Shown: positions 1 through 60,313 of the stretch, piece after piece
Numbering within the stretch: the stretch's first letter is position 1
Layout: each line of letters begins with the position of its first letter
NCBI GenBank assembly: GCA_945787125.1
Contig: CALZHW010000004.1
Coordinates: 3,139-63,451 of the forward strand
Length of the DNA stretch: 60,313 nucleotides
Source of the DNA: an uncultured Ectothiorhodospiraceae bacterium
GTDB lineage: Bacteria > Pseudomonadota > Gammaproteobacteria > S012-40
Direction of reading: 5' to 3'
Program-made: the position numbers and the translations under genes
The notes under the pieces: model-generated
Told to the model about the DNA's origin: nothing
Seen by the model: the letters and a program-made list of their open reading frames with translations, nothing else
The model's database searches: none

Positions 1-867
1 AATCGAGGTGAAGTACTGGGCTTTCTGGGTCCTAATGGTGCCGGCAAGTCGACTACGATGAAAATGATCGCAGGTTTTCTTGCGCCTTCGGCTGGGACTA
101 TTCAGGTTTGTGGCGCGGATGTAATTAAAGCACCTATTACGGTGAAAAAAAGTATTGGTTATTTGCCAGAAGGTGCACCAGCGTATGGCGATATGACCGT
201 GAAAAGTTTTCTGTCATTTATCGCTGATATTCGTGGTTATCATGCAGCAGAAAAGGAATCGCGCATTCAATCAGCCATTGAGCGCGCTAATCTAGGCTCA
301 GTCGTTCATAAAACAATTGATACCCTGTCGAAAGGCTTTAAGCGCAGAGTGGGTTTGGCGCAAGCGATTTTGCATGATCCTCCAGTGTTAATTATGGATG
401 AGCCGACAGATGGCCTCGATCCTAATCAAAAACACGAAGTCCGATTGTTGATAAAAGAAATGGCTAAGGATAAAGCGATTATTATATCAACACACATACT
501 GGAAGAAGTTGATGCGATTTGTGATCAGGCGATCATCATTGCAAATGGCCGTTTAAAATTTGATGGTACACCACAAACTTTGGTAGAAATGTCGGAGTTG
601 CACAATAGTGTGTTGTTGTCATTAGATGGTTATCCGTCAGTTAATGCGGAAAAGTTGTTGGGCGAGTTGCCAGGTGTTGAGCGAGTTGCGCTGGAAGAAT
701 CCGCAGACGAAAAAACGACTTATCGGCTTTACGCAGATAAAGGAGTGAATATTATCAATCAGGTCAGCCATCTGGTGCGCCAGCAAGAATGGATCGTTGA
801 TGCGTTGAGCATTGAAAAGGGCCGGTTAGATACGGTTTTTCGTCAATTAACGCAAGGCGCTGAATAG
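1..867 (+). CDS. ABC transporter ATP-binding protein (GldA-like, ABC-2 exporter type); 5' end cut by window edge
   Basis: Frame 1 is open from base 1 and reads ...LGFLGPNGAGKSTTMKMIAG (Walker A). Later come LSKGFKRRVGLAQAIL (signature region) and VLIMDEPTDGLD (Walker B). The listed ORF 58..867 starts at an internal Met. Confidence 0.9.
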   Translation, partial: NRGEVLGFLGPNGAGKSTTMKMIAGFLAPSAGTIQVCGADVIKAPITVKKSIGYLPEGAPAYGDMTVKSFLSFIADIRGYHAAEKESRIQSAIERANLGSVVHKTIDTLSKGFKRRVGLAQAILHDPPVLIMDEPTDGLDPNQKHEVRLLIKEMAKDKAIIISTHILEEVDAICDQAIIIANGRLKFDGTPQTLVEMSELHNSVLLSLDGYPSVNAEKLLGELPGVERVALEESADEKTTYRLYADKGVNIINQVSHLVRQQEWIVDALSIEKGRLDTVFRQLTQGAE

Positions 868-882
868 CTTGAGGGATAAACA

Positions 883-1617
883 ATGAGTAATGTGTTGGCT
901 ATTTATAAAAGAGAGTTGGGCAGTTATTTTGCAACGCCTGTGGCTTATGTCTTTATCGTAATATTTCTGATGTTAGCGGGTATTTTTACTTTTTATCTGG
1001 GTGGCTTATATGAGCGCGGTCAAGCTGATTTGCAGCCATTTTTTTCGTATCTACCTTGGCTCTATTTGTTTTTGATTCCAGCCTTGTCAATGCGGCTTTG
1101 GGCAGAGGAAAGACGTTCTGGTTCAATCGAGCTGTTAATGACTTTACCCATATCGGTGACTCAAGCCGTGCTCGGAAAGTTTTTTGCGGCCTGGTTATTT
1201 ACGGGTATTGCGTTATCTCTGACTTTTCCGCTTTGGCTTACGGTGAATTATTTAGGTGAGCCTGATAATTTGGTGATTCTGTCGGGCTACATTGGTGCAT
1301 TTTTAATGGCCGGTGCTTACCTTGCGATTGGTTCATGTATTTCTGCGATGACTAAAAATCAAGTGATTGCCTTTGTTGTTGCCGTGGTGGTGAGTTTCTT
1401 TTTCATTTTGAGTGGATTTCCGTTAGTACTCGATTTTTTTAAAGATTGGGCACCGCAAATAGTTATTAATGCAGTGAGTTCGTTGAGTTTTTTGACGCAC
1501 TTTAATTCGATCACAAAGGGTGTGATTGATGTTAGGGATGTCGTTTATTTTGCCTCTTTTATGGGTTGTTGGTTGGCGGCAAATGTTATTGTCATTGAGA
1601 TGAAGAAATCGGATTAA
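883..1617 (+). CDS. ABC-2 family transporter permease (GldF-like)
   Basis: 244-aa polytopic hydrophobic protein. Starts 16 nt after the ATPase stop. Confidence 0.75.
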   Translation: MSNVLAIYKRELGSYFATPVAYVFIVIFLMLAGIFTFYLGGLYERGQADLQPFFSYLPWLYLFLIPALSMRLWAEERRSGSIELLMTLPISVTQAVLGKFFAAWLFTGIALSLTFPLWLTVNYLGEPDNLVILSGYIGAFLMAGAYLAIGSCISAMTKNQVIAFVVAVVVSFFFILSGFPLVLDFFKDWAPQIVINAVSSLSFLTHFNSITKGVIDVRDVVYFASFMGCWLAANVIVIEMKKSD

Positions 1618-1621
1618 GATC

Positions 1622-3502
1622 ATGAGTAAATATTTATCGACAACAGGGTTGGTTTTTTTGGCTGTTTTATTGTTAGTCATTAATTTGTTTGCTGGGATAT
1701 TTTTTAAATCATCCCGCTTAGATTTGACGGATAACCAGCTTTATACATTATCGCCGGGCACAGAAAATATTTTGTCAGAGTTGCAAGAGCCAATCACTTT
1801 ACGGCTTTATTTTTCTGAAAAATATTTTACCGGAATTCCTGCTATTACGACCTATGGTCAACGAGTGAAAGATTTGCTGGATGAATATGTCAGTTTGTCC
1901 AAGGGTAACTTGAAGCTGATCATTGCTGATCCTGAGCCTTTCTCTGATACTGAAGACCAAGCTGTGCAATATGGATTGCAAGGAGTGCCGATTGATGCTT
2001 CCGGTAGCCAGGCATATTTTGGCTTGGTCGGTAGTAACAGTACCGATGATGAAGAAGTCATCGCTTTTTTGCAGCCTGATAAAGAAGAATCTCTAGAGTA
2101 TGACATCACCCGCATGGTTTATCAGTTATCAAATCCTAAACGAGGGATTGTTGGGATTATTAGTGGTTTGCCAATGGCTACGGGTGCATCGAATCCCATG
2201 GTTGCGCCTGGCTCCAGTCAGGATTGGTTTATGCTAACCCAACTTAAAGAAAATTACGATGTTCGCACATTGGAAACCAGCATAGAAAAAATCCCCGAAG
2301 ATATTGATGTGCTGATGCTGATTCACCCTAAGAGTTTGACGGACAATGCGTTGTTTGCGATTGATCAGTATGTTTTGAGCGGTGGTCGATTACTGGCATT
2401 TATTGATCCGTTTTCAGAGGCGGATCAACCCATGACAGATCCCACCAATCCAATGGCTGCGATGCAGCAGTCACGTAGTTCGGAGTTAAGTAAATTGTTG
2501 TCTGCCTGGGGTATTGAGTTTGCGTCAGATAAAGTGGTTGGTGATCGTTTGAATGCACAACGTGTGCAAGCTCAATCTGGTGGCCGAGTGCAAGCAGTAG
2601 ATTATGTGGCATGGCTGTCATTAAATAATGACAACTTTAGTGCTGATGATTTTGTTGCCCGTGACCTTCAGCAAATTGGTATGGCGACCACAGGCTTTTT
2701 TAGTAAAAAAGCAGACAGTAATATTGATTTTGTCCCATTGATCGAAACCAGCGCGGAAGCTATGGCATACAATAGTATGCAGTTTCAGTTTGGTGCGAAC
2801 CCGGCTGCTTTATTGCGTAGCTATCAATCTGGTGGTCAAAAATTAACGCTGGCAGCCCGTATTTCTGGTGAGCTTGATTCTGCTTTTCCTGAAGGGCTGG
2901 AATCTGCGACAGCAATAGAAAATCCGCTGGCTAAGTCGGTTGATCGAGCGAACATCATTGTGGTTGCTGATACCGATATGCTGGAAGATAAACACTGGGT
3001 GACGTTGCAAAATTTCTTTGGTAATCGGATTGCTGTACCACGTGCTAATAATGATGTTTTTGTTATGAATGCGATTGAAAACTTAAGTGGTAGCAATGAT
3101 TTGATCAGCTTGCGTAGCCGTAGTAAATCAGCACGGCCTTTCACCAAAGTTGCTGCGCTAAAACAAGCAGCGGAGCAACGTTTTAGAGATAAGGAAAAAG
3201 CATTGCAGTCGGAATTGCAGCAGACCGAAAATAAATTAGCTGAATTGCAACGTAATCGTGATGGGGTCAGTAACATGATTCTGTCTGCTGAACAAAAACA
3301 AGAAATTCTTAAATTTCGCGAGCAGCAAGTGGAAACACGCAAGGAGTTGCGAAATGTGCAGCATGAGTTAATCAAAAGTGTAGAGAGCCTGGGAACCACA
3401 CTGAAGGTTCTTAATATTATATTGCTGCCGCTGCTAGTTATTTTAGCGGCTATTCTGGTTTCGGTGATCCGAGCCAGACGATTAAAACATGCTGTGTCAT
3501 AA
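1622..3502 (+). CDS. GldG-family ABC transporter auxiliary protein
   Basis: 626 aa with N- and C-terminal TM anchors flanking a large soluble region and a C-terminal coiled coil (EKALQSELQQTENKLAELQ). Starts 5 nt after the permease stop, the position typical of GldG-type components. Confidence 0.65.
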   Translation: MSKYLSTTGLVFLAVLLLVINLFAGIFFKSSRLDLTDNQLYTLSPGTENILSELQEPITLRLYFSEKYFTGIPAITTYGQRVKDLLDEYVSLSKGNLKLIIADPEPFSDTEDQAVQYGLQGVPIDASGSQAYFGLVGSNSTDDEEVIAFLQPDKEESLEYDITRMVYQLSNPKRGIVGIISGLPMATGASNPMVAPGSSQDWFMLTQLKENYDVRTLETSIEKIPEDIDVLMLIHPKSLTDNALFAIDQYVLSGGRLLAFIDPFSEADQPMTDPTNPMAAMQQSRSSELSKLLSAWGIEFASDKVVGDRLNAQRVQAQSGGRVQAVDYVAWLSLNNDNFSADDFVARDLQQIGMATTGFFSKKADSNIDFVPLIETSAEAMAYNSMQFQFGANPAALLRSYQSGGQKLTLAARISGELDSAFPEGLESATAIENPLAKSVDRANIIVVADTDMLEDKHWVTLQNFFGNRIAVPRANNDVFVMNAIENLSGSNDLISLRSRSKSARPFTKVAALKQAAEQRFRDKEKALQSELQQTENKLAELQRNRDGVSNMILSAEQKQEILKFREQQVETRKELRNVQHELIKSVESLGTTLKVLNIILLPLLVILAAILVSVIRARRLKHAVS

Positions 3503-3514
3503 AGAGGTATAACA

Positions 3515-4771
3515 ATGAAGTTTGATAAATTTGTTATTGTCGCGTTATTAATTTTGATTTTTGGTGGTGGCGCTTTTTTATATTCGCAACAAGAATCGGA
3601 GAAACATGCTGATCAGCAGGCTGGTCATGTTTTCTCAAACGCATTAGTGCAGCGTATCAATGAAGTTGCGGCACTCAAAATTGCTAGCAAAGAAACTGAG
3701 GTCAATCTGATTTTTGTGGGTGATCAATGGGTGTTACAGGAAAAAGCAAATTATCCTGCCGATTTCAGTAAAGTCAAAAAGCTTATTGTTGGCATCAGTG
3801 ATTTTAAAACAATAGAAGCTAAAACCACAGAGCCGGAAAAATATGGTCGCTTGGGTGTGCAAGATGTCGGTGAAAGTGGAGATATTGATTCAAGTCGCAT
3901 AGACTTTATGAGTAAAGCAGGCAATATCATTGAGTCTGTTTTAATTGGCAAAAACAAAGAAGCGCGCGTTGCGGGGGCTAGTTCGGCACTCTATGTTCGA
4001 AAAGCCGCTGAAGCAAAAAGTTGGCTGGTTTCTGGTGATGTGCATTTGCCAAGCAATGTCTTGGATTGGTTGGATAATTCAATTGTTGATATCAAGCCGG
4101 CTGAAATTCAAGCGGTGACCATTAAGAACTCTGACGATACACAGTTGTCTATTAAGAAAGCGACAGCAGAAGATGAGCACTTTGTTGTTTTAGATTTACC
4201 TGAAGGGGAAACGCTGAAATCCGAATCAATCGCTGATGGCTTGGCGAATAGCTTGCAGTCGTTGTCATTCATTGATGTTATGTCCCGCGATGCGGCAAAT
4301 ATTGTTGATGTTACGCCCACGGTTGCTGAATTTTCAACATTCGACGGCTTACAGATCAGCGCAAAACTTTATGAAATAGAGGCTAAACATTTCCTATTGC
4401 TCAATGCACATGCTATGTTAGACGAGCAAGCGGCGAAAGACAAAGCCAGCAAGTTTGATGCACGACTAGCGCCATGGGCTTTTGAGATTGCAGCGGCAAA
4501 AACCAGTGCCATGAAAAAATCATTGGCAGATTTTATTGAGCCTAAACCAGAGCCGACGGTGCTAGAGCCAGAAGCAATGGAGCCAGAATCTATGCTACCG
4601 GCGCCAGAGCCAGAGTCGATGGAACCAGCGTCAGAGTTGGTGGTGCCAGAGCTAGAATCAGAGCAAGTACCGGAACTCGAGTTGGTGCCAGAGCTAGATT
4701 CAGAGCAAGCACTGGAGCCCGAATCGGAACCCAAGTCGGCACCAGAGCAGGTACAGGTAGAAGAAAACTAA
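3515..4771 (+). CDS. DUF4340-like membrane-anchored protein with acidic Pro/Glu-rich C-terminal tail
   Basis: 418 aa with an N-terminal TM anchor. Fourth gene of the ABC/ABC-2/GldG set. The last ~80 aa are low complexity (EPEAMEPESMLPAPEPESMEPASELVVPELESEQVPELELVPELDSEQALEPESEPK). Confidence 0.55.
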   Translation: MKFDKFVIVALLILIFGGGAFLYSQQESEKHADQQAGHVFSNALVQRINEVAALKIASKETEVNLIFVGDQWVLQEKANYPADFSKVKKLIVGISDFKTIEAKTTEPEKYGRLGVQDVGESGDIDSSRIDFMSKAGNIIESVLIGKNKEARVAGASSALYVRKAAEAKSWLVSGDVHLPSNVLDWLDNSIVDIKPAEIQAVTIKNSDDTQLSIKKATAEDEHFVVLDLPEGETLKSESIADGLANSLQSLSFIDVMSRDAANIVDVTPTVAEFSTFDGLQISAKLYEIEAKHFLLLNAHAMLDEQAAKDKASKFDARLAPWAFEIAAAKTSAMKKSLADFIEPKPEPTVLEPEAMEPESMLPAPEPESMEPASELVVPELESEQVPELELVPELDSEQALEPESEPKSAPEQVQVEEN

Positions 4772-4782
4772 ACGGAGCATTC

Positions 4783-4953
4783 GTGTCACGAGTTGTTATT
4801 ATATGTTTAATTGTCATCACAGCATTGTTATGGTTTGGCATTAAAGCCAGGCAGCAAAAGCAACAAATGCTTTCGGCGGCGTTATTCACCGCCGCCGTCG
4901 TATTTTCTATCATAATGTCACTGAGTTTTGCTGGGTTAATCAGCGGTTCCTGA
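4783..4953 (+). CDS. small two-TM membrane protein (56 aa), not in the ORF track
   Basis: GTG start 6 nt after ACGGAG. Translation: VSRVVIICLIVITALLWFGIKARQQKQQMLSAALFTAAVVFSIIMSLSFAGLISGS. Overlaps the convergent SRPBCC gene end by 18 nt. Confidence 0.35.
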   Translation: MSRVVIICLIVITALLWFGIKARQQKQQMLSAALFTAAVVFSIIMSLSFAGLISGS

Positions 4954-5478
4954 TCCTTCATTTTCTTCGACAAGTTTTTTCAATTTGCCCAAGCCTTGTT
5001 CAAGCATGGGGCCTGCGGTACCGTCCATTGCCATTGCAATATAGGGACTTATGATGGGCAGTGTAAATTTACCTTTGGTCGACCAATTGACCTGGGTTGT
5101 ATCACCTTGGTTTTGATAAGTCACTTTGCCTTCAGTATTTAAACTTTCCGCTTTCATGTCTAGAAAGTAATCAATCCCGTAATCTGTGGATGATTTTGTA
5201 ATTTCTAATATACCGGTACCTTTATTGCCTGCCCATTGTTGACTTGCGCCTAGCCCTTTGTGGATTTCTCCTGGTGTTATTTTAACCTTGGAGTCCGCGT
5301 TATGCCAGGGTGTCCATTTTGGCCATTGTTGTAAATCTTCCACAAATGGGTGAATAGCTTCAGGTTTGGCATTAATCACAATCGTGCGCTCGACGTTGTA
5401 TTCGCTCGGTAGGATGATTCCCATTATGACGATGAGTAGAAAAAAGACGCCAATGGTTATCGAGAATTTTTTTAACAT
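4936..5478 (-). CDS. SRPBCC (polyketide cyclase/dehydrase-like) family protein with N-terminal anchor
   Basis: 180 aa. N-terminal hydrophobic anchor, then VERTIVINAKPEAIHPFVEDLQQWPKWTPW, typical of SRPBCC-fold proteins. Confidence 0.65.
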   Translation of the reverse strand: MLKKFSITIGVFFLLIVIMGIILPSEYNVERTIVINAKPEAIHPFVEDLQQWPKWTPWHNADSKVKITPGEIHKGLGASQQWAGNKGTGILEITKSSTDYGIDYFLDMKAESLNTEGKVTYQNQGDTTQVNWSTKGKFTLPIISPYIAMAMDGTAGPMLEQGLGKLKKLVEENEGSGTAD

Positions 5479-5545
5479 AATTAACTCGGATATAGTGAAT
5501 GGGAGATAATTGTATCAAGTGTTATGTTTGCTTGCTATGTATTAA

Positions 5546-5704
5546 CCTAGATTCCGCAGTTGAGTAGCCTGTATTGCACGCCCTTTTGCACTGCCTTGCT
5601 ATATGAAACATTTCCGAAAGGGAACAACCATTTGGGAAATGTTTCATTACGCAATTCAGCACAAAATGACGCACACTACAGGCTGCTCAACTGCGGATTC
5701 TAGG
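5546..5704. mobile_element. MITE-like palindromic repeat, family 1, copy 1
   Basis: 28-bp terminal inverted repeats: CCTAGATTCCGCAGTTGAGTAGCCTGTA ... TACAGGCTGCTCAACTGCGGATTCTAGG. Perfect internal 13-bp hairpin at 5603-5647. No coding capacity. A second copy lies at 11415-11652 and a right-end fragment at 35044-35076. Confidence 0.75.
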
Positions 5705-5714
5705 TTTAACCAAG

Positions 5715-6398
5715 TTAACCTGGCTGATCAGGGATCAAATCCTTAAATGATCTGAGCATGATAAAGTCGCTTTCTGTTTTCGCGGGTCGTTGACTTGAGG
5801 GTTTTTCAATGTCCAAAAGATAGCGAATCCCAAATTTTTGTGCTGATTTTAATACCGGGGTGCTGTCGTCAATGAAAAGTGTGTGCTCTGGCGCAAAATA
5901 ATGTTTATCCACCAGGCGATGCCAGAATTCAGTATTTTCTTTCGGTAAGCCAAATTCATGTGAGCTAATAATTTGATCAAAAAGATTTTCAAGTTGCGAG
6001 TGCTGCATTTTGAGGCGTAAGACTTTAGGGTGAGCATTGGTGACCAGGAGTATTGATTTGCCCCATTTACGTGCTGCGTTTAAAAACTCTATCACGCCAT
6101 CATGGATAGCAATTAAGTGTGCTACTTGAGTCTTTAGTTCTGGTATATCCAGCTGCAATTCTTTGCTCCAATAGTCCAGGCAATACCATTCAAGTTTACC
6201 AGCCATGGCATTAAATCGCGGGGTTAGTTCCGCTTTGGCTTGTGCCACGGTGAGACCATTAAGTTTGGCGTATTCGGCAGGTAAATGCTGTTGCCAAAAT
6301 TGATCATCATAATGCAGGTCGAGTAAAGTGCCATCCATATCGAGCAATACTGTGTTTATTTGCGCCCAATCGATCATTTTTAATACATTATTTTGCAT
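5715..6398 (-). CDS. HAD-superfamily hydrolase (GMP/IMP nucleotidase YrfG-like)
   Basis: The DMDGTLLD motif I sits near the N-terminus. LVTNAHP and FIDDS motifs follow. 227 aa. Confidence 0.75.
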   Translation of the reverse strand: MQNNVLKMIDWAQINTVLLDMDGTLLDLHYDDQFWQQHLPAEYAKLNGLTVAQAKAELTPRFNAMAGKLEWYCLDYWSKELQLDIPELKTQVAHLIAIHDGVIEFLNAARKWGKSILLVTNAHPKVLRLKMQHSQLENLFDQIISSHEFGLPKENTEFWHRLVDKHYFAPEHTLFIDDSTPVLKSAQKFGIRYLLDIEKPSSQRPAKTESDFIMLRSFKDLIPDQPG

Positions 6399-6487
6399 AG
6401 TTTTCTGACTTGGTCATTCCGCTTAAGATTGCGTTGGTGATTCTGTACAATTTGTTACAATAACACTTTCAGGATTATTATAGGGAC

Positions 6488-7309
6488 ATGCATTTGAAAG
6501 ACAATCCCAGTTTGCCAGTCGTGCTTGTTTTTGCCGGAAATGATCCTACAGGTGGTGCAGGTATTCAGGCGGATATCGAGTCAATTGCCAGTATGGGCGC
6601 ACATGCCGCGCCGGTCATTACGTCGATCACCGTGCAAGATACGCAAGATGTTAAAAGTTATTTTCCGTTAGGCTTGACCGGTATTATTGAGCAAGCGCGC
6701 GCGGTTTTGGAAGATATGCCGATTGCGGCTATAAAAATAGGCATGTTAGGCAGCCTCGAAGCTATTGAAGCGATCAGTAGCATCTTAGTCGATTATCCCG
6801 ACATCCCGGTGGTATTGGATCCAGTGATTTCGGCCGGTGGTGGCGCGACGTTAATGGATGATGAGATGCTTGCGGCTATTTGTAATTTATTAATTCCAAA
6901 AACGACTGTGTTAGTGCCTAATTCCGAAGAAGCCCGTTTGCTGGCGCGGGAAGCGGATGTCATGGAAGCCTGCGCCCAGGAGTTGATGGATATGGGCGCG
7001 GAGTATGTTTTGATCACCGGCAGCCATGAAAAAACGGTGGAGGTGATCAACCTGTTTTTTGGTAATAGTCGCTTGATTGATACCTTTTCCTGGGAGCGAT
7101 TGCCACACACCTATCATGGTTCAGGTTGTACCTTAGCGGCCTGCATTGCAGGATTGTTGGCGCATCGCATTGATCCCTTGTCGGCGGTGCATGAGGCGCA
7201 AGAATTTACCTGGAAAAGTCTGCAGGCAGGATATCGCCTGGGTATGGGGCAGCTTATTCCGAACCGATTTTTTTGGGCCGTTGAAGATGAGAGTGCAGAA
7301 GACATTTGA
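6488..7309 (+). CDS. thiD: hydroxymethylpyrimidine/phosphomethylpyrimidine kinase
   Basis: VVLVFAGNDPTGGAGIQADIE, IKIGMLGS and HGSGCTLAACIA motifs. 273 aa. Directly coupled to thiE. Confidence 0.9.
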   Translation: MHLKDNPSLPVVLVFAGNDPTGGAGIQADIESIASMGAHAAPVITSITVQDTQDVKSYFPLGLTGIIEQARAVLEDMPIAAIKIGMLGSLEAIEAISSILVDYPDIPVVLDPVISAGGGATLMDDEMLAAICNLLIPKTTVLVPNSEEARLLAREADVMEACAQELMDMGAEYVLITGSHEKTVEVINLFFGNSRLIDTFSWERLPHTYHGSGCTLAACIAGLLAHRIDPLSAVHEAQEFTWKSLQAGYRLGMGQLIPNRFFWAVEDESAEDI

Positions 7310-7914
7310 GTAAAGTAATTTGTGGTTTGTATGGCGTGACGGTCGATGGCGCCGAAGATCTTATCGAAGATGTTGAGCAAGCGTTAATCGGTGGTGCGAA
7401 GGTTATTCAATATCGAGATAAATCGAATCTTACGGCGCAGCGTTTTACGGATGCGCTGGCACTGCGCCAGCTTTGCGCAGACTATTCGGCCTGCTTTATT
7501 GTTAATGATGATTTAGACTTGGCGCTGGCGGTTGATGCAGATGGATTACACATCGGTAAAGATGCTGGCAAGGTCGCAGACATCAGACGGCAACTGCGTG
7601 ACAAGCTGTTAGGTATATCTTGCTACAATAAACTAGAAAATGCGCAAGAAGCCGCGCTGGCAGGCGCTGATTATGTTGCATTCGGGCGGTTTTTTTCCTC
7701 TAAAACCAAGCCTGATGCGGTGCCTGCAGAACTGCAAATAATTCAACAAGCAAAGTCGTACCTGGATCTGCCGGTGGTAGCCATCGGCGGCATTACCACT
7801 GAAAATGCCAAGCTATTGATCAGTGCCGGGGTGGACGCGGTGGCCGTGATTGATGGTTTATTTAATCAAGCAGATATTCAGCAAACAGCAGAAAAATTTG
7901 TTCAGTTATTCTGA
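7306..7914 (+). CDS. thiE: thiamine-phosphate synthase
   Basis: 202 aa. GLYGVT... start region, IQYRDK, GLHIG, ISCYN and AIGGI motifs. Overlaps the thiD stop by 4 nt. The non-ATG start is as listed, so the exact start is uncertain. Confidence 0.85.
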   Translation: MSKVICGLYGVTVDGAEDLIEDVEQALIGGAKVIQYRDKSNLTAQRFTDALALRQLCADYSACFIVNDDLDLALAVDADGLHIGKDAGKVADIRRQLRDKLLGISCYNKLENAQEAALAGADYVAFGRFFSSKTKPDAVPAELQIIQQAKSYLDLPVVAIGGITTENAKLLISAGVDAVAVIDGLFNQADIQQTAEKFVQLF

Positions 7915-8016
7915 ACGGGGTTTGAGCGGGTTTTGATCCGGAGTTAATCTGGATAGTGCAGCAAGCAAGTCTGCAATATTATTGAAATAACGATAAGTGA
8001 TAAAGAAGGAAATAAA

Positions 8017-9297
8017 ATGACAAATTCACAAGATTTATTTGTTGCAGCAAAAAAGCATATCCCAGGTGGCGTCAATTCTCCAGTGCGTGCCTTTGCCGGA
8101 GTCGGTGGGGATCCGGTATTTTTTGCTAAAGGGGCGGGAGCTTACTTGTGGGATGAAGACAACAACAAATATATTGATTATGTCGCTTCGTGGGGGCCGA
8201 TGATTGCTGGGCATGCCCATCCAGAAGTTATTGCCGCCGTTCAAAAAACGGTTGCTAACAGCTTAGGTTTTGGTGCGCCAACGCAAATTGAAACGACTAT
8301 GGCAGACAAAGTTTGCGAAATTATCCCGTCGATTGAAATGGTCCGTATGGTAAGTTCAGGTACTGAAGCAACGATGACCGCGATTCGTCTCGCACGTGGA
8401 TATACCGACAGAGATAAAATTGTAAAATTTGAAGGTTGTTATCATGGGCATTCGGATTCACTATTAGTTAAAGCGGGTTCGGGTGCATTAACGTTGGGCG
8501 TTCCTACCTCCCCTGGCGTTCCTGCTGCTTTGGCGGAGCATACGATTACCTTAACTTTCAATGATATTGATAATGTCAAACAAGCATTCGCCGATGTAGG
8601 TGATCAAATTGCCTGTATTATTGTTGAGCCAGTTGCAGGCAATATGAATTGTATTCCGCCCGAATCAGGATTCCTTGAAGGTCTGCGTAAAATTTGTGAT
8701 GAATATGGCGCGGTACTTATTTTTGATGAAGTCATGACGGGTTTTCGGGTTTCCGCAAGCGGTGCTCAAGGGTATTATGGGGTCAAGCCAGATCTTACGA
8801 CTTTGGGAAAAGTCATCGGTGGCGGAATGCCTGTTGGTGCTTTTGGTGGAAAAAAAGAAATCATGGAGAAAATCGCGCCATTGGGTCCGGTTTATCAGGC
8901 AGGTACTTTGTCCGGTAATCCAGTCTCCATGGCCGCAGGTTTAGCAACATTGGCTTTGACGCAAGCGCCGGGCTTTCATGACAACCTGGATGCCAAGGCA
9001 AAAAAACTGTGCGCTGGATTTGAGGCAGCAGCAAAAGCCAACAATATCTCTTTGACAACGAATCAAGTGGGTGGCATGTTTGGTTTCTTCTTTACCGATG
9101 CAGTAAAGGTATCACGTTTTCAGCAAGTCACAGAATGTGATATCGAGCGTTTTAAAAAATTCTATCACGGAATGTTAGCTAAAGGCGTGTATTTTGCGCC
9201 GTCAGCCTATGAAGCCGGTTTTGTTTCCTCAGCTCATACTGATGCCGATATCGAAAATACCATTAGTGCAGCAAGTGATGTTTTCGCGACACTCTAA
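8017..9297 (+). CDS. hemL: glutamate-1-semialdehyde 2,1-aminomutase
   Basis: 426 aa. [12 protein letters not shown], class-III aminotransferase core, and [20 protein letters not shown] (PLP-lysine region). Confidence 0.95.
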
Positions 9298-9386
9298 CGA
9301 ATGAATAATTAAGTCTCAAGTTTCGGAGTTTATCATCATTATTAATAGCAGTCGCTCGCGGTGGCAGTGTCTTGGCAAAAGTAATG

Positions 9387-9412
9387 ACGGCACTGACATT
9401 GCCGTTTTTTTT
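9387..9412 (+). terminator. rho-independent terminator after hemL
   Basis: ACGGCA-ctgacat-TGCCGT followed by an 8-T run. The stem is short (6 bp). Confidence 0.55.
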
Positions 9413-9433
9413 CTCCGAAACTTGCGTTAAATT

Positions 9434-11413
9434 ATGGGTTGGGAATCCATTCAGCCACTTTTCAACTGGTTGGCAGAGCACACTGTCTTGGCCGCCGTCT
9501 TTATTTTTCTGATTGCATTTGCAGAGTCATTGTTGATTGTTGGCTTGCTGGTTCCGGGTACTATTCTAATGTTTGGTGTTGGAACATTGGTGGGTGCTGG
9601 CGCGCTGCAATTTTGGGATACTATTATCATTGCCTTTTTTGGCGCAGTCTGCGGTGACGCAGTGAGCTTTCTCATTGGCAAGCATTATCATCATCATGTT
9701 GTGAAGCTGTGGCCGTTCAAAGATAATCCTGATTATCTTCAAAAGGGTGAAAAATTTTTTCATAAACACGGTGGCAAAAGCATTTTGTTTGGCCGTTTTG
9801 TTGGCCCGGTGCGACCGATAATTCCTGCGGTTGCGGGCATGATGGATATGTCTCAGTCTTATTTCTTTTTTGTCAATGTTTTGTCTGCTGCAGGCTGGGC
9901 GCCATTTTATTTGATACCGGGAATAGTTTTTGGGTCTTCGTTGGAGTTGGCGGCTGAGATAGGCGCACGGCTGGTAATATTATTATTGCTGTCTATTGTC
10001 ATTGTTTTGGTAATTTCGTGGATATTTAAAAAAATGTACTTAGCGATGCTGCCGTGGTTTCAACGGCAATGTATGGCATGGTATCAAAATACTGCAATAT
10101 CTCGATCGTTATTGGATCTACTGCTCGATGAAAACGCTGTCATCAAACGCGGTGCTTTTTTGCTTTCAAGTTCTTGTATTTTACTGTTCATTTTTTCTCT
10201 AGCGAGTATTGTCAATCTGAGAATAGCGGGTGAAGGCATGGTAGATTTGGTGATTGCGCGAACCTATATGCTGGTTCAGTCTTTCCCTATTAGTGAATTT
10301 TATGCATTTTTACTACTGAGTATTGGCTGGTCAAGTTTAGTATTTCTACTATTGAACTTTACTTTATTGTCACTGTATTTCAAGCAGCGCCTTTTGACGT
10401 TACGTTTTATCGCTATAATTCTTATATCAAGTGGCGCCTTATTTTTAATTAGTGTGCTGAAGGTTATCGTTGGAATAGAAACGCTGATTTTTTCTCATGA
10501 ATTGAGCAGCCAAATAAAAGTATCGGTTATTTGTGTTAGTGTTTTGCTGGTGATCAAACTTGCTGACATATTTTTCATGAATGCAAGAAAGTTATTCATT
10601 ACCGGTGTTGCTTTAGTGAGTGTTGCTATTCTTTTAAACGGCTTCTTGTACTTTCAGGTATTAACTTTTTCTGGGCTGATATTGTCAGTCAGTTTTACAG
10701 CTTTGATTGCTATCATCGTTCTCTGGGGAGTTGAGAGTGAAGTGCAAAAACCTTTCGCCAAAATCCTGGCTACTAGTAGCTTGGTTTTGTTGGGTTTGTT
10801 TTCTACGTTAAGTATTGATGAGCGCGGATTAAAGTCTGACTCAGTCAGCATGATAACTGAGCTGGATCAAGCTGTGTGGTTAGCAGATGCATGGCAAACA
10901 CGAGATGTTAAGCGAATAGGTATTTTAGGTGAGAGTAGAGAAAGATTTGATATTCAATGGCTGGGTTCTGCAGATGAGATAGAAAAAGCCTTGATGGATG
11001 ATAATTGGATCAGAGTCCCAGATTTAGATTTAAGAAGTGTGTTGATGTGGATAAATACGAGTGCCAGCTTGTCTAGTTTAGGCAATTTGCCCTCCAGCCA
11101 CCGTGGAAAAAGTGAAACATTTTCCTTACAAAAATATTATTCTGATTTGCCTGAGTCGCGACTCTTGCTCAAATTTTATAAACAAGACGATGTTACTGTT
11201 AGTGGCAAGTCATTATGGCTGGTGAGTTTAAGTTTACGCTCATTGGCTGAGCCAGATTTGTTGACAGCGAAAACTCATCTTGAACAAAATGATAAGTTAA
11301 TCACTGATTTTTTTATGCAGCAACGTTCAAATTGGCAGGGAAATTTTGTTACTTTTGATGATTTTCGCTTGGGGGGCAGTCGTAAAGTCTTGCTATTTCG
11401 TGCACGTTCTTAA
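9434..11413 (+). CDS. DedA/VTT-domain polytopic membrane protein with C-terminal LssY_C-like soluble domain
   Basis: 659 aa. The N-terminal ~200 aa look like DedA (GRFVGPVRPIIPAVAGM). Many further TM spans follow, then a ~200-aa hydrophilic C-terminus. Confidence 0.6.
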   Translation: MGWESIQPLFNWLAEHTVLAAVFIFLIAFAESLLIVGLLVPGTILMFGVGTLVGAGALQFWDTIIIAFFGAVCGDAVSFLIGKHYHHHVVKLWPFKDNPDYLQKGEKFFHKHGGKSILFGRFVGPVRPIIPAVAGMMDMSQSYFFFVNVLSAAGWAPFYLIPGIVFGSSLELAAEIGARLVILLLLSIVIVLVISWIFKKMYLAMLPWFQRQCMAWYQNTAISRSLLDLLLDENAVIKRGAFLLSSSCILLFIFSLASIVNLRIAGEGMVDLVIARTYMLVQSFPISEFYAFLLLSIGWSSLVFLLLNFTLLSLYFKQRLLTLRFIAIILISSGALFLISVLKVIVGIETLIFSHELSSQIKVSVICVSVLLVIKLADIFFMNARKLFITGVALVSVAILLNGFLYFQVLTFSGLILSVSFTALIAIIVLWGVESEVQKPFAKILATSSLVLLGLFSTLSIDERGLKSDSVSMITELDQAVWLADAWQTRDVKRIGILGESRERFDIQWLGSADEIEKALMDDNWIRVPDLDLRSVLMWINTSASLSSLGNLPSSHRGKSETFSLQKYYSDLPESRLLLKFYKQDDVTVSGKSLWLVSLSLRSLAEPDLLTAKTHLEQNDKLITDFFMQQRSNWQGNFVTFDDFRLGGSRKVLLFRARS

Positions 11414-11414
11414 A

Positions 11415-11652
11415 CCTAGATTCCGCAATTGAACGTTTACAGGTCAATATAGCATTATGAATTTATTAAATATATCAACTGCACCGAAGTTCATTCTTTC
11501 GGTGACTCACTGCAACCTGTATTGCACGCCCTTTTGTACTGCTTTGCTATATGATCCATTTCCCAAAGGGAGCAATCATATGGGAAATGGATCATTACGC
11601 AATTCAGCACAAAATGACGCACACTACAGGCTACTCAACTGCGGATTCTAGG
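11415..11652. mobile_element. MITE-like palindromic repeat, family 1, copy 2 (longer variant)
   Basis: Same termini and core as 5546-5704, plus ~80 extra bp after the left end. The internal hairpin (11551-11595) carries compensatory substitutions relative to copy 1. Fills the whole intergenic space before dgkA. Confidence 0.75.
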
Positions 11653-11665
11653 TTAAAGGAAGCTT

Positions 11666-12019
11666 ATGAAAAATAAATCACTCCGTTTTAGATTGCAGTT
11701 TGCCGTTAACGGAATATGCCTGGCATTCAGCACCGAAAAAAGTCTTCGTTTTCAGGCTGCCGTAGCAATAATCGTAGTGAGCGTGCTGGGCATTGTGCAG
11801 CCCCCTTTAGTTTGGTGGGCTATAATTGTTCTCATGATTGCTTTGGTATTGTTTGCTGAGTTGGTTAATACCGCGCTCGAAGTTATGTGTGATTTTATTC
11901 AGCCAGATTACAGTGAGCAAATCAAGCAGATTAAAGATATCGCCGCTGGTGCAGTATTGATTTTAAGTCTTTGCTCGTTAATTATTGCTGCATTATTTTT
12001 AATGGCGAGTCTAATTTAG
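11666..12019 (+). CDS. dgkA: diacylglycerol kinase
   Basis: 117 aa with three TM spans. AELVNTALEVMCD matches the DgkA E(I/L)xN(S/T)A(I/L)E motif. Also KDIAAGAVL. Confidence 0.85.
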   Translation: MKNKSLRFRLQFAVNGICLAFSTEKSLRFQAAVAIIVVSVLGIVQPPLVWWAIIVLMIALVLFAELVNTALEVMCDFIQPDYSEQIKQIKDIAAGAVLILSLCSLIIAALFLMASLI

Positions 12020-12052
12020 GATAAATAGCCGTAGCGTTTAGGATTTCGCGCT

Positions 12053-12120
12053 CAGGCTTTTTTAAGGCTTAGCTTTTTCAGGCTTAGCTTTTTCAGGCTT
12101 AGCTTTTCCCAGGTTTAGCC
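12053..12120. repeat. 15-bp tandem repeat (AGGCTTAGCTTTTTC, about 3 full plus 2 partial units)
   Basis: Read directly: caggctttttta AGGCTTAGCTTTTTC AGGCTTAGCTTTTTC AGGCTTAGCTTTTCC caggtttagcc. Abuts and overlaps the bactofilin stop codon. Confidence 0.8.
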
Positions 12121-12570
12121 TAGATGCCGTGAATCTTGTGGGAAATCCAGGCTAGGTATTGCTAAAGGCCGATTGTTGCGTCGATCTTCCAGATCAATGG
12201 GTTGTTTATTGTTGTCCATAAAGATTTCGCAATTTAACTTAGCGCTTTTTGCAATTAATATTGAAGGTGCAGTGATTGAGCCGATGATTTGCGCGCTGGG
12301 CTCTATTTGAATTTTCTTGCGTGCAATGATGCTGCCTTCGACAAAACCTTCAACAATGACTGTGTCAGCAACTGCTTTGCCAATCCAGACGCAATCTTTG
12401 CCAATGACTAGCAAGCCTTTGATATCACTTTCACCTTCTACGCGGCACATAACTTCGATGCTGCCATCGCAACGAATTTCACCGGCGATATTGATGTTTT
12501 GTGGTATTTGAATCAAATTATTTCCCCCCGCGCACGAAGTGCTTATTATTTCTTCGTCATATAGTAGCAT
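12115..12570 (-). CDS. bactofilin-family polymer-forming cytoskeletal protein
   Basis: 151 aa. Repetitive beta-helix-type sequence (IAGEIRCDGSIEVMCRVEGESDIKGLLVIGKDCVWIGKAVADTVIVEGFVEGSIIARKKIQIEPSAQIIGSITAPSILI) typical of the bactofilin/DUF583 domain. Confidence 0.75.
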   Translation of the reverse strand: MLLYDEEIISTSCAGGNNLIQIPQNINIAGEIRCDGSIEVMCRVEGESDIKGLLVIGKDCVWIGKAVADTVIVEGFVEGSIIARKKIQIEPSAQIIGSITAPSILIAKSAKLNCEIFMDNNKQPIDLEDRRNNRPLAIPSLDFPQDSRHLG

Positions 12571-12682
12571 AGACGATTTACCAGAAATACTAATTCTTGC
12601 ATGTTAGGTAGGCCTTATTGCTGGCGTAGTATGGTTGAAAAAATGACATTTCTGCGCGATATTGTTTGCTATTGCACGCGAG

Positions 12683-13453
12683 TTAGTGGAAATCAAGGTG
12701 CAGCAATCGGCCTCCAGTCCGGTTTGCTATTGTTTGATATTCCTGGGTAGTTGCAGGGTCGGAGCGCCCTAGAGGTAAAGTAAAAACTGGGCTGGGAATA
12801 GCTGAATAAAGAATTTCATCGTCAGATGGCTCGTCGCCGACTAATATGTAAGCGCCGGGTTTGGGTGCATTGCGAGCCGCTACCCGAAACGCTTTGCCGA
12901 TAGTTTCCAGGTTGCCGCTAAATGGTGCGCCAGATAGCAAACTATCAAAAATCGAACCTAATGTGCCGGTATAGGTTTCTGCTTCAAAATCAGAATACCA
13001 GGTGAGAGCCGATAAGGTTTTGCCAGAGCGCACGACAATCGTTCTGAGCACGGGAACCAGGAAGGATGTTAGGCCATGCATTGAGCCGGAGGCATCAATT
13101 ATTAAATGCAGATCTTTGCCGGGTAGATTTTTTAGTCCTTCGATAAAGACGTCGAAATCTTTCCTACCGAAAGTTGCAGATTCAATGATGCGCTGCATGG
13201 GGCTGGACTCGGCGCTTAATGACATTTCTTCCATGTTTTTTGTTAATCGTTGACTGTCCATTTCAGATGTGGCCAGTTGATTTTCAAGTTCTACGATTTT
13301 TTGCTTAAGTCGAGGGACTTCAAATTCCTGCGCCATTCGAGAGGTAATTAATATGGTGACCATCAAAAATATAAAGGTCGCCAACATTAATAACGTTACA
13401 TCAGAAAAACTTTCGTAGATGTTGCTGTAGCTTGCTTTCTTCTTTCGTGTCAT
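12683..13453 (-). CDS. MotB-like stator TM segment fused to a periplasmic vWA domain
   Basis: 256 aa. N-terminal single TM with a conserved acidic residue (ESFSDVTLLMLATFIFLMV; compare the MotB/ExbD-type YADxMTxLLxFF). A coiled coil follows, then a vWA domain with the MIDAS motif DASGSM (HLIIDASGSMHG). No OmpA/PG-binding motif. The start overlaps the upstream gene stop (ATGA). Confidence 0.6.
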   Translation of the reverse strand: MTRKKKASYSNIYESFSDVTLLMLATFIFLMVTILITSRMAQEFEVPRLKQKIVELENQLATSEMDSQRLTKNMEEMSLSAESSPMQRIIESATFGRKDFDVFIEGLKNLPGKDLHLIIDASGSMHGLTSFLVPVLRTIVVRSGKTLSALTWYSDFEAETYTGTLGSIFDSLLSGAPFSGNLETIGKAFRVAARNAPKPGAYILVGDEPSDDEILYSAIPSPVFTLPLGRSDPATTQEYQTIANRTGGRLLHLDFH

Positions 13454-14457
13454 GATTCGTCAGTTTTCTTGTTCAAGTGATTGCGAAACGATGCCCACCA
13501 GCCGCGGTTGAGATTGTTCATCAACGTTAACTCTTGACGGATTAATACGCGGTAATATTTTTGCATGCGCAGCGTTTCGCGAAGCGTGTATACGCCCTCT
13601 TCGTCGCCTACTGTATTGGTATTCAGCTTTTTAATCGAATCATGAAAATCATTAATCGATTCTTTTGAGTCACGAAATGCGCCGCGTAAGGCTTGTACTT
13701 TTTCCCCTAGTGCGTCAATTTCAACGTTTAAGAAACGAACGTCGCGCTCTATAGTAGGTTTGAAGTCTGATGACAAGTGCACCATGCATATTTTGGTGAT
13801 GTAATCTTGCAGGCCGCCTATGCCATTATCGGTGATCAGGGCGAAAATTCTGAGTAGTACGCCCCCCAGCACAGCGCCAAGCAGTGTGGTGTAAAAGGCG
13901 GTGCCCATGCCGCTCATGGCTTTTCGTAAACCTTCCAATAATAAATCCTGATCTTGCCCGAGCGCATCGAGTGAGGCTGTAAGACCGGTCAACGTCAGCG
14001 TCAAGCCCATTACGGTACCGATCAAGCCCAGAGTGATCAGCAGGTTGCCTAAGACCTCAATGGCATGGCATCGACGAGTGAGTGTTGAATATTCCATGTC
14101 GAGTAATATTTCAATTTGCGGCGATTCGTTACTCATGGCGACGATTTTCAATGATTCGAAAAAACGGTTGACGGTTCTAGGCTTCTTGTTAGTTGCTTCT
14201 AGTCCCATTAGGCCTTGGTCTTTGGCGATTTCTTCTTGGTTTGTGGCTTCGATGTATTCAGAGGTTATTGATATCGTGAGAAGAAAACTACCGAGAACGC
14301 CCACCATAAAGAGAAAGATTATTATCCAAGTGATTTTACTTTCATCGTGGCTTAGGAAATCCAGGATGTCAGTGTCGAGGTACAAGCTGAGATAAATTGT
14401 AGTTGCGGCTGATGCCCATAAAAGCCACATGACAAATGTGCGATAAGCACTATTCAT
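13450..14457 (-). CDS. MotA/TolQ/ExbB-family proton-channel protein with C-terminal coiled-coil tail
   Basis: 335 aa. Two N-terminal TMs and a cytoplasmic loop, then the family core LGNLLITLGLIGTVMGLTLTL ... MGTAFYTTLLGAVLGGVLLRI. The last ~120 aa are a hydrophilic helical tail (VEIDALGEKVQALRGAFRDSKESINDFHDSIKKL...). Confidence 0.65.
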   Translation of the reverse strand: MNSAYRTFVMWLLWASAATTIYLSLYLDTDILDFLSHDESKITWIIIFLFMVGVLGSFLLTISITSEYIEATNQEEIAKDQGLMGLEATNKKPRTVNRFFESLKIVAMSNESPQIEILLDMEYSTLTRRCHAIEVLGNLLITLGLIGTVMGLTLTLTGLTASLDALGQDQDLLLEGLRKAMSGMGTAFYTTLLGAVLGGVLLRIFALITDNGIGGLQDYITKICMVHLSSDFKPTIERDVRFLNVEIDALGEKVQALRGAFRDSKESINDFHDSIKKLNTNTVGDEEGVYTLRETLRMQKYYRVLIRQELTLMNNLNRGWWASFRNHLNKKTDES

Positions 14458-14602
14458 AGGTCTTGTCCCTATTGGTTGATGTAATTAGCGCAATTAGCAA
14501 TTAATTAAATAGCAGGGTTCAAGAATTATTTCGGTGCTTTTTGACCGGCAATAGCGCACAGCATAACTCTCGATGGCGGTTTTTGCTACCAGCGTAAGCC
14601 AA

Positions 14603-14762
14603 CCCGGATAATTCATGAATTACACGATTTCTCGCTTGATCTTTGATTCTACAGAATATTATCTTCAATCGACCGTACTCACGGGTACGGGGTTCAATTA
14701 GATAATTTTCTGTAAAATCTAATCTCTTTGCGATAATCTCGTGAATTCATGAAATATCCCGG
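14603..14762. mobile_element. MITE-like palindromic repeat, family 2, copy A
   Basis: Terminal inverted repeats CCCGGATAATTCATGAATTACACGA ... TCGTGAATTCATGAAATATCCCGG. An inverted-orientation copy lies at 48656-48864. Confidence 0.7.
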
Positions 14763-14873
14763 CTAAGATATCTGCGATCGAAACTTGATGGGCACAATAC
14801 CTTCAATGTGTATTGTTGTGCCCTCCTCCCTTTAACTTTAATAAACTATCTGTTCGTTCGGGATTCGTCAAGT

Positions 14874-16370
14874 TTATTGCATGCTGCGTTCATCGGGAGT
14901 TGCTGTTTCTAGAGGTTTCTCGCTTTCTCGATTGGCTTTTTCGTCTTGAGCCAGTCGTTGCTGAGTGGATAAACCGACATTTGAGTTTCGCACTTTTACA
15001 ATAACTCCAGCTTTAAATAACCCCAGTGTTTCTGTTTCACCCGTTAAATTGGCCAATGAATCCGCTAATGGTTTGTTTTTTGGGTCTCTTGGGTCAAACG
15101 TAAGGTGGGTCAGGCTTTTAAGCGCTTCCGACATTTTCTCCTGGTCGTCCATTGCTGGTGGTAAGGGGAATACATCGCGCTTGGTGGCGAGCATAGTGCG
15201 CGCTGGCCATTGGCTGGCGGCGCGAAAAGGCACGTCGGGGTTAGAGGCTTCCGCAATCATGCTCTGTATTAATTCATCCACTGGATCGAGAATGGCGTGA
15301 CGAATAGTAAGGACATGATTTTTATCTTGCATCATAAAGTGTGTGCTTATTATTAGTACGGCTATCAGTACAAATCCTCTTTGACCAAGTAGCCCGGTTT
15401 TTTGTCGGGATTGGTTGAAGCTGATAAGGTAATGTGTTCCGCGATAAAGCAGTAGCGTAATTGCGACGAGTGCCCAGCTACCATCTGGCATAACGAGGCC
15501 GAGAATTATGCACAGCGCGAGGATGGATCCAAGAAAGTCGGTTTTTAAAAATTTTGTATCAATTGCCATCAGCAGAATCAGAAAAAGGCTAGCGATGATG
15601 CCGGCAGCCCACTGTATATCTTCCGCGCTCCAGATTATTGAACCTTGAAGAGATATGGCTAGCTGTTCAACAGGGTTGCCAAAAAAATTCAGATTTTGCC
15701 AGCCACCAATAAGTAACAGTGAGAGCACGGCTGATATTAAAATTCCGATATACATGTGGCGCGAGGTCTTGAGCTCATGAGGGTTTTTAAACCAGCGCCA
15801 CGCTAGAGCAATGGGGTAAGCGAGTGCAATCGGATGGATTGTCGTCAATATTGCGATCCAGAGCATTTGAGAAAAATACCATCCACCAAAGTAATTTGGG
15901 TTCTTTCGGTAAGCATTATCAAGCCATACCCCTAAGACAAATCCCAGTAGAATGTAGGGGCCAGCGGCCATTGAATCTATCTGGGTGATCATACTTGGGG
16001 AGATTAATAATAACGCCGAAGCAATAATGGCTGTGTCGCCATGGGGGAACTTCTTTGCCCAATGGTACAGCATGGTAACCGCCAAAAAACCTAATACCAA
16101 AAGCAGTAATTTTGCTGCAAGTAAATTGCCGGGCCAGTAAGTGCCGATAGGTATATATAGTAGGGCGCGAAAGTCAGGTACACCAAATATGACTATTGGG
16201 TTGATTATATTGTCTGCGACTGTCCAGGTTAGTAACAAGCCTTTAGCGGCTTGTTCATCCAGCGCGAACGGGCTGAGACGGATAAGGTCGATGAAAATTG
16301 CTGCAGTAATCCAGATGCCAAGAGCAACAAGTCCCCAGTATTTTTCAAGGTATGTTTTTATAGTTTCCAT
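14874..16370 (-). CDS. polytopic membrane protein, possibly GT-C-fold (ArnT/PMT-like) glycosyltransferase
   Basis: 498 aa with about 11 TM spans. An acidic DE pair sits in the first extracytoplasmic loop (SPFALDEQAAKG). C-terminal ~130-aa soluble tail. Confidence 0.4.
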   Translation of the reverse strand: METIKTYLEKYWGLVALGIWITAAIFIDLIRLSPFALDEQAAKGLLLTWTVADNIINPIVIFGVPDFRALLYIPIGTYWPGNLLAAKLLLLVLGFLAVTMLYHWAKKFPHGDTAIIASALLLISPSMITQIDSMAAGPYILLGFVLGVWLDNAYRKNPNYFGGWYFSQMLWIAILTTIHPIALAYPIALAWRWFKNPHELKTSRHMYIGILISAVLSLLLIGGWQNLNFFGNPVEQLAISLQGSIIWSAEDIQWAAGIIASLFLILLMAIDTKFLKTDFLGSILALCIILGLVMPDGSWALVAITLLLYRGTHYLISFNQSRQKTGLLGQRGFVLIAVLIISTHFMMQDKNHVLTIRHAILDPVDELIQSMIAEASNPDVPFRAASQWPARTMLATKRDVFPLPPAMDDQEKMSEALKSLTHLTFDPRDPKNKPLADSLANLTGETETLGLFKAGVIVKVRNSNVGLSTQQRLAQDEKANRESEKPLETATPDERSMQ

Positions 16371-16939
16371 AAAAGTTAGATCGATTATTTTTCTCAGTGG
16401 TTGTTGTAAAAATACACGTGCTTTAGGTAGTGCAATAGATTGTCTATGCTGCGTTCATAAATAGCAAGTCTCCCAAGTTCGATTAGTCAGCCAGGAAAAA
16501 ATAAAGTTGCAGAAAGGCGCTGTAGCCAAGCTCTGGGTTTTTGCGGATTCGTTTTAATTTTTTTCGTTGAAACTGATGACAGCTTGCATTGCAGTAGGTA
16601 TTATTAATGCTCTGTGGGTCAGCTAATTGGAATTTCGGCAAGTTTTGTTGAAATGAAGTTGACAGCTTTTTGGTTTAGTGGTTGAATGCCACGTTAGTTG
16701 GTGTTTTATCACCGGTTAATTTTGGTATTAATAACATATAAGAGGGAGATGGGCCGTGTTAGATACACAATCAATCGCACTAATTTATGTAATTTGGTTT
16801 GTTGGCGCTTTTGTCTTATCGTGGACTATGCTTAAGCTAAATTCTTAATCAGTACAAGTACGAAGGGCTCCTGGTCGATAAGTATCGCTATGGAGTAGGG
16901 TTAATTCTGGGAGGCTATTAATTGGGAGGGCTTCTTGAT

Positions 16940-17698
16940 ATGAGACGTTATGTAAAAGCAATGTCGACAGCAGTAGTTGTAGCTGGCTTAGTTGTGCCAG
17001 CAATTGCGGTGTCGTCACCGATGTATCCGAAAGGCAAGGGCAATATTGCCGCTGGGAAACAAATTTTCGAAAATGGTAAGGGGACTGTCCCCGCCTGTAC
17101 TGCTTGTCATTCAGAAGATGGCATGGGCAATGATGACATGGGTACGCCGCGCATCGCAGGTCAATATGCAGTATTTTTGAGAAAACAACTTGAAGATTTT
17201 GCGACTGACAAGCGTAAAGATAATACCATGGGTGTAATGAATGATAATGCGAAAGGTTTAAGTCCGCAGGATCGTACCGATGTCTCTACCTATCTAGAAT
17301 CGATTGATCCAGGCGCCAAAGGCGAGATGTTTTTCAATGGTTCCAACCTGGAAGAGCTTACCGCAAATGGTGTTGAAGTTGGAGCAACTCATAAAGGCAA
17401 AAGCCTGGTTGAGTGGGGTCAAGGCAATCGCCAAAAACCCGTTGCAGCTTGCAGATCTTGTCATGGCTTTAACGGCCGTGGTGCACCACCGATCTATCCT
17501 CGCATAGGCGGTCAGCGTTACGTTTATTTAGTTAATCAATTGAAAGCATGGAGAGATGGCACTCGCAATAATGATCCAATGGGTCAGATGCAAGCTATCG
17601 CTCGCAATATGTCAGATGAAGACATCAAAAATGCTGCAGCTTACTTAACTAAAGCATCAGACTATACGAAAGGTAATTTTTACACACCTTACGATTAA
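16940..17698 (+). CDS. diheme cytochrome c4
   Basis: Signal peptide, then two class-I heme motifs (CTACH and CRSCH), each with a downstream Met region (DDMGTPRIAGQ / PIYPRIGGQ). ATG at 16940 lies 9 nt after GGGAGGG. The listed ORF starts at an upstream TTG. Confidence 0.85.
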   Translation: MRRYVKAMSTAVVVAGLVVPAIAVSSPMYPKGKGNIAAGKQIFENGKGTVPACTACHSEDGMGNDDMGTPRIAGQYAVFLRKQLEDFATDKRKDNTMGVMNDNAKGLSPQDRTDVSTYLESIDPGAKGEMFFNGSNLEELTANGVEVGATHKGKSLVEWGQGNRQKPVAACRSCHGFNGRGAPPIYPRIGGQRYVYLVNQLKAWRDGTRNNDPMGQMQAIARNMSDEDIKNAAAYLTKASDYTKGNFYTPYD

Positions 17699-17720
17699 TG
17701 CCTGCTGTAAAAGATAAAAA

Positions 17721-17747
17721 AGGCGGGAACTTTCCCGCCTTTTTTTA
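17721..17747 (+). terminator. rho-independent terminator after cytochrome c4
   Basis: AGGCGGGA-actt-TCCCGCCT followed by TTTTTTT. Confidence 0.85.
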
Positions 17748-17827
17748 TTCTAGTTAATATTACTTTAGCGTGCGATCCTCATACGCAGGATTGCGTCTCC
17801 GGTTAACAGAAACAGCGGCAGCATTAT

Positions 17828-18457
17828 ATGAAAAAAAAATCTCAACCTTTAAAGTCAGGTGAAAAAATACTATTCATAGTTTTCGGCGTATTTTTTGTTC
17901 TCGCAACGATTGCTTATGTTGGGCTCGAAACAGTTCGATTGAATTCCGATGAGCCTATGTTTGAGCAAACAACATTTTTTGATTTTTCTGAAGAAGGGAA
18001 GAAAGGATCGGAATTGTATCGCAAGGCACGATGTAATTCTTGTCACCGCGCCTTAAGGTCGGGTACCAGCATGGGGTTGATATTGGACGGAATTGGCTCA
18101 AAGCGCTCCGTCGAGTGGCTGGAGGCATTTATTTTAAATCCTGAAGCAACCTATGGTCATGAAACGCTGGATCATGGACCGTCACCGAAAGAAGCGGCCT
18201 ACGCGATGAAGATGCCGCGAGAAGATATTACGCGGATAGCAATATTTTTATCAGAACTCAAGGCCGATCCAGGATCCTCCGTATCCAAAATGCCACCACC
18301 AGAGCACTCAGTGTTTATTGATAGCATGGTTAAAATGTGGGCACCTGCAGAGTGGAAAGAAAAATACACTGATATTCGAGATAGAAAGCCTGAAGAAGAG
18401 GCAGTAAATGTTGAACAAGAGCAAATAAAATCAGAAGGGGATCTGGTCAATGAGTGA
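17828..18457 (+). CDS. membrane-anchored monoheme cytochrome c, FixO/CcoO-like
   Basis: 209 aa with an N-terminal TM and one CNSCH. GSELYRKARCNSCH ... GLILDGIGSKRSVEWLEAFILNPE parallels the CcoO pattern G..(I/L)Y..(E/A).C..CH ... GPDL..(V/I)G.(R/K).S.EW....L.NP. Confidence 0.65.
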   Translation: MKKKSQPLKSGEKILFIVFGVFFVLATIAYVGLETVRLNSDEPMFEQTTFFDFSEEGKKGSELYRKARCNSCHRALRSGTSMGLILDGIGSKRSVEWLEAFILNPEATYGHETLDHGPSPKEAAYAMKMPREDITRIAIFLSELKADPGSSVSKMPPPEHSVFIDSMVKMWAPAEWKEKYTDIRDRKPEEEAVNVEQEQIKSEGDLVNE

Positions 18458-18992
18458 TGTAGTTGTGCCGGCATGGCGTCATGAAAAAGAATTGATATAT
18501 AAGAAATATACTTTGTGGTTTATTTATGCGTGCATAATTTACAGTCTTATCGGATTTTCTTGGGGCGCGATTATGGGCGGAATTACCGAACTCCGTCATT
18601 TTGTTGATCATCGCTTGCATGGAGACTTAATTGTAAGGGGTCATACCCACATTAACCTTCTAGGTTGGGTGGAAATGGCAATATTCGGCGCAGTTTATTA
18701 TATTATTCCTCGCTTGGTAAACCGGCCTATCTATAGTCTAAAGCTAGTTATTGTGCACTTCTGGATTCATAATATTGGTTTGATTGGAATGGTCGTGTTC
18801 TTTGTCATGGCCGGCACAATGGGTGGTATGGCTAGTGTTAACTCATCTCCACAGGATGTGGAGAGCATAGTGCAGCCCTTGCTCGCTACGATGGGGATAT
18901 TCGGCACCATGGTATTGCTAGCTAATTGCATTTGGGCGTACAATCTCTTTAAAACGTGTGCGAATTGGGAGAAAAATTATGCGACTAACTAA
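18450..18992 (+). CDS. four-TM mini heme-copper-oxidase subunit-I-like protein (CcoN helix VI-VII-like fragment)
   Basis: 180 aa. RGHTHINLLGWVEMAIFGAVYYIIPRLVNRPIYSLKLVIVHFWIHNIG aligns residue for residue with FWFAHNVLGLWITPVAAAIAYYTIPKLTGNPLYSHRIGHLHFWSII of the full-length CcoN-like gene at 20918. Overlaps the preceding cytochrome gene by 8 nt. Confidence 0.6.
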   Translation: MSDVVVPAWRHEKELIYKKYTLWFIYACIIYSLIGFSWGAIMGGITELRHFVDHRLHGDLIVRGHTHINLLGWVEMAIFGAVYYIIPRLVNRPIYSLKLVIVHFWIHNIGLIGMVVFFVMAGTMGGMASVNSSPQDVESIVQPLLATMGIFGTMVLLANCIWAYNLFKTCANWEKNYATN

Positions 18993-19485
18993 GTTGCTAA
19001 TTCTAGCGGCGTTCAGTTTGACTACAGTAAGCATCAGTGGTTGTTTTGCCCCCGAAGGTGTGCTTAAGATTGGTGCTGTTGCACCACCCATAAAAACCCG
19101 TTCATTGCGAGATGTCGGTGGTGATATGTCGCGCCTAACAAGTTATCGTTATCCTGATGAAAGAATGTACCGTTACTCTATAGACGAAGCGGTAACTATG
19201 GGGAAGACAGTTTTACTGGAATTCGCGACGCCTGGGCATTGCACGGTATGTGATAAGCAGTTGCAAATGCTAAAAGCCATGGTGACCAAGTACTCGGGTG
19301 ATGTGCTATTTTTACATATGGATCAATATATGAACCCGCAGGCGTTTAAGGCGTTTCGTGTAAAGGGGGATCCCTGGACATTTATCATCGATAAAGATGG
19401 GATCGTGCAATTCAAACAAGCTGGTCGAATTTTGTATGGCGAATTGGATCATCATTTAGCGAAAGTAATAAATGCAAAAAGTTAA
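18979..19485 (+). CDS. TlpA/ResA-like thioredoxin-fold lipoprotein (thiol-disulfide oxidoreductase)
   Basis: Lipobox SISGC. Thioredoxin-type LLEFATPGHCTVCDKQ (CxxC). ATG 7 nt after GGGAG. The listed ORF begins at an upstream alternative start. Confidence 0.65.
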   Translation: MRLTKLLILAAFSLTTVSISGCFAPEGVLKIGAVAPPIKTRSLRDVGGDMSRLTSYRYPDERMYRYSIDEAVTMGKTVLLEFATPGHCTVCDKQLQMLKAMVTKYSGDVLFLHMDQYMNPQAFKAFRVKGDPWTFIIDKDGIVQFKQAGRILYGELDHHLAKVINAKS

Positions 19486-19487
19486 TT

Positions 19488-19943
19488 ATGGCAAAAGAAT
19501 TCGAATACATACTTCATAAAGATAAAAAAGGCACGATGTGGGATTTGCTTTTGTATATTCCGACAACAATTGCACTTGCCGTCGTTGCTTCAAAGATGTG
19601 GTACGCTGGCAACGAGGGGCTGAGTTATCTTCTAGTGTTTTTAACCACGTTTATTGTGCTGATCGCTTTTAACCGAATTGCCAAGACCCGGCTAATGCTT
19701 ATTCCTAGTTCGCCGGTAAGTCTAAATGTCTCTAAGCAGGGCGTGGCATTAACATTGAGAAGCGGTAATGTGATCGAGTTGGTGAAGGATATAAGGTTTT
19801 TTACTGACTTTGCAGGGCGAAGTTACGGCTTGTCGGGTTTTGACTTGTCAGGCAGCAAGCAGCAGTTTGTTTTCCATAAGGGGCAGTTTGCCTCGGATAC
19901 AGAGTTTGATGGTTCTAAAGCGCAATTAAGAGTGTTTAAGTAA
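19488..19943 (+). CDS. two-TM membrane protein with C-terminal soluble (bPH-like?) domain
   Basis: 151 aa. Starts 2 nt after the previous stop. Hydrophobic hairpin at residues ~20-65. No recognisable catalytic motif. Confidence 0.45.
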   Translation: MAKEFEYILHKDKKGTMWDLLLYIPTTIALAVVASKMWYAGNEGLSYLLVFLTTFIVLIAFNRIAKTRLMLIPSSPVSLNVSKQGVALTLRSGNVIELVKDIRFFTDFAGRSYGLSGFDLSGSKQQFVFHKGQFASDTEFDGSKAQLRVFK

Positions 19944-19949
19944 TGCAAT

Positions 19950-19983
19950 AAAGGAAGGGTTATTTTAGTCCCTTCCTTTTTTT
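19950..19983. terminator. bidirectional rho-independent terminator
   Basis: AAAGGAAGGG-ttattttagt-CCCTTCCTTT followed by TTTT. Lies between convergent genes and overlaps the last codons of the minus-strand gene. Confidence 0.7.
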
Positions 19984-20157
19984 AACGATATCCAAACCTA
20001 GAAAAAACAAACCTATGGCCCAGGCTATAGTTACCCCAACTTGAATTTTAAATTTCAAGTCATCTTCTATGAGTCCGTCAAGAAACATATGTGGCGTATA
20101 AGATATCATCAACAATGATGATACTGCTATTAACAAATAAACAAGTGTTTCTTTCAT
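19960..20157 (-). CDS. small two-TM membrane protein (65 aa)
   Basis: ATG at 20157 preceded by GCAGGGGGA. Translation: MKETLVYLLIAVSSLLMISYTPHMFLDG...VGVTIAWAIGLFFLGLDIVKKRKGLK. Confidence 0.45.
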   Translation of the reverse strand: MKETLVYLLIAVSSLLMISYTPHMFLDGLIEDDLKFKIQVGVTIAWAIGLFFLGLDIVKKRKGLK

Positions 20158-20457
20158 GTTTCCCCCTGCATTGTATTTTATCTTTTTCAATTCTAACAAT
20201 TTAGTTTACTAAAATAACAGTAGATTAATACCAAATTGTTTTTAAAGCTCTTCGAAATACAGCTAAATAATTCTTGATTTAGAAAAATACTCAGGCGCTA
20301 GAAAAGTTTTTTTACTTTAGTCTTGACGACAACTCATGTGTGTGTCAGGATTTCCCAGTTTCTATGACATTTCCTTTAAGGCAAACGCTTTAATTAGGTG
20401 AATATTTGAAGAAACTTTTTTTTGGGATGTGGGTATAAACTCACTTTGGAGGGAAAA

Positions 20458-20748
20458 ATGAAAAATAAGCTAACGCTTGGGAAAACTTTTTGGGTTCTTC
20501 TAATTGCCGCATTTACCACAGGTATGGGTAATGGTAGTGTATTTGGTGCCGCAGTAATGTGTGCAGTAGGTCGCGGACCATACGAAAGCTGGGGTGGATG
20601 GGGAATGGAGTCATATGACCCAACAACTTTTTCTGGTTTTGTAGATTGGATGATGTTTGTGTTTGGTCTTGCTTTCGCTATCATCACAGGTTTGGCTATG
20701 GGCAAACATGGTGAGCTCGAAGCACGTGGCGATAACACAACCTGGTAG
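20458..20748 (+). CDS. two-TM membrane protein (96 aa), first gene of the ccoN-like operon
   Basis: ATG preceded by TGGAGGG. Translation: MKNKLTLGKTFWVLLIAAFTTGMGNGSVFGAAVM...FVDWMMFVFGLAFAIITGLAMG. Confidence 0.55.
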   Translation: MKNKLTLGKTFWVLLIAAFTTGMGNGSVFGAAVMCAVGRGPYESWGGWGMESYDPTTFSGFVDWMMFVFGLAFAIITGLAMGKHGELEARGDNTTW

Positions 20749-20773
20749 ACATTATGAAAGAGGGGGATAATTT

Positions 20774-20866
20774 ATGTTGGCTACAATTGCAGGAACATTC
20801 GGAATTATCTTGGCATTCTCAAGTATGTGGATGTCTTGGTATCTATTGAATAAGATGAACGAATGA
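20774..20866 (+). CDS. 30-aa single-TM peptide, not in the ORF track
   Basis: AGAGGGGG lies 7 nt upstream of the ATG. Translation: MLATIAGTFGIILAFSSMWMSWYLLNKMNE. Sits immediately before the ccoN-like gene. Confidence 0.4.
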   Translation: MLATIAGTFGIILAFSSMWMSWYLLNKMNE

Positions 20867-20917
20867 TTTGTAATCTTATATTTTCTGGGGTTAAATTTAA
20901 CTGGGAGGTGAAGTTTC

Positions 20918-22327
20918 ATGTTGATGAAATATCTCTTCGCCAAGAATGAAGAAATTCCTGCTGGATCGGCAACGATCTTTTTTGGTTTTTCATCCATTTT
21001 TTGGTTTGTAGTAGGGACTGGTTTAGGTTCTTTTAATGCGGCAAAGCTTGCTTTTCCTGACTGGGTAACCGGTACTGAGCTTTTCGCTTTTGGTCACATG
21101 CGTCAAGTGCATGTTTTGGCAGTTATTCTGGGCTGGATTTCAATGGCATTTGGTATGACCATGATGTACATGACTCCCGCCTTAGGTAACACTAAGTTAT
21201 GGTCCGAGAAATTGGGTCTTTGGACAGTGTTCATGTGGAACGTTGGTCTTAGCTTGGGTCTAACACTATTATGGATGGGTATCACATCTGGTCGTGAGTA
21301 TAGCGATCTTATCTGGCCAATCGATTTAGTCGTTATATTCGGCGTATTGTTACCTTTGGGTATCAACGTATGGATGACCATTTCGCATCGTAAAACTCAA
21401 GGTATATACATCACCAACTGGTTCTTTGGTGCTTGTATCTTCATGCTCATGATCGTTTTCTTTGTCGGTAATTCACCAGAATTATTTAATCTGACCGGTC
21501 TGACTGAGGCGTATCTAACGTTTTGGTTTGCTCATAACGTATTGGGATTGTGGATAACGCCAGTTGCAGCAGCAATTGCTTACTACACGATTCCAAAACT
21601 GACGGGTAACCCACTATACTCTCACCGTATTGGACATCTGCATTTCTGGTCTATCATCGCTTTCTATTCAACTCCTGCTTCGCATCACTTAATGTCTGCG
21701 CCATTGCCTGAGTGGTTGAAGTCTTTTGCTTCAGTAGAAGGTGTTTTGATCTTGATCCCAGCAGTGGCATTCGTTGCTAACATTTTGTTAACAATGAAAG
21801 GCAAGTGGAGCTTGTTTGTAGAGAATATTGAAACTAAATTCTCTATTACCGGTGTTCTACTCGCAATTCCATTGAATATGCAAGGTGGATTCCAGCAAAC
21901 ACGTGCGATTAACTGGTATGTTCATGGAACAGGCTGGATAGTTGCTCACGCTCACTTGGCACTGTTAGGAATGTCTAGCTTCTTGGAAGCCGCAGCCGTT
22001 TACTTTGGTTTGCAGCAAATGTTGAGAAGAAAGCTTTATTCTTTAACCTTAGCTAACTTGCATTACTGGTTCTTTATAATCGGTTTCTGCACATACTGGA
22101 TTTCAATGACAATTGCCGGCCTTATGCAGGGTGCAGGTAAAATCTATGAAGTACCTTATATCGACGTAGTTGTAGCAGAGCATCCATACATGATCGCTCG
22201 CTGGGCCGGCGGTACAATGGTATTCACTGGTAATGTGATCTGGTTATACAACATGTGGATGACAGCTCGCGAAGGAACTATTGTTCCATCTGGCCGTTAC
22301 GCACACGAGTTGGCTTACGAGCGTTAA
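20918..22327 (+). CDS. ccoN: C-family (cbb3-type) heme-copper oxidase subunit I, divergent CcoN
   Basis: 469 aa, ~12 TM, collinear with CcoN. Motifs: MRQVHVLAV (helix II heme His), REYSDLIWPID, GIYITNWFFG, FWFAHNVLG (helix VI CuB His), YYTIPKLTGNPLYSHRIGHLHFW, FYSTPASHHLMSAPLPEW (Tyr six residues before the HH CuB pair) and IVAHAHLALLG (HxH heme ligands). GGGAGGTG lies 7 nt upstream. Confidence 0.85.
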   Translation: MLMKYLFAKNEEIPAGSATIFFGFSSIFWFVVGTGLGSFNAAKLAFPDWVTGTELFAFGHMRQVHVLAVILGWISMAFGMTMMYMTPALGNTKLWSEKLGLWTVFMWNVGLSLGLTLLWMGITSGREYSDLIWPIDLVVIFGVLLPLGINVWMTISHRKTQGIYITNWFFGACIFMLMIVFFVGNSPELFNLTGLTEAYLTFWFAHNVLGLWITPVAAAIAYYTIPKLTGNPLYSHRIGHLHFWSIIAFYSTPASHHLMSAPLPEWLKSFASVEGVLILIPAVAFVANILLTMKGKWSLFVENIETKFSITGVLLAIPLNMQGGFQQTRAINWYVHGTGWIVAHAHLALLGMSSFLEAAAVYFGLQQMLRRKLYSLTLANLHYWFFIIGFCTYWISMTIAGLMQGAGKIYEVPYIDVVVAEHPYMIARWAGGTMVFTGNVIWLYNMWMTAREGTIVPSGRYAHELAYER

Positions 22328-22420
22328 GATAAACGTTTTGTAAAACAATATAGTAATTAACTTCTTCTTATCTTCGGGAGTTGTCCCGGAGATAAGAAGG
22401 TTAGGGAGGAGGAATTACAA

Positions 22421-23377
22421 ATGGCCTTTCAAAGATATAAATTCGGTGCAGCAGGCATCGGTTTAATGTTTGGCTTTTCAATGTCAATTACACTTTTTGG
22501 CCCAGCCAATGACTTCCGCTCAGGAGTGTCAACTTGGGTAGGTTTGGATAAGCAATTGTCATTGGGTCGAGTAATCGGATTTTCTTATGAGGATCCTTTG
22601 GTTATAGGTGATGGCAAACCCATTGTCGTTATTTTAGATAAAGATCCAAAGACTGGCGCAGCGATTGATCCACCACAGCGTGCCTATGTCTATTCGGCAG
22701 GAATCAAGTTCTCTCCAGGTGTTAATCACCCAGAGTTGCTTGGTCCAGGTGTGCGGGATTTGAGTGAAGGCAAAGGTCAAATTGCACAAGCAAATATGGC
22801 TACTGGCGCAGTATTCACTATTGGTAAAGACGAGTTCAATGGTGAAGAGCTCGACTATATAGTAAATGCGACGGCAGTTAGTGGTTGGACTCCAGCAGAA
22901 GTCTTATCAGCAGCAGGCGATGAAAATATGCGCTATGTTGGTAAGGGCAAGACAATCTACATTACTGAAGGTTGCTGGTGGTGTCACACGTTATTGCCAG
23001 AGCAAACGCAAGATTGGCAGTTTTTTGGCGCACCCCCGTTCTTAGGTGATATGAATGGTGAGATGCCAACAGCTTTCGGTTCAGACCGAAAAGCACCTGA
23101 CTTGTTGCATGTAGCTTCTCGCAATTCTTCTCGTGAATGGATGACCATGCACTTCTTTAATCCACGCTTGGTGCAGCCAAATTCAATCATGCCACGCTTT
23201 GATTATCTTTGGGGTAAAAAAGACGCTAGTGGGAATACCATTGATTTTAAAAAATGGCGTGCCGATTACACAGCGTACGTAAATGGCAAAACCATTTACC
23301 CACCTGAAGTTCCAGAGCCAGCGCGCACAGCTGAAGTTCGTGCGTTGATTGACTGGGTATTAACATCACTACGATAG
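22421..23377 (+). CDS. ccoO: CcoO/FixO-like monoheme cytochrome c subunit with ~110-aa insertion
   Basis: 318 aa with an N-terminal TM anchor and a single CWWCH. GKTIYITEGCWWCH ... GSDRKAPDLLHVASRNSSREWMTMHFFNPRLVQPNSIMPRF is collinear with CcoO. About 175 residues precede the heme motif, against ~65 in canonical CcoO. Confidence 0.8.
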   Translation: MAFQRYKFGAAGIGLMFGFSMSITLFGPANDFRSGVSTWVGLDKQLSLGRVIGFSYEDPLVIGDGKPIVVILDKDPKTGAAIDPPQRAYVYSAGIKFSPGVNHPELLGPGVRDLSEGKGQIAQANMATGAVFTIGKDEFNGEELDYIVNATAVSGWTPAEVLSAAGDENMRYVGKGKTIYITEGCWWCHTLLPEQTQDWQFFGAPPFLGDMNGEMPTAFGSDRKAPDLLHVASRNSSREWMTMHFFNPRLVQPNSIMPRFDYLWGKKDASGNTIDFKKWRADYTAYVNGKTIYPPEVPEPARTAEVRALIDWVLTSLR

Positions 23378-23389
23378 GGGATTAGTATA

Positions 23390-24028
23390 ATGGGATGGAA
23401 ATTTGATCAACCTCTCTATTGCCTCTCTGATGAGCAAGAGCAAAAAGAGACACTCGAGTTGTGGGAAAAACAAAAGTTTGGTGGATTATCGTCAGGCAAT
23501 AATCGCTTGCCTTTCCCTCTAACCTTTTTGATTGCATTAATTGTAATGACAGCGTTCCTTGTAACTATGCCTATTTGGGGTCAACGCCCTAATGCGCAAA
23601 TTTACACGAGTTTCGTTGCAGCAATGGATGATCCTCAAGTGCAGCAGCTTGCTACACCTGAAGAGAAGATTGCCTATGTTACTCAGCAAGCAATGGCTCA
23701 GGCTGATGGTGTTCTTCAAGGTGCAATTGAAAGACACCCATTGGCGTGGGATGATCTTTTGAATATTGCGCCGCAAATCAAAGAGCTACAAGCTAGCGGT
23801 AGTAAGTATTCTTTGGATAACTACAATGTGGTGGGTGATCGTATTGCGCTTGCCAATTTTGAAGGAAACTTTGTTGAAGGTGGTCATAGAGAGCGTAAAC
23901 AGCCTTGGTGGGATAAAGGTTACACCATTGACGTTTTTTATGTAGCTTACTTCATGATAGCCATAGTATTAATCACTAAGCAGCTTCCACATTTTTCACG
24001 GAAGCCTGACATGTCTAATGCTAAATAA
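23390..24028 (+). CDS. heme-less FixP-N-terminal-like membrane protein (two TM)
   Basis: 212 aa. NRLPFPLTFLIALIVMTAFLVTMPIWGQRP resembles the CcoP N-terminal motif (LPxWWxxxFxxTIxFxxxYxxxYP). No CxxCH. Second TM near the C-terminus. Confidence 0.5.
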   Translation: MGWKFDQPLYCLSDEQEQKETLELWEKQKFGGLSSGNNRLPFPLTFLIALIVMTAFLVTMPIWGQRPNAQIYTSFVAAMDDPQVQQLATPEEKIAYVTQQAMAQADGVLQGAIERHPLAWDDLLNIAPQIKELQASGSKYSLDNYNVVGDRIALANFEGNFVEGGHRERKQPWWDKGYTIDVFYVAYFMIAIVLITKQLPHFSRKPDMSNAK

Positions 24029-24042
24029 TTGGGAGATATCGA

Positions 24043-24189
24043 ATGATTGATTTAGATTACGGCCCTGGTGTGTTCGCTTTGTGGATTGCGGTAACAATAA
24101 TTTGCCCTGCAATATATGGCATCTTTTTTGTTGATGCAAACTGGGAAAAGCACAAAGATGAAGACTCTTCTGAAGACGTTTTTAACTAA
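24043..24189 (+). CDS. 48-aa single-TM peptide (CcoQ-position), not in the ORF track
   Basis: GGGAG lies 7 nt upstream. Translation: MIDLDYGPGVFALWIAVTIICPAIYGIFFVDANWEKHKDEDSSEDVFN. Last ORF before the terminator. Confidence 0.45.
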   Translation: MIDLDYGPGVFALWIAVTIICPAIYGIFFVDANWEKHKDEDSSEDVFN

Positions 24190-24211
24190 TCATTAGTTTC
24201 ATCGAGTAAGG

Positions 24212-24240
24212 AAAGCCGCTCTTTTTAGAGCGGCTTTTTT
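24212..24240 (+). terminator. rho-independent terminator closing the ccoN-like operon
   Basis: GCCGCTCT-tttt-AGAGCGGC followed by TTTTTT. Confidence 0.85.
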
Positions 24241-24296
24241 GATTAATTTATAGTAGACTATTTGTCTGTAATTTGAGTCAGAGTTTATTGAACAAA

Positions 24297-24623
24297 ATGT
24301 TAGATATAATATCCAATGTGATTGAGCTTATCTTTTCAAATGCACTCGGCTACATACCGCAGCTATTGGCAGAAGGTAATAAATATGTATTTGGGCTTGA
24401 CATGAGTATTGATAGTCTCAGGTCAAGGGAATTTAGTGTATATATCTTTATATTTTTAATATTGTCGCTTATTTTATTTTGCTACATTATTTACTTGTAC
24501 TTACCCAAAAAACTATCTTCGTTGAAAACCGGAGAAAAAGTTATGTTTGGTGCACTGATATTTGGTGTTATAGCAGCTGTGATCATGGGATACATACAAT
24601 TGATTGAAGGCTATCTAATTTAG
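24297..24623 (+). CDS. membrane protein (about 108 aa, two C-terminal TMs)
   Basis: ORF 24273..24623, with the first ATG at 24297. Contains FSVYIFIFLILSLILFCYIIYLYL and MFGALIFGVIAAVIMGYIQLI. The start is uncertain. Confidence 0.4.
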   Translation: MLDIISNVIELIFSNALGYIPQLLAEGNKYVFGLDMSIDSLRSREFSVYIFIFLILSLILFCYIIYLYLPKKLSSLKTGEKVMFGALIFGVIAAVIMGYIQLIEGYLI

Positions 24624-24643
24624 ATTTAGGTTGAGGAGTTACA

Positions 24644-24925
24644 ATGATCGAGTGGATTGAGAGTTTACCAGATGGATGGACGATATATTTGTGGCTGGTT
24701 GTAGCAGCTATGATTTTAGTTGGCGCCGGTTTTATGCTTCGCTGGGCAGCCAAAAACGACCAATTTGACGAAGATATCAAATACGTGATATTTGACGCCG
24801 ATGATAAAGATAAAATGGAGCCCGAAGAATACGCGAAGTATGAGGAAGTCATGAAAGATCAAACGAGTGCGCGTAAAAAATTCTTGTCAGAGAAAGCTGC
24901 AGAAACTAAAGCAAATAAAAAATAA
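24644..24925 (+). CDS. ccoS: CcoS/FixS-like cbb3 oxidase maturation protein with extended acidic/basic tail
   Basis: Single TM followed by LRWAAKNDQFDEDIKYVIFDADDKD, matching the FixS signature W.(A/L).(K/R)(S/N)(G/D)Q(F/Y)D(D/E) ... I(L/F).DD. 93 aa, longer than typical. Confidence 0.65.
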   Translation: MIEWIESLPDGWTIYLWLVVAAMILVGAGFMLRWAAKNDQFDEDIKYVIFDADDKDKMEPEEYAKYEEVMKDQTSARKKFLSEKAAETKANKK

Positions 24926-24927
24926 AT

Positions 24928-25419
24928 ATGCGAAAAGGCGAAAAAATCATAGTTGTTGCGATGCTGGCATCGGTTGGGTTACTGGCCTGGATGAAAGAAA
25001 AAAAATCATCAATTGATGATGACAATCTAGACGTACCATTTTATTCAACAGCGACCAAGGAGGTAACTGATCGGGCAGCAAAGACAATGCATGATATAGG
25101 CTGTCGAAAATGTCATAGCTTATGGGGTGTGCGTGATTTATCACAAGCGGTTCCTGCGCCGGCATTAGACGGAATGGGCATGTTTCGAGATGAGGAATGG
25201 CTTTATACCTATTTTTCAGCCGAAAATCCGCAAGAAATTTTACCTTCGCGATTGAAACCTGAATATCGCATGCCCTCTTTAGCCTCATTAAGTGAGGAAG
25301 AAAGACGAAATCTAGCAAATTACATGGCTAACTTAAAACTGCATGACTGGTTTTTTCAAGAAGCCAAAGAGGCAAGATACGAAAAGTTAACCGGCAAGGA
25401 CTACCAGCCTGATGATTAA
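24928..25419 (+). CDS. membrane-anchored monoheme cytochrome c, FixO-like
   Basis: 163 aa with an N-terminal TM and one CRKCH. PAPALDGMGMFRDEEWLYTYFSAENPQEILPS...YRMPS parallels the CcoO C-terminal pattern. Confidence 0.65.
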   Translation: MRKGEKIIVVAMLASVGLLAWMKEKKSSIDDDNLDVPFYSTATKEVTDRAAKTMHDIGCRKCHSLWGVRDLSQAVPAPALDGMGMFRDEEWLYTYFSAENPQEILPSRLKPEYRMPSLASLSEEERRNLANYMANLKLHDWFFQEAKEARYEKLTGKDYQPDD

Positions 25420-25885
25420 TTTTGGTGGGATAAAGCTTATAGATGTCGCTTGGATGATTATGGCGATAGCCGTTGGGATAACTATCATCTATGTTGGGGA
25501 GAGAGTTTTAAATGTCCGATTAGCTGTATTTTACGGAATTGAAACATTTAATCCTCGGTGGGTCTTGGCGCTAATCGTTGTGCCACTATTTGCAGGCATG
25601 GTTATTTCATTTATATATGGTCTTGGTGGTAAAATGCTGGCTCATTTTGCACCAATACCTATTCAAATTTATCACTATATGCACCTGGATAGTATGATAT
25701 TGCCGGAGGGTGTTACGATGTTACCCGTTGGTTATTGGATTTTAATTTTAATTGTTGCAGTAGAGGCCGCAGCGGTTGGTGGTTTTATTGGTGAAGTCGT
25801 AATAAAAAGAACATATGGCCGACGCCCCAAGCATTTGGTGCATAAGCGTTATCGAACAAAAGAGATGAAAGAGTCAGAAAGCTAA
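25412..25885 (+). CDS. four-TM membrane protein
   Basis: 157 aa. Overlaps the previous gene by 8 nt. The loop contains IYHYMHLDSM (His/Met-rich). Basic C-terminus. Confidence 0.5.
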   Translation: MINFGGIKLIDVAWMIMAIAVGITIIYVGERVLNVRLAVFYGIETFNPRWVLALIVVPLFAGMVISFIYGLGGKMLAHFAPIPIQIYHYMHLDSMILPEGVTMLPVGYWILILIVAVEAAAVGGFIGEVVIKRTYGRRPKHLVHKRYRTKEMKESES

Positions 25886-25886
25886 T

Positions 25887-26954
25887 ATGAAATTTAAATC
25901 ACAACACGCCAAGCGCATATTAACACCAGATGAAATAGCGATCCGTAAGCGGTATATTGGAGCAACATTTGTAAGCTGCATCGTCTTGGCATTAATTGCT
26001 GGAACTATACATGTCTTGGAATTAGGCGCCAATCGGATGCAGGAATTACGTGATAAAGCCGGGTATGATCTGGAAGATGAGCATACCCGCATACGTGCAG
26101 CCGGTGAAGATCTCTTCAGAAACGTATTGCATGAGCGCGGGGTAACTCATACGGTCACTTATAACTCAGAAGAAGCTAGTGGGTTGTTGCCGGTTAACGA
26201 GTGGTTGCGACTGGAAACCATGGCCTTAGTACCTGCTGGTGAGTTTACTATGGGTACCGATAGTATTAAAACGGATGCGCAAAACCGTCCTGCACATATT
26301 GTCAACCTACCTGCTTATGAAATAGATAAATATACAGTTACCAACGCACAATATGCACGTTATGTTGCCGCAACAGGTTATCGAGTACCGCTTAACTGGA
26401 GCAAGGGGCGGTTCAAACCAGCGTTGGCAGTACATCCGGTCACCATGGTTTCATGGTTTGATGCAAAAGCCTACTGCGAATGGAACAACAAAAGAATGCC
26501 GACCGAAGCCGAATGGGAAAAAGCAGCGCGCGGAACCGATAGTCGCCGTTGGCCCTGGGGTAATGTAATGGATGTGAAAAAACTAAATACTTACTATAGT
26601 GTCGGCGCTACTTCGCCAGTACATGCATACCCGGAAGGCGCTAGTCCGTATGGTGTTGTGGACATGGCGGGTAATGTCATTGAGTGGGTTGCTGATAATT
26701 TTGAACCCTATCGTGATACTGAGGCACCAAAAATGATTTTTGTCGCAAAAAAACAAATTGTTTCAGATGATAAAGACGATCGTAACAAAAAGATTGCTAA
26801 GATTGTAGAAACAGACGAAAAGTACAAGTCTATGCGTGGCGGCTCCTGGAAAGGAGATCCATTTTCCACCTCTTCATTTCACAGGGGGTATTCATGGCCC
26901 AATTTAACATCTGACTTTTATGGGTTCAGATGTGCGAGAGATGCAGGCTCCTAG
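25887..26954 (+). CDS. membrane-anchored FGE-sulfatase/SUMF1-domain protein (lacks the FGE catalytic Cys pair)
   Basis: 355 aa with an N-terminal TM. Motifs: VPAGEFTMGTD, PAHIVNLPAYEIDKYTVTNAQYARYVAATGY, HPVTMVSWFDAKAYCEWNNKRMPTEAEWEKAARG, GNVIEWVAD, RGGSW and GFRCARD. The segment between RGGSW and GFRC has no Cys. Confidence 0.8.
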   Translation: MKFKSQHAKRILTPDEIAIRKRYIGATFVSCIVLALIAGTIHVLELGANRMQELRDKAGYDLEDEHTRIRAAGEDLFRNVLHERGVTHTVTYNSEEASGLLPVNEWLRLETMALVPAGEFTMGTDSIKTDAQNRPAHIVNLPAYEIDKYTVTNAQYARYVAATGYRVPLNWSKGRFKPALAVHPVTMVSWFDAKAYCEWNNKRMPTEAEWEKAARGTDSRRWPWGNVMDVKKLNTYYSVGATSPVHAYPEGASPYGVVDMAGNVIEWVADNFEPYRDTEAPKMIFVAKKQIVSDDKDDRNKKIAKIVETDEKYKSMRGGSWKGDPFSTSSFHRGYSWPNLTSDFYGFRCARDAGS

Positions 26955-27005
26955 TGCTTGGGTGAAAATAGAGTATCGTCGGTTCATTATATTGGGAGAG
27001 ACTGG

Positions 27006-27245
27006 ATGAAAAAGATTTATTTATTAATTTTAAGTATGGCAACGTTTTTGTTGTTACCTTTGAGTGCCAGTGCCGCTACTGACAGTTATCGTTGGCTGCA
27101 CGTTACGATTGATACGCCCTGGGCGATTTTTGTTTTCTTATTGCCAATGGTTCTATTCCCCGCTATTTTAATGGCAATTCTTTATTGGAGGTTTTCAGGT
27201 AAGAAAACCCCGACGAATAATTTAAAAATCAAAGAAGAAAAATAG
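27006..27245 (+). CDS. small secreted/anchored membrane protein (79 aa)
   Basis: GGGAGAG lies upstream of the ATG. Signal peptide MKKIYLLILSMATFLLLPLSASA, then one TM (WAIFVFLLPMVLFPAILMAILYW). Confidence 0.45.
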   Translation: MKKIYLLILSMATFLLLPLSASAATDSYRWLHVTIDTPWAIFVFLLPMVLFPAILMAILYWRFSGKKTPTNNLKIKEEK

Positions 27246-27257
27246 CTGGGGGTTAAA

Positions 27258-27611
27258 GTGCGGAGTTTTTTTCAGTATTCCAGAGTCATCTTGTTGTTCA
27301 TGTTACCATTTGTTGTTTTCTTTTCTCAGCCTGCTTTTTCGAATGAGCGGGCTGATGTCCTGAAGTCTTTTCATGGCTCACAACGTGGTGAGATGATCGA
27401 ATCTTATGACGAACAGCAGTTTCAACATAAAGTTATGTTTGTTATGGGTATAACTTTGTTAGTATTCATTTTACTCACCGCTGGCTTTGGTATATCAATG
27501 GCCATGCTGGGTAAAGACGTCTTTGTTCCTCATATGATCTGTGCAGGTATATCAGTATTTTTAAGCATAGGGCATGCAATAGTAGGTATTGTTTGGTTTT
27601 TTCCTTTTTGA
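27258..27611 (+). CDS. membrane protein with signal peptide and two His-containing TMs
   Basis: 117 aa, GTG start as listed. Contains QFQHKVMFVMGITLLVFILL and VPHMICAGISVFLSIGHAIVGIVWFF. Confidence 0.45.
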   Translation: MRSFFQYSRVILLFMLPFVVFFSQPAFSNERADVLKSFHGSQRGEMIESYDEQQFQHKVMFVMGITLLVFILLTAGFGISMAMLGKDVFVPHMICAGISVFLSIGHAIVGIVWFFPF

Positions 27612-27623
27612 TGAGCTGAATTC

Positions 27624-30236
27624 ATGAGTGTTAAACCAGCTCAAAGTAATGCCCTGCTTTTCTGGCTGGTGTGCATTATTTATTTTTTCACCGGTCTGAC
27701 TGCGTTAGGTTATGAAGTGCTGTGGGCTCGCATTTTATCAACCTTATTCGGCGTCAGTATTTTTGGCGTAGTTGTTACTATAAGCGCGTTCCTTGCGGGT
27801 CTGGGGGTCGGTAGCATAGTCGGTACGCGATTTTTAAAATTGATCCAGTCACCTTTGCGGCTATTTGCTGTATTAGAGATACTCGTCGCCCTATTTGCTT
27901 TCAACCTCTCTACAATTTTGACAGCACTTGATGTCAGTTTATCATCGTTTTCAGCAGAAAATTATTCGCAATGGCTGTTTGTTCAGGCGGTGGCGACTTT
28001 CGGTTTGATGTTCATTCCTGCTTTTGCTTTAGGTGTGGGTTTTCCTTTAATTCTTGCAACTCTTAAAAATAGCAAAATCAATGTAGGCACCATATATGCG
28101 CTGAACACACTCGGCGGTGTGGTAGGCGCTTTGTTGCCGCTCGTTTTATTGCCATTAGCGGGCTGGACTGTTTCCGTAAGGTTGCTTGCAATTTTTGCAA
28201 TTTTCATGGGTCTGTGTGCTTTTGCTATTAGTTTCATGTTGCCGAAGAAGTTACGCGCAGCATCAATTGTCACTCACCAGCCTTTGCCCAAACCGGGCTA
28301 CTCGGTTTTATTAATTTATGCCTGTGTTGGCGCTGGTGCAATCATGTTGCAAATAGCCTGGGCCAGATTATATGGCATGATATTGCTGCGAACCGAATAC
28401 GTGATGGCTATCATTTTAGCGACATTTTTAGTAGGAATCGGACTGGGAAGTTTATTGGCTGCGCGCGTTAAAAATGTAAAGTGGTTGGTATTATTGCCAA
28501 TGCTGGTTTGTGTTAGCGGCTTTTTAAGCTTGTACACCTTGCCATTAATGTCTGAGTGGGTGGAAGCCATAGAATATATATCGATAAGTCAGGCGATGTT
28601 AATTCAAGGTGGGTTGGTTGCCTTATTAACGTTGCCTGCAACCTTGGCTTTTGGTGCGTGGTTTCCGATGTTGGTATCTGTTTTTGGTGAAAAAGAAACA
28701 TCGAGTTCTTCACTCTACGGATTTAATGCAGTGGGCGCGGCATTGGGTGGACTGTTGGCAGGTTTTGTCATTTTGCCGTCACTTGGAACCGCACCTTTAA
28801 TTCTAATATCAATGGCGCTGATTTTGTTTGTCAGTCTTTATTGGATAAAGCAGAGCTATTATAAAGTAATGGTACTTGCCATGCTGGTGCTCGGGATCCC
28901 GGTGTTGCAACTACCCACGATTGAAAAATTATTGCCTGCAACTCATCAAGATGCGAAAAATCTATTTTTCTTTGAGGATGCAATGTCCTTAACCCATGTA
29001 GTCGAAAAAGCGAGTGGAGAGAGAATTTTGCTCGCTGATTTGCAGCGGATGGATGCGTCTACTGATCCTACTGCGGTTAGGGTTCAGAAAAATCAAGCGC
29101 GCTTACCTTTGTTGTTACATCCTAAACCAGAGAAAGTTTTGTTTCTTGGTTTGGGTACGGGAATAACAGCAGCTGGATCATTAGCGATTGAAAACCTAGA
29201 GCGAACATCGGTTGAGCTTTCCAAGGGGTCAATATGGGCAGCTGAAAATTATTTTCAACGTGTGAACGGCGATATTGGCCAAACTATGAAAATCATTCGC
29301 GATGATGCAAGACGATTTTTAAAAGCGGGGGACGAAAAATTTGACATTATTGTGGGAGATTTATTTCATCCGGATTTGATTGGTCGAAGTGAACTTCTGT
29401 CTTTACAGCAATTTGAACGCGCAAAAAACCGATTGGCGGTAGATGGCGTGTTTGTGCAATGGTTAGCGCTTAATCAGTTTGATTTAGAGACATTGAAAGT
29501 TGTGCTTGCTACTTTTCAGCAGGTGTTTCCAGATGCAGTTTTATTTATGGATGGCTTTCGTTTGGGTATGCTCGGTGTTAACGGCGAATTTTATGGCATT
29601 GAGGCGATTAATTCCCAACTAAAGTCACTTTCACCCGCCTTAGCTGGCGAACTAACCGGTGGCGAAGGCCTTTGGAGCTGGGCGGCACGTTACTGGGGTC
29701 CTATAAGAAATGTAGAGAATGCTCAAATTCAGGATGAATGGGCGCCAGTGATTGAATTCCAATTGCCAAAAGCTAAATTTAATCGACAGAATCATTTGCA
29801 TGTTTTGCTTGATTTTCTGTTAGTTAATCGTGACTCAATAACTCAAGCGAAAGAAATTATGCGAGTTACCGACGGGCAGGCTCCATACTTTGAGCAAGCA
29901 AGAATGGCGAGCGAAATGTATTATCAGAGTTGGATGGCTGCATTTTCCGGCAAAGACTCTGATAGTCAACAATTGTTAACCATGGCCTATGCAAATAATC
30001 CAGATGATCAATGGGTAAGTTTTGGGCTCGCAGATGGGATGTTTGTCAGTCTGGATCAGGCAATGAGCCAAGGTATTGAAAAAAAAGCGGCGCTATTGCG
30101 TATTTTAGAGGTGCGGCCTGACCATATTGAGGCTTTGAAGGCTTTACGCCTGCTCTATCTTGCGCAAGGTGAAAAGTCTGAAGCAGACAGAATATCCAGT
30201 GATATTATGAGCTTATCACCATTGGAGATATTTTAG
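27624..30236 (+). CDS. fused MFS-like membrane domain / spermidine-synthase-like (class I SAM-fold) / TPR protein
   Basis: 870 aa. About 12-14 TM spans in the first ~440 aa. Then VLFLGLGTGITAAGS (GxGxG nucleotide loop) and FDIIVGDLFHPD (compare spermidine synthase D(V/I)IIxD). TPR-like C-terminus (RPDHIEALKALRLLYLAQGEKSEA). Confidence 0.75.
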   Translation: MSVKPAQSNALLFWLVCIIYFFTGLTALGYEVLWARILSTLFGVSIFGVVVTISAFLAGLGVGSIVGTRFLKLIQSPLRLFAVLEILVALFAFNLSTILTALDVSLSSFSAENYSQWLFVQAVATFGLMFIPAFALGVGFPLILATLKNSKINVGTIYALNTLGGVVGALLPLVLLPLAGWTVSVRLLAIFAIFMGLCAFAISFMLPKKLRAASIVTHQPLPKPGYSVLLIYACVGAGAIMLQIAWARLYGMILLRTEYVMAIILATFLVGIGLGSLLAARVKNVKWLVLLPMLVCVSGFLSLYTLPLMSEWVEAIEYISISQAMLIQGGLVALLTLPATLAFGAWFPMLVSVFGEKETSSSSLYGFNAVGAALGGLLAGFVILPSLGTAPLILISMALILFVSLYWIKQSYYKVMVLAMLVLGIPVLQLPTIEKLLPATHQDAKNLFFFEDAMSLTHVVEKASGERILLADLQRMDASTDPTAVRVQKNQARLPLLLHPKPEKVLFLGLGTGITAAGSLAIENLERTSVELSKGSIWAAENYFQRVNGDIGQTMKIIRDDARRFLKAGDEKFDIIVGDLFHPDLIGRSELLSLQQFERAKNRLAVDGVFVQWLALNQFDLETLKVVLATFQQVFPDAVLFMDGFRLGMLGVNGEFYGIEAINSQLKSLSPALAGELTGGEGLWSWAARYWGPIRNVENAQIQDEWAPVIEFQLPKAKFNRQNHLHVLLDFLLVNRDSITQAKEIMRVTDGQAPYFEQARMASEMYYQSWMAAFSGKDSDSQQLLTMAYANNPDDQWVSFGLADGMFVSLDQAMSQGIEKKAALLRILEVRPDHIEALKALRLLYLAQGEKSEADRISSDIMSLSPLEIF

Positions 30237-30292
30237 CGGGTGTTTCTTGACGTTATTAAGCCGCTTTAACTAATTTAGTTTTATTCAGGCAT

Positions 30293-30321
30293 AAAAAAAC
30301 CCGACTAAGTCGGGTTTTTTT
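30293..30321. terminator. bidirectional rho-independent terminator
   Basis: AAAAAAACCCGAC-taa-GTCGGGTTTTTTT, with A-run and T-run flanks. Serves the + operon and the small minus-strand ORF. Confidence 0.9.
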
Positions 30322-30336
30322 GAAGCTATCCAGCAA

Positions 30337-30465
30337 TTAATCGCTTTTGTTTCTGCGCTCAATTACGTCTTGGAAAGCCCAATTAGCCATCATGTATGCA
30401 CCTACGATGATAATGCTAAAAGTAATTATTGGTACTAACATATTGATACCGAGTTCTGTAACCAT
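30337..30465 (-). CDS. 42-aa single-TM peptide, not in the ORF track
   Basis: On the minus strand, GAGGGGG lies 8 nt before the ATG. Translation: MVTELGINMLVPIITFSIIIVGAYMMANWAFQDVIERRNKSD. Ends at the bidirectional terminator. The listed + ORF 30347..30553 is its mirror artefact. Confidence 0.5.
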   Translation of the reverse strand: MVTELGINMLVPIITFSIIIVGAYMMANWAFQDVIERRNKSD

Positions 30466-30566
30466 CTTTAAATCCCCCTCAATAAAGTTGCTTGATACGC
30501 TTGATATTCTTTACAATAAGGAATACCGAAAATTCTTCTCCCAGAAAGCGTAATAGTGAATATAAC

Positions 30567-30606
30567 GAAACGGCACTGAAAAGACAAGCCTTTTCAGTGC
30601 CGTTTC
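30567..30606 (+). promoter_or_regulatory. perfect 17-bp stem hairpin immediately upstream of the ccoG-like ORF
   Basis: GAAACGGCACTGAAAAG-acaagc-CTTTTCAGTGCCGTTTC. No T-run follows. The listed GTG start is the next base. Confidence 0.5.
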
Positions 30607-31953
30607 GTGAATGCCTGTGGTAGTATAAATCCTATGAAAGCTAACGAATCACTCTCTAAAATACCGGTTTATACGGCGGGCAAGATCGGTCGCGCAGATA
30701 AATTAATATGGCTAAGAAAATCCAGTAAATCGATTGCTATATTAGTTATTATTTTGTTGCCTATTCTGGGTATATTTCGTATTGATGTGTCATCAGGATT
30801 TGTAGTGCTCGATCGGCAAATCTGGTTTTCGGATTTCAATCTGGTATTTGGTCTCTGGTTAGCGCTGGCATGTACGTTTATCCTGTTTTATTCCACCGTT
30901 GGCACTGCTTTTTGTGGATGGGTTTGCCCACAAAACACATTCTCAAATATTATGGACTCGATTACCAAGCGTTTATTAGGTAAAAGAGCGGCGATCGATT
31001 GGGAAGAAAAAAGCTCAAAAGTAGCTGCGAAAAAAAATACGGCACTTAATTGGGCTCAGCTAAGTATCGAAACATTGCTGCTATCGATGCTGGTTTCAAT
31101 TATACCTATAATCTATTTTATTCCGCCCGCTGCGATTTGGTCTTTTGTTACGCTGCAACCACATCCCATGATATCTGGATCAATTTATTGGATATATGCG
31201 GTGTTTGTGTTTATTTCCATTGTTAACCTCGCGGTTGTAAGGCATTATTTTTGTCGTTATATGTGCGTTTATCGAATGTGGCAGTTTCTTTTTAGAACGA
31301 CTGATTCACTCCATCTGGATTACGATGAAACGCGAAAAGCGGATTGCGAGAAATGCAATTATTGCGTGACATCTTGTATGGTAGATATCGATCCACGCGA
31401 TACATCAACCTTTGATAGTTGTACTAACTGCGGTGCATGTATCAGCGCATGTGACTCCATCCACACTAAAGAGGATGAAAAAGGTGGCGCTGGAAGAGGT
31501 CTGTTAAGTTTTCGTTTCGGCAAACGACGCAAGAAAGAAAATCTGGCGCAGCGCTCGATTGCCACTCTGAAAAATCGTGTTGGATGGGTGTTGCCTGTCT
31601 GGGCACTGGGTATGGCTTTATTTGTTTGGGGTCTGGTTGATTATAATCCCTATCACTTAGCGGTATATAAGTCAGAAAAAGACCAAGGTGAACAAATTGA
31701 CGAATATCGTGTCCATCTTGCTAATAAAGTATACGAAGAAGGTTTTCTTAAGATATCAGTTTCAGGACTGGCAGCCAATGAATATACGTTGACTGACTCT
31801 TCTGTCACATTAGCTGAAGCAGGACGTTATGATGCTTATATTAATATAAGTAATCAATTGAAACCTGGCCTCTACAGTTTTGTTGTCATTGCTGAATCAA
31901 GAGATGGCTGGAAAAGTGAAGCACGTATACAGCACTTTGTTAATAATGGATAA
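30607..31953 (+). CDS. ccoG: CcoG/FixG-like 4Fe-4S membrane protein (cbb3 oxidase accessory, cupric reductase family)
   Basis: 448 aa. Motifs: FCGWVCPQ, CRYMCVYR, and two ferredoxin motifs (CEKCNYCVTSC and CTNCGACISAC). C-terminal beta-rich domain. The start could be GTG 30607 or ATG 30634. Confidence 0.75.
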   Translation: MNACGSINPMKANESLSKIPVYTAGKIGRADKLIWLRKSSKSIAILVIILLPILGIFRIDVSSGFVVLDRQIWFSDFNLVFGLWLALACTFILFYSTVGTAFCGWVCPQNTFSNIMDSITKRLLGKRAAIDWEEKSSKVAAKKNTALNWAQLSIETLLLSMLVSIIPIIYFIPPAAIWSFVTLQPHPMISGSIYWIYAVFVFISIVNLAVVRHYFCRYMCVYRMWQFLFRTTDSLHLDYDETRKADCEKCNYCVTSCMVDIDPRDTSTFDSCTNCGACISACDSIHTKEDEKGGAGRGLLSFRFGKRRKKENLAQRSIATLKNRVGWVLPVWALGMALFVWGLVDYNPYHLAVYKSEKDQGEQIDEYRVHLANKVYEEGFLKISVSGLAANEYTLTDSSVTLAEAGRYDAYINISNQLKPGLYSFVVIAESRDGWKSEARIQHFVNNG

Positions 31954-31957
31954 CGTT

Positions 31958-32407
31958 ATGAATCATGATATAAGTGACAAAAAGAGTATTAAAAAAGCCA
32001 ATAAAACGCCAGGCGCAGTAGATGATACTGAGTGGGGTGAAGTCTCAGATGATAATTACGGTTATCAGGATGACCAGGAACGGCGTGATAAACGCGGGCT
32101 GGAAGATTGGGAAATGGTCACTAGTATGAGTGAATCGCAAGTCTCAATTCCCTATTGGTTTATTGCCATTTTTATAGTCTTGCTCATCGTGGCAATTGGT
32201 CTGACTTTCCCATTTTGGGGTAATCGACCGGGGTTTGAGCGGCCGTTTTTTGATTGGGGTATTCCGATGGGCGCTGCCTGGGTCATTGTTATGAGCTTTA
32301 TCATTTATTACTTTGTTGACTTAAGGTATGTGTTGCAGGACAAGAAAAAAAAGCAGCTTGAGGAGCAGAAAGGCAATCAGGCTGATAAAGATAGTGAGGC
32401 TTCATGA
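31958..32407 (+). CDS. heme-less FixP-N-terminal-like membrane protein
   Basis: 149 aa. The ATG is 4 nt after the ccoG-like stop. VSIPYWFIAIFIVLLIVAIGLTFPFWGNRPG resembles the CcoP N-terminal domain and the paralog at 23390. No CxxCH. Confidence 0.5.
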   Translation: MNHDISDKKSIKKANKTPGAVDDTEWGEVSDDNYGYQDDQERRDKRGLEDWEMVTSMSESQVSIPYWFIAIFIVLLIVAIGLTFPFWGNRPGFERPFFDWGIPMGAAWVIVMSFIIYYFVDLRYVLQDKKKKQLEEQKGNQADKDSEAS

Positions 32408-32715
32408 AAAAAATGACAGTATGTTTGATGGCTCTGGGTTTGCTTTTTGCGCTATCCGCCTGCGGTAACAATTCGTCGATATCAAGTATCAGTAGCAAGG
32501 CATTACCTGAAGAAAACTCTGCGGGCGCGAAATTACTGAAGGCTAACTGTAGTCAGTGCCACGGTGTGCCCAGTGCAACGGATCACGTTGCAGCGCATTG
32601 GCCAAACGTCATTGAGCGGATGCAAAGACATAGAATTAAAAATGCATACTACCCGGTAAAAGATCAAGACAAGCAAATAATAACAGCGTATTTGCAAAAA
32701 CATGCGGCAGAATAA
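32404..32715 (+). CDS. monoheme cytochrome c lipoprotein
   Basis: 103 aa. Lipobox LSAC, one CSQCH, and a downstream Met (VIERMQRH). Overlaps the previous stop by 4 nt. Confidence 0.7.
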   Translation: MKKMTVCLMALGLLFALSACGNNSSISSISSKALPEENSAGAKLLKANCSQCHGVPSATDHVAAHWPNVIERMQRHRIKNAYYPVKDQDKQIITAYLQKHAAE

Positions 32716-32716
32716 T

Positions 32717-33115
32717 ATGAAAACTGTTTTATTATCATTGATTTTAATGACTACTATTGCCTGTACAGGGAAAATTCCAACGACACCTCCGCAGACGTGG
32801 GGAGACTATACCTTCAGATTGGAGACCAGGCCGCCTGCGCCAATCAAAGGTATGAATGAGTTTCTCCTGATTGGCAATTTCGAAAAACGCAAAAGAGCCG
32901 TTGATTTGTTAGTGTTTTTTCGTGTTGGGCCAACCGGTAAATGGAGTCAGGCCATACAGGATGGTCATTCTGGTGTCTATCGTCGCGCGTTGAGAGTTAA
33001 TGATGTTGCGCAAGATGTTTTATATGTACATGTTAAGAAGGAAGAGGAAGAAAAGGTTTTTGAATTCCCGCTGAATTACGCTGAATTAGGCGAGTTTGTC
33101 CCCCTCGGGCAGTGA
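32717..33115 (+). CDS. FixH/YtkA-like lipoprotein
   Basis: 132 aa from the ATG 1 nt after the cytochrome stop. Lipobox TIAC. LETRPPAPIKGMNEFLLIGNF...GHSGVYRRAL resembles the FixH/YtkA beta-sandwich pattern. Confidence 0.45.
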   Translation: MKTVLLSLILMTTIACTGKIPTTPPQTWGDYTFRLETRPPAPIKGMNEFLLIGNFEKRKRAVDLLVFFRVGPTGKWSQAIQDGHSGVYRRALRVNDVAQDVLYVHVKKEEEEKVFEFPLNYAELGEFVPLGQ

Positions 33116-34363
33116 GGGCTCATAGTCCATTGTTGCGTATTGGCTGATACGATTGCGGCCTTTGTCTTTCGATCGATATAATGCTTCGTCTGCTGCTTTG
33201 ATTACCTTGCCAATGGTCAGCAGTTCTTTATTGCTATTTGCCACACCAATGCTGATAGTAACATGTACCTGCTGCCAAGGAACTTTACGCGGCTGGGCTA
33301 CTTCCGGTTTTTTCTCCGGGCGGTTGTCACTGCGTAATATTAAATTGGTGTTATCGATCGTTTCTCTAAGGTTAGATAAAAAAGGGAAGGCCGCTTTGCT
33401 GTCTTTGCCTGCAAATATAATCGCAAACTCTTCGCCACCATAACGAAATGCTTTTCCGCCCCCTTCAATTTGATTTATTTTACCGGCTACCATGCGCAAC
33501 ACCTGATCGCCTACATCGTGTCCATAGGTGTCATTAAATCGTTTGAAGAAATCAATATCCAGCATGGCTATGGTGTAAAGTCCGCGCAAGCGTGCTAATT
33601 CCTCATTCATCGCGCGCCTGCCAGGAAGTTCCGTCAATTCATCGAAATATGCGATGAGATATGAGTTTTGCATTAAGCCCCATAATAAAAGTAGACCGGC
33701 AAGAATGATATAGAATGCGTCGGTGGGCTTTATCAGCCCAGTATTGAAATATAAAAAGCTACTAATCAAACAGCCGAGAAAAGCCATCTCAAATAGTCCT
33801 TTGGACTTGATGACCTGGCCACACAATGCAATAAACGAAATAAAATACGCAACAATCAGTGGAGCTGATAAGACGGTTGTAAAATATGTATCCAGTGCAC
33901 CCCATTTGAAAAACAAAAAAGCGCTCAATGTCTCGCTATAATTTTGTGTTAGCCAATAACTCAGCATGAATTGCACGATGATGGCTGTTAAAGCACCGAA
34001 GCCTTGCATAGAGAGTACCTGCTGCTCTTTCATAGCTGCCAGTACGGCAATGTTTAAGGGTAGAAGAAAAGCGATTAATGCAAATGTCAGCGTCTCTGAG
34101 GGTGGGATTTCATTGTTTGTGACAGCGCTGTGTAATATAAAATAACTCAGTAATAGGCCGAATGAGAGTATTGCGATGCGATAACGTTTAAAAAAACTAC
34201 CGAGTACTGCAATGCCAAAAAAAATTAAATAAGGGGCAAGTGCTATATTTTCAATGATTTTACTAGATAGATGTTCAGTATAAGGCATACCGAGGTAAAC
34301 CATAATAATTCCCAGTAGAGGGATAGTAAATGATTGTAGTTTATTGCCGCTTGTCGAACGCAC
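33086..34363 (-). CDS. diguanylate cyclase with N-terminal polytopic membrane sensor domain
   Basis: 425 aa with ~8 TM spans. The GGDEF domain shows LDIDFFKRFNDTYGHDVGD and RYGGEEFAIIF. Confidence 0.85.
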   Translation of the reverse strand: MRSTSGNKLQSFTIPLLGIIMVYLGMPYTEHLSSKIIENIALAPYLIFFGIAVLGSFFKRYRIAILSFGLLLSYFILHSAVTNNEIPPSETLTFALIAFLLPLNIAVLAAMKEQQVLSMQGFGALTAIIVQFMLSYWLTQNYSETLSAFLFFKWGALDTYFTTVLSAPLIVAYFISFIALCGQVIKSKGLFEMAFLGCLISSFLYFNTGLIKPTDAFYIILAGLLLLWGLMQNSYLIAYFDELTELPGRRAMNEELARLRGLYTIAMLDIDFFKRFNDTYGHDVGDQVLRMVAGKINQIEGGGKAFRYGGEEFAIIFAGKDSKAAFPFLSNLRETIDNTNLILRSDNRPEKKPEVAQPRKVPWQQVHVTISIGVANSNKELLTIGKVIKAADEALYRSKDKGRNRISQYATMDYEPSLPEGDKLA

Positions 34364-34393
34364 TGTTATACAGCCCTATATGTTTGTTAGCTT

Positions 34394-34575
34394 AAGTTTC
34401 GGTGTCCAAAGTTGCATAAATGCCGCCTTTCAGCACCCATAGCGGCAAAACCTTACCGAGAGACGCCGTGAATACAGCCTTGTAGGCTTAACGGCAGCAT
34501 CTCTGCCCAACACTCTCGATAAGGTTTTACCATTACGAGTGCTGATGATGGGCAATAGTTTGAAATCTGAAACTT
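34394..34575. mobile_element. MITE-like long imperfect palindrome, family 4
   Basis: The arms AAGTTTCGGTGTCCAAA...CAGCACCCATAGCGGCAAAACCTTACCGAGAG and CTCTCGATAAGGTTTTACCATTACGAGTGCTG...TTTGAAATCTGAAACTT are inverted complements with a few mismatches. Confidence 0.55.
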
Positions 34576-34820
34576 GAGTATTAATATTCCTTCGAACAGG
34601 CCTCTGGCTAGCATGATTTTCATTTAACTGTTACCTAAGTCTGTGCTTATATATCGTGAAAATAAGGGTGCTACTTTAGTAAAAAATCATCCTACTGGAT
34701 AATGAGTGAGTATTTGTACAGGAAATAACGATTTTATAAACCTAGGCTACTTCAGTTAAGCCTCTGATATTATTGAGCTATCGTGCCTTTCCCGGCTTCT
34801 CCCATTAGGTGAGTACGCTC

Positions 34821-34940
34821 GGCAACTGCTCCTGCATTGCTCTCAACAATTGCTCCTGCATTGTTCTACCTTCGTCCATCCATGGACTCGTCGATAACTG
34901 CTCCTGCGTTATTCTACCTTCACCCATCCATGGGCTCGTA
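34821..34940. repeat. about 48-bp tandem duplication (2 full units plus a partial unit)
   Basis: CAACTGCTCCTGCATTGCTCT / CAATTGCTCCTGCATTGTTCTACCTTCGTCCATCCATGGACTCGTCGAT / AACTGCTCCTGCGTTATTCTACCTTCACCCATCCATGGGCTCGTA. The module is shared with the interior of the element at 37512-37744. Confidence 0.7.
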
Positions 34941-35043
34941 CCTCCTGCCTTCATGCAGTCGTAGGACGCATAGAGCGCGTTTTTTATCGCGACTGGCGTC
35001 GTTGCGAATCATGATCCTAGTGTTATGGCCAACTTAACTGACC

Positions 35044-35076
35044 CACACTACAGGCTACTCAACAGCGGATTCTTGG
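35044..35076. mobile_element. right-end fragment of MITE family 1
   Basis: CACACTACAGGCTACTCAACAGCGGATTCTTGG matches the right terminus of 5546-5704 and 11415-11652. Confidence 0.65.
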
Positions 35077-35257
35077 ATGATAAAAGACGCGCTCTACACA
35101 CTCTTCAACTGATGGTTTTGGGATAATATTATTCAGTTCGAGAAACTAATCTGTCGGTTGATGTGAGATTGGAATGCTTCTTGTCTCTTAATCCTCAAGA
35201 GCAATTTTTCATTACCTATATGTCAATAAAATGGCAGTTTATCAAGAGGGCTGTACT

Positions 35258-35956
35258 ATGCGAACCACATTGGTGCTAAATGCAAAAGGGGGGAGCGGGA
35301 AAACGACAATTGCGACCAATTTGGCAGGTTACTTTGCAGCCGCTGGCCAATCTGTTGTTTTACAAGACTATGATGCGCAAGGCTCAGCCATGGATTGGTT
35401 AGCGCAGCGTACTTTTCAAATGAGCCAGATTCATGGTCAAGAGCATTATAAAGCGGGTTCTCAATACATGACGCGTGCATGGCAGTTTCGGTTACCTGCG
35501 CATACTGATCATGTCATTATTGATACACCAGCAGCAGTTGAATTGCAAAAACACGTTACGATGATCCGTAGCGCAGACAGAATTCTAGTGCCGGTCTCAC
35601 CTTCAGCCATTGAGATTCGCGCAACATTAACTTTCATTGCAGAATTGCAGGACTTTATAAAACTTTACAACTGTCAAGCGGCGTTAGCCGTGGTGGCAAA
35701 TAAAGTCGATCTGAAATCGCAAGCCTATATTTTAATGCAACAAAAATTTCGTGCAGTGAACGTTGAATTTATTGCTAACCTATCAATGCATGAAAGTTAC
35801 TACGTGGCAGCAGAAACAGGCGTCAGTATTTTTGAAATCAATCATCCGCTGCTTGCCAGAGACCAGCATGAATGGGAGCCTTTGGTAAGCTGGATTGAGG
35901 GGAAGCAGATCGAAACTGACCTGCCCGCCTCGAAATTATACGCAGTGGCTGATTAA
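35258..35956 (+). CDS. orphan ParA/MinD-family ATPase
   Basis: MRTTLVLNAKGGSGKTTIATNLA (deviant Walker A), IIDTPAA, VVANKVD. ATG at 35258 lies 8 nt after AGAGGG. No parB-like partner adjacent. Confidence 0.8.
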   Translation: MRTTLVLNAKGGSGKTTIATNLAGYFAAAGQSVVLQDYDAQGSAMDWLAQRTFQMSQIHGQEHYKAGSQYMTRAWQFRLPAHTDHVIIDTPAAVELQKHVTMIRSADRILVPVSPSAIEIRATLTFIAELQDFIKLYNCQAALAVVANKVDLKSQAYILMQQKFRAVNVEFIANLSMHESYYVAAETGVSIFEINHPLLARDQHEWEPLVSWIEGKQIETDLPASKLYAVAD

Positions 35957-37474
35957 TTATTTGAGAAACAAATCATAGGCAGGATTTTCCGTTTCTGCCC
36001 AATAGGGATATTCGAGTTCTACTAAAAATGACTCAAATTCAGCAAATTCCTCTGGTGGGACCTGGATGCCAGCTAGGATCCTGCCATAGGCAGCGCCATG
36101 ATTACGGTAATGAAACATGCTAATATTCCATTGGTGGCCTAACCGTGTTAAAAATCGGTATAAGGCACCCGGTCGTTCCGGAAAAATAAAACGATAAAGT
36201 AATTCGTTTTGAGCATTATTCGCGTGGCCCCCTACCATATAACGTATATGTGATTTGGCCAGTTCATTGTCGCTCATATCTAACACTTCATAACCATGAT
36301 TGCCAATGCGCTCAATGAGTTTTTGTTTTTCGCCGTCAGACTCATTGAGTTTAATTCCTGCAAAAACCTGGGCATTGTTTTGATCTGAATATCGGTAGTT
36401 AAACTCAGTGATGCTTCGTTGCCCAATTGAATGGCAAAACTTATGAAAGCTGCCCGGCTGTTCCGGTATGCTGACCGCTAATAAGCACTCTGAATTTTCC
36501 CCCAGTTCTGAGCGTTCAGAGACATAACGCAGGCGGTCAAAATTCATATTGGCGCCGCTGTTAATGGCGATGAGCGTCTGATTTTCAACTCCATTATCAG
36601 TAATATACTTTTTCAAACCTGCGATTGCTAACGCCCCTGCTGGCTCTGTGATCGAGCGAGTATCATCAAAAATGTCTTTAATGGCTGCGCAAATTTCATC
36701 AGTGTCGGCTAAAATAACCTGGTCGACAGTGTTTTTCAAAAGACGAAAAGGCTCTTCACCAACTTGCCTAACGGCGACGCCATCAGCAAATATTCCTACT
36801 TGGTCAAGAATGACACGTTCACCGGCTTTTAAAGCAGCATGTAAACAAGCCGCATCGACGGGTTCCACACCGATGATTTTCGTTTCTGGGCGCATTTGTT
36901 TTACAAACGTTGCAATACCTGCGCATAAACCACCGCCGCCGACCGGGACAAATATGGCGTCTATATGGTCTGGGTGCTGTTTAAGAATTTCCATCGCTAC
37001 GGTTGCTTGCCCAGCAATGACATAGGGATCATCATAGGGGTGAATGAATATCATGCCATTTTTCTTCGCCAGTCCAAGCGCGTGTTCATATGCATCGTCA
37101 TACGCACTGCCGTGTAATATGACCTCACTGCCATAATCCTTGACGGATTTAACTTTGATTTGTGGGGTAGTTTTTGGCATAACAATGATAGCTGGAATAC
37201 CAAAGCTACTAGCCGTTAAGGCAACGCCCTGTGCGTGGTTGCCCGCCGATGCCGCAATGACACCTTTGCTGCGTTCGGCCTCGGTGAGATGTGATATTTT
37301 GTTATACGCGCCGCGTAATTTAAAAGAAAAAACGGATTGTAGATCTTCCCGCTTCATTAGCACTCGATTGTTGAGTCGTTTACTCAATGCACGGGCTTTT
37401 TCTAATGGCGTTTCGATGGCCACGTCATAGACGCGCGCGGTAATAATTTTTTCGAGATAGGGAAAATCCGACAT
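35957..37474 (-). CDS. ilvA: biosynthetic threonine ammonia-lyase
   Basis: 505 aa. SVFSFKLRGAYNK PLP-lysine motif, GGGGL loop, and two C-terminal ACT-like regulatory repeats. Confidence 0.92.
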   Translation of the reverse strand: MSDFPYLEKIITARVYDVAIETPLEKARALSKRLNNRVLMKREDLQSVFSFKLRGAYNKISHLTEAERSKGVIAASAGNHAQGVALTASSFGIPAIIVMPKTTPQIKVKSVKDYGSEVILHGSAYDDAYEHALGLAKKNGMIFIHPYDDPYVIAGQATVAMEILKQHPDHIDAIFVPVGGGGLCAGIATFVKQMRPETKIIGVEPVDAACLHAALKAGERVILDQVGIFADGVAVRQVGEEPFRLLKNTVDQVILADTDEICAAIKDIFDDTRSITEPAGALAIAGLKKYITDNGVENQTLIAINSGANMNFDRLRYVSERSELGENSECLLAVSIPEQPGSFHKFCHSIGQRSITEFNYRYSDQNNAQVFAGIKLNESDGEKQKLIERIGNHGYEVLDMSDNELAKSHIRYMVGGHANNAQNELLYRFIFPERPGALYRFLTRLGHQWNISMFHYRNHGAAYGRILAGIQVPPEEFAEFESFLVELEYPYWAETENPAYDLFLK

Positions 37475-37511
37475 GGCTACTCTGCAAGGTTTAATATTTA
37501 CGAAAAATTAG

Positions 37512-37744
37512 CTTAGGAACGTGCATGAAACAAATTGGACATCTGGCGCTCATATTTAGGCTGTCTTGGCACGTTCTCGGCAACCTGCTCCTGCGTTGCT
37601 CTACCTCCTGCGTCTATGCAGTCGTGAAATCACAAAAGTGCAGGAATAGTCGTTCTATTTCGAGCTTTTGTGATTGAATAACGTGCCAAGACAGGTTGAA
37701 GATGAGATGCAAGATGGGTAATTTATTTCATGCACGTTCCTTAG
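37512..37744. mobile_element. MITE-like palindromic repeat, family 3
   Basis: Termini CTTAGGAACGTGCATGAAA ... TTTCATGCACGTTCCTTAG. Nested inverted repeats: CTGTCTTGGCACGTT/AACGTGCCAAGACAG and GAAATCACAAAAG/CTTTTGTGATT. A solo terminus-like sequence lies at 38814-38832. Confidence 0.7.
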
Positions 37745-37888
37745 TACTTTATATATTGCGCTAGGCGCGTAATAATGAGATAAAATAACATTATTTAGTC
37801 ACAAATATGGTGTTTTTTTCATAATTGACTAAATTACTTCGTAGCAGGCATGATTTTGAGTTTGGGTGGTTGAACATAGGAGTTAAAA

Positions 37889-38545
37889 ATGTCGCAGAAT
37901 GACATGAAGAAAGCGGCGGGTGAAGCTGCATTGGATTATATCAAAGCCGGTGATGTTGTTGGTGTTGGCACTGGTTCCACGGTAAATTTTTTTATTGATG
38001 CGCTTGCCACGATTAAGCATAAAATTGAAGGCGCTGTCTCCAGCTCGGAAGTGTCCACCGAGCGATTAAAGTCCTATGGCATCACGGTGTTTGATCTTAA
38101 CAGTGTGAGCGAGTTAAATGTCTATGTGGATGGTGCTGATGAAGTCACTAAACATTTGTCCATGATAAAGGGCGGGGGCGGCGCGCTCACGCGTGAGAAA
38201 ATTGTCGCGGCCGTTGCAAAAGAATTTATCTGCATAGTGGATGATACCAAGTTGGTTGATATTATGGGTCGATTTCCGCTGCCAGTTGAAGTGATTCCTA
38301 TGGCACGCAGTTATGTGGCGCGTGAAATAGTAAAGATAGGTGGGCAGCCAATTTATCGTGATGGATTTGTTACGGACAACGGTAATATTATTTTGGATGT
38401 GCACGGACTGCAAATTATTGACCCAGCAACACTGGAAACGGATTTAAACCAAATCGTTGGCGTGGTCACAAACGGTTTGTTTGCGCATCGAGGTGCAAAT
38501 GTTGTATTGATGGGTACATCTGACGGTGTTAAGGTAATAAAGTAG
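37889..38545 (+). CDS. rpiA: ribose-5-phosphate isomerase A
   Basis: 218 aa. [14 protein letters not shown] and [11 protein letters not shown] motifs. Confidence 0.93.
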
Positions 38546-38551
38546 TACGCG

Positions 38552-38752
38552 GTGGCTAAAACGCTCATCATCATTGGCGTCATTTTTATTGTCATCGGAC
38601 TCTTATGGCCCTGGGTTCAAAAACTGAATCTGGGGCGTTTGCCTGGCGATATTTTTGTTCAGAAAGACAATGTGAGTTTTTATTTCCCCCTGGTCACATC
38701 TATTGTTGTTAGCTTGATTCTTACCTTGCTCTTCTGGTTTTTCCGCAAATAA
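38552..38752 (+). CDS. DUF2905-family small membrane protein
   Basis: 66 aa. IGLLWPW...LGRLPGDI...FYFPLVTSIVVSLILTLLFW is typical of DUF2905. Confidence 0.7.
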   Translation: MAKTLIIIGVIFIVIGLLWPWVQKLNLGRLPGDIFVQKDNVSFYFPLVTSIVVSLILTLLFWFFRK

Positions 38753-38864
38753 TGGCCTGCCTGTATACGCGTTGAATTTGAAGATGGCCGGTTTTCACAC
38801 CAACCAATTATGTTTAGGAACGTGCACGGAAATAGCCCCCCATTCCCGTCATAAGCATGTCGGT

Positions 38865-40325
38865 TTAGAACTTGACGATGACTTCTTTAGAAAATTCGGA
38901 CAGTAGGTCATCACTGCTCATTGCTTTCAGGGCAAAGAAATGCTCACCACTGGCGTCGACTTCGAAACTGAAAGATGAGACATTGCCAATCCAGGTCTCA
39001 TTGGTGTATTTTCCACTGCTATTTCCATGGTAGAGATAATAACCAATGACATTATCTGACTGGCTTGGCTCCCAGTTTGCTTCGACGGTAACTTTACAGT
39101 CTATTTTGCATTCATTGTCGATGCTGACTAAAACAGAGGCGACTGCTGATTCATTATCCCGGTCGGTGACTTTGTAAGTAAATGTGTCAGATGTCGCGGA
39201 ATTTTTGGACGGAGTGTAATTAATGGTTCCATCAAGGTTGATGCCTGCACTACCTTGGCTGGGTTGTGAGGCAATTTCAAGCATAAGTGTGCCGTCTGCT
39301 ATCTTGCCATCACCTAATCCGAGGTCATTTTGCAGAACCGGAATGATTTGCTTTATTCCTACTTCGGCCGTTGCATTGTCAGGTTTGGCAACAGGGGTAT
39401 CATTAATTGGCAATACATTAATGGAGACGATCGCTGAAGAGGTTAAGCCATTTTTATCGGTGATGCTAAGTTCTAGCGTATCTTTACCAAAATAGTCTTT
39501 GTTAGGCGTATAAACAACATTCAAAGCATTCGGGGCAGTGATTTTGATCGCGCCAAATCGTGGATTTCTTTTTACACCTAATGTAAGGGAGTCCAGGTCT
39601 GGATCAGTAGCGACCATCGAAAACACTTTTCTCACATCTTCTTGCGTTGAAAGATTAACCGGTTTAATAGTGGGTGCCCGATTAGTGTTCAGGACTTCAA
39701 TCGAAAAGGGCGCGAGCGAGGCGGTATTGCTACCATCTGATATTCGCAGGATTATATTGTTGTATTTGCCTGCGTCGTTATAAGCTGGGGTTCCGCTAAT
39801 TTTACCGGTTTGTGCATTAAGTGTGAGCCATCGTGGTAAATTGCTTGCACTGACTTTCACAGTTTTAAGGTCTTCATCTGTCAGCTTCGGGGTGAAGGTA
39901 TAGGGTTTGCCCTCCGCAATCATGGTCACTGGCGAGCCACTAATGGTGGGTGATTTATCGGTGGTTGCAGCTTCCACCACTTCGATGCTGAATAAAGGCA
40001 AAGAAACGCTGTTGGTACCATCAGAGACAGAGATTCTAATATTCTCGTGGCGCCCAACATCGGTATCGGCTGGAGTTCCCTGCAGATCGCCTTTTTTACC
40101 TTGAAAAACTAACCAGGCAGGTTTGTTCGCAATTGAAAAGCTCAAGCTAGCGCAATCAATGTCTTGCGCTGAAGGTTGAAACATATAATTTTTGCCAGCC
40201 TCAATGCGTGTATTTGGCTCCCCGCTAATGGAGGGCGGTATATTATTTGCTTGTGTTGTTGCGGGAACCAGAATCCAGCATACGAAGAATATAAGAATTG
40301 AATGTAATACGGCTGACTTTTTCAT
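38865..40325 (-). CDS. secreted multi-domain Ig/cadherin-like repeat protein with C-terminal FN3-like domain
   Basis: 486 aa with a signal peptide. Two ~95-aa repeats (P.ISG.P....EGK.Y.F.P...D......F.. .NLP.WL.......G.ISGTPA..D.G....I...SDG). Cadherin-like modules follow (NRAPT..., INDTPVA...). Confidence 0.7.
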   Translation of the reverse strand: MKKSAVLHSILIFFVCWILVPATTQANNIPPSISGEPNTRIEAGKNYMFQPSAQDIDCASLSFSIANKPAWLVFQGKKGDLQGTPADTDVGRHENIRISVSDGTNSVSLPLFSIEVVEAATTDKSPTISGSPVTMIAEGKPYTFTPKLTDEDLKTVKVSASNLPRWLTLNAQTGKISGTPAYNDAGKYNNIILRISDGSNTASLAPFSIEVLNTNRAPTIKPVNLSTQEDVRKVFSMVATDPDLDSLTLGVKRNPRFGAIKITAPNALNVVYTPNKDYFGKDTLELSITDKNGLTSSAIVSINVLPINDTPVAKPDNATAEVGIKQIIPVLQNDLGLGDGKIADGTLMLEIASQPSQGSAGINLDGTINYTPSKNSATSDTFTYKVTDRDNESAVASVLVSIDNECKIDCKVTVEANWEPSQSDNVIGYYLYHGNSSGKYTNETWIGNVSSFSFEVDASGEHFFALKAMSSDDLLSEFSKEVIVKF

Positions 40326-40632
40326 TATGTACCATCTGCTTGAGTTACTGATTTGTGTTTAGGCCTACTACAATCTGGTCGCCATAATAATATAGTGCAA
40401 TAAAAACAACGGTCTATCTCGTTATTATTGGTTTGAATGTGGTGATTAAGGCATTTATTGTCTTCTGCTGCTGGCTTTTAGTGACAAATGAGGTTTGTTT
40501 GCTTTTTAACGATAAAATTGGATCAAATCCAAATTGAGCAATCTTTGGGCTGCATCGAAATTAATGAAAAGTATAGCGGCTAACGGATCCAGCGATTGCC
40601 TTTGTCTCTGCAACTGAGAATCTAGGATATTG

Positions 40633-40648
40633 TGTGAATTAGTTCACA
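40633..40648. promoter_or_regulatory. perfect CRP-type palindrome TGTGA-N6-TCACA
   Basis: TGTGAATTAGTTCACA read directly. It lies in the divergent intergenic region, ~70 nt upstream of the small ORF at 40718. Confidence 0.4.
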
Positions 40649-40717
40649 GCTAGCAGGGCATGCTTGGGTTTATTCTTTAAGTAGTATTTACGTTAACGAA
40701 TGGCTAAGGAAGTCAGA

Positions 40718-40879
40718 ATGAGCAACACAACTTTTAATATTCTTTTAATTGCGACAATTTTGATGCTGGGATTGGCTTTATGCGTAATCCAAAGCACAGT
40801 CTTCGGCATTTTATTTATAGTCATCGCTTATTTTGTATTGCCTATGATTGTTGAATTAACGGAGCACAAAACCAACTGA
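40718..40879 (+). CDS. 53-aa two-TM membrane peptide, not in the ORF track
   Basis: AAGGAAG lies 7 nt upstream. Translation: MSNTTFNILLIATILMLGLALCVIQSTVFGILFIVIAYFVLPMIVELTEHKTN. Confidence 0.4.
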   Translation: MSNTTFNILLIATILMLGLALCVIQSTVFGILFIVIAYFVLPMIVELTEHKTN

Positions 40880-41059
40880 TACATGAGCTATAGCAAAGCA
40901 TTAATCGAGCGATGCCCGCACAGGAATACTGCAGCATTGCAGTCGCTGAACCCACAACCCAGAAACTTGAGACGTAAAACGGTTAGACTTAACTTGTTAT
41001 ACCCGACAAATTCTTAGGAGCCTATCCGAGAATGGAAGCCCTTGTGAAGGGCAACCGCT

Positions 41060-41863
41060 TTAGTCCAGCTTAAAGATCTTTTTTAACTCGGCGCCTGGGT
41101 CTTCCGCCCGCATAAACGCTTCACCGACTAAAAACGCATTAACCGCGTGGGATTGCATTAAACTTATATCGTCATTCTGATGAATTCCGCTTTCAGTGAC
41201 GACAATTCGATTCTCAGGAATCAGTTTCAATAAATCGATTGTGGTCTGAAGCGATATATCAAAAGTGCGTAAGTTGCGATTATTAATGCCTATCAGTTTA
41301 GTTTCTAGCGGCAGAGCCCGTACCAACTCTGCTTCATTATGCACTTCGATGAGCACATCCAGCCCTAATCGATACGCTAAATGGGTTAGTTCCGTGAGTT
41401 GTCTATCACTAAGCGCGGCGACGATTAACAGTATGCAGTCAGCTTCCATGACCTTGGCTTCGTAGACTTGATATGGGTCTACAATAAAATCTTTACGGAT
41501 TACCGGCAAGTCGCACGCAGCTCTAGCTTGTTTTAAATATTCATCGCTTCCCTGGAAAAAATGTATATCGGTTAATACGGATAAACAGGTTGCGCCGCCA
41601 GCGGCATAAGATTTAGCAATTTCGGCAGGTACGAAATTTTCTCTTAGTACTCCTTTACTGGGGGATGCCTTTTTAATTTCGGCAATGACGGCGGGTTTGT
41701 TGTGTTGGATTTTATTTGCGATGGCCCGCACAAAGCCGCGTGCAGCAGGTGTATTTTGTGCGCGGCTCTCCAGTGATTGCAGGCTAGTTTTATGCATCCG
41801 TTCAGCAATCTCTTCATGCTTACGTTGCAGAATTTTTTGTAGAATATCAGGTGTTTTGTTCAT
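41060..41863 (-). CDS. trpC: indole-3-glycerol-phosphate synthase
   Basis: 267 aa. [23 protein letters not shown] and INNRNL motifs. Confidence 0.93.
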
Positions 41864-41869
41864 TATTTT

Positions 41870-42886
41870 TTACACTTGTTGAGAATACTGGATTAATTGA
41901 CTAAATTTAGCTTTAGCTAGTCCGTTTTCGATAACGGCTTGGGCTGTTTTAATGCCCGCATGCAGGGTGCTAGCTAGGCCTGCTACATAAATTGCCGCGC
42001 CAGCATTAAGTACAACAATATCTTTAGCGGAGCCTTGCTCGTTTTGCAATACGCGATTTATTACCGCGAGACTTTCATCGGCACTATTAACCGATAAGCT
42101 GGATATGTCAGCGCTTTTCAGGCCAAATTGTTCCGGTGAGATGGAATATAGTGTAATTTCGCCATTTTTCAATTCGGCCACTTGTGTGTTTGAGCCGATA
42201 CTGATTTCATCTAACCCGTCATCGGCGTGCACCACCATTACATGTTCGCTGCCAAGGTTTTGTAGCACCTTCGCTAGGGGTTCCAGCCAGCGTGAGTCGA
42301 ATACGCCTATCACCTGATTTGGTGCGGAGGCGGGATTTGTTAACGGCCCGAGCACATTAAAAATCGTGCGCACGGCCATTTCGCGACGTGGGCCAATCGC
42401 GTGTTTCATGGCGCCATGATGTTTAGGCGCAAACATGAAGCCAAGTCCGATACTTTCTACCGAATTCGCCACCTGAATAGCATTAAGATCCAGGTTGACA
42501 CCTGCTGCTTCTAATACATCAGCGCTACCGGATTTACTGGAGATCGAACGGTTGCCATGTTTTGCTACTTTTGCGCCTGCCGCTGCGGTGACGATCGCTG
42601 CACAGGTGGAAACATTAAAGGTGTTGGCACCGTCGCCACCCGTACCACAGGTATCGACGAGATGGGGTCCGGATACCTGGACTTTTTCTGCGAGATAGCG
42701 CATCACTTTGGCAGCGGCGGTAATTTCTTCAACGGTTTCACCTTTCATGCGTAGGCCGATGAGGAAGCCGCCGATTTGCGCGGGTGTTGCTTCGCCGGTC
42801 ATAATCAACTGCATGACATCGGTCATTTCATTTTCAGAAAGGTCTTTTTTCTCAGTAATTGCGCGAATGGCTTGTGGTAAATTCAT
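41870..42886 (-). CDS. trpD: anthranilate phosphoribosyltransferase
   Basis: 338 aa. [18 protein letters not shown] and [19 protein letters not shown] motifs. Confidence 0.93.
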
Positions 42887-42898
42887 GCGGGCTTTCCT

Positions 42899-43480
42899 TT
42901 AGTTTGTGCGCAAAAAATTGTTCAGCAGGTCGAGTCCAAATTGGGAGAGAATTGACTCAGGATGGAATTGTACGCCTTCAATAGCCAGTGTTTTGTGCCT
43001 TATACCCATAATTTCGTCCATAGAGCCATCTGGTGTCTCTGTCCAGGCAATTATTTCAAGGCAATCAGGCAGGTTGTCTTTATTGATAACGAGTGAGTGA
43101 TAACGGGTTGCCTCAAATGGGCTCTGGATTCCAGAGAATACGCCCTTATTGTGGTGATGAATCATCGAGGTTTTACCATGCATGATTTCTTTGGCGTGAA
43201 TCACTTCTCCGCCAAATGCTTGGCCGATGCTTTGGTGCCCCAGGCACACGCCAAATAATGGAATCTTGCCCGCAAACGTTTTGATGGCATCAAGAGAAAT
43301 GCCCGCTTCATTCGGTGTGCAGGGACCCGGTGAAATCATAATGCGCTCTGGGTTTAGTGTACGAATCTCCTCAATGGAGATTTTATCATTGCGCTCAACC
43401 TTTACATCAGCACCCAGTTCGCCTAGGTATTGTACGAGGTTGTAGGTAAAAGAATCATAATTATCAATCATCAATAGCAT
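42899..43480 (-). CDS. trpG: anthranilate synthase component II (glutamine amidotransferase)
   Basis: 193 aa. [25 protein letters not shown] and FHPES triad motifs. Confidence 0.92.
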
Positions 43481-43606
43481 AAATTGTTCAGCTCCCGTTC
43501 AAGCCGCAAGTTTATCATTACAGGGATAAATTAACAGCGAATTGCTAAGCGTGCGCTTAAACTTAGGGCGTTGGCAGTAAAAAAGTTGCATTGGAGTATT
43601 GCAATA

Positions 43607-43625
43607 ATGAATGAGAATCATTATC
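43607..43625. promoter_or_regulatory. Fur box upstream of the Fe(3+) ABC transporter
   Basis: ATGAATGAGAATCATTATC compared with the consensus GATAATGATAATCATTATC. The 3' 16 nt differ at one position. Lies ~60 nt upstream of the ATG at 43684. Confidence 0.7.
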
Positions 43626-43683
43626 ATTTGGAAGTGTGTAATTTGTGTCTGATAGACAAAAATTCAAAATAATTGGAGATGTT

Positions 43684-44673
43684 ATGAAGCGAGCGATATT
43701 TTTTATTATATTAATGTTATTGCCAACGGCGGCCATATTGGCGGATGAGCTGGTTATCTATTCAGGGCGCAGTGACAAATTTGTTAAACCCGTGGTTGAG
43801 GAGTTTAGTCGACAAACCGGCATCAAGGTTATTTTACATTCAGCTGAATCTTCCGCGCTGGTTAATAAGTTAAAACTGGAAGGAGAGCGTACAGATGCTG
43901 ATTTGTTTATTAGTAATGATGCAGGGAATTTGCAAGCAGGCAGTGATTTAGCCTTGTTTGCCGAGCTGCCTGAGAATATTACTAATGCCATTCCAGCTAA
44001 TTTCAAGGCGGCAGATAGAACTTGGTTGGGTTTGTCTGCGCGTGCCAGAGTTTTAGTGGTTAATACCCAGAGTGACGCAGCCGGGCAGTTAGATTCGGTT
44101 TTTGATCTAGCGCGCGCAGATATGAAAGATAAGATTGCCATTACCAGCAGCGCAAACGGCAGCTTTATTGCGGGTGTTACAGTGTATATGGAGCAGGCAG
44201 GTAAGGAAAAAACCCTAAGCTGGCTGAAGGGGGTTGCTGATAATGCTGGACGAAACATTTTCAATAAACATAGCAAGGTGGTTAACGCTGTCGCCAAGGG
44301 TAAAGTGGCTGTCGGCTTGGTCAATCACTACTATATTTATCGTCATTTAGCGGCTGATCCAGCAGCGCCGATTAAAATTGTCTTACCTGACCAAGATGGT
44401 ATGGGCATCGCTTGGAACGTAGCAGGTGTGGCAGTTTCTAAATACAGCAAACGGAAGCCGGCTGCACTGAAGCTGGTGGCGTTTTTAGCCAGCCAGCAAG
44501 GGCAAAAAATCTTCGCTGAAGTGAATAAAGAATACCCAACCAGAGCCGATGTTGCGACGGATAAAGATATTCCTGCGCTGGCCAGTTTGAAAATCGCTGA
44601 CGTACCGATGAGCAAGCTGGGCACATTACGCAATGCCACGATAGATCTCATTGAAAAATCGGGTTTACCATAA
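43684..44673 (+). CDS. Fe(3+) ABC transporter periplasmic substrate-binding protein
   Basis: Signal peptide MKRAIFFIILMLLPTAAILA. LVIYSGRSDKFVKPVVEEF... is typical of FbpA/AfuA-type binding proteins. GGAGA lies upstream of the ATG. The listed ORF begins at an upstream GTG. Confidence 0.8.
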   Translation: MKRAIFFIILMLLPTAAILADELVIYSGRSDKFVKPVVEEFSRQTGIKVILHSAESSALVNKLKLEGERTDADLFISNDAGNLQAGSDLALFAELPENITNAIPANFKAADRTWLGLSARARVLVVNTQSDAAGQLDSVFDLARADMKDKIAITSSANGSFIAGVTVYMEQAGKEKTLSWLKGVADNAGRNIFNKHSKVVNAVAKGKVAVGLVNHYYIYRHLAADPAAPIKIVLPDQDGMGIAWNVAGVAVSKYSKRKPAALKLVAFLASQQGQKIFAEVNKEYPTRADVATDKDIPALASLKIADVPMSKLGTLRNATIDLIEKSGLP

Positions 44674-44707
44674 ACCTAAGTTTAACTAATAGTTGAGATT
44701 ATTTTTG

Positions 44708-46303
44708 ATGAGCCAAACCCTTACTCAGGTATTTCGACAATCGATACGTGTCGGCAAGCTAGGACTAATCGCTGGTGCGGTTGTCCTGTTTGTCGTTATG
44801 CCGCTGTTATATATCATTGATTTCGGCTTTAGTTTATCACTGGAAGAATGGTTGTTGTTGTGGGATAACCGTATCCCCTCATTGTTATGGAATACGCTTT
44901 TATTGGCCTTTTTGGTGGCGTTAATGAGCTTGCTTATTGGTGTTCCAACGGCCTGGATTATTGCTAGACGAGAGTTTGTCGGCCGGAAAATAGCGATTTG
45001 GTTAATGTTATTACCGTTAACCATTCCGACGTATGTATTTGCCCATATTTATACCGTGCTGATGGATGATGACGGCTGGCTCGGTCAGGTTTGGCGCTGG
45101 TTATTTGGTGAAGCATCGCCAATACCTGATATCAGCCATGTGTTTGGTGTCGCATTTGTTTTAACGCTTGCTGGGTTTTCGTACATATTTCTACTGGTAC
45201 GCGCATCTTTATCTCATTCAACGAAAGACCTGGAAGAAGCGGCGAGAATACAGGGCGCTTCACCTTCAATGGTTTTTTATTTGGTGAATTTGCCCTTGAT
45301 GCGCCCAGCGATTGCTGCCGGTTTAGCGGTCATTGTATTGCACGTATTATCTGATTTTGGCGCTGTGAGTATGTTGCGCTATCAAACATTTACCTTGAGT
45401 ATTTATTCTCAAATGACCGGTCGCCTAGACTACAGTGCGGCAGCGGCGTTAAGCTTTGTTTTGATTGCCTTGAGTTTAACTTTTTTAACGTTAGAGCGCT
45501 TTTTCCGCAAGCGTCAGCGTTTTTATTCCGGCGCGCAAACTAAGTTTATAACACGCCGCCCGACCTCCACAAAAGAGCATTTACTAATTTGGATATGGTT
45601 GGGTTCGATTGCATTTTTTGCGTTTATTTTGCCGTTATTATGGATGATTAGTTGGAGTTGGACAGCGCTACAAAAAGATTTACTGACCACTGATTTCTGG
45701 GGTTATGCGCTTAACTCTGGCGTTATCGCTTTTGCCGCCGCGACACTGACGCTGATCGCCGCGTTCCCAATTGCTTTTTATCATACCCGCGTGCATAGCC
45801 AGTTAAGTCAGACTTATTTAAATTTATCCAGCGTGGGTTTTGCATTGCCTGGGCCGGTCATTGCGCTCGGTGTTTTGACGTTTATTTTAGCGCAATTGCC
45901 CATTATATATGGAACAATGATTGCGCTATTAATTGCGATGGTGATTCGATTTTTACCGTTAGCGGTTCAGTCGCAAGAAGCGGCCTTGCAACAATTAACG
46001 CCATCGGTGGAAGAGGCCGGGCGTATGTTAGGTGCCGGGCCCATTGAAAACCTGCGGCGGGTGACTTTGCCGATTATTCGTGGCGGTATGGCCAGTGCGT
46101 GGGTATTGGTGTTTATTGATACTTTAAAAGAACTGCCGGCGACTTTAATATTACGCCCAACCGGGTTTGATACATTACCTGTGCGTATCTGGATTGAAGC
46201 CAGTGAAGAAATGCTGGAATTGGCGGCACCTGCAGCTTTAATGCTGGTTATTGGCACTTTGCCTGCGATTTGGCTTATGCGTAAAAGTGAGCGGCAAGAA
46301 TAA
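44708..46303 (+). CDS. iron ABC transporter permease (duplicated two-module type)
   Basis: About 530 aa with ~12 TM. Two EAA-loop-like regions (LEEAARIQGAS and VEEAGRMLGAG). No ATPase gene follows. Confidence 0.8.
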   Translation: MSQTLTQVFRQSIRVGKLGLIAGAVVLFVVMPLLYIIDFGFSLSLEEWLLLWDNRIPSLLWNTLLLAFLVALMSLLIGVPTAWIIARREFVGRKIAIWLMLLPLTIPTYVFAHIYTVLMDDDGWLGQVWRWLFGEASPIPDISHVFGVAFVLTLAGFSYIFLLVRASLSHSTKDLEEAARIQGASPSMVFYLVNLPLMRPAIAAGLAVIVLHVLSDFGAVSMLRYQTFTLSIYSQMTGRLDYSAAAALSFVLIALSLTFLTLERFFRKRQRFYSGAQTKFITRRPTSTKEHLLIWIWLGSIAFFAFILPLLWMISWSWTALQKDLLTTDFWGYALNSGVIAFAAATLTLIAAFPIAFYHTRVHSQLSQTYLNLSSVGFALPGPVIALGVLTFILAQLPIIYGTMIALLIAMVIRFLPLAVQSQEAALQQLTPSVEEAGRMLGAGPIENLRRVTLPIIRGGMASAWVLVFIDTLKELPATLILRPTGFDTLPVRIWIEASEEMLELAAPAALMLVIGTLPAIWLMRKSERQE

Positions 46304-46509
46304 ATTCCCTAAGTTAAGCGTTGAATTTAAAATCATCAGTTGATCACTTATAAACAGAGCTAAACCTTTGGCATTATTGTGTATCATGCTTTATCCCGTC
46401 TTTGTTCAAAAGGTGAGTGCACCACATGTAGTCAAACTGAATACTTTAGGTTGTACCCTGTGCTTTGCTTCAGTAAAATAACCTTCTTTTAACAATAGTT
46501 ATATCAAAA

Positions 46510-47235
46510 ATGAAAAATATATTATTAATATCAGTGCTTTGTCTTATTTTACTGGGTTGCACTGGTAATGCTTACAATGAATTGCAGCTTGCTTCAGCAC
46601 GCGGTCAAACCGATGTTATCGGTACGATGCTGGATAACGGTGCTGATGTCAATGCGCCTAACAAACATGGAAAGACGCCTTTAATGTTAGCCGCAGGCAA
46701 TGGTCGAGTGGACACGGTTAAATTATTGCTCAGCCGAAATGCAATAATTAGCGCGCGTGACATTGATGGTATGACCGCGTTGATGATGGCATCCTCAAGT
46801 GGTGAAGCAGCCGTGGCGGAGGTGCTTGTTGCGCACGGTGCGGATATTAATGTCACCAATAACTATAACGCTAGTGCCATAACCAACGCAGCATTTTTCA
46901 ACAAAGTAGCAACATTGGAAGCGTTGTTAAAAAGCGACATTAAGGTTGATCCTGAGATTGGTGAGAGCTCCTTACTAATTGCGGCAGGTTTGGGTAATGA
47001 CGAGGTGATAATCCGCTTACTGAATTATGGTATTAATGTAAACGCCACCGGCAAAAAAGGTCGTACCCCATTAATGGCAGCGGTGGAGTTTAATCATCCC
47101 TCTACCGTTAAATTGTTGCTTGAAAGTAAAGCTGACGCCAAAGTGCGTGATTCTGAGGGAAATTCGGTGATGCAGATTGCGGAAGACGAGGGTGACAATT
47201 CGATTATTCAGTTGTTAAAGGATTTCGGTGGTTAA
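46510..47235 (+). CDS. ankyrin-repeat lipoprotein
   Basis: Lipobox LLGC. About six ANK repeats (GKTPLMLAAGNGRVDTVKLLLSRNA..., GRTPLMAAVEFNHPSTVKLLLESKAD...). Confidence 0.8.
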   Translation: MKNILLISVLCLILLGCTGNAYNELQLASARGQTDVIGTMLDNGADVNAPNKHGKTPLMLAAGNGRVDTVKLLLSRNAIISARDIDGMTALMMASSSGEAAVAEVLVAHGADINVTNNYNASAITNAAFFNKVATLEALLKSDIKVDPEIGESSLLIAAGLGNDEVIIRLLNYGINVNATGKKGRTPLMAAVEFNHPSTVKLLLESKADAKVRDSEGNSVMQIAEDEGDNSIIQLLKDFGG

Positions 47236-47375
47236 CGATAGGAGTCTATTCGAGTAGATTTCTATTATTGCTCACAGTGGCAAGGTTTTATGAACCTGCC
47301 ACTACGAACGCTTATTATGGGAATAATTTGAATTCCAATTGTGAGTTAATATCTAGATCGTACAGGCGTAATATC

Positions 47376-48053
47376 TTACCTGGCTCCTTTGGGTTGTTTG
47401 GCTTTTTCTTGCTCGCTTGCGGGAAAAGGTTGATCTGTGTCGCGCCACCAAGCGGCTGGCGAGCCTTCATGGGGAACGCTATGACAGCGTTCACAGGTCC
47501 ACAATGGAAAGGCGACTTTATCATGGCAGCGGCCGCAATATTTTCCTGCGACAATGGCATCCATGCCAATCTCAGGGTTGCCACCTTTCTGGGGAATAAA
47601 AATTGCAGGATGACAGTTAGAGCAATCTAACCAGCGGGTGTGAGCCAAGTGCGGAAATCGTACCCAAGGCATTTGCCCAGTGTCTTGAAACACGATATCC
47701 ATGTCCATGATGTTCATTTGCTCTTCGCCAGCGCGGCTCATGCGCGGGCTGATGATGCCTTCATCAATAGCTTTGACCCAGTTTACCCCGCCGCGTCGAT
47801 CAGCGGGAAAGTCGTCCATTGACTCACTAGGTTCCTGTAGCGAATTTAATGCATCGTTATTTAAGTCGTGTAACCCGTCCTCGCGTAATGAGACGGTCGT
47901 CGGCTTGTTGACGAACACCCGACTGTCTTGCTCTTCGTAGACACTGGTGTTGCCAATTACCGTATATTCTGCTCCCTGGCGACTGCTACAAGACCATAAT
48001 ATGGTCAGTGCAAAGCAGGCGATGAGCAGGCTAAGCAATATTCGAAGTTTCAT
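47376..48053 (-). CDS. triheme c7/c3-type cytochrome lipoprotein
   Basis: ATG at 48053 preceded by AGGAGGG. Signal/lipobox LWSCSS. Three CxxCH motifs clustered in the C-terminal ~70 aa (CSNCH, CGRCH, CERCH). Confidence 0.75.
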   Translation of the reverse strand: MKLRILLSLLIACFALTILWSCSSRQGAEYTVIGNTSVYEEQDSRVFVNKPTTVSLREDGLHDLNNDALNSLQEPSESMDDFPADRRGGVNWVKAIDEGIISPRMSRAGEEQMNIMDMDIVFQDTGQMPWVRFPHLAHTRWLDCSNCHPAIFIPQKGGNPEIGMDAIVAGKYCGRCHDKVAFPLWTCERCHSVPHEGSPAAWWRDTDQPFPASEQEKAKQPKGAR

Positions 48054-48078
48054 TGCATCCCTCCTATGCGTTGAGTTG

Positions 48079-48624
48079 TTAGGGTCTGGCCCCTGCTTTC
48101 TGCAATAATAATAAAATATCATTGTTATTTTCAGTCACAGCAATCATAAAAGCATTTCTCCCATCTTCCGCTTTTATTGCCAAATCCGCATTACTTTCTA
48201 TTAATAATCTTGCGGTTTCGGTTTGTTCTTGTAGGGAAGCCCACATTAATGCTGACCAGCCTCTTTTGGTCGTTGCATTGATATCCGCATTTTGCTCCAG
48301 CAAATAAGCCAGCATCTCATTATTGCCTTTTTCGGCGGCACGTATTAGTGCTGTCCAGCCCGCGTTATCCGCTGCGTTAACGTCGGCGCCATTTTCGACA
48401 AGTAATTTTGCTGTTTCCAGCTGACCGTTGCGTGCTGCATGGATTAATGGAGTCCAGTTATAATTATTTCGTTCGTTTACATCAGCACCCGCATCAAGCA
48501 TTGTTTTGACTTTATCGGTATCCCCATCGATGCTGGCTTTCATCAAAGCGGTGTTTTCGTCACAGGCAATCAGTAAAAGTGCCAATGAAAGTATACATAT
48601 AGTGAAAGTGAAGGATTTTGTCAA
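48079..48624 (-). CDS. ankyrin-repeat lipoprotein
   Basis: 181 aa. Lipobox LLIAC. About four ANK repeats (NWTPLIHAARNGQLETAKLLVENGADVN, GWTALIRAAEKGNNEMLAYLLEQNADIN...). TTG start as listed. Confidence 0.7.
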   Translation of the reverse strand: MTKSFTFTICILSLALLLIACDENTALMKASIDGDTDKVKTMLDAGADVNERNNYNWTPLIHAARNGQLETAKLLVENGADVNAADNAGWTALIRAAEKGNNEMLAYLLEQNADINATTKRGWSALMWASLQEQTETARLLIESNADLAIKAEDGRNAFMIAVTENNNDILLLLQKAGARP

Positions 48625-48655
48625 AATTAGATCCGGTGATTAAGGTTGTTGTTAG

Positions 48656-48864
48656 CTCGGATATTTCATGAATTCACGAGATTATTGCAAAGAGATTTGA
48701 TTTTACAGAAGATTATCTGATTGAGCGCCGTCGTACCCGTGCGTACGGTCGATCGAAGATAATATTCTGTAGAATCAAAGCTACCGCGTCCTGCTTTCGC
48801 TTACTCCCATGTAAGCGAAGATCAAGCGAGAACGAGAAATAGTGTAATTCATGAATTATCCAGG
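48656..48864. mobile_element. MITE-like palindromic repeat, family 2, copy B (inverted relative to copy A, with ~38-bp insertion)
   Basis: The reverse complement of 14603-14762 aligns end to end, apart from the extra segment CTACCGCGTCCTGCTTTCGCTTACTCCCATGTAAGCGA and a 5-bp indel. Confidence 0.7.
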
Positions 48865-49012
48865 TTAGATTGGAATAGACTATAACATGCCGAAGGGGAT
48901 TCAATAAACATCCGCATTCCAGGGGGAATGAGTTATTGGTTTTGCGAGCTTGGGGGCAAGATCTGAGTTTGAGTGTAGTTAACCGTACTCAAACTCAGGT
49001 TTTTGGATGGGT

Positions 49013-50008
49013 TTATGGGTTGCGTAAGACCTCAAGTGTGTCCGTTGTTTCGACTCTTACAGCTTCAACTTTTACTGATGCTCCAATGTCGGTGAGCCCG
49101 CGTACATTGCGGAGAATCGACGCATCATTACTTGCTCCCATAATAACGAGTCCTGTATCGCCTTTAAGCTGATCGGCTTCTAACGATTTGGCATCGAAAG
49201 TCGCTACTCGGGTATCATAGTTTGCCTGTGCGCTGTCAATGGCCGCTTGATCGCCTGAGGCAATGGCGTTATTGAGTATGATTTGAGCAATTCTAACGGC
49301 TTCTTGAGCTTGCCCTACACCAATGGTGTCATAAAGCCAATTGTCCCGGCTTAGGCCGTGTTCTCCACCAAATGATAATTGGTCTAGCTCGTTGCCGAAA
49401 ACGAATAATATTCTAAAGTACGTATCATCCAGTACAAGCTGAATTTTAGATAACTCGGTGGCGTCAAAATTAAAGAAAGGTACTCGAAAGTCCTTAACGT
49501 TCTTTCTGACGGGAAAGTTGCTGCCAGGCGAGGCTTCTTGAACTTGTACAGAAAATTGGCCGGTGGCACTATAGGCAATAATGAAATGAGAGTAAGCCGT
49601 CCATATGCTGCCTTCGCCAGCGGTTACGCCGACTTTTGCCCATTGACTGGAGGGTCTGCTTCGCCCTTGGGGATGTAGGTCAAAACCTTCAAAGGTAAAG
49701 GTGAGTTCACGGTCAAAAAAATCAAAATCGTCAAACACAGGTGTTGCAACGCCACCGAATCGAGGTTCTTCTGTGAGAATATTGATTGCGCCATCGGTGA
49801 TTCCAGCGGTGGTTGGAACACCGCGCAGGGTAGAGAAACGTTTTACCCAGTCCGTACCTTCATTTGGGCGAGTGGAGAGTGAAGGTATTTCCACCTGATC
49901 AAATGAGTCTTCGTACACGGTTGCCGCATAGGCAGGAGTTGCAAGAAAACTGGCTGAGAAAACTGTCCCAACAATCCACTTAGTGAGAGTATTTTGGTTC
50001 ATGGTCAC
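49013..50008 (-). CDS. secreted protein of unknown function
   Basis: 331 aa. Signal peptide ending PAYA-AT. Beta-rich N-terminal two thirds and a helical, Ala/Gln-rich segment. No recognisable motif. Confidence 0.55.
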   Translation of the reverse strand: MTMNQNTLTKWIVGTVFSASFLATPAYAATVYEDSFDQVEIPSLSTRPNEGTDWVKRFSTLRGVPTTAGITDGAINILTEEPRFGGVATPVFDDFDFFDRELTFTFEGFDLHPQGRSRPSSQWAKVGVTAGEGSIWTAYSHFIIAYSATGQFSVQVQEASPGSNFPVRKNVKDFRVPFFNFDATELSKIQLVLDDTYFRILFVFGNELDQLSFGGEHGLSRDNWLYDTIGVGQAQEAVRIAQIILNNAIASGDQAAIDSAQANYDTRVATFDAKSLEADQLKGDTGLVIMGASNDASILRNVRGLTDIGASVKVEAVRVETTDTLEVLRNP

Positions 50009-50190
50009 CCCTTCCGTAAATTTAAAAGATACATTAAGTTTGAACAGAAATCAAGCGATTATACTGCTCAGTATGGTTTTAGGATGCTAATTATACACGA
50101 TTGTATGCAGTTTTCTCCTATCTACCGGTATATTCTTGGCGTGAAGAGTGCCGTGAAAGCCGATAATGTACTATAAAGACAATAATATCA

Positions 50191-51672
50191 CTAGCTTGAG
50201 TGAGCGTGTTTAATTTCCTCCATTATTTGCTGCCAACGATAAAAACGGCGTTTTAAGTCGATATTATCGGCTGGTAGAAAAATCCCCCCTGATTTACCGG
50301 GTTTTATCCCAGCTAAAGTATTTTCGGCTATATCCGACAATTGTACTAGGTTATACATTTCTAGCAAGCCTTGTGCCGTTGCTTCGGCAACAGTGTTACG
50401 TTCAATGGGCAATTGACTAAGATCACTTAATAGCTGGCAGATAGCATCGTTGTTTGCTAGGCCGCCAGAAATAATGATTTGGGTTATTTTGTTATGTTGT
50501 TGCATGAGCCCAATATTGATCTGCAGTAAAAAGATGATACTTTCTGTAACTGCCACAAATTTTTCCTCAACTGAGGCATCTGAGTTAAACACACTTTCGA
50601 TGTTTGCCAGCCAGTAGGGTGAGCCAACACCGGATATTCCATTTATAAATATCGGTGGTTCGTTGCAGTCCGCTATCCACGATTGCAGTTGTGACTCATA
50701 ATTTGTTACAAGGGTTTTATCCGCGAGCCATTGTAACGCTCTGCCAGCGCCATTGACGGTGCCTTCGATGGCGTATAGCGTTTTGTCTGCGCTCAATAAC
50801 AGTGGACTTTTCAATAGGTTGTTTTTTGAGTTGGCAGGTAAATGAGGCTGCGGATTTAAGGCGAAAGCCCCAGTCCCAAGATTGACATATATGACATCTT
50901 CTCGAGGTACACCGCGGTTAAATACGGCGGCGTTTTGATCGCCCGTGCAAACCATTAACGGGATGGGTTTTTCGTTAATGACTAGTTTCCCATATTCGCT
51001 GATAGTTGGCCGGATAGTCGGTAAGCTATCCTGTTTGATGGCAAATGTATTTAACAACCAGGGATCCCAGTTTATGCATTGCAAATTCATTAATAGGGTT
51101 CGGGATGCGTTGGCAGGGTCAATAAAAAAAGGTTTTTCAAGCAGAATATTGTTTAATATGTAAGTTGCTAGTGGCGCGAATTGTAAGTCATGATTTTTGT
51201 CAGCGCGTTTAATTTTTGCTAAGTGTTTTAAGCACCAGCGCATTTTGCTTGCCCCGAAGTGGGCATTTAAAACCAGTCCGGTGCGGGCATAAATTTCATC
51301 AGCGCAGGGTTTATATTCATCAAGTTCATTGTATGATCGCCGGTCTTGCCAAGATATTATGGGCGTTAATGCCTGGCCTGACTGTTTGCTGATGGCAATA
51401 AAACTGCTTCGTTGGGTTGCCAGGCCAGCCGCTTCAATGCACAACCCTTTGCGAGCAACAAAATTACCCACTGAGTTTATGACTTGACGAAAAGACGCTA
51501 GCATTTCTAGTGGATCATGTTCAATGATATTGCCCGGTTTTTCGAGCGTGGTAATTTTACTTTCAGTGTGGAAAATAACTTCTTGGGTTTGTGGAAGGGT
51601 TTGTGAAAAAAGTATCGCTCGTGTAGCATGGCCGCCTTGATCGAGCGCTAAAAAATAACGGTTATTAACCAC
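50191..51672 (-). CDS. FGGY-family carbohydrate kinase
   Basis: 493 aa. N-terminal YFLALDQGGHATRAILF (actin-fold phosphate-1 region), NLGTGAF, and GGLANNDAICQLLSD near the C-terminus. Confidence 0.7.
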   Translation of the reverse strand: MVNNRYFLALDQGGHATRAILFSQTLPQTQEVIFHTESKITTLEKPGNIIEHDPLEMLASFRQVINSVGNFVARKGLCIEAAGLATQRSSFIAISKQSGQALTPIISWQDRRSYNELDEYKPCADEIYARTGLVLNAHFGASKMRWCLKHLAKIKRADKNHDLQFAPLATYILNNILLEKPFFIDPANASRTLLMNLQCINWDPWLLNTFAIKQDSLPTIRPTISEYGKLVINEKPIPLMVCTGDQNAAVFNRGVPREDVIYVNLGTGAFALNPQPHLPANSKNNLLKSPLLLSADKTLYAIEGTVNGAGRALQWLADKTLVTNYESQLQSWIADCNEPPIFINGISGVGSPYWLANIESVFNSDASVEEKFVAVTESIIFLLQINIGLMQQHNKITQIIISGGLANNDAICQLLSDLSQLPIERNTVAEATAQGLLEMYNLVQLSDIAENTLAGIKPGKSGGIFLPADNIDLKRRFYRWQQIMEEIKHAHSS

Positions 51673-51700
51673 GGTAATCTCCCAGTTTTCAAAGGAAAAA

Positions 51701-52078
51701 ATGTTTAATACAATTTTACATGCTAGTGTAATTGTCCATGATTTACCAACCTCACTAAACTTTTATTGTGATACGCTGGGTTTTGAGACAGATATCAGTC
51801 GGCCCGCCTTGGGTTATCCCGGTGCCTGGTTATGGGTTGGTGAGCAGCAAATTCATCTGCTGCAAGTGCCTAATCCTGATCCCACTGAAAATCGTCCTGA
51901 GCATGGCGGTCGAGACAGGCATGTCGCAATTGGTGTCAATGATATAAAACAGTTGGAGGCGCGGTTAGTTTTGCACAGTATTAGATTTACCAAAAGCAAG
52001 TCGGGAAGAGCGGCGTTATTTATTCGTGACCCAGATGGCAATGCGCTTGAGTTTATTCAGCAAGTCGAAATTCTATAA
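51701..52078 (+). CDS. VOC (glyoxalase/bleomycin-resistance/dioxygenase) family protein
   Basis: 125 aa. ILHASVIVHDL...FYCDTLGFE and HVAIGVND...FIRDPDGNALEF are typical of the paired beta-alpha-beta-beta-beta fold. Confidence 0.75.
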   Translation: MFNTILHASVIVHDLPTSLNFYCDTLGFETDISRPALGYPGAWLWVGEQQIHLLQVPNPDPTENRPEHGGRDRHVAIGVNDIKQLEARLVLHSIRFTKSKSGRAALFIRDPDGNALEFIQQVEIL

Positions 52079-52119
52079 CGTTAAAATATCGTTGTTTAAA
52101 TTATTGACTCTAAAGATTT

Positions 52120-55100
52120 TCAACTGTCACTTAAACCAAGTAGTTTGGCATTTCCTCCTACTGCAGAGGTATTGATACTGACCGTTTTCTCAACACAGAA
52201 ACGCGGTAGGTAATGTGGGCCGCCGGCTTTAGGGCCTGTGCCTGAGAGCCCCTCTCCGCCAAAAGGCTGAGCTCCGACAACCGCGCCAATCATATTTCGA
52301 TTAACGTAGATATTTCCAATATTGACATTATTCGTAATTAAATTAATCGTTTCATCGATGCGACTATGGATGCCAAGTGTCAGGCCGTAACCCAGTGCGT
52401 TAATACCCTCAACGATGTCAGCGAGAGCCGATTGCTGGTAACTCAGTATGTGTAAAAAAGGCCCAAACTGCTCTGTTTCAAGTTCCGCTAGTTGGTTAAT
52501 TTTAAAAACACACGGGCTTACATAATGGCCGACAAGTGCTGGATCGATGGGTAGTTGGTAGATAAGTTTTTTGTTGGCGGTCATTTTTTGTTGATAGTCG
52601 ATTAATGTTTGTTTCGCGCTGGCATTAATCACCGGTGGCACATCGCTTTCAATATTATCTGGCGGTCCAACAATGAGCTGCTGCATGGCATTAATCAGTA
52701 AATCTATGATGTCTTTCTCTATATCTTGCTGGATAATCAATACCCGCAATGCCGAGCAACGTTGACCCGCGCTGTAAAAGGCTGAGGTGATAACATCTTT
52801 AACAACTTGTTGGGCTAGGGCTGAGCTGTCGACTATCATAACGTTTTGCCCACCCGTTTCCGCGATAAGCGGTGCGATGGCCGCGCGGCGGCTGGCTAAT
52901 GTTTGGTTGATTCGCCAGGCAACATTCACCGAGCCGGTAAAGGCGACACCAGCAATTCGCGGGTCTTTCAATATCACGGCTTCGAATAAAGATGATTTGC
53001 ACGGCAGGTAAAAGATATGTTTCTTACTTGCCCCGGCTTGCAGTAATAATTGTATTGTGAAATAACCTATCAAGCAGGTATTACTTGAAGGTTTTGCGAT
53101 AATGCTATTGCCACTGATAAAAGCGGCAACGATTTGCCCGGTGAAAATCGCCAATGGGAAATTCCATGGACTAATGCATGCAAAAATTCCCCGGCCATGT
53201 AACTGAAGTTGATTTTTTTCGCCAGTGGGTCCTGGCAATTGAACAGGCTTTTCGAACAAAGTCCTGGCCTGTTCGATGTAGTAATGGCAAAAATCAATAG
53301 CCTCTCTCAGTTCCGCAATGGCATCACTTAAGGTCTTGCCTGCTTCATAGATGCAGAGCGCATACAATTCTGTCGCGTGCTGTTGCAGTAATACAGAGAA
53401 ATTCTCAATGATCTCTATCCGTTGTTGAATTGCTGTATTCTTCCAGTAAACCATATTTTTTTCTGCCTCGCCCAGAACTTGCAATATATCTGCTTCCGCC
53501 GCAAATTGAATTTTTCCGATGAGTATCGCATTGAACGGGCTCATGACAGATTGCGTGAGATTCTGACATTCGTGTTTTCCAATTATTGGTTTAGCTTCCC
53601 AGATTTTAGGTGTGTGCTTTATTTCATCTGATAGCTTAGCAAGTTGTTGGTAGTCGCTGAGATTAATGCCATGAGAGTTTTTTCGAGTGGCGATAAATAA
53701 GTTTTTTGGCAATGGGACGTGTGGGTTCGTCATCTGATTTTGTCGCTGCAACTTTTCCACAGGATCTTCGATAATTTTATGCAGTGGAATTTTTTTATCT
53801 TCAATTCTATGAACGAATGATGTATTTGCACCATTCTCCAGTAGTCTGCGTACCAGATAAGGCAGCAGATCTTCGTAATTTCCAACCGGTGCATAAATAC
53901 GACAAGGGAAATCATTAATAATGTGCCTGTAAAGTGACTCACCCATGCCGTGCAAGCGCTGAAATTCATAGGCGGTAATGTTTTGGGTATTGGCTAATTC
54001 AATAATTGTTGCGATGGTGTAGGCGTTATGGGTGGCGAACTGTGGATAAAAATAGGCCGCATTTTGCAATAAATATTTTGCGCATGCCATGTAAGCGATG
54101 TCAGTGTTCACCTTGCGAGTAAATACAGGATAATCGCTCAGTCCTTTTTCTTGCGCCTGTTTGATTTCAGTATCCCAGTACGCGCCTTTCACTAACCTTA
54201 AAGGAATTTTAATGTGACATTCTTGTGCAAGCAGTTGTAGCCAGTTAAGTACATAATAGGCGCGTTTTTGGTAGGCTTGCACGGCAAGGCCAAAACCATT
54301 CCAGCCTACTAATTGCTTGTCAGTCAGAACTAACTCGAAGATATCCAAGGTCATATCAAGCCGTTCTGCTTCTTCAGCATCCACGGTAATTGCAACATCC
54401 AACGATTTAGCAAGCAAAGCCAGTTCTTTTACTTTCGGCAAAAGATTTTGTATCACGCTATCATATTGACTGACTTCAAAGCGTGGATGTAGCGCCGAAA
54501 GTTTGATAGACAAGCTGGGTGCCTGATAGATGTTATCATAGTCTTTTCGGCTATCACCAAGACGCTTGAGTGCATCGAAATAAGCCGCAAAATAACGTTC
54601 AGTATCACGTTTGCAAAGTGCTGCTTCGCCGAGCATGTCATACGAGAACCGATAGTTCTGGTGGAAATGTTTTTTGCTGCGTTCAATGGCTTTATTAATG
54701 TCAGTTTGCATCACAAACTGAGAGCCCATGATGCGCATGGCTTGTTTCAAAACGGTTCTGAAAATAGGCTCCCCCAGTTGATTGACAACTTTGCTGAGTA
54801 TTTCCCAGGGTTTTTTATCATCGGAATAATTTTGTAAAATTTTTCCGGACAGCATTAAACCCCAGGTTGAAGCATTAACAAACAACGATTGACTTCGGCC
54901 TAAATGCTGCCTCCACTTTGTTGTGGTGATTTTATCTTTGATTAGCTTGTCGGCTGTTTCAGCATCTGGGATGCGCAATAAAGCTTCAGCCAAGCACATT
55001 AGAACAGTACCTTCCTCTGATGTGAGGTCATATTGGTGCATAAATGCCTCAATCGTGCCTTGTTGTTTATGCGATGAGCGTACGGTCTCCACCAGGTCGC

Positions 55101-55248
55101 TAGCACGAAATTGAATCTCATAGACTACTGCGGAGGAATTTTCAGCGATTTCTGCCAACATGGAGACCACGCTAGCTTCATCCGCCAAGTAATTGGTATT
55201 AATTTTGTGTCTAGATTCAGAATTTAGGAAAGGTTTATGCTTTATCAT
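52120..55248 (-). CDS. putA: bifunctional proline dehydrogenase / L-glutamate-gamma-semialdehyde dehydrogenase
   Basis: 1042 aa. Proline dehydrogenase barrel (FSYDMLGEAA, RLVKGAYWD) and aldehyde dehydrogenase half (FTGS, IAETGGQNVMIVD, SAGQRCSALRVL). Confidence 0.92.
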   Translation of the reverse strand: MIKHKPFLNSESRHKINTNYLADEASVVSMLAEIAENSSAVVYEIQFRASDLVETVRSSHKQQGTIEAFMHQYDLTSEEGTVLMCLAEALLRIPDAETADKLIKDKITTTKWRQHLGRSQSLFVNASTWGLMLSGKILQNYSDDKKPWEILSKVVNQLGEPIFRTVLKQAMRIMGSQFVMQTDINKAIERSKKHFHQNYRFSYDMLGEAALCKRDTERYFAAYFDALKRLGDSRKDYDNIYQAPSLSIKLSALHPRFEVSQYDSVIQNLLPKVKELALLAKSLDVAITVDAEEAERLDMTLDIFELVLTDKQLVGWNGFGLAVQAYQKRAYYVLNWLQLLAQECHIKIPLRLVKGAYWDTEIKQAQEKGLSDYPVFTRKVNTDIAYMACAKYLLQNAAYFYPQFATHNAYTIATIIELANTQNITAYEFQRLHGMGESLYRHIINDFPCRIYAPVGNYEDLLPYLVRRLLENGANTSFVHRIEDKKIPLHKIIEDPVEKLQRQNQMTNPHVPLPKNLFIATRKNSHGINLSDYQQLAKLSDEIKHTPKIWEAKPIIGKHECQNLTQSVMSPFNAILIGKIQFAAEADILQVLGEAEKNMVYWKNTAIQQRIEIIENFSVLLQQHATELYALCIYEAGKTLSDAIAELREAIDFCHYYIEQARTLFEKPVQLPGPTGEKNQLQLHGRGIFACISPWNFPLAIFTGQIVAAFISGNSIIAKPSSNTCLIGYFTIQLLLQAGASKKHIFYLPCKSSLFEAVILKDPRIAGVAFTGSVNVAWRINQTLASRRAAIAPLIAETGGQNVMIVDSSALAQQVVKDVITSAFYSAGQRCSALRVLIIQQDIEKDIIDLLINAMQQLIVGPPDNIESDVPPVINASAKQTLIDYQQKMTANKKLIYQLPIDPALVGHYVSPCVFKINQLAELETEQFGPFLHILSYQQSALADIVEGINALGYGLTLGIHSRIDETINLITNNVNIGNIYVNRNMIGAVVGAQPFGGEGLSGTGPKAGGPHYLPRFCVEKTVSINTSAVGGNAKLLGLSDS

Positions 55249-55280
55249 TGCTGTTGAGCTCTACTTTATGATAACCAATT

Positions 55281-56201
55281 ATGCCAAAAACGATAGATTT
55301 AAAGAGTATTGATATTTATGGGGTAGCATCCTGCATCGGTGCGCAAAATGTTGGCTGCGATGCGGCACCACGTTTGTTGCAATCGTTAGATGTAACACAA
55401 GTGCTAGCACAACAAAACCTCAATGCTAAATGGGTTAAGACGATAGCGGTGGATCAGCCGGCGTTAGCATCAGTCGATAAATATAACATTATCGCTGAAG
55501 TTTGCACGCAGTTGGCCCAACAAGTGGCTTATTCGATAAAACAGTCACATTGGTTTTTGACGATTGGCGGTGATCATTCATGCGCGATTGGCACATGGAG
55601 TGGTGCCGCGACGGCTTTGGTGGCGCAAGGTGATATTGGTCTAGTATGGATTGATGCACACATGGACGCGCATACCGCTGAAACAAGTCCCAGTGGTGCC
55701 ATTCATGGAATGCCAGTGGCCAGTTTGCTGGGATATGGCGCCAGAGAATTGACGGGCATTGCATCAACTCATGTCAAAATCAAAGCAGAAAATATTTGTT
55801 TGATCGGTGTGCGCAGTTATGAACCTGCAGAGCTGGAGTTACTAAACCGACTTGGCGTCAAAGTATATATGATCGATGAAGTGAGGCAGCGTGGTTTGCA
55901 TGTTGTTTTCAACGAAGCGATTAATTTGGTCAAGCAGAACACATGTGCTTACGGTATATCTTTAGATATGGATGCTATCGACCCGCAAGATGCGCCAGGT
56001 GTGGGTTCGCCTGAAATTAACGGTATTAAAGCCAAAGAGTTACTCGCCGTTTTTGCCGCAATGAATCTAGATCACAGTTTTCTTGGTTTTGAGCTGACTG
56101 AATTAAATACGGTCGAAGATATCGATGCTAAAACGACAAACTTAGCGCTTGATATTATTCAGGCTGTTTTTACTAATGGACAATGTTATGGGAATTATTG
56201 A
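55281..56201 (+). CDS. rocF: arginase-family ureohydrolase (probable arginase)
   Basis: 306 aa. Mn-binding motifs IGGDHSCAIG, WIDAHMDAHT and ISLDMDAIDP. Translationally coupled to the ornithine aminotransferase gene. Confidence 0.75.
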   Translation: MPKTIDLKSIDIYGVASCIGAQNVGCDAAPRLLQSLDVTQVLAQQNLNAKWVKTIAVDQPALASVDKYNIIAEVCTQLAQQVAYSIKQSHWFLTIGGDHSCAIGTWSGAATALVAQGDIGLVWIDAHMDAHTAETSPSGAIHGMPVASLLGYGARELTGIASTHVKIKAENICLIGVRSYEPAELELLNRLGVKVYMIDEVRQRGLHVVFNEAINLVKQNTCAYGISLDMDAIDPQDAPGVGSPEINGIKAKELLAVFAAMNLDHSFLGFELTELNTVEDIDAKTTNLALDIIQAVFTNGQCYGNY

Positions 56202-57387
56202 ACAAGAAAATCGCTATTGCGCACAGAACTATAAACCCTTGCCGGTGGTATTAGTGCGTGGCCGTGGGGTTTATGTTTGGGATGAAGACGGCAAGCGCTA
56301 TTACGATATGATGAGTGCTTATTCGGCTGTTAGCCATGGTCATTTACATCCGCAATTGGTGGCTGCGTTAACGTCTCAGTTGAGTCGGCTATCTGTGGTT
56401 TCACGCGCATTTTATACCGATAATTTAGCGCCGTTTCTCGAAAAAGCCTGCACCTTGTCGGGCATGGATAAAGCATTGCCGATGAATACTGGAGCTGAGG
56501 CGGTGGAAACTGCTATTAAAGCTGCGCGTAAATGGGCGTACTCAGTTAAGGGGGTAGAAAAAGATAAAGCGGAAATCATTACCTGTGAAGGCAATTTTCA
56601 CGGCCGCACAATTTCTATTGTGGCATTCTCATCAGAGCAACAATACAAGGCAGGTTTTGGTCCCTTTCCAGCAGGTTTTAAAAATGTACCCTTCAATGAT
56701 GCGGCTGCACTAGAGGCGGCTATCACAGATAATACGGCGGCATTTCTGGTTGAGCCAATTCAAGGCGAAGGCGGCATTATTGTGCCTGATGACGGTTACT
56801 TAAAAGCGTGTGCAGAAATTTGTCGCAAACACAATGTGTTGCTTATTTGCGATGAAATCCAGACCGGATTAGGGCGCACAGGAAAACTCTTTGCTGTGGA
56901 TCATGACGCCGTAAAACCGGATGGATTGATTCTCGGTAAAGCGCTAGGTGGCGGTCTGTTACCGGTGTCTTTGTTTCTCAGTCGTAAAGATGTGATGGAT
57001 GTTTTTACCCCTGGCGATCATGGCAGCACGTTTGGTGGCAACCCGCTCGCCTGTGCGGTGGGACTGGAAGCACTAAGTTTGACCGTTGAGCAACAACTGC
57101 CGGAAGCGGCCGCGAAACTGGGTCTTTATTTTATGCAAGCACTGCAGAATATACAAAGCCCGATAATTAAAACGGTGCGTGGTAAAGGTTTACTAATTGG
57201 CGTAGAAGTAAATGCTGACCTTGCCAGTGCGCGCGAGATCTGTGAAGCACTCATGCAAAAAGGCATTTTAACCAAAGAAACCCACGAAACTGTTATTCGT
57301 TTCGCGCCGCCTCTTGTTATTAGCAAAGCAGAGTTGAATTCTGCCATCATTATTATCAAACAAGTGATTGAGGATTTTTCCGGGTAA
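56188..57387 (+). CDS. rocD: ornithine--oxo-acid aminotransferase
   Basis: YCAQNYKPLPVVLVRGRGVYVWDEDGKRYYDMMSAYSAVSHGH and CDEIQTGLGRTGK motifs. ATG 56188 (or 56176) overlaps the arginase stop. The listed ORF begins further upstream. Confidence 0.85.
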   Translation: MGIIEQENRYCAQNYKPLPVVLVRGRGVYVWDEDGKRYYDMMSAYSAVSHGHLHPQLVAALTSQLSRLSVVSRAFYTDNLAPFLEKACTLSGMDKALPMNTGAEAVETAIKAARKWAYSVKGVEKDKAEIITCEGNFHGRTISIVAFSSEQQYKAGFGPFPAGFKNVPFNDAAALEAAITDNTAAFLVEPIQGEGGIIVPDDGYLKACAEICRKHNVLLICDEIQTGLGRTGKLFAVDHDAVKPDGLILGKALGGGLLPVSLFLSRKDVMDVFTPGDHGSTFGGNPLACAVGLEALSLTVEQQLPEAAAKLGLYFMQALQNIQSPIIKTVRGKGLLIGVEVNADLASAREICEALMQKGILTKETHETVIRFAPPLVISKAELNSAIIIIKQVIEDFSG

Positions 57388-57721
57388 AAGAATTCAGGCT
57401 TGATTATCGCGTTATTGTATTTTGACAATGAGTTAAAAAATTTAAATGTCTGGGTTTTAATATGAAAATTTCTAATGGGTATTTACGACGGTTTTTCAGT
57501 TGGCTGCTATAATGGACAATAGCGTAAGAAAAAAACGAGAAGTTGTTGTATAAACAGATATAGTTTGTTTTTTTTGGAGTAAATGCAAATAGCGTTGAAC
57601 ATAATTTGTGTGTCAGGGTCTTAATTTAAATAAGAACTCACAATTATCACATCTTCTTTGGACGACTTTCTTGTCCATGTCAGTAGCAGTTTATCGCATT
57701 ATAAACTTCAGGAGGTGTTCC

Positions 57722-57979
57722 ATGAAAAACAAAGAATGCAGTAGTTGTGGATTTATAGGTCATCCAGTACATGATGAATACGCTAGCTTAGTGCTTGATG
57801 TAGGTATATGGACAGTGTCATTTGTTATTGCAGCAATTACCGGTATTATCTACCTAGCCGTTTTGGGTCCAGTATTTACGGTATGGCACGTGGTAACTTT
57901 CCGCTCTCATCGTTGCCCTAAATGTGGCAACTGGGAGATGCATGGGATTCATGATCACGACCATAATTTGTTGCACTAA
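57722..57979 (+). CDS. LITAF-like zinc-ribbon membrane protein
   Basis: 85 aa from the ATG 6 nt after AGGAGG. CSSC knuckle, ~45-aa hydrophobic hairpin, SHRCPKC knuckle, His-rich tail HGIHDHDHNLLH. Confidence 0.6.
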   Translation: MKNKECSSCGFIGHPVHDEYASLVLDVGIWTVSFVIAAITGIIYLAVLGPVFTVWHVVTFRSHRCPKCGNWEMHGIHDHDHNLLH

Positions 57980-58373
57980 ACTTTACCGTTAATTTCAGAG
58001 ATACCTGATGTTAATTTGCTTAGGCTTTTTGTGCGGCTTGAATGCCGAAAGTTTAGGCAGGGCTTTTCCATGCTCTCGTTGCAGCAGCATAGTATCTACT
58101 CCGCTGCAATTTTTGACGAATTGATACCTGCCTGGGTGAGCACGCCAATTAAAAGGGTTGCTGATAATGCGATTATATATGTTTTGGAATCACGTAACTC
58201 ACGTAACTCACGTAACTATAGTAGTCCTAAATTCATCAGTTGATTGATTAGGGTCATTAATAATTGTGCTTTTCCTGTCTTCACTCACAGGTTGAGCATC
58301 ATGATCTCCAATTGTGAGCTTTTTTAAAAAACCCCGTTTTATCAAGCGATAGGTAGAGTTTTTTTGTTGTTTT

Positions 58374-59693
58374 TTAGTGCGCAATTATTCCATAAAGATC
58401 ATGCTCATCGGAGTTGATGATGGTCACTTCAGCAAATTCACCACTTTGAAATATCTGATCAGTTTCTACCACGACAATTCCATCGATATCCGGTGCATCG
58501 GATTTGCTGCGTGCATTAAATCCGTATTCCGTGATTTCATCAATTAAGACAGTTTCTGTTTTGCCGATTCGGTCTTTTAATTTGTTGGTACTGATCTCCG
58601 CCTGGGTTTGCATAAACATTTCCAGTCGTTCTTGCTTGATGTGTTCTGGAATTTGTCCGGCCAATTCATTGGCTGCGGCTCCCTCAACGGCTGAATAAGC
58701 AAAACAGCCAACACGATCGAGTTGCGCATCCTTTAGAAAATCTAGTAGCAGCTCAAAATCTTGTTCGGTTTCTCCGGGATAACCAGCAATAAAAGTGCTG
58801 CGGATGGTTATGTCCGGGCAGAGGCTGCGCCATTTTTCTATGCGCTGTAAATTATTTTCAGTGCTTGCCGGGCGGCGCATAGATTTCAAAATGGTCGGAC
58901 TGGCATGTTGGAAGGGTATATCTAAATAAGGTAATAATCCGTTGTCCCCCATCAGTGCTACTGCCTCATCAACATGAGGATAAGGATACACATAATGTAA
59001 CCTCGTCCAGGCATTTAGCTGACCCAAGGCTTCGACTAGCTCATAAAAACGGGTCTTAATGGGTTTGCCATTCCAAAAATCCAATTTATATTTAGTGTCT
59101 ACGCCATACGCGGAGGTGTCTTGTGAGATGACGAGTAATTCCTTGACACCTGCATCAACCAATGTTTGCGCTTCAATTAAGACCTCGCCAATGGGGCGAC
59201 TGACTAAATCACCACGTAACGCGGGAATGATGCAAAAGCGACAGCGATGATTACAACCTTCGGAAATTTTAAGGTAAGCATAGTGCTTCGGTGTTAATTT
59301 AATACCTTGTGGCGGTATCAAGCTGGTATAAGGGTCATGTGCGGGCGGTAAATGCTGGTGTACCACATTCATCACGTCTTGTTTGGCATGTGGTCCGGTC
59401 ACGGCGAGTACTTTAGGGAATTTTGTTTTTACGATGTCGCCTTTTGCGCCAAGGCAACCAGTGACGATGACTTTACCATTTTCATCCAGCGCTTCGCCTA
59501 TCGCATCCAGGGATTCTTCGACCGCATCGTCAATAAAACCGCAGGTATTAACCACAACGATGTCAGCGCTTGCGTAATCAGGAACAATTTCATAGCCTTC
59601 TGCGCGCAATTGAGTAATAATTTGTTCAGAGTCTACTAATGCTTTAGGGCAACCGAGGCTGACAAAGCCAACTTTTCCAGGATCTGCTTTCAT
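58374..59693 (-). CDS. rimO: ribosomal protein S12 methylthiotransferase
   Basis: 439 aa. [17 protein letters not shown]-terminal cluster region, radical-SAM [12 protein letters not shown], and a C-terminal TRAM domain. Confidence 0.93.
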
Positions 59694-59831
59694 TTCAAGT
59701 CTTTATGCTTCACAAATAACCGTATTGTAACCGTTTATTGCTAGACTGCGTATGATTTTGTTAGATTACGCGTATTCAATAGGAATTAAGAATATGATTA
59801 AAATATACTCTACCATAGGCGGGGTTCGCTA

Positions 59832-60313
59832 GTGCGTCAAACGTTATACATAATCTGTCTTGTTCTCGGCAGTATCATTAGCGGTTGTGGTGGGCCCGGC
59901 GGTGGTGATGCCGTACCGGTTTCTGCCGCACAAGTTGCGGAGAGAATAGATGCACGTATCTCAACGGCCGATTCTGCGCTCGATAACCTGTCGAATGATT
60001 TGGACAAAGGCTTGGTGCGTAATGCACTCTTGCTTAAAGAATATGCACGCATATCCATAGAGCAAAATCCCGCACTCGCAAGTTTAGTGACTAACCTGGC
60101 AAAGGATGCCAGCGCCGAAGGTGCGCAATTCCAGAATTTACGCAATCGCCTCACGCAAGTAAAAAATAAGCCGGATTTTTTCGAAAGTCCGATAGCGCGT
60201 TATCAGGAAGTGAACGCCATTATTTCAGCCGCCACTCCGGAGAATTTTAATTACGCCTTGATTGATGTGGTGAATGTGTTGGCCGATATGTCTGCGGGCA
60301 AGCTACCACGCAT
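59832..60313 (+). CDS. lipoprotein of unknown function, 3' end cut by window edge
   Basis: GTG start 7 nt after AGGCGGGG. The frame is open to the window end. Translation: VRQTLYIICLVLGSIISGCGGPGGGD (lipobox ISGC), then a helical sequence. The listed minus-strand ORF 59837..60154 is its mirror. Confidence 0.6.
   Translation, partial: MRQTLYIICLVLGSIISGCGGPGGGDAVPVSAAQVAERIDARISTADSALDNLSNDLDKGLVRNALLLKEYARISIEQNPALASLVTNLAKDASAEGAQFQNLRNRLTQVKNKPDFFESPIARYQEVNAIISAATPENFNYALIDVVNVLADMSAGKLPR

What the first reader, a model, noticed from the sequence alone, without database searches (positions are those of the whole stretch)
12115..14457. MotA/MotB-like ion-driven stator whose B subunit carries a periplasmic vWA domain, with a coiled-coil-tailed A subunit and an adjacent bactofilin
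Two translationally coupled genes (ATGA overlap) encode a candidate stator pair.
- A subunit: a MotA/ExbB/TolQ-family channel protein with the family core (GLIGTVMGLTLTL ... TAFYTTLLGAVLGGVLL) and a ~120-aa cytoplasmic helical tail.
- B subunit: an N-terminal MotB-like TM helix including the conserved acidic residue (SFSDVTLLMLATFIFL; compare the protonatable Asp of MotB/ExbD/TolR). Its periplasmic part is a coiled coil plus a vWA domain with an intact MIDAS motif (DASGSM). The OmpA-like peptidoglycan-binding domain is absent.

Known 5:2 motor families (MotAB, ExbBD, TolQR, GldLM, AglRQS, ZorAB) couple ion flow to work on a specific partner. A vWA output module suggests a different, metal-dependent protein ligand in the periplasm. 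The tailed A subunit resembles the ZorA architecture on a smaller scale. A bactofilin gene follows 112 nt downstream on the same strand, which raises the possibility of a cytoskeleton-linked motor. I cannot place this pair in any characterised stator family from sequence alone.
Basis: partly seen in the sequence, partly recalled or inferred. Interest (0 to 1): 0.65.

Follow-up and report, generated by a model that had tools for sequence, protein, structure and literature searches.

The report
Proton-motor gene pair with vWA head
Two overlapping genes encode what looks like a small ion-driven membrane motor whose inner subunit ends in a metal-dependent binding (vWA) domain in the periplasm. A 2025 paper predicted this design by computer and nobody has tested it; this is a distinct single-copy version that stays close to an unusual respiratory oxidase gene cluster.

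Summary
- On the minus strand, gene A (13450-14457) is a MotA/ExbB/TolQ-family protein by HMM and by fold. It has a conserved cytoplasmic tail of about 125 aa made of two helices.
- Gene B (12683-13453) overlaps A by ATGA. It has one N-in membrane helix with an invariant Asp18, a coiled coil, and a compact C-terminal domain with a vWA fold and an invariant D-A-S/T-G-S-M motif.
- A bactofilin gene follows 112 nt downstream.

The pair can be placed: it is a divergent branch of the "TolQ-like + trans-pore-helix vWA" motors predicted in silico in Mol Biol Evol 2025 (PMC12204202). Its nearest paralog found here is a classic example with two vWA genes (A subunits 34% identical). It differs in having one B gene, a smaller vWA domain and a tailed A subunit.

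The bactofilin link is local: adjacent in 11 of 16 genomes of the window's own order and in 0 of 25 genomes from other families.

The new lead is a link to the "distal" cbb3 oxidase gene island.
- A and B are a single-copy pair of uncultured Gammaproteobacteria.
- They co-occur with the island in 25 of 28 genomes, against 2 of 373 without the pair.
- They lie within about 8 kb of island genes in 40 of 53 informative loci, in at least four arrangements.

Function is untested.

The parts
13450..14457 (-). Gene A, 335 aa. MotA/ExbB/TolQ-family channel subunit. Probably 4 TM helices (about 8-27, 42-65, 136-158, 183-205) followed by a conserved cytoplasmic two-helix tail (about 211-335).
   Evidence: Pfam PF01618 scores 32.7 bits. 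Foldseek top hits are ExbB, TolQ, PomA, MotA and ZorA. TM3 GNLLITLGLIGTV and TM4 AMxGMGTAFYTTLLG are invariant, including T142, T148, T186 and T191. Tail residues E309, N317 and W321 are invariant.
12683..13453 (-). Gene B, 256 aa. Trans-pore-helix protein with a coiled-coil stalk and a periplasmic vWA head. Its start overlaps the stop of A (ATGA).
   Evidence: Single copy. Adjacent to A in 78 of 78 loci.
13328..13414 (-). B residues 14-42: the single membrane helix. The invariant Asp18 (codon 13400-13402) sits near its cytoplasmic end.
   Evidence: Hydropathy and charge analysis. D18 is invariant in 34 homologs. The helix is 37% identical (E=3e-7) to the helix of a vWA protein from a paired-type cluster.
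12686..13117 (-). B residues 113-256: compact vWA-fold domain. The DxSxS motif D120-A-S122-G-S124 lies at 13082-13096. The GDEPSDD loop (D207) is invariant.
   Evidence: AF2 pLDDT is about 90 in this domain. Foldseek PDB top hits are all vWA domains, with E down to 1.2e-5. Invariant columns are listed.
12115..12570 (-). Bactofilin gene, 151 aa, 112 nt downstream of B. A lineage-specific neighbour.
   Evidence: Pfam PF04519 scores 62.2 bits. Adjacent to B in 11 of 16 genomes of the window's own order and in none of 25 genomes from other families.
14874..16370 (-). Orphan 498-aa polytopic membrane protein ('mem498'), upstream of A. It is a boundary gene of the oxidase island and sometimes sits next to A-B.
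   Evidence: No Pfam, NCBIfam, PADLOC or PDB match. Adjacent to A-B in 18 of 80 loci, either upstream of A or downstream of B. Present in 27 of 28 A-B-positive genomes, usually about 6 kb from the distal CcoN gene.
16922..33115 (+). Context: the 'distal' cbb3-type oxidase gene island. It includes di-heme and mono-heme cytochromes c, a truncated CcoN, a thioredoxin, CcoN, FixO, an accessory operon and a CcoG-like gene. It diverges from the mem498-A-B genes.
   Evidence: Pfam hits. The same island is described for Tenderiales in bioRxiv 10.1101/2022.05.06.490989, Fig. 2B.

Best explanation
A and B most likely form an ion (proton)-driven inner-membrane motor of the MotAB/ExbBD/TolQR/ZorAB kind, probably five A subunits to two B subunits.

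Proposed mechanism (inferred by analogy):
- Five A subunits would form the ring. Their conserved TM3 and TM4 Thr/Gly faces would surround two B trans-pore helices, each carrying the invariant Asp18.
- Protonation and deprotonation of Asp18 would drive rotation of the ring relative to the B dimer.
- The B dimer continues as a coiled-coil stalk of about 40 residues. It displays two compact vWA heads in the periplasm.
- The DxSxS/D207 site of each head would capture an acidic residue of a conserved envelope partner in a metal-dependent way.
- One possibility is that the heads are anchored and the A ring turns, together with its conserved cytoplasmic helical-hairpin tails. The other is that the B dimer turns and pulls or twists its ligand.

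Placement. The pair belongs to the computationally predicted 'TolQ-like + TPH-vWA' class. It is a distinct branch of that class, with a single B gene and a tailed A subunit.

Likely context. The pair is a single-copy gene pair found in all 16 genomes of the window's own order and in 14 GTDB families of uncultured chemolithotrophic Gammaproteobacteria. It is inherited together with the distal cbb3 oxidase island and usually lies close to it. Its physiological setting is therefore more likely respiratory or envelope biogenesis than motility or phage defence.

Shown here: the families and folds, the invariant residues, the gene coupling, the distribution and the synteny. Inferred: the stoichiometry, the rotation, the ion used, the ligand and the link to the oxidase.
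For: A subunit: MotA_ExbB HMM above the cut-off; ExbB/TolQ/MotA/ZorA fold; invariant TM3 and TM4 Thr/Gly motifs.

B subunit: ATGA-coupled to A; N-in single helix with invariant Asp18; vWA fold with invariant D-A-S/T-G-S-M and GDEP.

Coupling and distribution:
- A and B are adjacent in 78 of 78 loci.
- Their phyletic patterns are identical, 28 of 28 genomes.
- The pair is single-copy in 16 of 16 genomes of the order.

Placement: the nearest paralog is a cluster with a TolQ-like gene and two TPH-vWA genes. A is 34% identical (E=1e-22), the B helix is 37% identical (E=3e-7), and the partner passes Pfam VWA_2. The class and its proposed mechanism are described in PMC12204202.

Constraint: B is more conserved than A (68% against 60% mean column identity), which points to a strongly constrained ligand interface.

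Oxidase context:
- 40 of 53 informative loci have island genes within about 8 kb, in at least four arrangements, on both sides of the A+B tree.
- Co-occurrence with distal CcoN: both present in 25 genomes, B only in 3, CcoN only in 2, neither in 371. One of the three 'B only' cases is an assembly gap.
Against: - No multimer model or experiment exists, so the 5:2 stoichiometry and rotation are analogy only.
- The N-terminus of B has no significant HMM match to ExbD, MotB or ZorB.
- No Pfam VWA model hits B.
- The Thr of a canonical five-residue MIDAS site cannot be assigned. E183 is invariant and T184 varies.
- The oxidase link is not obligate. G099 and G239 have A-B without the oxidase, and family f74 has the oxidase island without A-B.
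- Where A-B adjoins the CcoG-like gene, a convergent lipoprotein gene lies between them, so they are neighbours and not one operon.
- Co-occurrence may partly reflect shared ancestry of one clade.
Confidence: 0.68

Rival explanations
1. In this order the module is a three- or four-gene unit (mem498-A-B-bactofilin). The conserved cytoplasmic tail of A would couple the motor to a bactofilin polymer.
For: - A bactofilin gene lies directly downstream of B, on the same strand, in 11 of 16 genomes of the window's own order, spanning nine genera.
- The gap is 15-245 nt in L002-L008.
- The adjacent bactofilin is an extra, lower-scoring paralog (63-79 bits, against 85-91 bits for the other copy).
- No terminator-like site was found on the minus strand between B and the bactofilin gene.
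Against: - The bactofilin gene is absent next to A-B in all 25 A-B-positive genomes of other families.
- It is also absent next to A-B in L001 and L009, which belong to the same clade.
- Four A-B-positive genomes have no bactofilin at all.
- The tail of A is equally conserved in lineages without the neighbour.
Confidence: 0.1
2. The pair is a Zorya-like anti-phage sensor. B would anchor in the envelope, and the tail of A would relay a signal to cytoplasmic effectors.
For: - PADLOC ZorA models hit the core of A (best E=8e-7).
- ZorA structures are among the fold matches (8vvn_D, TM-score 0.61 normalised by target length).
- The A subunit has a tail.
- There is a weak match of B to ZorB (8qyd_F, E=0.18).
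Against: - The ZorA hits cover only the shared MotA/ExbB core.
- No PADLOC hit was found for B or for the neighbouring genes.
- No nuclease or helicase effector genes are present.
- The pair is single-copy in every genome of the order, in a stable housekeeping and respiratory neighbourhood. That is unlike mobile defence islands.
- The tail of A is about 125 aa, whereas the matched ZorA profiles are 461-699 positions long.
Confidence: 0.03
3. The pair is simply a diverged TolQR/ExbBD or flagellar stator set that works with TolA/TonB or with a rotor encoded elsewhere.
For: Membership of the MotA_ExbB family. ExbB and TolQ are the best fold hits. There is a weak ExbD hit for B (E=0.023).
Against: - The genome has eight other, better-scoring MotA_ExbB paralogs.
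- B lacks the ExbD/TolR and OmpA-like periplasmic domains and carries a vWA fold instead.
- No TonB, TolA or flagellar genes lie within about 3 kb on either side.
- The A profile finds nothing between the orthologs (E<=1e-117) and the vWA-partnered paralog (E=1e-23) in 401 genomes.
Confidence: 0.04
4. The pair is a static membrane complex and not a motor. A and B would form a scaffold or channel whose periplasmic vWA domain acts as a passive, metal-dependent assembly factor or adhesin. Asp18 would be kept for helix packing or ion binding, not for rotation.
For: - No energetic or rotational evidence exists for this pair.
- vWA domains often act as passive interaction modules.
- Neither partner of the oxidase association is obligate.
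Against: The features that define the ion pathway in the solved motors are all kept under strong constraint across 14 GTDB families. They are the TM3/TM4 Thr-Gly faces, the single Asp near the cytoplasmic end of the partner helix, and the overlapping gene order.
Confidence: 0.12

Closest known systems
TolQ-like + trans-pore-helix vWA ('TPH-vWA') putative force transducers. Predicted in silico in 'Origin and Evolution of Bacterial Periplasmic Force Transducers', Mol Biol Evol 2025, PMC12204202, section 8 and Fig. 4c-d.
   Same: - A tolQ/motA-like gene is tightly linked to a vWA protein.
- The single membrane helix of that protein carries the MotB/ExbD/TolR-type Asp and lacks the TonB/TolA SHLS motif.
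- No tolR, exbD or motB gene is in the cluster.
- The vWA head is periplasmic.
- Homology to a classic paired example (L090) is direct: A is 34% identical (E=1e-22) and the B helix is 37% identical.
   Different: - One B gene instead of the usual heterologous pair.
- A compact vWA of about 140 aa, below every Pfam VWA threshold. The L090 partner proteins are 335 and 349 aa, and one passes VWA_2.
- A has an extra conserved tail of about 125 aa, whereas the L090 A subunit ends just after TM4.
- The family is tight and bimodal, confined to one group of uncultured Gammaproteobacteria.
- It is syntenic with the distal cbb3 oxidase island.
ExbB-ExbD and TolQ-TolR (PDB 5SV0, 9DDO, 8ODT, 9DDM)
   Same: Best fold matches for A. 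Same gene order. A single-helix partner with an Asp. Expected 5:2 architecture.
   Different: - The periplasmic domain of B is a vWA fold, not the ExbD/TolR fold.
- No TonB or TolA partner is present.
- A probably has four membrane helices (K/R-rich N-termini in homologs) and a long C-terminal tail.
ZorA-ZorB of the Zorya defence system (PDB 8QYD, 8VVN)
   Same: A MotA-like core with a C-terminal helical cytoplasmic tail. Weak core HMM hits and fold hits.
   Different: The tail is far shorter. B lacks a peptidoglycan-binding domain. There are no ZorC, ZorD or ZorE genes. The pair is a single-copy chromosomal gene pair, not a defence island.
MoxR AAA+ / vWA maturation pairs such as NorQ-NorD, which insert FeB into cNOR (PMC9976466; PDB 9QHE is among the fold hits)
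   Same: A vWA/MIDAS protein coupled to an energy-converting partner, with genes lying beside those of a heme-copper oxidase family enzyme. NorD is Foldseek hit 24 for B.
   Different: The energy source would be a PMF motor rather than an ATPase. The vWA domain is predicted to be periplasmic. No sequence relationship beyond the fold was found. A role in oxidase maturation is speculation only.

Membership tests
MotA/ExbB/TolQ channel subunit (Pfam PF01618) | Profile HMM match above the curated cut-off | tested here: met
   32.7 bits against a cut-off of 22.9, residues 115-206. It is the weakest of the nine paralogs in the genome.
MotA/ExbB/TolQ channel subunit (Pfam PF01618) | Fold of the solved A subunits, with conserved Thr/Gly faces on the last two membrane helices | tested here: met
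   Foldseek top hits are ExbB, TolQ, PomA, MotA and ZorA, with probability about 1 and E from 2e-3 to 1e-1. T142, T148, T186 and T191 and the flanking Gly residues are invariant.
MotB/ExbD/TolR/ZorB-type B subunit | Gene directly downstream of A. A single N-in membrane helix with a conserved Asp near its cytoplasmic end. | tested here: met
   ATGA overlap. Adjacent in 78 of 78 loci. Helix at residues 14-42 with a +4/0 N-terminal loop. D18 invariant.
MotB/ExbD/TolR/ZorB-type B subunit | Significant sequence match to the ExbD, MotB_plug or ZorB N-terminal regions | tested here: inconclusive
   ExbD E=0.023, 15.2 bits against a cut-off of 25.4. ZorB 8qyd_F E=0.18 and 8vvi_A E=0.76. All are below significance.
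MotB/ExbD/TolR/ZorB-type B subunit | OmpA-like peptidoglycan-binding domain or ExbD/TolR periplasmic domain | tested here: not met
   The C-terminal domain has a vWA fold. No OmpA or ExbD domain hit was found.
TolQ-like + TPH-vWA class (PMC12204202) | vWA protein tightly linked to a tolQ-like gene, with no tolR, exbD or motB gene in the cluster | tested here: met
TolQ-like + TPH-vWA class (PMC12204202) | Trans-pore helix with a conserved Asp and without the TonB/TolA SHLS/His motif | tested here: met
   The helix reads SFSDVTLLMLATFIFLMVTILITS and contains no His. D18 is invariant.
TolQ-like + TPH-vWA class (PMC12204202) | Sequence homology to a bona fide paired example | tested here: met
   L090 carries a TolQ-like gene plus two TPH-vWA genes (VWA_2 29.6 bits). 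A is 34% identical over 148 aa (E=1e-22). The B helix is 37% identical (E=3e-7). The B profile also reaches a fragment of the paired type, P0270, at E=7e-5.
TolQ-like + TPH-vWA class (PMC12204202) | vWA genes 'predominantly in heterologous pairs' | tested here: not met
   There is one B gene per locus and per genome. The paper says 'predominantly', so this is a difference and not an exclusion.
TolQ-like + TPH-vWA class (PMC12204202) | B dimer inserted in an A pentamer, with the Asp residues ringed by Thr (multimer model) | not testable with these tools
vWA domain with MIDAS site | vWA (Rossmann-like alpha/beta) fold | tested here: met
   The top 17 Foldseek hits (E<=1e-3) are all vWA-fold domains (VWF A2, CMG2, Cav alpha2delta, the Sec24 and TFIIH vWA-like domains and others); Ro60, NorD and integrin domains follow at higher E-values. 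TM-score normalised by target length is up to 0.58.
vWA domain with MIDAS site | DxSxS motif plus a distal Thr and a distal Asp | tested here: inconclusive
   D120-x-S/T122-x-S124 and D207 are invariant. The Thr position is ambiguous: E183 is invariant and T184 varies.
vWA domain with MIDAS site | Pfam VWA-family HMM match | tested here: not met
   No VWA family hit at E<=1. Only distant relatives reach VWA_2 or VWA_4, and weakly.
Zorya (ZorAB plus effectors) | Long ZorA tail, ZorB peptidoglycan-binding domain, and ZorC/D/E-type partner genes | tested here: not met
   PADLOC hits only the core of A and gives nothing for B or the neighbours. NCBIfam ZorA scores are 18-19 bits against cut-offs of 100-500.
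Bactofilin (PF04519) | Profile match above the cut-off | tested here: met
   62.2 bits against a cut-off of 27.9.

The most novel reading that the evidence does not exclude
The A-B pair would be a proton-powered periplasmic counterpart of the MoxR-vWA maturation machines such as NorQD. A 5:2 motor would replace the ATPase on the side of the membrane that has no ATP. It would drive a MIDAS-vWA head that remodels or loads a periplasm-facing component of the distal cbb3 oxidase supercomplex. Candidates for that component are the cytochrome c subunits, the truncated CcoN module, or copper delivery together with the CcoG-like reductase. In the window's own order, a dedicated bactofilin would position the machine.
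Probability: 0.15. Interest if true: 0.8.

Novelty: new variant of a known kind. Interest (0 to 1): 0.45.

Why it matters
Ion-driven 5:2 motors power flagella, TonB-dependent uptake, Tol-Pal, gliding and Zorya defence. Each new output module has revealed a new way of moving energy across the envelope.

A motor whose axle ends in a vWA/MIDAS head has only been predicted on paper. Nobody knows its ligand or its purpose.

This branch is a favourable entry point for four reasons:
- It has only two genes, and B probably forms a homodimer.
- It is very strongly conserved.
- It is present as a single copy in every genome of its order.
- It has a concrete candidate context, because it is co-inherited with, and usually lies next to, the distal cbb3 oxidase island of iron-oxidising and electrode-oxidising bacteria (Tenderiales and relatives).

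If that link is functional, it would connect PMF motors to respiratory-complex biogenesis.

Tried and rejected
- PADLOC and NCBIfam gave only weak ZorA/MotA core hits for A and nothing for B. Zorya was rejected.
- A PDB sequence search with the B profile gave only coiled-coil noise and sub-threshold ZorB hits.
- mem498 has no Pfam, NCBIfam or PDB match, and all its homologs are named 'hypothetical'. It could not be named.
- A literature search for MotA plus bactofilin plus stator found nothing relevant.
- The supplements of PMC12204202 hold no accession for the Idiomarina vWA proteins. A paired example was therefore found by searching 401 genomes with the A profile.
- The exhaustive profile search of 1.84 billion representatives found only one full-length 50% cluster plus fragments and a few LysM-vWA proteins. 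This shows how tight the family is, but gave no functional annotation.
- Promoter and terminator scans were at background level.
- The idea that A-B and the CcoG-like gene form one operon was rejected. A convergent lipoprotein gene lies between them.
- An obligate dependence between A-B and the oxidase was rejected because exceptions exist in both directions.

Full report
**What is there**

Three genes lie on the minus strand.
- A: 13450-14457, 335 aa.
- B: 12683-13453, 256 aa.
- A bactofilin gene: 12115-12570, 151 aa.

The A/B junction reads GAA TCA TGA CAC, so the B start codon overlaps the A stop codon (ATGA). The spacer between B and the bactofilin gene is 112 nt. Upstream of A there is a 416-nt spacer, and then an orphan 498-aa membrane protein gene ('mem498', 14874-16370). 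The spacer contains a MITE-like repeat whose second copy lies at 48652-48866. Beyond mem498, a 16-kb respiratory gene island is transcribed divergently (16922-33115).

**The A subunit**

- Pfam MotA_ExbB matches above its cut-off (32.7 against 22.9 bits).
- PADLOC and NCBIfam give only weak hits to the shared core of ZorA and MotA.
- In 35 homologs the last two membrane helices are almost invariant: GNLLITLGLIGTV and AMxGMGTAFYTTLLG, including T142, T148, T186 and T191.
- An AF2 model (pLDDT 77) matches ExbB, TolQ, PomA/MotA and ZorA chains almost exclusively.
- Hydropathy, together with the K/R-rich N-terminal extensions of homologs, suggests four membrane helices with both ends in the cytoplasm.
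- After the last membrane helix comes a tail of about 125 residues, modelled as two long helices (236-283 and 292-333). It has invariant residues (E309, N317, W321), so the tail is functional and not a linker.

**The B subunit**

- One hydrophobic helix spans residues 14-42. The loop before it has four K/R and no acidic residue, which indicates an N-in topology with the C-terminus in the periplasm.
- Asp18 sits near the cytoplasmic end of the helix and is invariant in 34 homologs.
- The AF2 model continues the helix to residue 80 as a coiled coil. A low-confidence linker follows (74-94), then a conserved helix (GRKDFDxFxxGL), then an alpha/beta domain (113-256) with pLDDT of about 90.
- No Pfam VWA model hits this domain. 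Foldseek against the PDB returns only vWA-fold domains at the top: VWF A2 (E=1.2e-5), CMG2, Cav alpha2delta, Sec24 and TFIIH vWA-like domains, with Ro60, NorD and integrin domains further down.
- D120-A-S/T-G-S124-M and G206-D207-E-P are invariant. This fits a MIDAS-type DxSxS...D site. The canonical Thr cannot be assigned with confidence, because E183 is invariant and T184 varies.
- Sequence similarity of the N-terminus to ExbD, MotB or ZorB is not significant. The claim that B is the motor partner rests on gene coupling, topology and the invariant Asp.

**Conservation**

- About 570 homologs of each protein exist, all from uncultured Gammaproteobacteria.
- In one-genome-per-species data, 195 species encode B. 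In the 80 loci fetched, A directly precedes B in all 78 that have upstream DNA.
- B is single-copy in 16 of 16 genomes of the window's own order. It occurs in 28 of 401 evenly sampled genomes of the class, always with E<=1e-96 and nothing in between. A has exactly the same distribution.
- A profile search of 1.84 billion representative proteins found a single full-length 50% cluster, fragments, and a few distant LysM-vWA or other membrane-anchored proteins with the same compact vWA type.
- B is more conserved than A (68% against 60% mean column identity). This is the reverse of MotAB (PMC12505986) and points to a tightly constrained ligand interface.

**Placing it**

A 2025 paper (PMC12204202) described, from genomics and AF3 models only, vWA proteins that replace TolR/ExbD next to tolQ-like genes. 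Those proteins carry a trans-pore helix with the conserved Asp, lack the SHLS motif, and are 'predominantly found in heterologous pairs'.

I found a classic example of this type as the nearest paralog of A in the 401-genome sample (G267, locus L090). It has a 264-aa TolQ-like protein followed by two paralogous proteins built as membrane-Asp helix, coiled coil and vWA (335 and 349 aa, one passing Pfam VWA_2).
- A is 34% identical to its A subunit (E=1e-22).
- The B helix is 37% identical to one partner (E=3e-7).
- The alignment to the other partner runs as far as the IDxxGSM motif.

The pair is therefore a homologous but distinct branch of that class. It has one B gene (presumably a homodimer), a vWA of about 140 aa that is too divergent for Pfam, and a tail on A that the L090 protein lacks.

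It is not the cell's Tol, Ton or flagellar motor. Eight better-scoring MotA_ExbB paralogs lie elsewhere in the genome.

**The bactofilin**

- Within the window's own order, a bactofilin gene lies directly downstream of B in 11 of 16 genomes, spanning nine genera. It is an extra paralog that scores lower than the other copy.
- Outside the order, none of 25 A-B-positive genomes has it adjacent, and four have no bactofilin at all.
- L001 and L009, inside the same clade, also lack it.

The link is therefore a lineage-specific addition, possibly functional there. It is not a property of the family.

**The neighbourhood that is conserved**

Of the 80 loci, 40 carry genes of the window's respiratory island within about 8 kb of A-B. 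Thirteen with adequate flanks do not, and 27 have flanks too short to judge. The adjacency takes at least four forms:
- (I) cytochrome c cluster <-> mem498-A-B(-bactofilin).
- (II) cytochrome c cluster <-> A-B-mem498.
- (III) A-B, then a convergent lipoprotein gene, then the CcoG-like gene and its two followers.
- (IV) A-B convergent with the accessory operon that ends in the fused spermidine-synthase-like protein.

On a tree of A+B these forms lie on both sides of the midpoint root. The tree needs at least 13 changes of arrangement and at least 6 changes between linked and unlinked.

In the class sample, the island's CcoN is sharply separated from canonical CcoN (at least 76% identity against about 31%). 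It co-occurs with B as follows: both present in 25 genomes, B only in 3, CcoN only in 2, neither in 371. One 'B only' case is an assembly gap.

mem498 behaves as a boundary gene of the island. It usually lies about 6 kb from CcoN and is present in 27 of 28 A-B-positive genomes.

The island itself has been described for Tenderiales, with no mention of a MotA-like gene (bioRxiv 10.1101/2022.05.06.490989).

Caveats:
- The association is not obligate in either direction. G099 and G239 have A-B without the oxidase, and family f74 has the island without A-B.
- A-B is not in one operon with island genes.
- Shared ancestry of one clade could explain much of the co-occurrence.

**Mechanism**

Most likely (about 0.68) the pair is a PMF-driven 5:2-type motor, as set out under the best explanation. 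The periplasmic vWA heads would bind a conserved envelope ligand through a metal site. Either the heads are pulled or turned by the motor, or they anchor the B dimer so that the A ring and its cytoplasmic tails turn. The respiratory context is a lead (about 0.15-0.25), not a finding.

Zorya-like defence, a diverged Tol, Ton or flagellar stator, and a static scaffold are less likely, for the reasons given under the rival explanations.

**Limits**

No multimer modelling and no model coordinates were available. All relatives are uncultured.

Earlier AI notes from this scan had already seen this same family in eight other windows and cited the same 2025 paper. I treated them as leads and re-derived the placement independently.

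**Verdict**

The feature is real, strongly conserved and untested. It is a new variant of a kind already predicted in the literature. Interest is moderate (0.45).

Noticed in passing
L091 (G339:C6) 4868-6774: Another non-canonical pair. A 252-aa MotA_ExbB protein (29.7 bits) is followed by a 201-aa protein with an N-terminal Asp-bearing membrane helix (DPFSDLLFNGLLGFTFLFLL). Its periplasmic part has no Pfam hit and, judged from the sequence alone, does not look like a vWA domain. A 172-aa membrane protein comes next. This may be a further B-subunit output type.
   Followed up: partly
window 14601-14766 and 48652-48866: A MITE-like repeat in inverted orientation, 84-90% identical. It fills part of the 416-nt spacer between mem498 and gene A. 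In relatives this spacer can be as short as 37-102 nt, so the insertion may have split an operon.
   Followed up: partly
window 14874-16370 (-): An orphan 498-aa polytopic membrane protein with no Pfam, NCBIfam, PADLOC or PDB match. All homologs are named 'hypothetical'. It is co-distributed with the distal cbb3 island: 29 of 35 genomes tested, including the two that lack A-B. Its N-terminal half looks by eye like a GT-C glycosyltransferase; this was not tested.
   Followed up: partly
L016 8793-9323 (-), L066 5137-5547 (-), and 17 other loci: A small lipoprotein gene (about 136-176 aa) lies convergent and immediately downstream of B in 19 of 80 loci. It is a candidate periplasmic partner, but nothing tested links it to B.
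   Followed up: no
proteins P0269, P0272, P0273: The same compact vWA type (IDxTGSM ... GDEPGDD) occurs in membrane-anchored proteins that carry a LysM peptidoglycan-binding domain. This hints that the vWA subtype works at the cell-wall layer.
   Followed up: partly
G311:C9:231738-233144: A second copy of the distal CcoN gene with two internal stop codons (1 TGA, 1 TAA) lies beside a mem498 homolog. It is probably a decaying duplicate of the island.
   Followed up: no
window 8017-9297 (hemL); L013 4388-5455 (hemE) and 13 other loci: Heme-biosynthesis genes recur within a few kb of A-B in different lineages: hemL in 9 loci and hemE in 14. This may be housekeeping synteny, or it may be related to the respiratory context.
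   Followed up: no
alignments A1 and A2: The B subunit is more conserved than the A subunit (68% against 60% mean column identity). This is the opposite of what is reported for MotAB families (PMC12505986).
   Followed up: partly

What the first reader, a model, noticed from the sequence alone, without database searches (positions are those of the whole stretch)
16940..33115. 16-kb respiratory island assembled from duplicated and rearranged cbb3-type (C-family) oxidase parts plus unexpected enzymes
The island has five co-directional transcription units. Four of them end in clear terminators at 17721, 19950, 24212 and 30293. They encode:
1. A diheme cytochrome c4.
2. A FixO-like monoheme c, a 180-aa mini-CcoN, a TlpA-like CxxC lipoprotein and a two-TM protein.
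3. A two-TM protein, a 30-aa peptide, a full CcoN-like subunit, an extended CcoO-like subunit, a heme-less FixP_N-like protein and a 48-aa peptide.
4. A membrane protein, CcoS-like, a third FixO-like monoheme c, a four-TM protein, an FGE/SUMF1-like protein, two small membrane proteins and a fused MFS/spermidine-synthase/TPR protein.
5. CcoG-like, a second heme-less FixP_N-like protein, a monoheme c lipoprotein and a FixH-like lipoprotein.

A canonical proteobacterial locus is ccoNOQP followed by ccoGHIS. Here the diheme CcoP is missing and appears to be split into heme-less N-terminal modules and separate monoheme cytochromes. CcoO-like modules occur three times and CcoN-like sequence twice. 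CcoI and CcoH are absent. Two enzyme families with no known role in oxidase biogenesis are embedded in a tightly coupled operon. Taken together this looks like a distinct, uncharacterised variant of a C-family terminal oxidase system, possibly with a second mini-complex.
Basis: partly seen in the sequence, partly recalled or inferred. Interest (0 to 1): 0.75.

Follow-up and report, generated by a model that had tools for sequence, protein, structure and literature searches.

The report
CcoP-less cbb3 oxidase gene supercluster
This is a real, strongly conserved 16-kb gene cluster for the divergent ("distal") cbb3-type oxygen reductase of iron- and nitrite-oxidising Proteobacteria; the oxidase type is already known, but about fifteen co-inherited helper genes, including a stand-alone one-third copy of the catalytic subunit, appear never to have been described.

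Summary
The island is real. All ORFs and all four terminators are present. Its gene order is collinear in 80 species-level genomes (Gamma- and Betaproteobacteria) and in Mariprofundus ferrooxydans (Zetaproteobacteria).

The 469-aa subunit keeps every C-family ligand, so it is an O2-reducing CcoN. It is 74-81% identical to the CcoN of Mariprofundus, Sideroxydans, Gallionella and Nitrotoga. The literature reports "distal cbb3" forms (Ducluzeau 2008) in these groups but treats only ccoNO. The island is therefore a member of a named variant, not a new oxidase family.

Reader labels:
- **Confirmed:** mini-CcoN, extended CcoO, CcoS-like, CcoG-like, FGE-fold and fused MFS/spermidine-synthase-like proteins.
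- **Confirmed at family level:** the heme-less FixP_N-like protein.
- **Not confirmed:** "three CcoO modules" (mc1 and mc2 are paralogs of each other, not of CcoO) and "FixH-like".

Accessory genes co-occur almost perfectly with the oxidase (FGE 63/64, MFS/SpdSyn 56/58, CcoS 69/69). In three independent metagenome contigs the mini-CcoN gene lies in one gene run with the CcoG-like gene, separated only by the thioredoxin-like gene and/or a small ORF; one of them also carries the FGE-like gene. This suggests a dedicated biogenesis or auxiliary redox set rather than a second oxidase.

Residual novelty lies in that undescribed accessory set.

The parts
16940..17698 (+). Periplasmic diheme cytochrome c4 (252 aa, signal peptide). 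Likely electron donor; own transcription unit ending at terminator 17716-17745.
   Evidence: Two Cytochrom_C domains. Gene call. Terminator. Conserved upstream of the module in 51 loci at 43-82% identity.
17828..18457 (+). mc1: membrane-anchored monoheme cytochrome c (209 aa), a paralog of mc2. Not a CcoO.
   Evidence: Cytochrom_C only. No CcoO chain among PDB hits. hhalign to mc2 98.6% and to the CcoO family 1.2%. Overlaps the next gene by 8 nt.
18450..18992 (+). mini-CcoN: 180-aa, 4-TM stand-alone homolog of CcoN helices 9-12. It keeps the HxH heme-ligand motif (H65, H67) and further invariant His residues (H57, H103, H107; H54 in at least 90% of sequences).
   Evidence: COX1 profile positions 305-434, E 4e-17. 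BLASTP to CcoN residues 321-450, 31% identity, plus weaker matches to the other two 4-helix repeats. 765 homologs of about 170-185 aa at 68-89% identity. Invariant columns. AF2 pLDDT 82; best PDB matches are cbb3 CcoN chains, TMq 0.72-0.75.
18979..19485 (+). Thioredoxin-fold lipoprotein with a conserved C-T-V-C motif (TlpA/ResA-like).
   Evidence: Thioredoxin and ResA/DsbE hits. Conserved 'TPGHCTVCD'. Always follows mini-CcoN.
19488..19943 (+). tm151: two-TM hairpin protein with a cytoplasmic C-terminal domain. No family assignment. Last gene of unit 2; terminator about 19952-19985.
   Evidence: No Pfam or NCBIfam hit. Conserved in 59 loci. Terminator read.
20458..20748 (+). p96: small two-TM protein with an invariant GMGNGSVFGA motif. 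First gene of the core oxidase operon; candidate small subunit.
   Evidence: Gene call. Present in 80/80 loci. Conservation.
20774..20866 (+). p30: 30-aa single-TM peptide immediately upstream of ccoN.
   Evidence: Gene call. A 35-aa gene sits at the same position in M. ferrooxydans.
20918..22327 (+). CcoN, catalytic subunit I of a C-family (cbb3-type) heme-copper O2 reductase. Inferred to belong to the 'distal' clade.
   Evidence: COX1 247 bits. TIGR00780 222 bits against a 583 cut-off. Aligns to P. stutzeri CcoN 3mk7_A with H60, E122, H207, Y251, H257, H258, H345 and H347 all conserved. 73-97% identical orthologs in Gamma-, Beta- and Zetaproteobacteria.
22421..23377 (+). Extended CcoO (318 aa): TM anchor, a roughly 145-aa extra periplasmic domain, a FixO monoheme domain (residues 175-270) and a C-terminal tail.
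   Evidence: FixO 59 bits. cbb3 subunit II chains hit only over residues 175-270. All 120 listed homologs are 285-326 aa. AF2 pLDDT 86-96 for the insert. No PDB fold match.
23390..24028 (+). p212: heme-less two-TM protein with a FixP_N-type N-terminal membrane module and a roughly 115-aa periplasmic domain. Takes the gene position of CcoP.
   Evidence: No CxxCH. 9 of 15 family members hit Pfam FixP_N, best E 1.4e-4. Present in 72/72 loci.
24043..24189 (+). p48: single-TM peptide, last gene of the core operon; terminator 24209-24240.
   Evidence: Gene call. Detected in 36 loci. Terminator.
24297..24623 (+). p108b: small membrane protein with a recurrent sub-threshold FixQ-like helix. First gene of unit 4.
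   Evidence: FixQ E 0.011-0.56 in the window protein and in six homologs, all far below the cut-off.
24644..24925 (+). CcoS/FixS-like maturation protein (93 aa).
   Evidence: FixS 22.8 bits against a 23.1 cut-off. Invariant W..QFDEDIKY motif. Present in 69/69 loci.
24928..25419 (+). mc2: membrane-anchored monoheme cytochrome c, paralog of mc1.
   Evidence: Present in 68/68 loci.
25412..25885 (+). tm157: four-TM protein with an invariant GLGGK motif. No family assignment.
   Evidence: Not related to mini-CcoN. Present in 65/68 loci.
25887..26954 (+). Membrane-anchored periplasmic FGE-sulfatase-fold protein that lacks the catalytic cysteine pair of true FGE.
   Evidence: PF03781 183 bits. Generic matches to OvsA, EgtB, FGE, PvdO and PorK. 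No conserved Cys pair in a 68-sequence alignment. Present in 63/64 loci.
27006..27245 (+). p79: secreted or single-TM small protein.
   Evidence: Gene call. Conservation.
27300..27611 (+). p103: small two-TM protein with conserved His residues.
   Evidence: Gene call. Conservation. Weak cytochrome b561-like hit, E 0.019.
27624..30236 (+). 870-aa fusion: polytopic membrane domain, a spermidine-synthase-like (SAM-fold) domain and a helical C-terminal region. Last gene of unit 4; terminator about 30293-30320.
   Evidence: Spermine_synth 36.9 bits. NF037959 'fused MFS/spermidine synthase' 98 bits against a cut-off of 40. Present in 56/58 loci. Terminator read.
30634..31953 (+). CcoG-like membrane ferredoxin with two CxxCxxCxxxC motifs.
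   Evidence: Fer4_5 and Fer4_18. TIGR02745 120 bits, below the 316 cut-off. Motifs. Present in M. ferrooxydans.
31958..32407 (+). p149: two-TM protein whose N-terminal module is paralogous to that of p212.
   Evidence: hhalign 93%, E 3e-7. Follows the CcoG-like gene in many loci.
32404..32715 (+). mc3: monoheme cytochrome c lipoprotein. Variably present.
   Evidence: CxxCH plus weak cytochrome c hits. Detected in only a few loci.
32702..33115 (+). p137: lipoprotein of unknown family, variably present. Membership of the system is doubtful.
   Evidence: No FixH or other hit. Found in few loci and sometimes on the opposite strand.

Best explanation
The island is the complete gene set of a 'distal-type', CcoP-less cbb3 (C-family) oxygen reductase together with its own accessory genes. 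The set is inherited as one block by lithoautotrophic Gamma-, Beta- and Zetaproteobacteria.

Shown:
- The catalytic core is CcoN, with all heme b, heme b3 and CuB ligands, the helix-VII tyrosine and the Ca-site glutamate.
- Its partner is an extended monoheme CcoO.
- They are co-transcribed with four small membrane proteins: p96, p30, the heme-less FixP_N-type p212, and p48.

Inferred:
- These small proteins replace CcoQ and CcoP as structural subunits.
- With no diheme CcoP, electrons from periplasmic or membrane-anchored cytochromes c (the c4, mc1/mc2, mc3) enter directly at the CcoO heme. They then pass to heme b and the b3-CuB site, where O2 is reduced.
- The two downstream operons are this oxidase's biogenesis and maintenance set. 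The CcoS-like protein would serve cofactor insertion and the CcoG-like protein Cu(II) reduction.
- The membrane-anchored FGE-fold protein, the MFS/spermidine-synthase-like fusion and the small membrane proteins are clade-specific helpers. They would stand in for the missing CcoH/CcoI route.
- The optional upstream mc1 / mini-CcoN / thioredoxin-like / tm151 operon belongs to the same accessory machinery. It is probably a heme-binding membrane redox or scaffold unit that works with the CcoG-like and FGE-like proteins, not a second oxidase.
For: Core identity. COX1 and CcoN HMM hits. Residue-by-residue conservation of H60, E122, H207, Y251, H257, H258, H345 and H347 against P. stutzeri CcoN. Only cbb3 CcoN chains reach E<=1e-3 in the PDB. 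FixO domain in the next gene.

Clade. Orthologs at 73-97% identity occur in Gammaproteobacteria MAGs, Gallionellaceae, Sideroxydans, Nitrotoga and Mariprofundus. Papers report proximal and distal cbb3 forms in these taxa, with distal ccoNO highly expressed in S. lithotrophicus ES-1.

One functional block. Gene order is collinear in 80 species-representative loci and in M. ferrooxydans. Where the flank allows a test, presence is p212 72/72, CcoS 69/69, mc2 68/68, FGE 63/64, MFS/SpdSyn 56/58 and p96 80/80. Genes are overlapping or tightly spaced.

CcoP replacement. No diheme c is encoded in the core operon. The p212 family hits FixP_N in 9 of 15 members.

Assembly reading. CcoS motif. CcoG-like Fe-S motifs. 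In independent contigs the mini-CcoN and thioredoxin-like genes lie in one run with the CcoG-like gene, and in L086 also with the FGE-like and CcoS-like genes (L086, L095, L096).

Precedent. The MFS copper importer gene ccoA is clustered with ccoGHIS in Rhizobiales (PMC5829832).
Against: - No biochemical evidence exists for any accessory protein. Roles are inferred from position and weak family resemblance.
- The CcoG-like and CcoS-like scores are below or at the curated cut-offs.
- The FGE-fold protein lacks the catalytic cysteines.
- The membrane domain of the fusion shows no CcoA-type MxxxM/HxxxM copper motifs (by eye).
- Placement in the 'distal' subtree is inferred from orthology to taxa reported to carry it. 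It was not shown by a tree with the reference sequences.
- The mini-CcoN module is missing upstream in 14 of 65 testable loci, so the oxidase apparently does not strictly need it nearby.
- Whether this genome also has a canonical ccoNOQP-ccoGHIS that could supply CcoH/CcoI in trans could not be checked.
Confidence: 0.8

Rival explanations
1. The mc1 / mini-CcoN / thioredoxin-like / tm151 operon is an independent second redox mini-complex. A membrane-anchored cytochrome c would be paired with a heme b-binding four-helix protein, giving for example a trans-membrane electron conduit or a cytochrome c:quinone module of the lithotrophic chain. It would not be part of oxidase biogenesis.
For: - mc1 and mini-CcoN are translationally coupled, mirroring the CcoO-CcoN pairing.
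- The mini-CcoN family keeps both TM10 heme-ligand histidines and several further invariant His residues. It is more conserved (68-89% identity) than most accessory proteins.
- The unit has its own terminator and can sit inverted, or separated from the core by other genes.
- A diheme c4 usually precedes it.
Against: - It was found only in loci that also hold genes of this oxidase set, in every locus long enough to show neighbours.
- In L086, L095 and L096 it lies in one run with the CcoG-like gene, in L086 also with the FGE-like and CcoS-like genes.
- A thioredoxin-like CxxC lipoprotein is typical of maturation pathways.
- A four-helix fragment lacks the second axial ligand (TM2 His) for a CcoN-type low-spin heme, unless it oligomerises.
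Confidence: 0.25
2. The FGE-fold and MFS/spermidine-synthase-like genes are neighbours with no role in the oxidase, for example envelope or polyamine functions that hitch-hike in the operon.
For: - Neither family has a known role in oxidase biogenesis.
- Their HMM matches are generic.
- No copper- or heme-binding motif was recognised.
Against: - They keep the same position between the CcoS-like and CcoG-like genes in three proteobacterial classes. Occupancy is 63/64 and 56/58, although their sequence identity is only 42-57%.
- The FGE-like gene recurs between two mini-CcoN genes in an unrelated 55% G+C contig.
- Gene spacing of 1-54 nt implies co-transcription.
Confidence: 0.1
3. The core enzyme is not an oxygen reductase but a nitric-oxide reductase or another divergent heme-copper enzyme.
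For: - The score is far below the CcoN equivalog cut-off (222 against 583 bits).
- P. stutzeri E323 on the proposed proton path is Gln here.
- cbb3 oxidases are the closest oxidase relatives of the NORs (established knowledge).
Against: - All three CuB histidines and the helix-VII tyrosine of C-family oxidases are present at the exact spacing.
- NOR chains do not reach E<=1e-3, whereas five cbb3 CcoN sequences do.
- The host lineages are microaerophilic lithotrophs in which this gene is treated as the terminal oxidase and is highly expressed.
Confidence: 0.04
4. The 180-aa 'mini-CcoN' is a decaying fragment of a duplicated ccoN, that is, a pseudogene.
For: It corresponds to only the last third of CcoN.
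Against: - 765 homologs of constant length (about 170-185 aa) with 69 invariant columns.
- Present from Zeta- to Gammaproteobacteria.
- Translationally coupled to both neighbours.
- Confident four-helix model.
Confidence: 0.01

Closest known systems
Canonical proteobacterial cbb3 oxidase CcoNOQP with assembly genes CcoGHIS (P. stutzeri 3MK7/5DJQ; R. capsulatus 6XKW)
   Same: - 12-TM CcoN with identical heme b, heme b3 and CuB ligands and the helix-VII Tyr.
- A membrane-anchored monoheme CcoO encoded directly downstream.
- CcoS-like and CcoG-like genes nearby.
   Different: - No diheme CcoP. A heme-less FixP_N-type two-TM protein stands in its place.
- CcoO carries an extra periplasmic domain of about 145 aa with no PDB fold match.
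- No clear CcoQ.
- No CcoH and no CcoI in the window.
- CcoN and CcoO score far below the equivalog cut-offs.
- About 15 additional conserved genes, including mini-CcoN, an FGE-fold protein and an MFS/SpdSyn fusion.
'Distal' cbb3 oxidases of neutrophilic iron oxidisers and Nitrotoga (Ducluzeau et al. 2008 subtree; M. ferrooxydans PV-1, S. lithotrophicus ES-1, Gallionellaceae)
   Same: - CcoN is 74-81% identical.
- The whole gene order, from p96 to the CcoG-like gene and p149, is shared.
- The mc1 / mini-CcoN / Trx module is shared too.
   Different: - The host is an uncultured marine gammaproteobacterium at about 43% G+C.
- M. ferrooxydans has a multicopper oxidase and two cytochromes inserted between the module and the core, and a different diheme cytochrome.
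- The literature I could read discusses only ccoN/ccoO, and in Ferrovum the co-localised cytochromes. It does not discuss the accessory genes.
CcoA, the MFS copper importer clustered with ccoNOQP-ccoGHIS in Rhizobiales (PMC5829832)
   Same: A polytopic transporter-like protein is encoded inside a cbb3 assembly cluster, next to ccoG.
   Different: - The protein here is fused to a spermidine-synthase-like domain and a long C-terminal region.
- It matches NF037959, not CcoA.
- It shows no MxxxM/HxxxM copper motifs (by eye).
Heme-copper oxidase subunit I three-fold pseudo-repeat, and DUF2871-like small COX1-related proteins
   Same: - mini-CcoN matches each of the three four-helix repeats of CcoN, best TM9-12.
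- It has the CcoN fold (TMq about 0.74).
- Other stand-alone proteins of about 155 aa share the H-x-H-x-N-L-L-G-W motif.
   Different: - Only 4 of the 12 helices are present and there is no CuB site.
- The more distant small relatives sit in unrelated genomic contexts.
- No function is known for any of them.

Membership tests
C-family (cbb3-type) heme-copper oxygen reductase, subunit CcoN | 12-TM COX1 fold | tested here: met
   PF00115 247 bits over residues 19-434. Aligns to 3mk7_A residues 17-460.
C-family (cbb3-type) heme-copper oxygen reductase, subunit CcoN | Six histidine ligands (heme b x2, heme b3, CuB x3) and the cross-link tyrosine on helix VII (Y-x5-HH) | tested here: met
   All align with P. 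stutzeri H60, H207, Y251, H257, H258, H345 and H347. The covalent cross-link itself is not testable.
C-family (cbb3-type) heme-copper oxygen reductase, subunit CcoN | Score above the curated CcoN equivalog cut-off (TIGR00780) | tested here: not met
   221.8 bits against a cut-off of 583. This is a divergent clade, not the canonical equivalog.
C-family (cbb3-type) heme-copper oxygen reductase, subunit CcoN | Adjacent FixO-type monoheme subunit II | tested here: met
   FixO 59 bits, residues 175-268 of the next gene. cbb3 subunit II chains hit in the PDB.
C-family (cbb3-type) heme-copper oxygen reductase, subunit CcoN | O2 reduction with high affinity, and proton pumping | not testable with these tools
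   Needs enzymology.
Canonical ccoNOQP-ccoGHIS system | Diheme CcoP subunit | tested here: not met
   No diheme c in the core operon. p212 has no CxxCH. Its family hits only the N-terminal FixP_N module.
Canonical ccoNOQP-ccoGHIS system | CcoQ small subunit | tested here: inconclusive
   p108b and its homologs give recurrent FixQ hits of 11-16 bits against a cut-off of 29.
Canonical ccoNOQP-ccoGHIS system | CcoG (TIGR02745) with two [4Fe-4S] motifs | tested here: inconclusive
   119.9 bits against a cut-off of 316.7. Two CxxCxxCxxxC motifs and Fer4_5/Fer4_18 domains are present.
Canonical ccoNOQP-ccoGHIS system | CcoH and the Cu-ATPase CcoI in the cluster | tested here: not met
   No FixH hit for any island protein. 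No P-type ATPase among the gene calls of the window. The rest of the genome was not searchable.
Canonical ccoNOQP-ccoGHIS system | CcoS/FixS | tested here: inconclusive
   22.8 bits against a cut-off of 23.1. Conserved W..QFDED motif.
'Distal' cbb3 subtree (Ducluzeau et al. 2008) | CcoN branches with the distal reference sequences in a phylogeny | not tested
The placement is inferred from 74-81% identity to the CcoN of Mariprofundus, Sideroxydans and Gallionellaceae and from non-canonical HMM scores. Papers report distal forms in these taxa.
Nitric-oxide reductase (cNOR/qNOR NorB) | Closer to NorB than to CcoN, and loss of the active-site Tyr | tested here: not met
   Only cbb3 CcoN chains reach E<=1e-3. 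The Tyr and all three CuB His are retained.
Formylglycine-generating enzyme (FGE/SUMF1) | FGE-sulfatase fold | tested here: met
   PF03781 183 bits, residues 110-351.
Formylglycine-generating enzyme (FGE/SUMF1) | Catalytic Cu-binding cysteine pair near the C-terminus | tested here: not met
   The segment after 'RGGSW' has no Cys, and there is no conserved Cys pair in 68 orthologs. It scores far below the EgtB, SenA, GldK and PvdO cut-offs. It is therefore not an FGE proper.
Spermidine synthase (SpeE) | Spermine_synth domain above threshold | tested here: met
   36.9 bits against 22.9. Subfamily NF037959 98 bits against 40.
Spermidine synthase (SpeE) | Equivalog-level match and aminopropyl-transfer active-site motifs | tested here: not met
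   TIGR00417 40.8 against 249.6, and PRK00811 50.9 against 260. The active-site motifs were not examined rigorously.
Heme-copper oxidase subunit I (for the 180-aa mini-CcoN) | Complete 12-TM subunit with a CuB site | tested here: not met
   Only four helices, equivalent to TM9-12. It keeps only the TM10 HxH motif.

The most novel reading that the evidence does not exclude
The conserved accessory set is a previously unrecognised, dedicated biogenesis and auxiliary redox machinery for CcoP-less cbb3 oxidases. It would replace the CcoH/CcoI route. The set comprises mini-CcoN with its anchored cytochrome c and thioredoxin-like lipoprotein, the cysteine-less FGE-fold protein, the MFS/spermidine-synthase-like fusion, and the CcoS- and CcoG-like proteins. 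Within it, mini-CcoN would be a functional, heme-binding, stand-alone copy of one of the three four-helix repeats that make up every heme-copper oxidase subunit I. It could act as a cofactor-handling scaffold or as an oligomeric membrane cytochrome. That would also give an experimental handle on how the 12-helix catalytic subunit arose.
Probability: 0.25. Interest if true: 0.75.

Novelty: new member of a known kind. Interest (0 to 1): 0.42.

Why it matters
This oxidase is the main terminal oxidase of neutrophilic iron oxidisers (Zetaproteobacteria, Gallionellaceae), of Nitrotoga nitrite oxidisers and of marine gammaproteobacterial relatives. These organisms drive Fe, N and C cycling at very low O2. 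Models of their respiratory chains draw only 'CcoNO'.

Three consequences follow if about 20 genes travel together and the enzyme lacks CcoP, CcoH and CcoI:
- Its real subunit composition, electron entry point and cofactor-insertion pathway are unknown.
- They probably differ from the Rhodobacter/Pseudomonas paradigm.
- The cluster gives concrete, testable candidates for each of these.

It also gives a more specific genomic marker than ccoN alone.

Separately, the mini-CcoN family and its wider relatives are a little-noticed class of four-helix proteins homologous to one repeat of the heme-copper oxidase core.

Tried and rejected
1. mc1 and mc2 as CcoO duplicates. Rejected: hhalign 1-2% to the CcoO family and no CcoO chain in PDB searches. 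They are paralogs of each other.
2. p137 as FixH. No hit for it or for three homologs.
3. Direct detection of CcoP with profiles of p212 and p149 against PDB sequences. Nothing found. Only the member-by-member Pfam scan gave FixP_N.
4. tm157 as a second, divergent mini-CcoN, an idea prompted by its position in L086. Rejected: hhalign 0.1%.
5. A fold match for the extra CcoO domain. No PDB match, best E 0.33. The whole model was searched, including the low-confidence heme domain, so sensitivity was limited.
6. The 498-aa divergent upstream gene (14874-16370, minus strand) as Cyc2. It is a polytopic membrane protein without CxxCH.
7. FNR/Anr boxes upstream of the units. No site with one mismatch or fewer inside the island, and only a marginal excess of two-mismatch sites across the window.
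8. Rfam families in the island. None.
9. CcoA-type copper motifs in the MFS-like domain. None seen by eye.
10. Genomic context of more distant four-helix COX1-like proteins. Contexts were unrelated or the contigs too short.
11. Foreign-DNA signature. G+C of the island is 0.39-0.44 against 0.39-0.47 in the flanks, so no signal.
12. The papers of Ducluzeau 2008, Barco 2015 and Field 2015 could not be read.

Full report
**What is there.** The window is part of contig CALZJZ010000002.1 of assembly GCA_945787865.1. This is an uncultured marine gammaproteobacterial MAG whose nearest relatives are labelled Ectothiorhodospiraceae or Chromatiales. Between 16940 and 33115 all 23 genes lie on the + strand in five units. 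Within each unit the genes overlap or are separated by 1-107 nt. The units are separated by gaps of 129, 514, 107 and 397 nt. The terminators at 17716-17745 and 24209-24240 were found by the scan. Those at about 19952-19985 and 30293-30320 are evident hairpin-plus-T-run structures. G+C content does not differ from the flanks. The flanks hold housekeeping genes and no other cco genes.

**The core enzyme.** The 469-aa protein is a full COX1-fold protein at 247 bits. In the alignment to P. stutzeri CcoN (3MK7 chain A, 204 bits) every functional residue is kept. These are the two heme b histidines (H60, H347), the heme b3 histidine (H345), the three CuB histidines (H207, H257, H258), the helix-VII tyrosine at the C-family spacing (Y251) and the Ca-site glutamate (E122). 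Only cbb3 CcoN sequences reach E<=1e-3 in the PDB, and no NOR does. It is therefore a C-family oxygen reductase. It is a divergent one: TIGR00780 scores 222 bits against a cut-off of 583.

The next gene is a CcoO whose FixO domain covers only residues 175-270. Between the N-terminal anchor and that domain lies an extra segment of about 145 aa. AlphaFold models it confidently (pLDDT 86-96), and it has no fold match in the PDB. All 120 listed homologs have the same extended length.

**The missing CcoP.** No diheme cytochrome is encoded in the core operon. The gene in the CcoP position (p212) has two TM helices, a periplasmic domain of about 115 aa and no CxxCH. The window protein itself gives no Pfam hit, and a family profile finds no CcoP chain in the PDB. 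When 15 orthologs were scanned one by one, however, 9 hit FixP_N, best E 1.4e-4. The protein after the CcoG-like gene (p149) shares this N-terminal module (hhalign 93%, E 3e-7). Small membrane proteins p96, p30 and p48 complete the operon. p96 is present in 80/80 loci and has an invariant GMGNGSVFGA motif.

**What did not hold.** The two extra 'FixO-like' cytochromes (mc1, mc2) are membrane-anchored class-I monoheme proteins. They are clear paralogs of each other (hhalign 98.6%, E 1e-15). They are not detectably related to the CcoO family (probability 1-2%; PDB searches). CcoO therefore occurs once, not three times. The 'FixH-like' lipoprotein has no support and is poorly conserved.

**The mini-CcoN.** The 180-aa protein matches COX1 profile positions 305-434. 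It aligns to CcoN residues 321-450 at 31% identity. It also aligns more weakly to residues 166-244 and 10-111, which are the three four-helix repeats of subunit I.

It is not a fragment:
- 765 homologs of about 170-185 aa share 68-89% identity.
- 69 columns are invariant, including H57, H65, H67, H103 and H107; H54 is nearly invariant.
- H65 and H67 correspond to the heme b3 and heme b ligands of TM10.
- The AlphaFold model (pLDDT 82) superposes on cbb3 CcoN chains with TMq 0.72-0.75.

An exhaustive HMMER search shows a wider set of stand-alone COX1-like proteins of about 155 aa that share H-x-H-x-N-L-L-G-W. Those more distant relatives sit in unrelated contexts.

**Conservation of the block.** I fetched the 80 best species-representative loci from GTDB genomes (CcoN 79-97% identical) and searched them with every island protein. 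The order was collinear throughout: p96, CcoN, CcoO, p212, (p48), p108b, CcoS, mc2, tm157, FGE, p79, p103, MFS/SpdSyn, CcoG, p149. The hosts are Gammaproteobacteria MAGs, Gallionellaceae, Sideroxydans, Nitrotoga and other Nitrosomonadales.

Where enough flank was available, occupancy was as follows:

| Gene or module | Loci with it / loci testable |
|---|---|
| CcoO | 75/76 |
| p212 | 72/72 |
| CcoS | 69/69 |
| mc2 | 68/68 |
| tm157 | 65/68 |
| FGE | 63/64 |
| MFS/SpdSyn | 56/58 |
| mini-CcoN module upstream | 51/65 |

Mariprofundus ferrooxydans (Zetaproteobacteria, CcoN 74% identical) has the same genes in the same order. There a multicopper oxidase and two cytochromes are inserted between the mini-CcoN module and the core.

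**Independent contexts.** In metagenome contigs of different G+C content the parts are shuffled but stay together:
- L086 reads: mc-like cytochrome, CcoS-like, a first mini-CcoN-like gene, FGE-like, a second mini-CcoN-like gene, thioredoxin-like, a small ORF, CcoG-like. A probable Cyc2-type porin-cytochrome follows.
- L095 reads: mini-CcoN, Trx, CcoG.
- L096 reads: mini-CcoN, p79-like, CcoG.
- L100 places c4, mc1 and mini-CcoN after CcoO and p212.

This is why I read the mini-CcoN unit as part of the accessory machinery rather than as a second oxidase.

**Relation to what is known.** Papers on Sideroxydans ES-1, Zetaproteobacteria and the Gallionellaceae pangenome state that these organisms carry 'proximal' and/or 'distal' cbb3 oxidases in the sense of Ducluzeau et al. 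2008. They say the two forms 'differ in their subunit composition'. They also report that distal ccoN/ccoO is among the most highly expressed genes, and that a cyc1-type diheme cytochrome gene is associated with the cbb3 gene cluster in ES-1 (PMC8788666, PMC7029218, PMC10734462). The Ferrovum genome paper noted only subunits I and II with co-localised cytochromes that might substitute for subunit III (PMC4725956).

None of the open-access papers I could search mentions the FGE-fold, spermidine-synthase-like or mini-CcoN genes in this context. Ducluzeau 2008, Barco 2015 and Field 2015 could not be read, so a prior description cannot be excluded. I did not build a tree with the reference sequences, so the assignment to the distal subtree is an inference.

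**Mechanism.**

Shown:
- A CcoN/CcoO core with intact catalytic residues.
- No diheme CcoP in the core operon, and no CcoH or CcoI in the window.
- Co-inheritance of the accessory genes.

Inferred:
- Electrons from periplasmic or anchored cytochromes c enter at the CcoO heme.
- p96, p30, p212 and p48 are structural subunits.
- The CcoS-like and CcoG-like proteins act as in the canonical pathway, in cofactor insertion and Cu(II) reduction. This role assignment comes from established knowledge of the Rhodobacter system, summarised in PMC5829832.
- The FGE-fold protein, the MFS/SpdSyn fusion, mc2, tm157 and the mini-CcoN unit supply the remaining biogenesis or maintenance steps.

The FGE-fold protein is membrane-anchored, periplasmic and lacks the catalytic Cys pair. 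The MFS copper importer CcoA clustered with ccoGHIS in Rhizobiales is a loose precedent for a transporter-like gene at this position. The protein here lacks CcoA's copper motifs.

**Verdict.** The finding is real and the co-occurrence is striking. The oxidase itself, however, belongs to a clade that has been named and studied at the ccoNO level for years, and the same cluster is present in published model genomes. The island is thus a new member of a known kind. Genuine but moderate interest attaches to its uncharacterised accessory genes, above all the mini-CcoN family.

Noticed in passing
P0266, P0267, P0272, P0274, P0278, P0296; loci L087-L091: A wider class of stand-alone 4-TM proteins of about 155 aa hits the C-terminal third of the COX1 profile and shares H-x-H-x-N-L-L-G-W with mini-CcoN. 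They occur in unrelated contexts, for example next to a Csm6/CARF gene or in a locus with Topo VI genes. Many full-length oxidases match mini-CcoN in three stretches, which reflects the three-fold internal repeat of subunit I.
   Followed up: partly
L086:1-5850 (metagenome contig, 55% G+C): A compact operon combines an mc-like cytochrome, a CcoS-like gene, two different mini-CcoN-like genes flanking an FGE-like gene, a Trx-like lipoprotein and a CcoG-like gene. It is followed by a protein whose N-terminus (PAFARQVGVPCTVCH) looks like a Cyc2-type fused cytochrome-porin.
   Followed up: partly
window 19960-20157 (-) and 30337-30465 (-): Two small minus-strand ORFs (65 aa and 42 aa, each a predicted single- or double-TM peptide) sit in the gaps between units 2/3 and 4/5. 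Each is next to one of the terminators read by eye, which may act in both directions. Both were called as genes on the source contig.
   Followed up: no
window 20918-22327, residue aligned to P. stutzeri E323: The glutamate at position 323 of P. stutzeri CcoN is glutamine here ('NMQGGF' against 'TFEGPM'). From memory, this residue lies on the proposed proton pathway.
   Followed up: no
window 47376-48122 (-), 48079-48624 (-), 46510-47235 (+): A lipoprotein with three CxxCH motifs (Pfam Cytochrome_C7) is flanked on both sides by ankyrin-repeat proteins. It lies about 14 kb downstream of the island and may be another periplasmic electron carrier.
   Followed up: no
L082:7219-9394 (Mariprofundus ferrooxydans): In M. 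ferrooxydans a three-domain multicopper oxidase and two c-type cytochromes are inserted between the mini-CcoN module and the core oxidase operon. The window's c4 has no detectable ortholog in that locus.
   Followed up: no
(all loci): CcoN is 74-81% identical across three proteobacterial classes, whereas the accessory proteins in the same loci are 35-60% identical. This fits either very strong constraint on CcoN or lateral spread of the whole block among lithoautotrophs.
   Followed up: no
window 33086-34363 (-): A GGDEF diguanylate cyclase gene converges on the island and overlaps the 3' end of p137 by 30 nt.
   Followed up: no

What the first reader, a model, noticed from the sequence alone, without database searches (positions are those of the whole stretch)
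17828..19943. Mini heme-copper-oxidase module: FixO-like cytochrome c translationally coupled to a four-helix CcoN fragment
The 180-aa protein aligns without gaps to the helix VI-VII region of the full-length CcoN-like protein encoded 2 kb downstream: GHTHINLLGWVEMAIFGAVYYIIPRLVNRPIYSLKLVIVHFW against FAHNVLGLWITPVAAAIAYYTIPKLTGNPLYSHRIGHLHFW. It keeps the helix VI histidine position, here within an HxH. It lacks the HH CuB pair, the helix II and helix X heme ligands, and eight of the twelve helices. It therefore cannot be a conventional oxidase. It still has several membrane-embedded His residues (HFVDHRLH, GHTH, HFWIH) that could bind heme or metal. Its gene overlaps a membrane-anchored CcoO-like monoheme cytochrome by 8 nt. 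A TlpA-like thiol-disulfide oxidoreductase lipoprotein and a two-TM protein follow, and the unit has its own terminator. A CcoO-like plus truncated CcoN-like pair could be an electron-transfer, sensing or assembly module.
Basis: partly seen in the sequence, partly recalled or inferred. Interest (0 to 1): 0.65.

Follow-up and report, generated by a model that had tools for sequence, protein, structure and literature searches.

The report
Free-standing one-third of a respiratory oxidase
The 180-residue protein is a real, very strongly conserved stand-alone copy of the four-helix unit that occurs three times in respiratory oxidases; it keeps that unit's two haem-binding histidines, sits in a four-gene operon with its own cytochrome c, and is always inherited with an unusual cbb3 oxidase of iron-oxidising bacteria, but this kind of protein is already described and its function is untested.

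Summary
The four coupled genes (17828-19943) and both flanking terminators are real. Its best match is to helices IX-XII, and its GHTH motif is the helix X HxH that ligates haem b3 and haem b. The helix VI-VII alignment is only the second of three matches, which arise from the oxidase's internal threefold repeat. So the protein keeps the helix X haem ligands and lacks only the CuB site.

It is a single-unit "HCO-homology" protein, a kind described by Pei et al. 2014. This family is listed as "truncated CcoN" in Ca. Tenderia electrophaga.

New here:
- The gene order cyt c, mini, Trx-like, PH-like membrane protein holds in all 84 loci examined.
- In 301 sampled genomes the mini occurs in 22. Of those, 21 carry the CcoP-less CcoN, and all 22 carry a second single-unit paralogue, found here on another contig.
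- Related ~400-aa proteins are three such units fused.

Most likely it forms an oligomer, probably a trimer, that binds haem b and is fed by its cytochrome c, as an accessory to that oxidase. An assembly-factor role is the main rival. Function is untested.

The parts
17716..17745 (+). Intrinsic terminator hairpin (13-bp stem, T-run on both strands). It separates the upstream dihaem cytochrome gene from the module.
   Evidence: sequence read
17828..18457 (+). Membrane-anchored monohaem cytochrome c, 209 aa. It has an N-terminal TM helix and CxxCH at C69/C72/H73. M82, D115-H116 and a C-terminal PPxxSxFI...APxEWxxxYxDxR segment are invariant.
   Evidence: Directly upstream of the mini gene in every locus that extends far enough upstream (83 of 84).
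18450..18992 (+). Single-unit HCO-homology protein ('mini-CcoN'), 180 aa with four TM helices (14-44, 59-90, 97-128, 134-170). H65-x-H67 is the helix X haem-ligand pair. H54, H57, H103, H107, D53, R55, R63, E75, R88 and E138 are invariant.
18979..19485 (+). Periplasmic thioredoxin-fold CxxC lipoprotein. It has a lipobox ISG|C, invariant H-C-T-x-C, H113/D115 and a cis-Pro motif GDPWT. The ORF lister starts it at GTG 18958, but ATG 18979 with a GGGAG Shine-Dalgarno is the likely start.
19488..19943 (+). Two-TM membrane protein with a cytoplasmic PH-like beta-sandwich domain capped by a C-terminal helix. No Pfam family.
   Evidence: pLDDT 92; best Foldseek hits are all PH-like domains, weak, E 0.01-0.15
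19950..19983 (+). Terminator: AAAGGAAGGG, 10-nt loop, CCCTTCCTTT, then a T-run.
   Evidence: read directly
16922..17698 (+). Context: dihaem c4-type cytochrome. It corresponds by position in the conserved cluster, and by a 53% tblastn match in a Ca. Tenderia sp. locus, to the Ca. Tenderia gene labelled Cyc1.
20918..23377 (+). Context: CcoN (469 aa) and an insert-bearing CcoO (318 aa) of the CcoP-less cbb3-type oxidase. This is the only full-length HCO subunit I found in this genome.

Best explanation
The 180-aa protein is a free-standing single 'evolutionary unit' of haem-copper-oxidase subunit I. It has four TM helices, most like helices IX-XII of CcoN. At the periplasmic end of its second helix it carries the HxH pair that ligates the two haems in real oxidases. 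Eight residues upstream it also carries the conserved His.

Inferred mechanism:
- It does not work as a monomer. It assembles into an oligomer, most simply a trimer, which rebuilds the 12-helix oxidase core.
- Each interface would hold a b-type haem between H65 of one protomer and H67 of its neighbour. This is the same pairing that holds the low-spin haem between helix II and helix X in oxidases.
- A hetero-oligomer with the genome's second single-unit paralogue is equally possible.
- The translationally coupled, membrane-anchored monohaem cytochrome c would dock on the periplasmic face and pass electrons to these haems, as NorC and CcoO do for NorB and CcoN.
- With no CuB ligands, the complex cannot reduce O2 in the normal way.
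- It acts as a low-abundance redox accessory of the CcoP-less cbb3 oxidase, with which it is strictly co-inherited.

Shown: homology, ligand conservation, operon structure, synteny, co-occurrence and purifying selection.
Inferred: haem binding, oligomeric state, electron flow and physiological role.
For: Homology:
- Pfam COX1 62.6 bits, profile positions 305-434.
- BLASTP against the neighbouring CcoN residues 321-450, E 5e-16. Weaker matches to residues 166-244 and 10-111 are the internal repeat.
- The family profile aligns H65/H67 with P. stutzeri CcoN H345/H347, and H65 with helix II H60.
- The AF2 model (pLDDT 84, pTM 0.81) has four TM helices. The top Foldseek hits are all cbb3 CcoN chains, TMq 0.66-0.74.

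Constraint:
- More than 765 homologues of 170-180 aa at 70-89% identity, with 72 invariant columns including six His.
- dN 0.12-0.17, the lowest in the operon, with saturated dS.

Oligomer:
- Proteins of about 400 aa (P0131, P0140, P0141, P0143, P0153) are three tandem copies of this unit. Each copy has HxHxxLLGW, and the three score about equally against the mini profile.
- Nearly all other single-unit relatives keep HxH.

Partnership:
- The order cyt c, mini, Trx, two-TM/PH is the same in 84 of 84 loci from Gammaproteobacteria and Zetaproteobacteria. Gene junctions are tight.

Link to the oxidase:
- Of 301 class genomes, 22 have the mini. Of these, 21 have the CcoN469-type subunit at 76% identity or more. 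No genome has that subunit without the mini.
- The second single-unit paralogue is present in the same 22 of 22 genomes.

Expression of the orthologous genes in Ca. Tenderia electrophaga:
- Tel_00410 and Tel_00415 have logCPM 9.3 and 8.7. The adjacent CcoN has 13.7 (PMC5371394 Table S1).
Against: - No cofactor, oligomer or activity data exist for any member.
- The tools fold single chains only, so neither the trimer nor the cytochrome docking could be modelled.
- The periplasmic loop carrying D53/H54/R55/H57 is modelled with low confidence (pLDDT 54-65).
- mRNA about 30-fold below the oxidase in Tenderia fits an assembly factor at least as well as a working redox complex.
- A more distant relative (L087) sits between CcoS-like and CcoG-like biogenesis genes.
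- The unit tree on 68 shared columns is unresolved. It does not tell whether the family is an old single unit or a derived copy of CcoN unit 3.
Confidence: 0.5

Rival explanations
1. Assembly or maturation factor. The mini-unit transiently binds haem b (or mimics the C-terminal third of CcoN) to hand haem or metal to the nascent CcoP-less CcoN. The Trx-like lipoprotein keeps cysteines reduced, and the PH-like membrane protein acts as a scaffold. It is not part of a working redox chain.
For: - Strict co-inheritance with one oxidase type.
- A separate operon with its own terminators.
- About 30-fold lower mRNA than the oxidase genes in Ca. Tenderia.
- The island is full of biogenesis genes, including CcoS-like and CcoG-like.
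- In L087 a relative lies directly between CcoS-like and CcoG-like genes, with its Trx partner.
- TlpA-type proteins are classical oxidase biogenesis factors (established knowledge).
Against: - A dedicated, translationally coupled c-type cytochrome is unusual for a chaperone.
- At 70-86% identity between classes, the mini is conserved like a catalytic subunit and far better than the Trx-like (49-61%) or PH-like (37-62%) proteins.
- Some Zetaproteobacteria loci have the module with no oxidase within 3-5 kb (L067, L068, L078).
Confidence: 0.25
2. Minimal NorCB-like detoxifying reductase. The cytochrome c plus the oligomeric mini-unit reduce NO (or another small oxidant) at a haem, with help from the invariant carboxylates and histidines. 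This would protect the NO-sensitive cbb3 oxidase in Fe(II)- and nitrite-rich habitats.
For: - The gene order, cytochrome before HCO-like gene, is that of norCB.
- NorC is a weak PDB hit that includes the TM anchor (E 0.019).
- E75, two helical turns below H67, is invariant, and there is an invariant D53/H54/H57 cluster.
- Other single- and three-unit relatives sit beside ScdA_N/DUF1858, hemerythrin and Sco genes, which are typical NO- and redox-stress neighbours.
- As recalled, Pei et al. 2014 proposed NO-related roles for HCOH proteins. The paper is not held.
Against: - There are no equivalents of the three-His non-haem metal site. The sequence has no HH pair.
- Both H65 and H67 are invariant, which favours six-coordinate, electron-transfer-type haems.
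- There is no nitrogen-oxide gene in the operon.
- There is no experimental hint.
Confidence: 0.1
3. Functionless remnant of a partial CcoN duplication.
For: It equals only a third of CcoN and lies 2 kb from a full-length copy.
Against: - It is intact in 391 species genomes.
- 21 of 22 sampled copies have no stop codon.
- There are 72 invariant columns.
- dN is far below a saturated dS.
- The four-gene synteny is conserved across two proteobacterial classes.
- It is only 31% identical to the neighbouring CcoN.
- It is transcribed in Ca. Tenderia.
Confidence: 0.01

Closest known systems
Single-evolutionary-unit HCO-homology (HCOH) proteins of Pei, Li, Kinch & Grishin, Protein Sci 2014;23:1220 (doi 10.1002/pro.2503)
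   Same: It is an independent gene encoding four TM helices most similar to TMH 9-12 of HCO/NOR subunit I, with the HxH retained. Those authors proposed homo- or heterotrimers. They also described 12-TM three-unit relatives, which were recovered here.
   Different: The paper is not held in the library. Its content is recalled from memory, and its existence was confirmed only through citing papers. I could not check whether this particular family, with its cytochrome c, Trx-like and PH-like partners and its tie to a CcoP-less cbb3, is treated there. No member has been studied experimentally.
'Truncated CcoN' ALP51724.1 (Tel_00415) of Candidatus Tenderia electrophaga, with monohaem cytochrome ALP51723.1 and thioredoxin ALP51725.1
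   Same: It has the same gene order beside the same CcoN/CcoO pair: dihaem Cyc1, monohaem c, truncated CcoN, thioredoxin, then CcoN and CcoO. Loci from Ca. Tenderia sp. genomes are among the homologues.
   Different: It is only listed in genomics and transcriptomics papers, which suggest 'a sort of alternative complex IV'. In Tenderia the second truncated CcoN ends the same island. In this genome it lies on another contig.
CcoN, subunit I of cbb3-type (C-family) oxidases (PDB 3mk7, 6xkw, 8smr, 9g6b)
   Same: The fold and sequence match helices IX-XII. The HxH haem ligands, the His eight residues upstream, and the YYxxPRxxxRPxYSxxLxxxHFW motif are shared.
   Different: It has four helices instead of twelve. 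It has no helix VI/VII CuB ligands and no cross-linked Tyr. It scores 60 bits against the 583-bit cut-off of TIGR00780.
cNOR NorC-NorB / cbb3 CcoO-CcoN pairs
   Same: A membrane-anchored monohaem cytochrome c is encoded next to, and coupled with, an HCO-type haem-binding membrane protein.
   Different: The cytochrome is not a clear FixO or NorC family member. The membrane partner has one unit, not three, and no binuclear centre.

Membership tests
HCO subunit I (Pfam COX1 PF00115; CcoN TIGR00780) | Significant match to the family model | tested here: met
   PF00115 scores 62.6 bits against a 34.8-bit cut-off, but only over profile positions 305-434 of 436. TIGR00780 scores 60 bits against a 583-bit cut-off, so it is not an equivalog.
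HCO subunit I (Pfam COX1 PF00115; CcoN TIGR00780) | Twelve-helix core | tested here: not met
   The protein is 180 aa. The AF2 model has four TM helices.
HCO subunit I (Pfam COX1 PF00115; CcoN TIGR00780) | CuB ligands (helix VI His plus helix VII HH pair) | tested here: not met
   There is no HH dipeptide in the sequence. TM3 ends ...FVMAGTMGGMAS.
HCO subunit I (Pfam COX1 PF00115; CcoN TIGR00780) | Helix X HxH haem ligands | tested here: met
   H65/H67 align with P. stutzeri CcoN H345/H347 and are invariant in 33 of 33 sequences.
Single-unit HCO-homology (HCOH) proteins (Pei et al. 2014) | Independent gene of about four TM helices, most similar to TMH 9-12 and weakly to TMH 1-4 and 5-8 | tested here: met
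   The three HSPs have E 5e-16, 2e-6 and 4e-5. The profile finds three domains in 3mk7_A. It has its own start, Shine-Dalgarno and stop.
Single-unit HCO-homology (HCOH) proteins (Pei et al. 2014) | Assembly as homo- or heterotrimer that recreates the HCO core | not testable with these tools
   Only single chains can be folded. Indirect support comes from fused three-unit relatives and from a co-inherited second unit gene.
FixO/CcoO (PF02433), for the 209-aa cytochrome | Match to the FixO model or to solved CcoO chains | tested here: not met
   The window protein has no FixO hit even at E<=1. 13 of 28 orthologues hit weakly (best E 1e-6). No CcoO chain appears in the PDB profile search at E<=10. 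hhalign against the window's CcoO gives probability 6.6%.
FixO/CcoO (PF02433), for the 209-aa cytochrome | N-terminal TM anchor plus a single periplasmic CxxCH domain | tested here: met
   The sequence runs K-rich N-terminus, hydrophobic residues 15-37, then one CxxCH. PF00034 matches at E 4.7e-7.
TlpA/ResA/DsbE-type thiol:disulfide oxidoreductases, for the 175-aa protein | Thioredoxin fold with CxxC and a cis-Pro loop, exported | tested here: met
   PF00085 scores 25.6 bits against a 23.5-bit cut-off. CTxC, GDPWT and the lipobox Cys are invariant. PDB hits are thioredoxins and DsbE. NCBIfam ResA and DsbE cut-offs are not reached. It is not Sco-like.
DUF2871 (PF11070) | Match above the gathering score | tested here: not met
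   17.7 bits against a 27.4-bit cut-off. It is a faint relative only.

The most novel reading that the evidence does not exclude
The mini-unit, alone or with the co-inherited second unit encoded on contig 29, assembles into a 12-helix ring. At each interface a b haem is held by H65 of one protomer and H67 of the next. Together with its own cytochrome c, this would be a working, pre-triplication-style haem-copper-oxidase core without copper. It would serve the CcoP-less cbb3 of iron oxidisers as an electron gate or a small-molecule reductase. It would be a living model of how respiratory oxidases arose from a four-helix ancestor.
Probability: 0.3. Interest if true: 0.8.

Novelty: new member of a known kind. 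Interest (0 to 1): 0.5.

Why it matters
Haem-copper oxidases are thought to have arisen by triplication of a four-helix unit, and a natural, strongly constrained single unit lets that idea be tested at the bench. Expression, haem content, oligomeric state and structure are all ordinary experiments.

This family is also a fixed companion of the CcoP-less cbb3 oxidase. That oxidase is the only full-length haem-copper oxidase subunit I found in this genome, and it is highly expressed in the electroautotroph Ca. Tenderia. The module's role therefore bears on how neutrophilic iron oxidisers and electrode-oxidising bacteria route electrons to oxygen.

The perfect three-way co-inheritance found here (mini, second unit, oxidase) gives a concrete hypothesis about which proteins to co-express.

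Tried and rejected
It is the second of three repeat matches.
- Pseudogene or remnant: rejected.
- Split CcoN, with a separate gene for helices I-VIII: rejected. A PF00115 search of the whole genome finds only the 469-aa CcoN and two single units.
- The 157-aa membrane protein (25412-25885), which also overlaps a cytochrome c gene by 8 nt, as a hidden second mini: no similarity (BLASTP E 6, hhalign probability 0.3%).
- Sco-like copper chaperone for the Trx-like protein: not supported. PDB hits are thioredoxins and DsbE only.
- Unit phylogeny to decide whether the family is ancient or derived from CcoN unit 3: unresolved. On 68 shared columns the free tree puts the family outside unit 3, but a constrained tree is no worse (p-AU 0.79).
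Only published Ca. Tenderia data were used.
- Literature: full-text searches for threefold symmetry, triplication and DUF2871 found nothing on this family. Pei et al. 2014 is not held.
- Trimer or cytochrome-complex modelling: not possible, because the structure tool takes single natural chains only.
Full report
**1. What is in the sequence**

Four co-directional ORFs fill 17828-19943:
- a 209-aa protein with an N-terminal hydrophobic helix and one CxxCH;
- a 180-aa hydrophobic protein;
- a thioredoxin-like protein;
- a 151-aa protein.

The cytochrome and the 180-aa gene overlap by ATGAGTGA, and GAAGGGG lies 9 nt upstream of the second start. The Trx-like gene most probably starts at ATG 18979. 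That start has a GGGAG Shine-Dalgarno and gives the signal peptide MRLTKLL...ISG|C. It overlaps the end of the mini gene by 14 nt. The last gene starts 2 nt after the Trx stop.

A 13-bp terminator hairpin (17716-17745) precedes the unit. A perfect 10-bp hairpin, AAAGGAAGGG/CCCTTCCTTT with a T-run (19950-19983), follows it. The observation of a self-contained, translationally coupled four-gene operon is therefore correct.

**2. The 180-aa protein is a COX1 homologue, but of helices IX-XII**

- Pfam COX1 matches at 62.6 bits over profile positions 305-434 of 436. CcoN TIGR00780 matches over positions 334-463 of 474.
- Against the 469-aa CcoN encoded 2 kb downstream, the best BLASTP segment is residues 321-450 (31% identity, E 5e-16). 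A helix I-III segment is third (E 4e-5). These three matches are the known threefold internal repeat of subunit I.
- A family profile searched against PDB sequences aligns RAHTHINLLGWVEM with TIGHVHAGALGWVAM of P. stutzeri CcoN. So H65 matches H345 (haem b3 ligand) and H67 matches H347 (haem b ligand). In the weaker domains, H65 falls on helix II H60, and H67 falls next to helix VI H207.
- The AlphaFold model (33-sequence alignment, pLDDT 83.7, pTM 0.81) has four TM helices at 14-44, 59-90, 97-128 and 134-170. Its best Foldseek hits in the PDB are all cbb3 CcoN chains: 9g83_t, 6xkw_n, 9g6b_A, 3mk7_A and 8smr_E, with TMq 0.66-0.74 and rmsd 2.4-3.7 Å.

They are exactly what is kept. What is missing is the CuB site (there is no HH pair) and the other eight helices.

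By the positive-inside rule, the N-terminus and the 91-96 loop are cytoplasmic. That places the HxH and the invariant D53-H54-R55-x-H57 loop on the periplasmic side, as in CcoN. H57 lies eight residues before the first haem ligand. From memory of the bovine structure, this is the position of the conserved His that helps bind Mg in A-type oxidases (H368). This last point is an inference.

**3. It is a constrained family, not a remnant**

- A search of 5.8 billion proteins returned 765 hits. The 120 listed are 169-185 aa and 68-89% identical.
- In a 33-sequence alignment, 72 columns are invariant. They include H54, H57, H65, H67, H103, H107, D53, R55, R63, E75, R88 and E138.
- A scan of one genome per species found 391 encoding genomes. 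They are Gammaproteobacteria (Ca. Tenderia, Thiohalomonadales, Ectothiorhodospiraceae and Chromatiales MAGs) and Zetaproteobacteria.
- More distant members (42-53% identity) occur in Nitrospirota, Leptospirillia, Betaproteobacteria and Ferrovum.
- dN against six close relatives is 0.12-0.17, the lowest in the operon, and synonymous sites are saturated.

**4. Partners and neighbourhood**

In all 84 loci examined, tblastn finds the cytochrome directly upstream, and the Trx-like and 151-aa genes directly downstream, wherever the sequence extends that far. The CcoN469-CcoO318-p212 operon lies about 2 kb downstream in most loci. The exceptions are a few Zetaproteobacteria loci. Cytochrome-mini junctions are typically -8 to +6 nt.

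The cytochrome family:
- It has invariant CxxCH, M82, D115-H116 and a conserved C-terminal segment.
- It matches generic PF00034. 13 of 28 orthologues, but not the window's protein, give weak FixO hits.
- Its best solved relative is the c domain of ACIII ActA (E 4e-7). NorC scores 0.019. No CcoO chain appears.
- It is therefore CcoO/NorC-like in topology, not a FixO family member.

The other two partners:
- The Trx-like protein is a lipoprotein with invariant HCTxC, H113/D115 and a cis-Pro GDPWT. It resembles thioredoxins and DsbE, not Sco.
- The 151-aa protein folds with pLDDT 92 into two TM helices plus a cytoplasmic PH-like sandwich.

**5. Co-inheritance**

In 301 genomes drawn evenly from the class:
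- The mini occurs in 22, across 14 families, always as a single copy. One copy carries a stop codon.
- The CcoN469-type subunit (76% identity or more) occurs in 21 of these 22 and in no other genome. The exception is a fragmented assembly in which the mini lies near a contig end.

A PF00115 search of the window's own genome (94.6% complete) finds only three hits: the 469-aa CcoN, the mini, and a second, divergent single unit on contig 29 (170 aa, PLAHAHINVIGG). That second unit is coupled to a 222-aa PF20603 'Bact_hydrolase' protein.

The second unit is present in the same 22 of 22 genomes. It is also present in two genomes that have a 56-57% CcoN variant but no mini. In many genomes it lies at the far end of the same island. 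So the mini, the second unit and the CcoP-less oxidase form one co-inherited set.

**6. Evidence on how it may work**

A profile search of 1.84 billion representatives returned three kinds of hit besides canonical oxidases, which the profile matches three times each, best in the C-terminal third:
- other 150-190-aa single-unit proteins, nearly all with HxH;
- proteins of 390-437 aa made of three tandem units, each with HxHxxLLGW and with similar scores;
- longer forms.

The fused forms are Rosetta-stone evidence that three such units pack into one 12-helix body.

In oxidases, the pore between unit i-1 and unit i is lined by the first His of unit i and the second-position His of unit i-1:
- Low-spin haem: helix II His plus the second helix X His.
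- Binuclear site: the first helix X His plus the helix VI His.

A trimer of a unit carrying both His would offer three equivalent bis-His haem sites. This is inference. It agrees with what Pei et al. (2014) proposed for single-unit 'HCOH' proteins, as I recall that paper. The paper is not held, and its existence was confirmed only through citations.

A tree of units on 68 shared columns cannot decide whether the family is ancient or derived from CcoN unit 3.

**7. Published context**

The Tenderiales preprint (10.1101/2022.05.06.490989) lists ALP51722 (dihaem), ALP51723 (monohaem), ALP51724 ('truncated CcoN') and ALP51725 (thioredoxin) upstream of CcoN ALP51729, and a second truncated CcoN at the end of the region. 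It suggests 'a sort of alternative complex IV'.

Table S1 of PMC5371394 gives these expression values:

| Gene | Role | logCPM |
|---|---|---|
| Tel_00410 | monohaem cytochrome | 9.27 |
| Tel_00415 | truncated CcoN | 8.71 |
| Tel_00440 | CcoN | 13.74 |
| Tel_00405 | Cyc1 | 12.36 |

There is no significant response to electrode potential. The module is therefore transcribed, but about 30-fold less than the oxidase.

**8. Verdict**

The feature is real and ordinary in the sense that its kind has been described and this family has been listed. It is unusual in biology and has never been tested.

- Best reading (about 0.5): an oligomeric, haem-b-binding single-unit HCO core fed by its own cytochrome c, acting as a low-abundance redox accessory of the CcoP-less cbb3.
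- Main rival (about 0.25): a haem or metal assembly factor for that oxidase.
- A NorCB-like detoxifying role is possible but lacks a binuclear site.

Noticed in passing
own genome contig 29, L096:6782-7959 (G000:C29:16281-17458): A second single-unit HCO-like gene (170 aa, AHAH motif) overlaps by 4 nt a 222-aa PF20603 'Bact_hydrolase' gene. This pair co-occurs with the mini in 22 of 22 sampled genomes. It usually ends the same oxidase island, but here it lies on another contig.
   Followed up: partly
window 24928-25885: A 163-aa membrane-anchored cytochrome c is a paralogue of the module's cytochrome (hhalign probability 94%, E 1e-7). It overlaps by 8 nt a 157-aa membrane protein that shows no COX1 similarity. 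The layout is the same as the cytochrome-mini pair, and it sits directly upstream of an FGE-sulfatase-like gene.
   Followed up: partly
L087:1-4889 (metagenome contig; nearest named relative of its mini is a Nitrospirae MAG protein): The gene order is cytochrome c, CcoS-like, single-unit protein (180 aa, orthologue of the contig-29 type), FGE-sulfatase, single-unit protein (187 aa, lacking the equivalents of H54, H57 and H103), Trx-like lipoprotein, 57-aa TM protein, CcoG-like. Here both unit types sit among oxidase biogenesis genes.
   Followed up: partly
proteins P0131, P0140, P0141, P0143, P0153; loci L090-L092: These 390-420-aa proteins are made of three tandem four-helix units, each keeping HxHxxLLGW. 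One lies beside an SCO1/SenC gene. An archaeal one lies beside ScdA_N/DUF1858 and DUF438-hemerythrin-PAS genes.
   Followed up: partly
L088:417-2194 and L089:595-2372: On two independent contigs, a 160-aa single-unit HCO-like protein (P0147) lies directly downstream of a 400-aa CARF/Csm6-like (Cas02710) gene. This could be a membrane partner of a cyclic-oligonucleotide sensor, or it could be chance.
   Followed up: no
window 17768-17800: A small imperfect inverted repeat (GCGATCCT ... AGGATTGC) lies in the 83-nt leader between the upstream terminator and the cytochrome start. No sigma-70-like promoter was picked up there.
   Followed up: no
whole genome (G000): The CcoP-less CcoN at window 20918-22327 is the only full-length COX1-family gene detected in this 94.6%-complete assembly. 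No canonical ccoNOQP or aa3 subunit I was found.
   Followed up: partly
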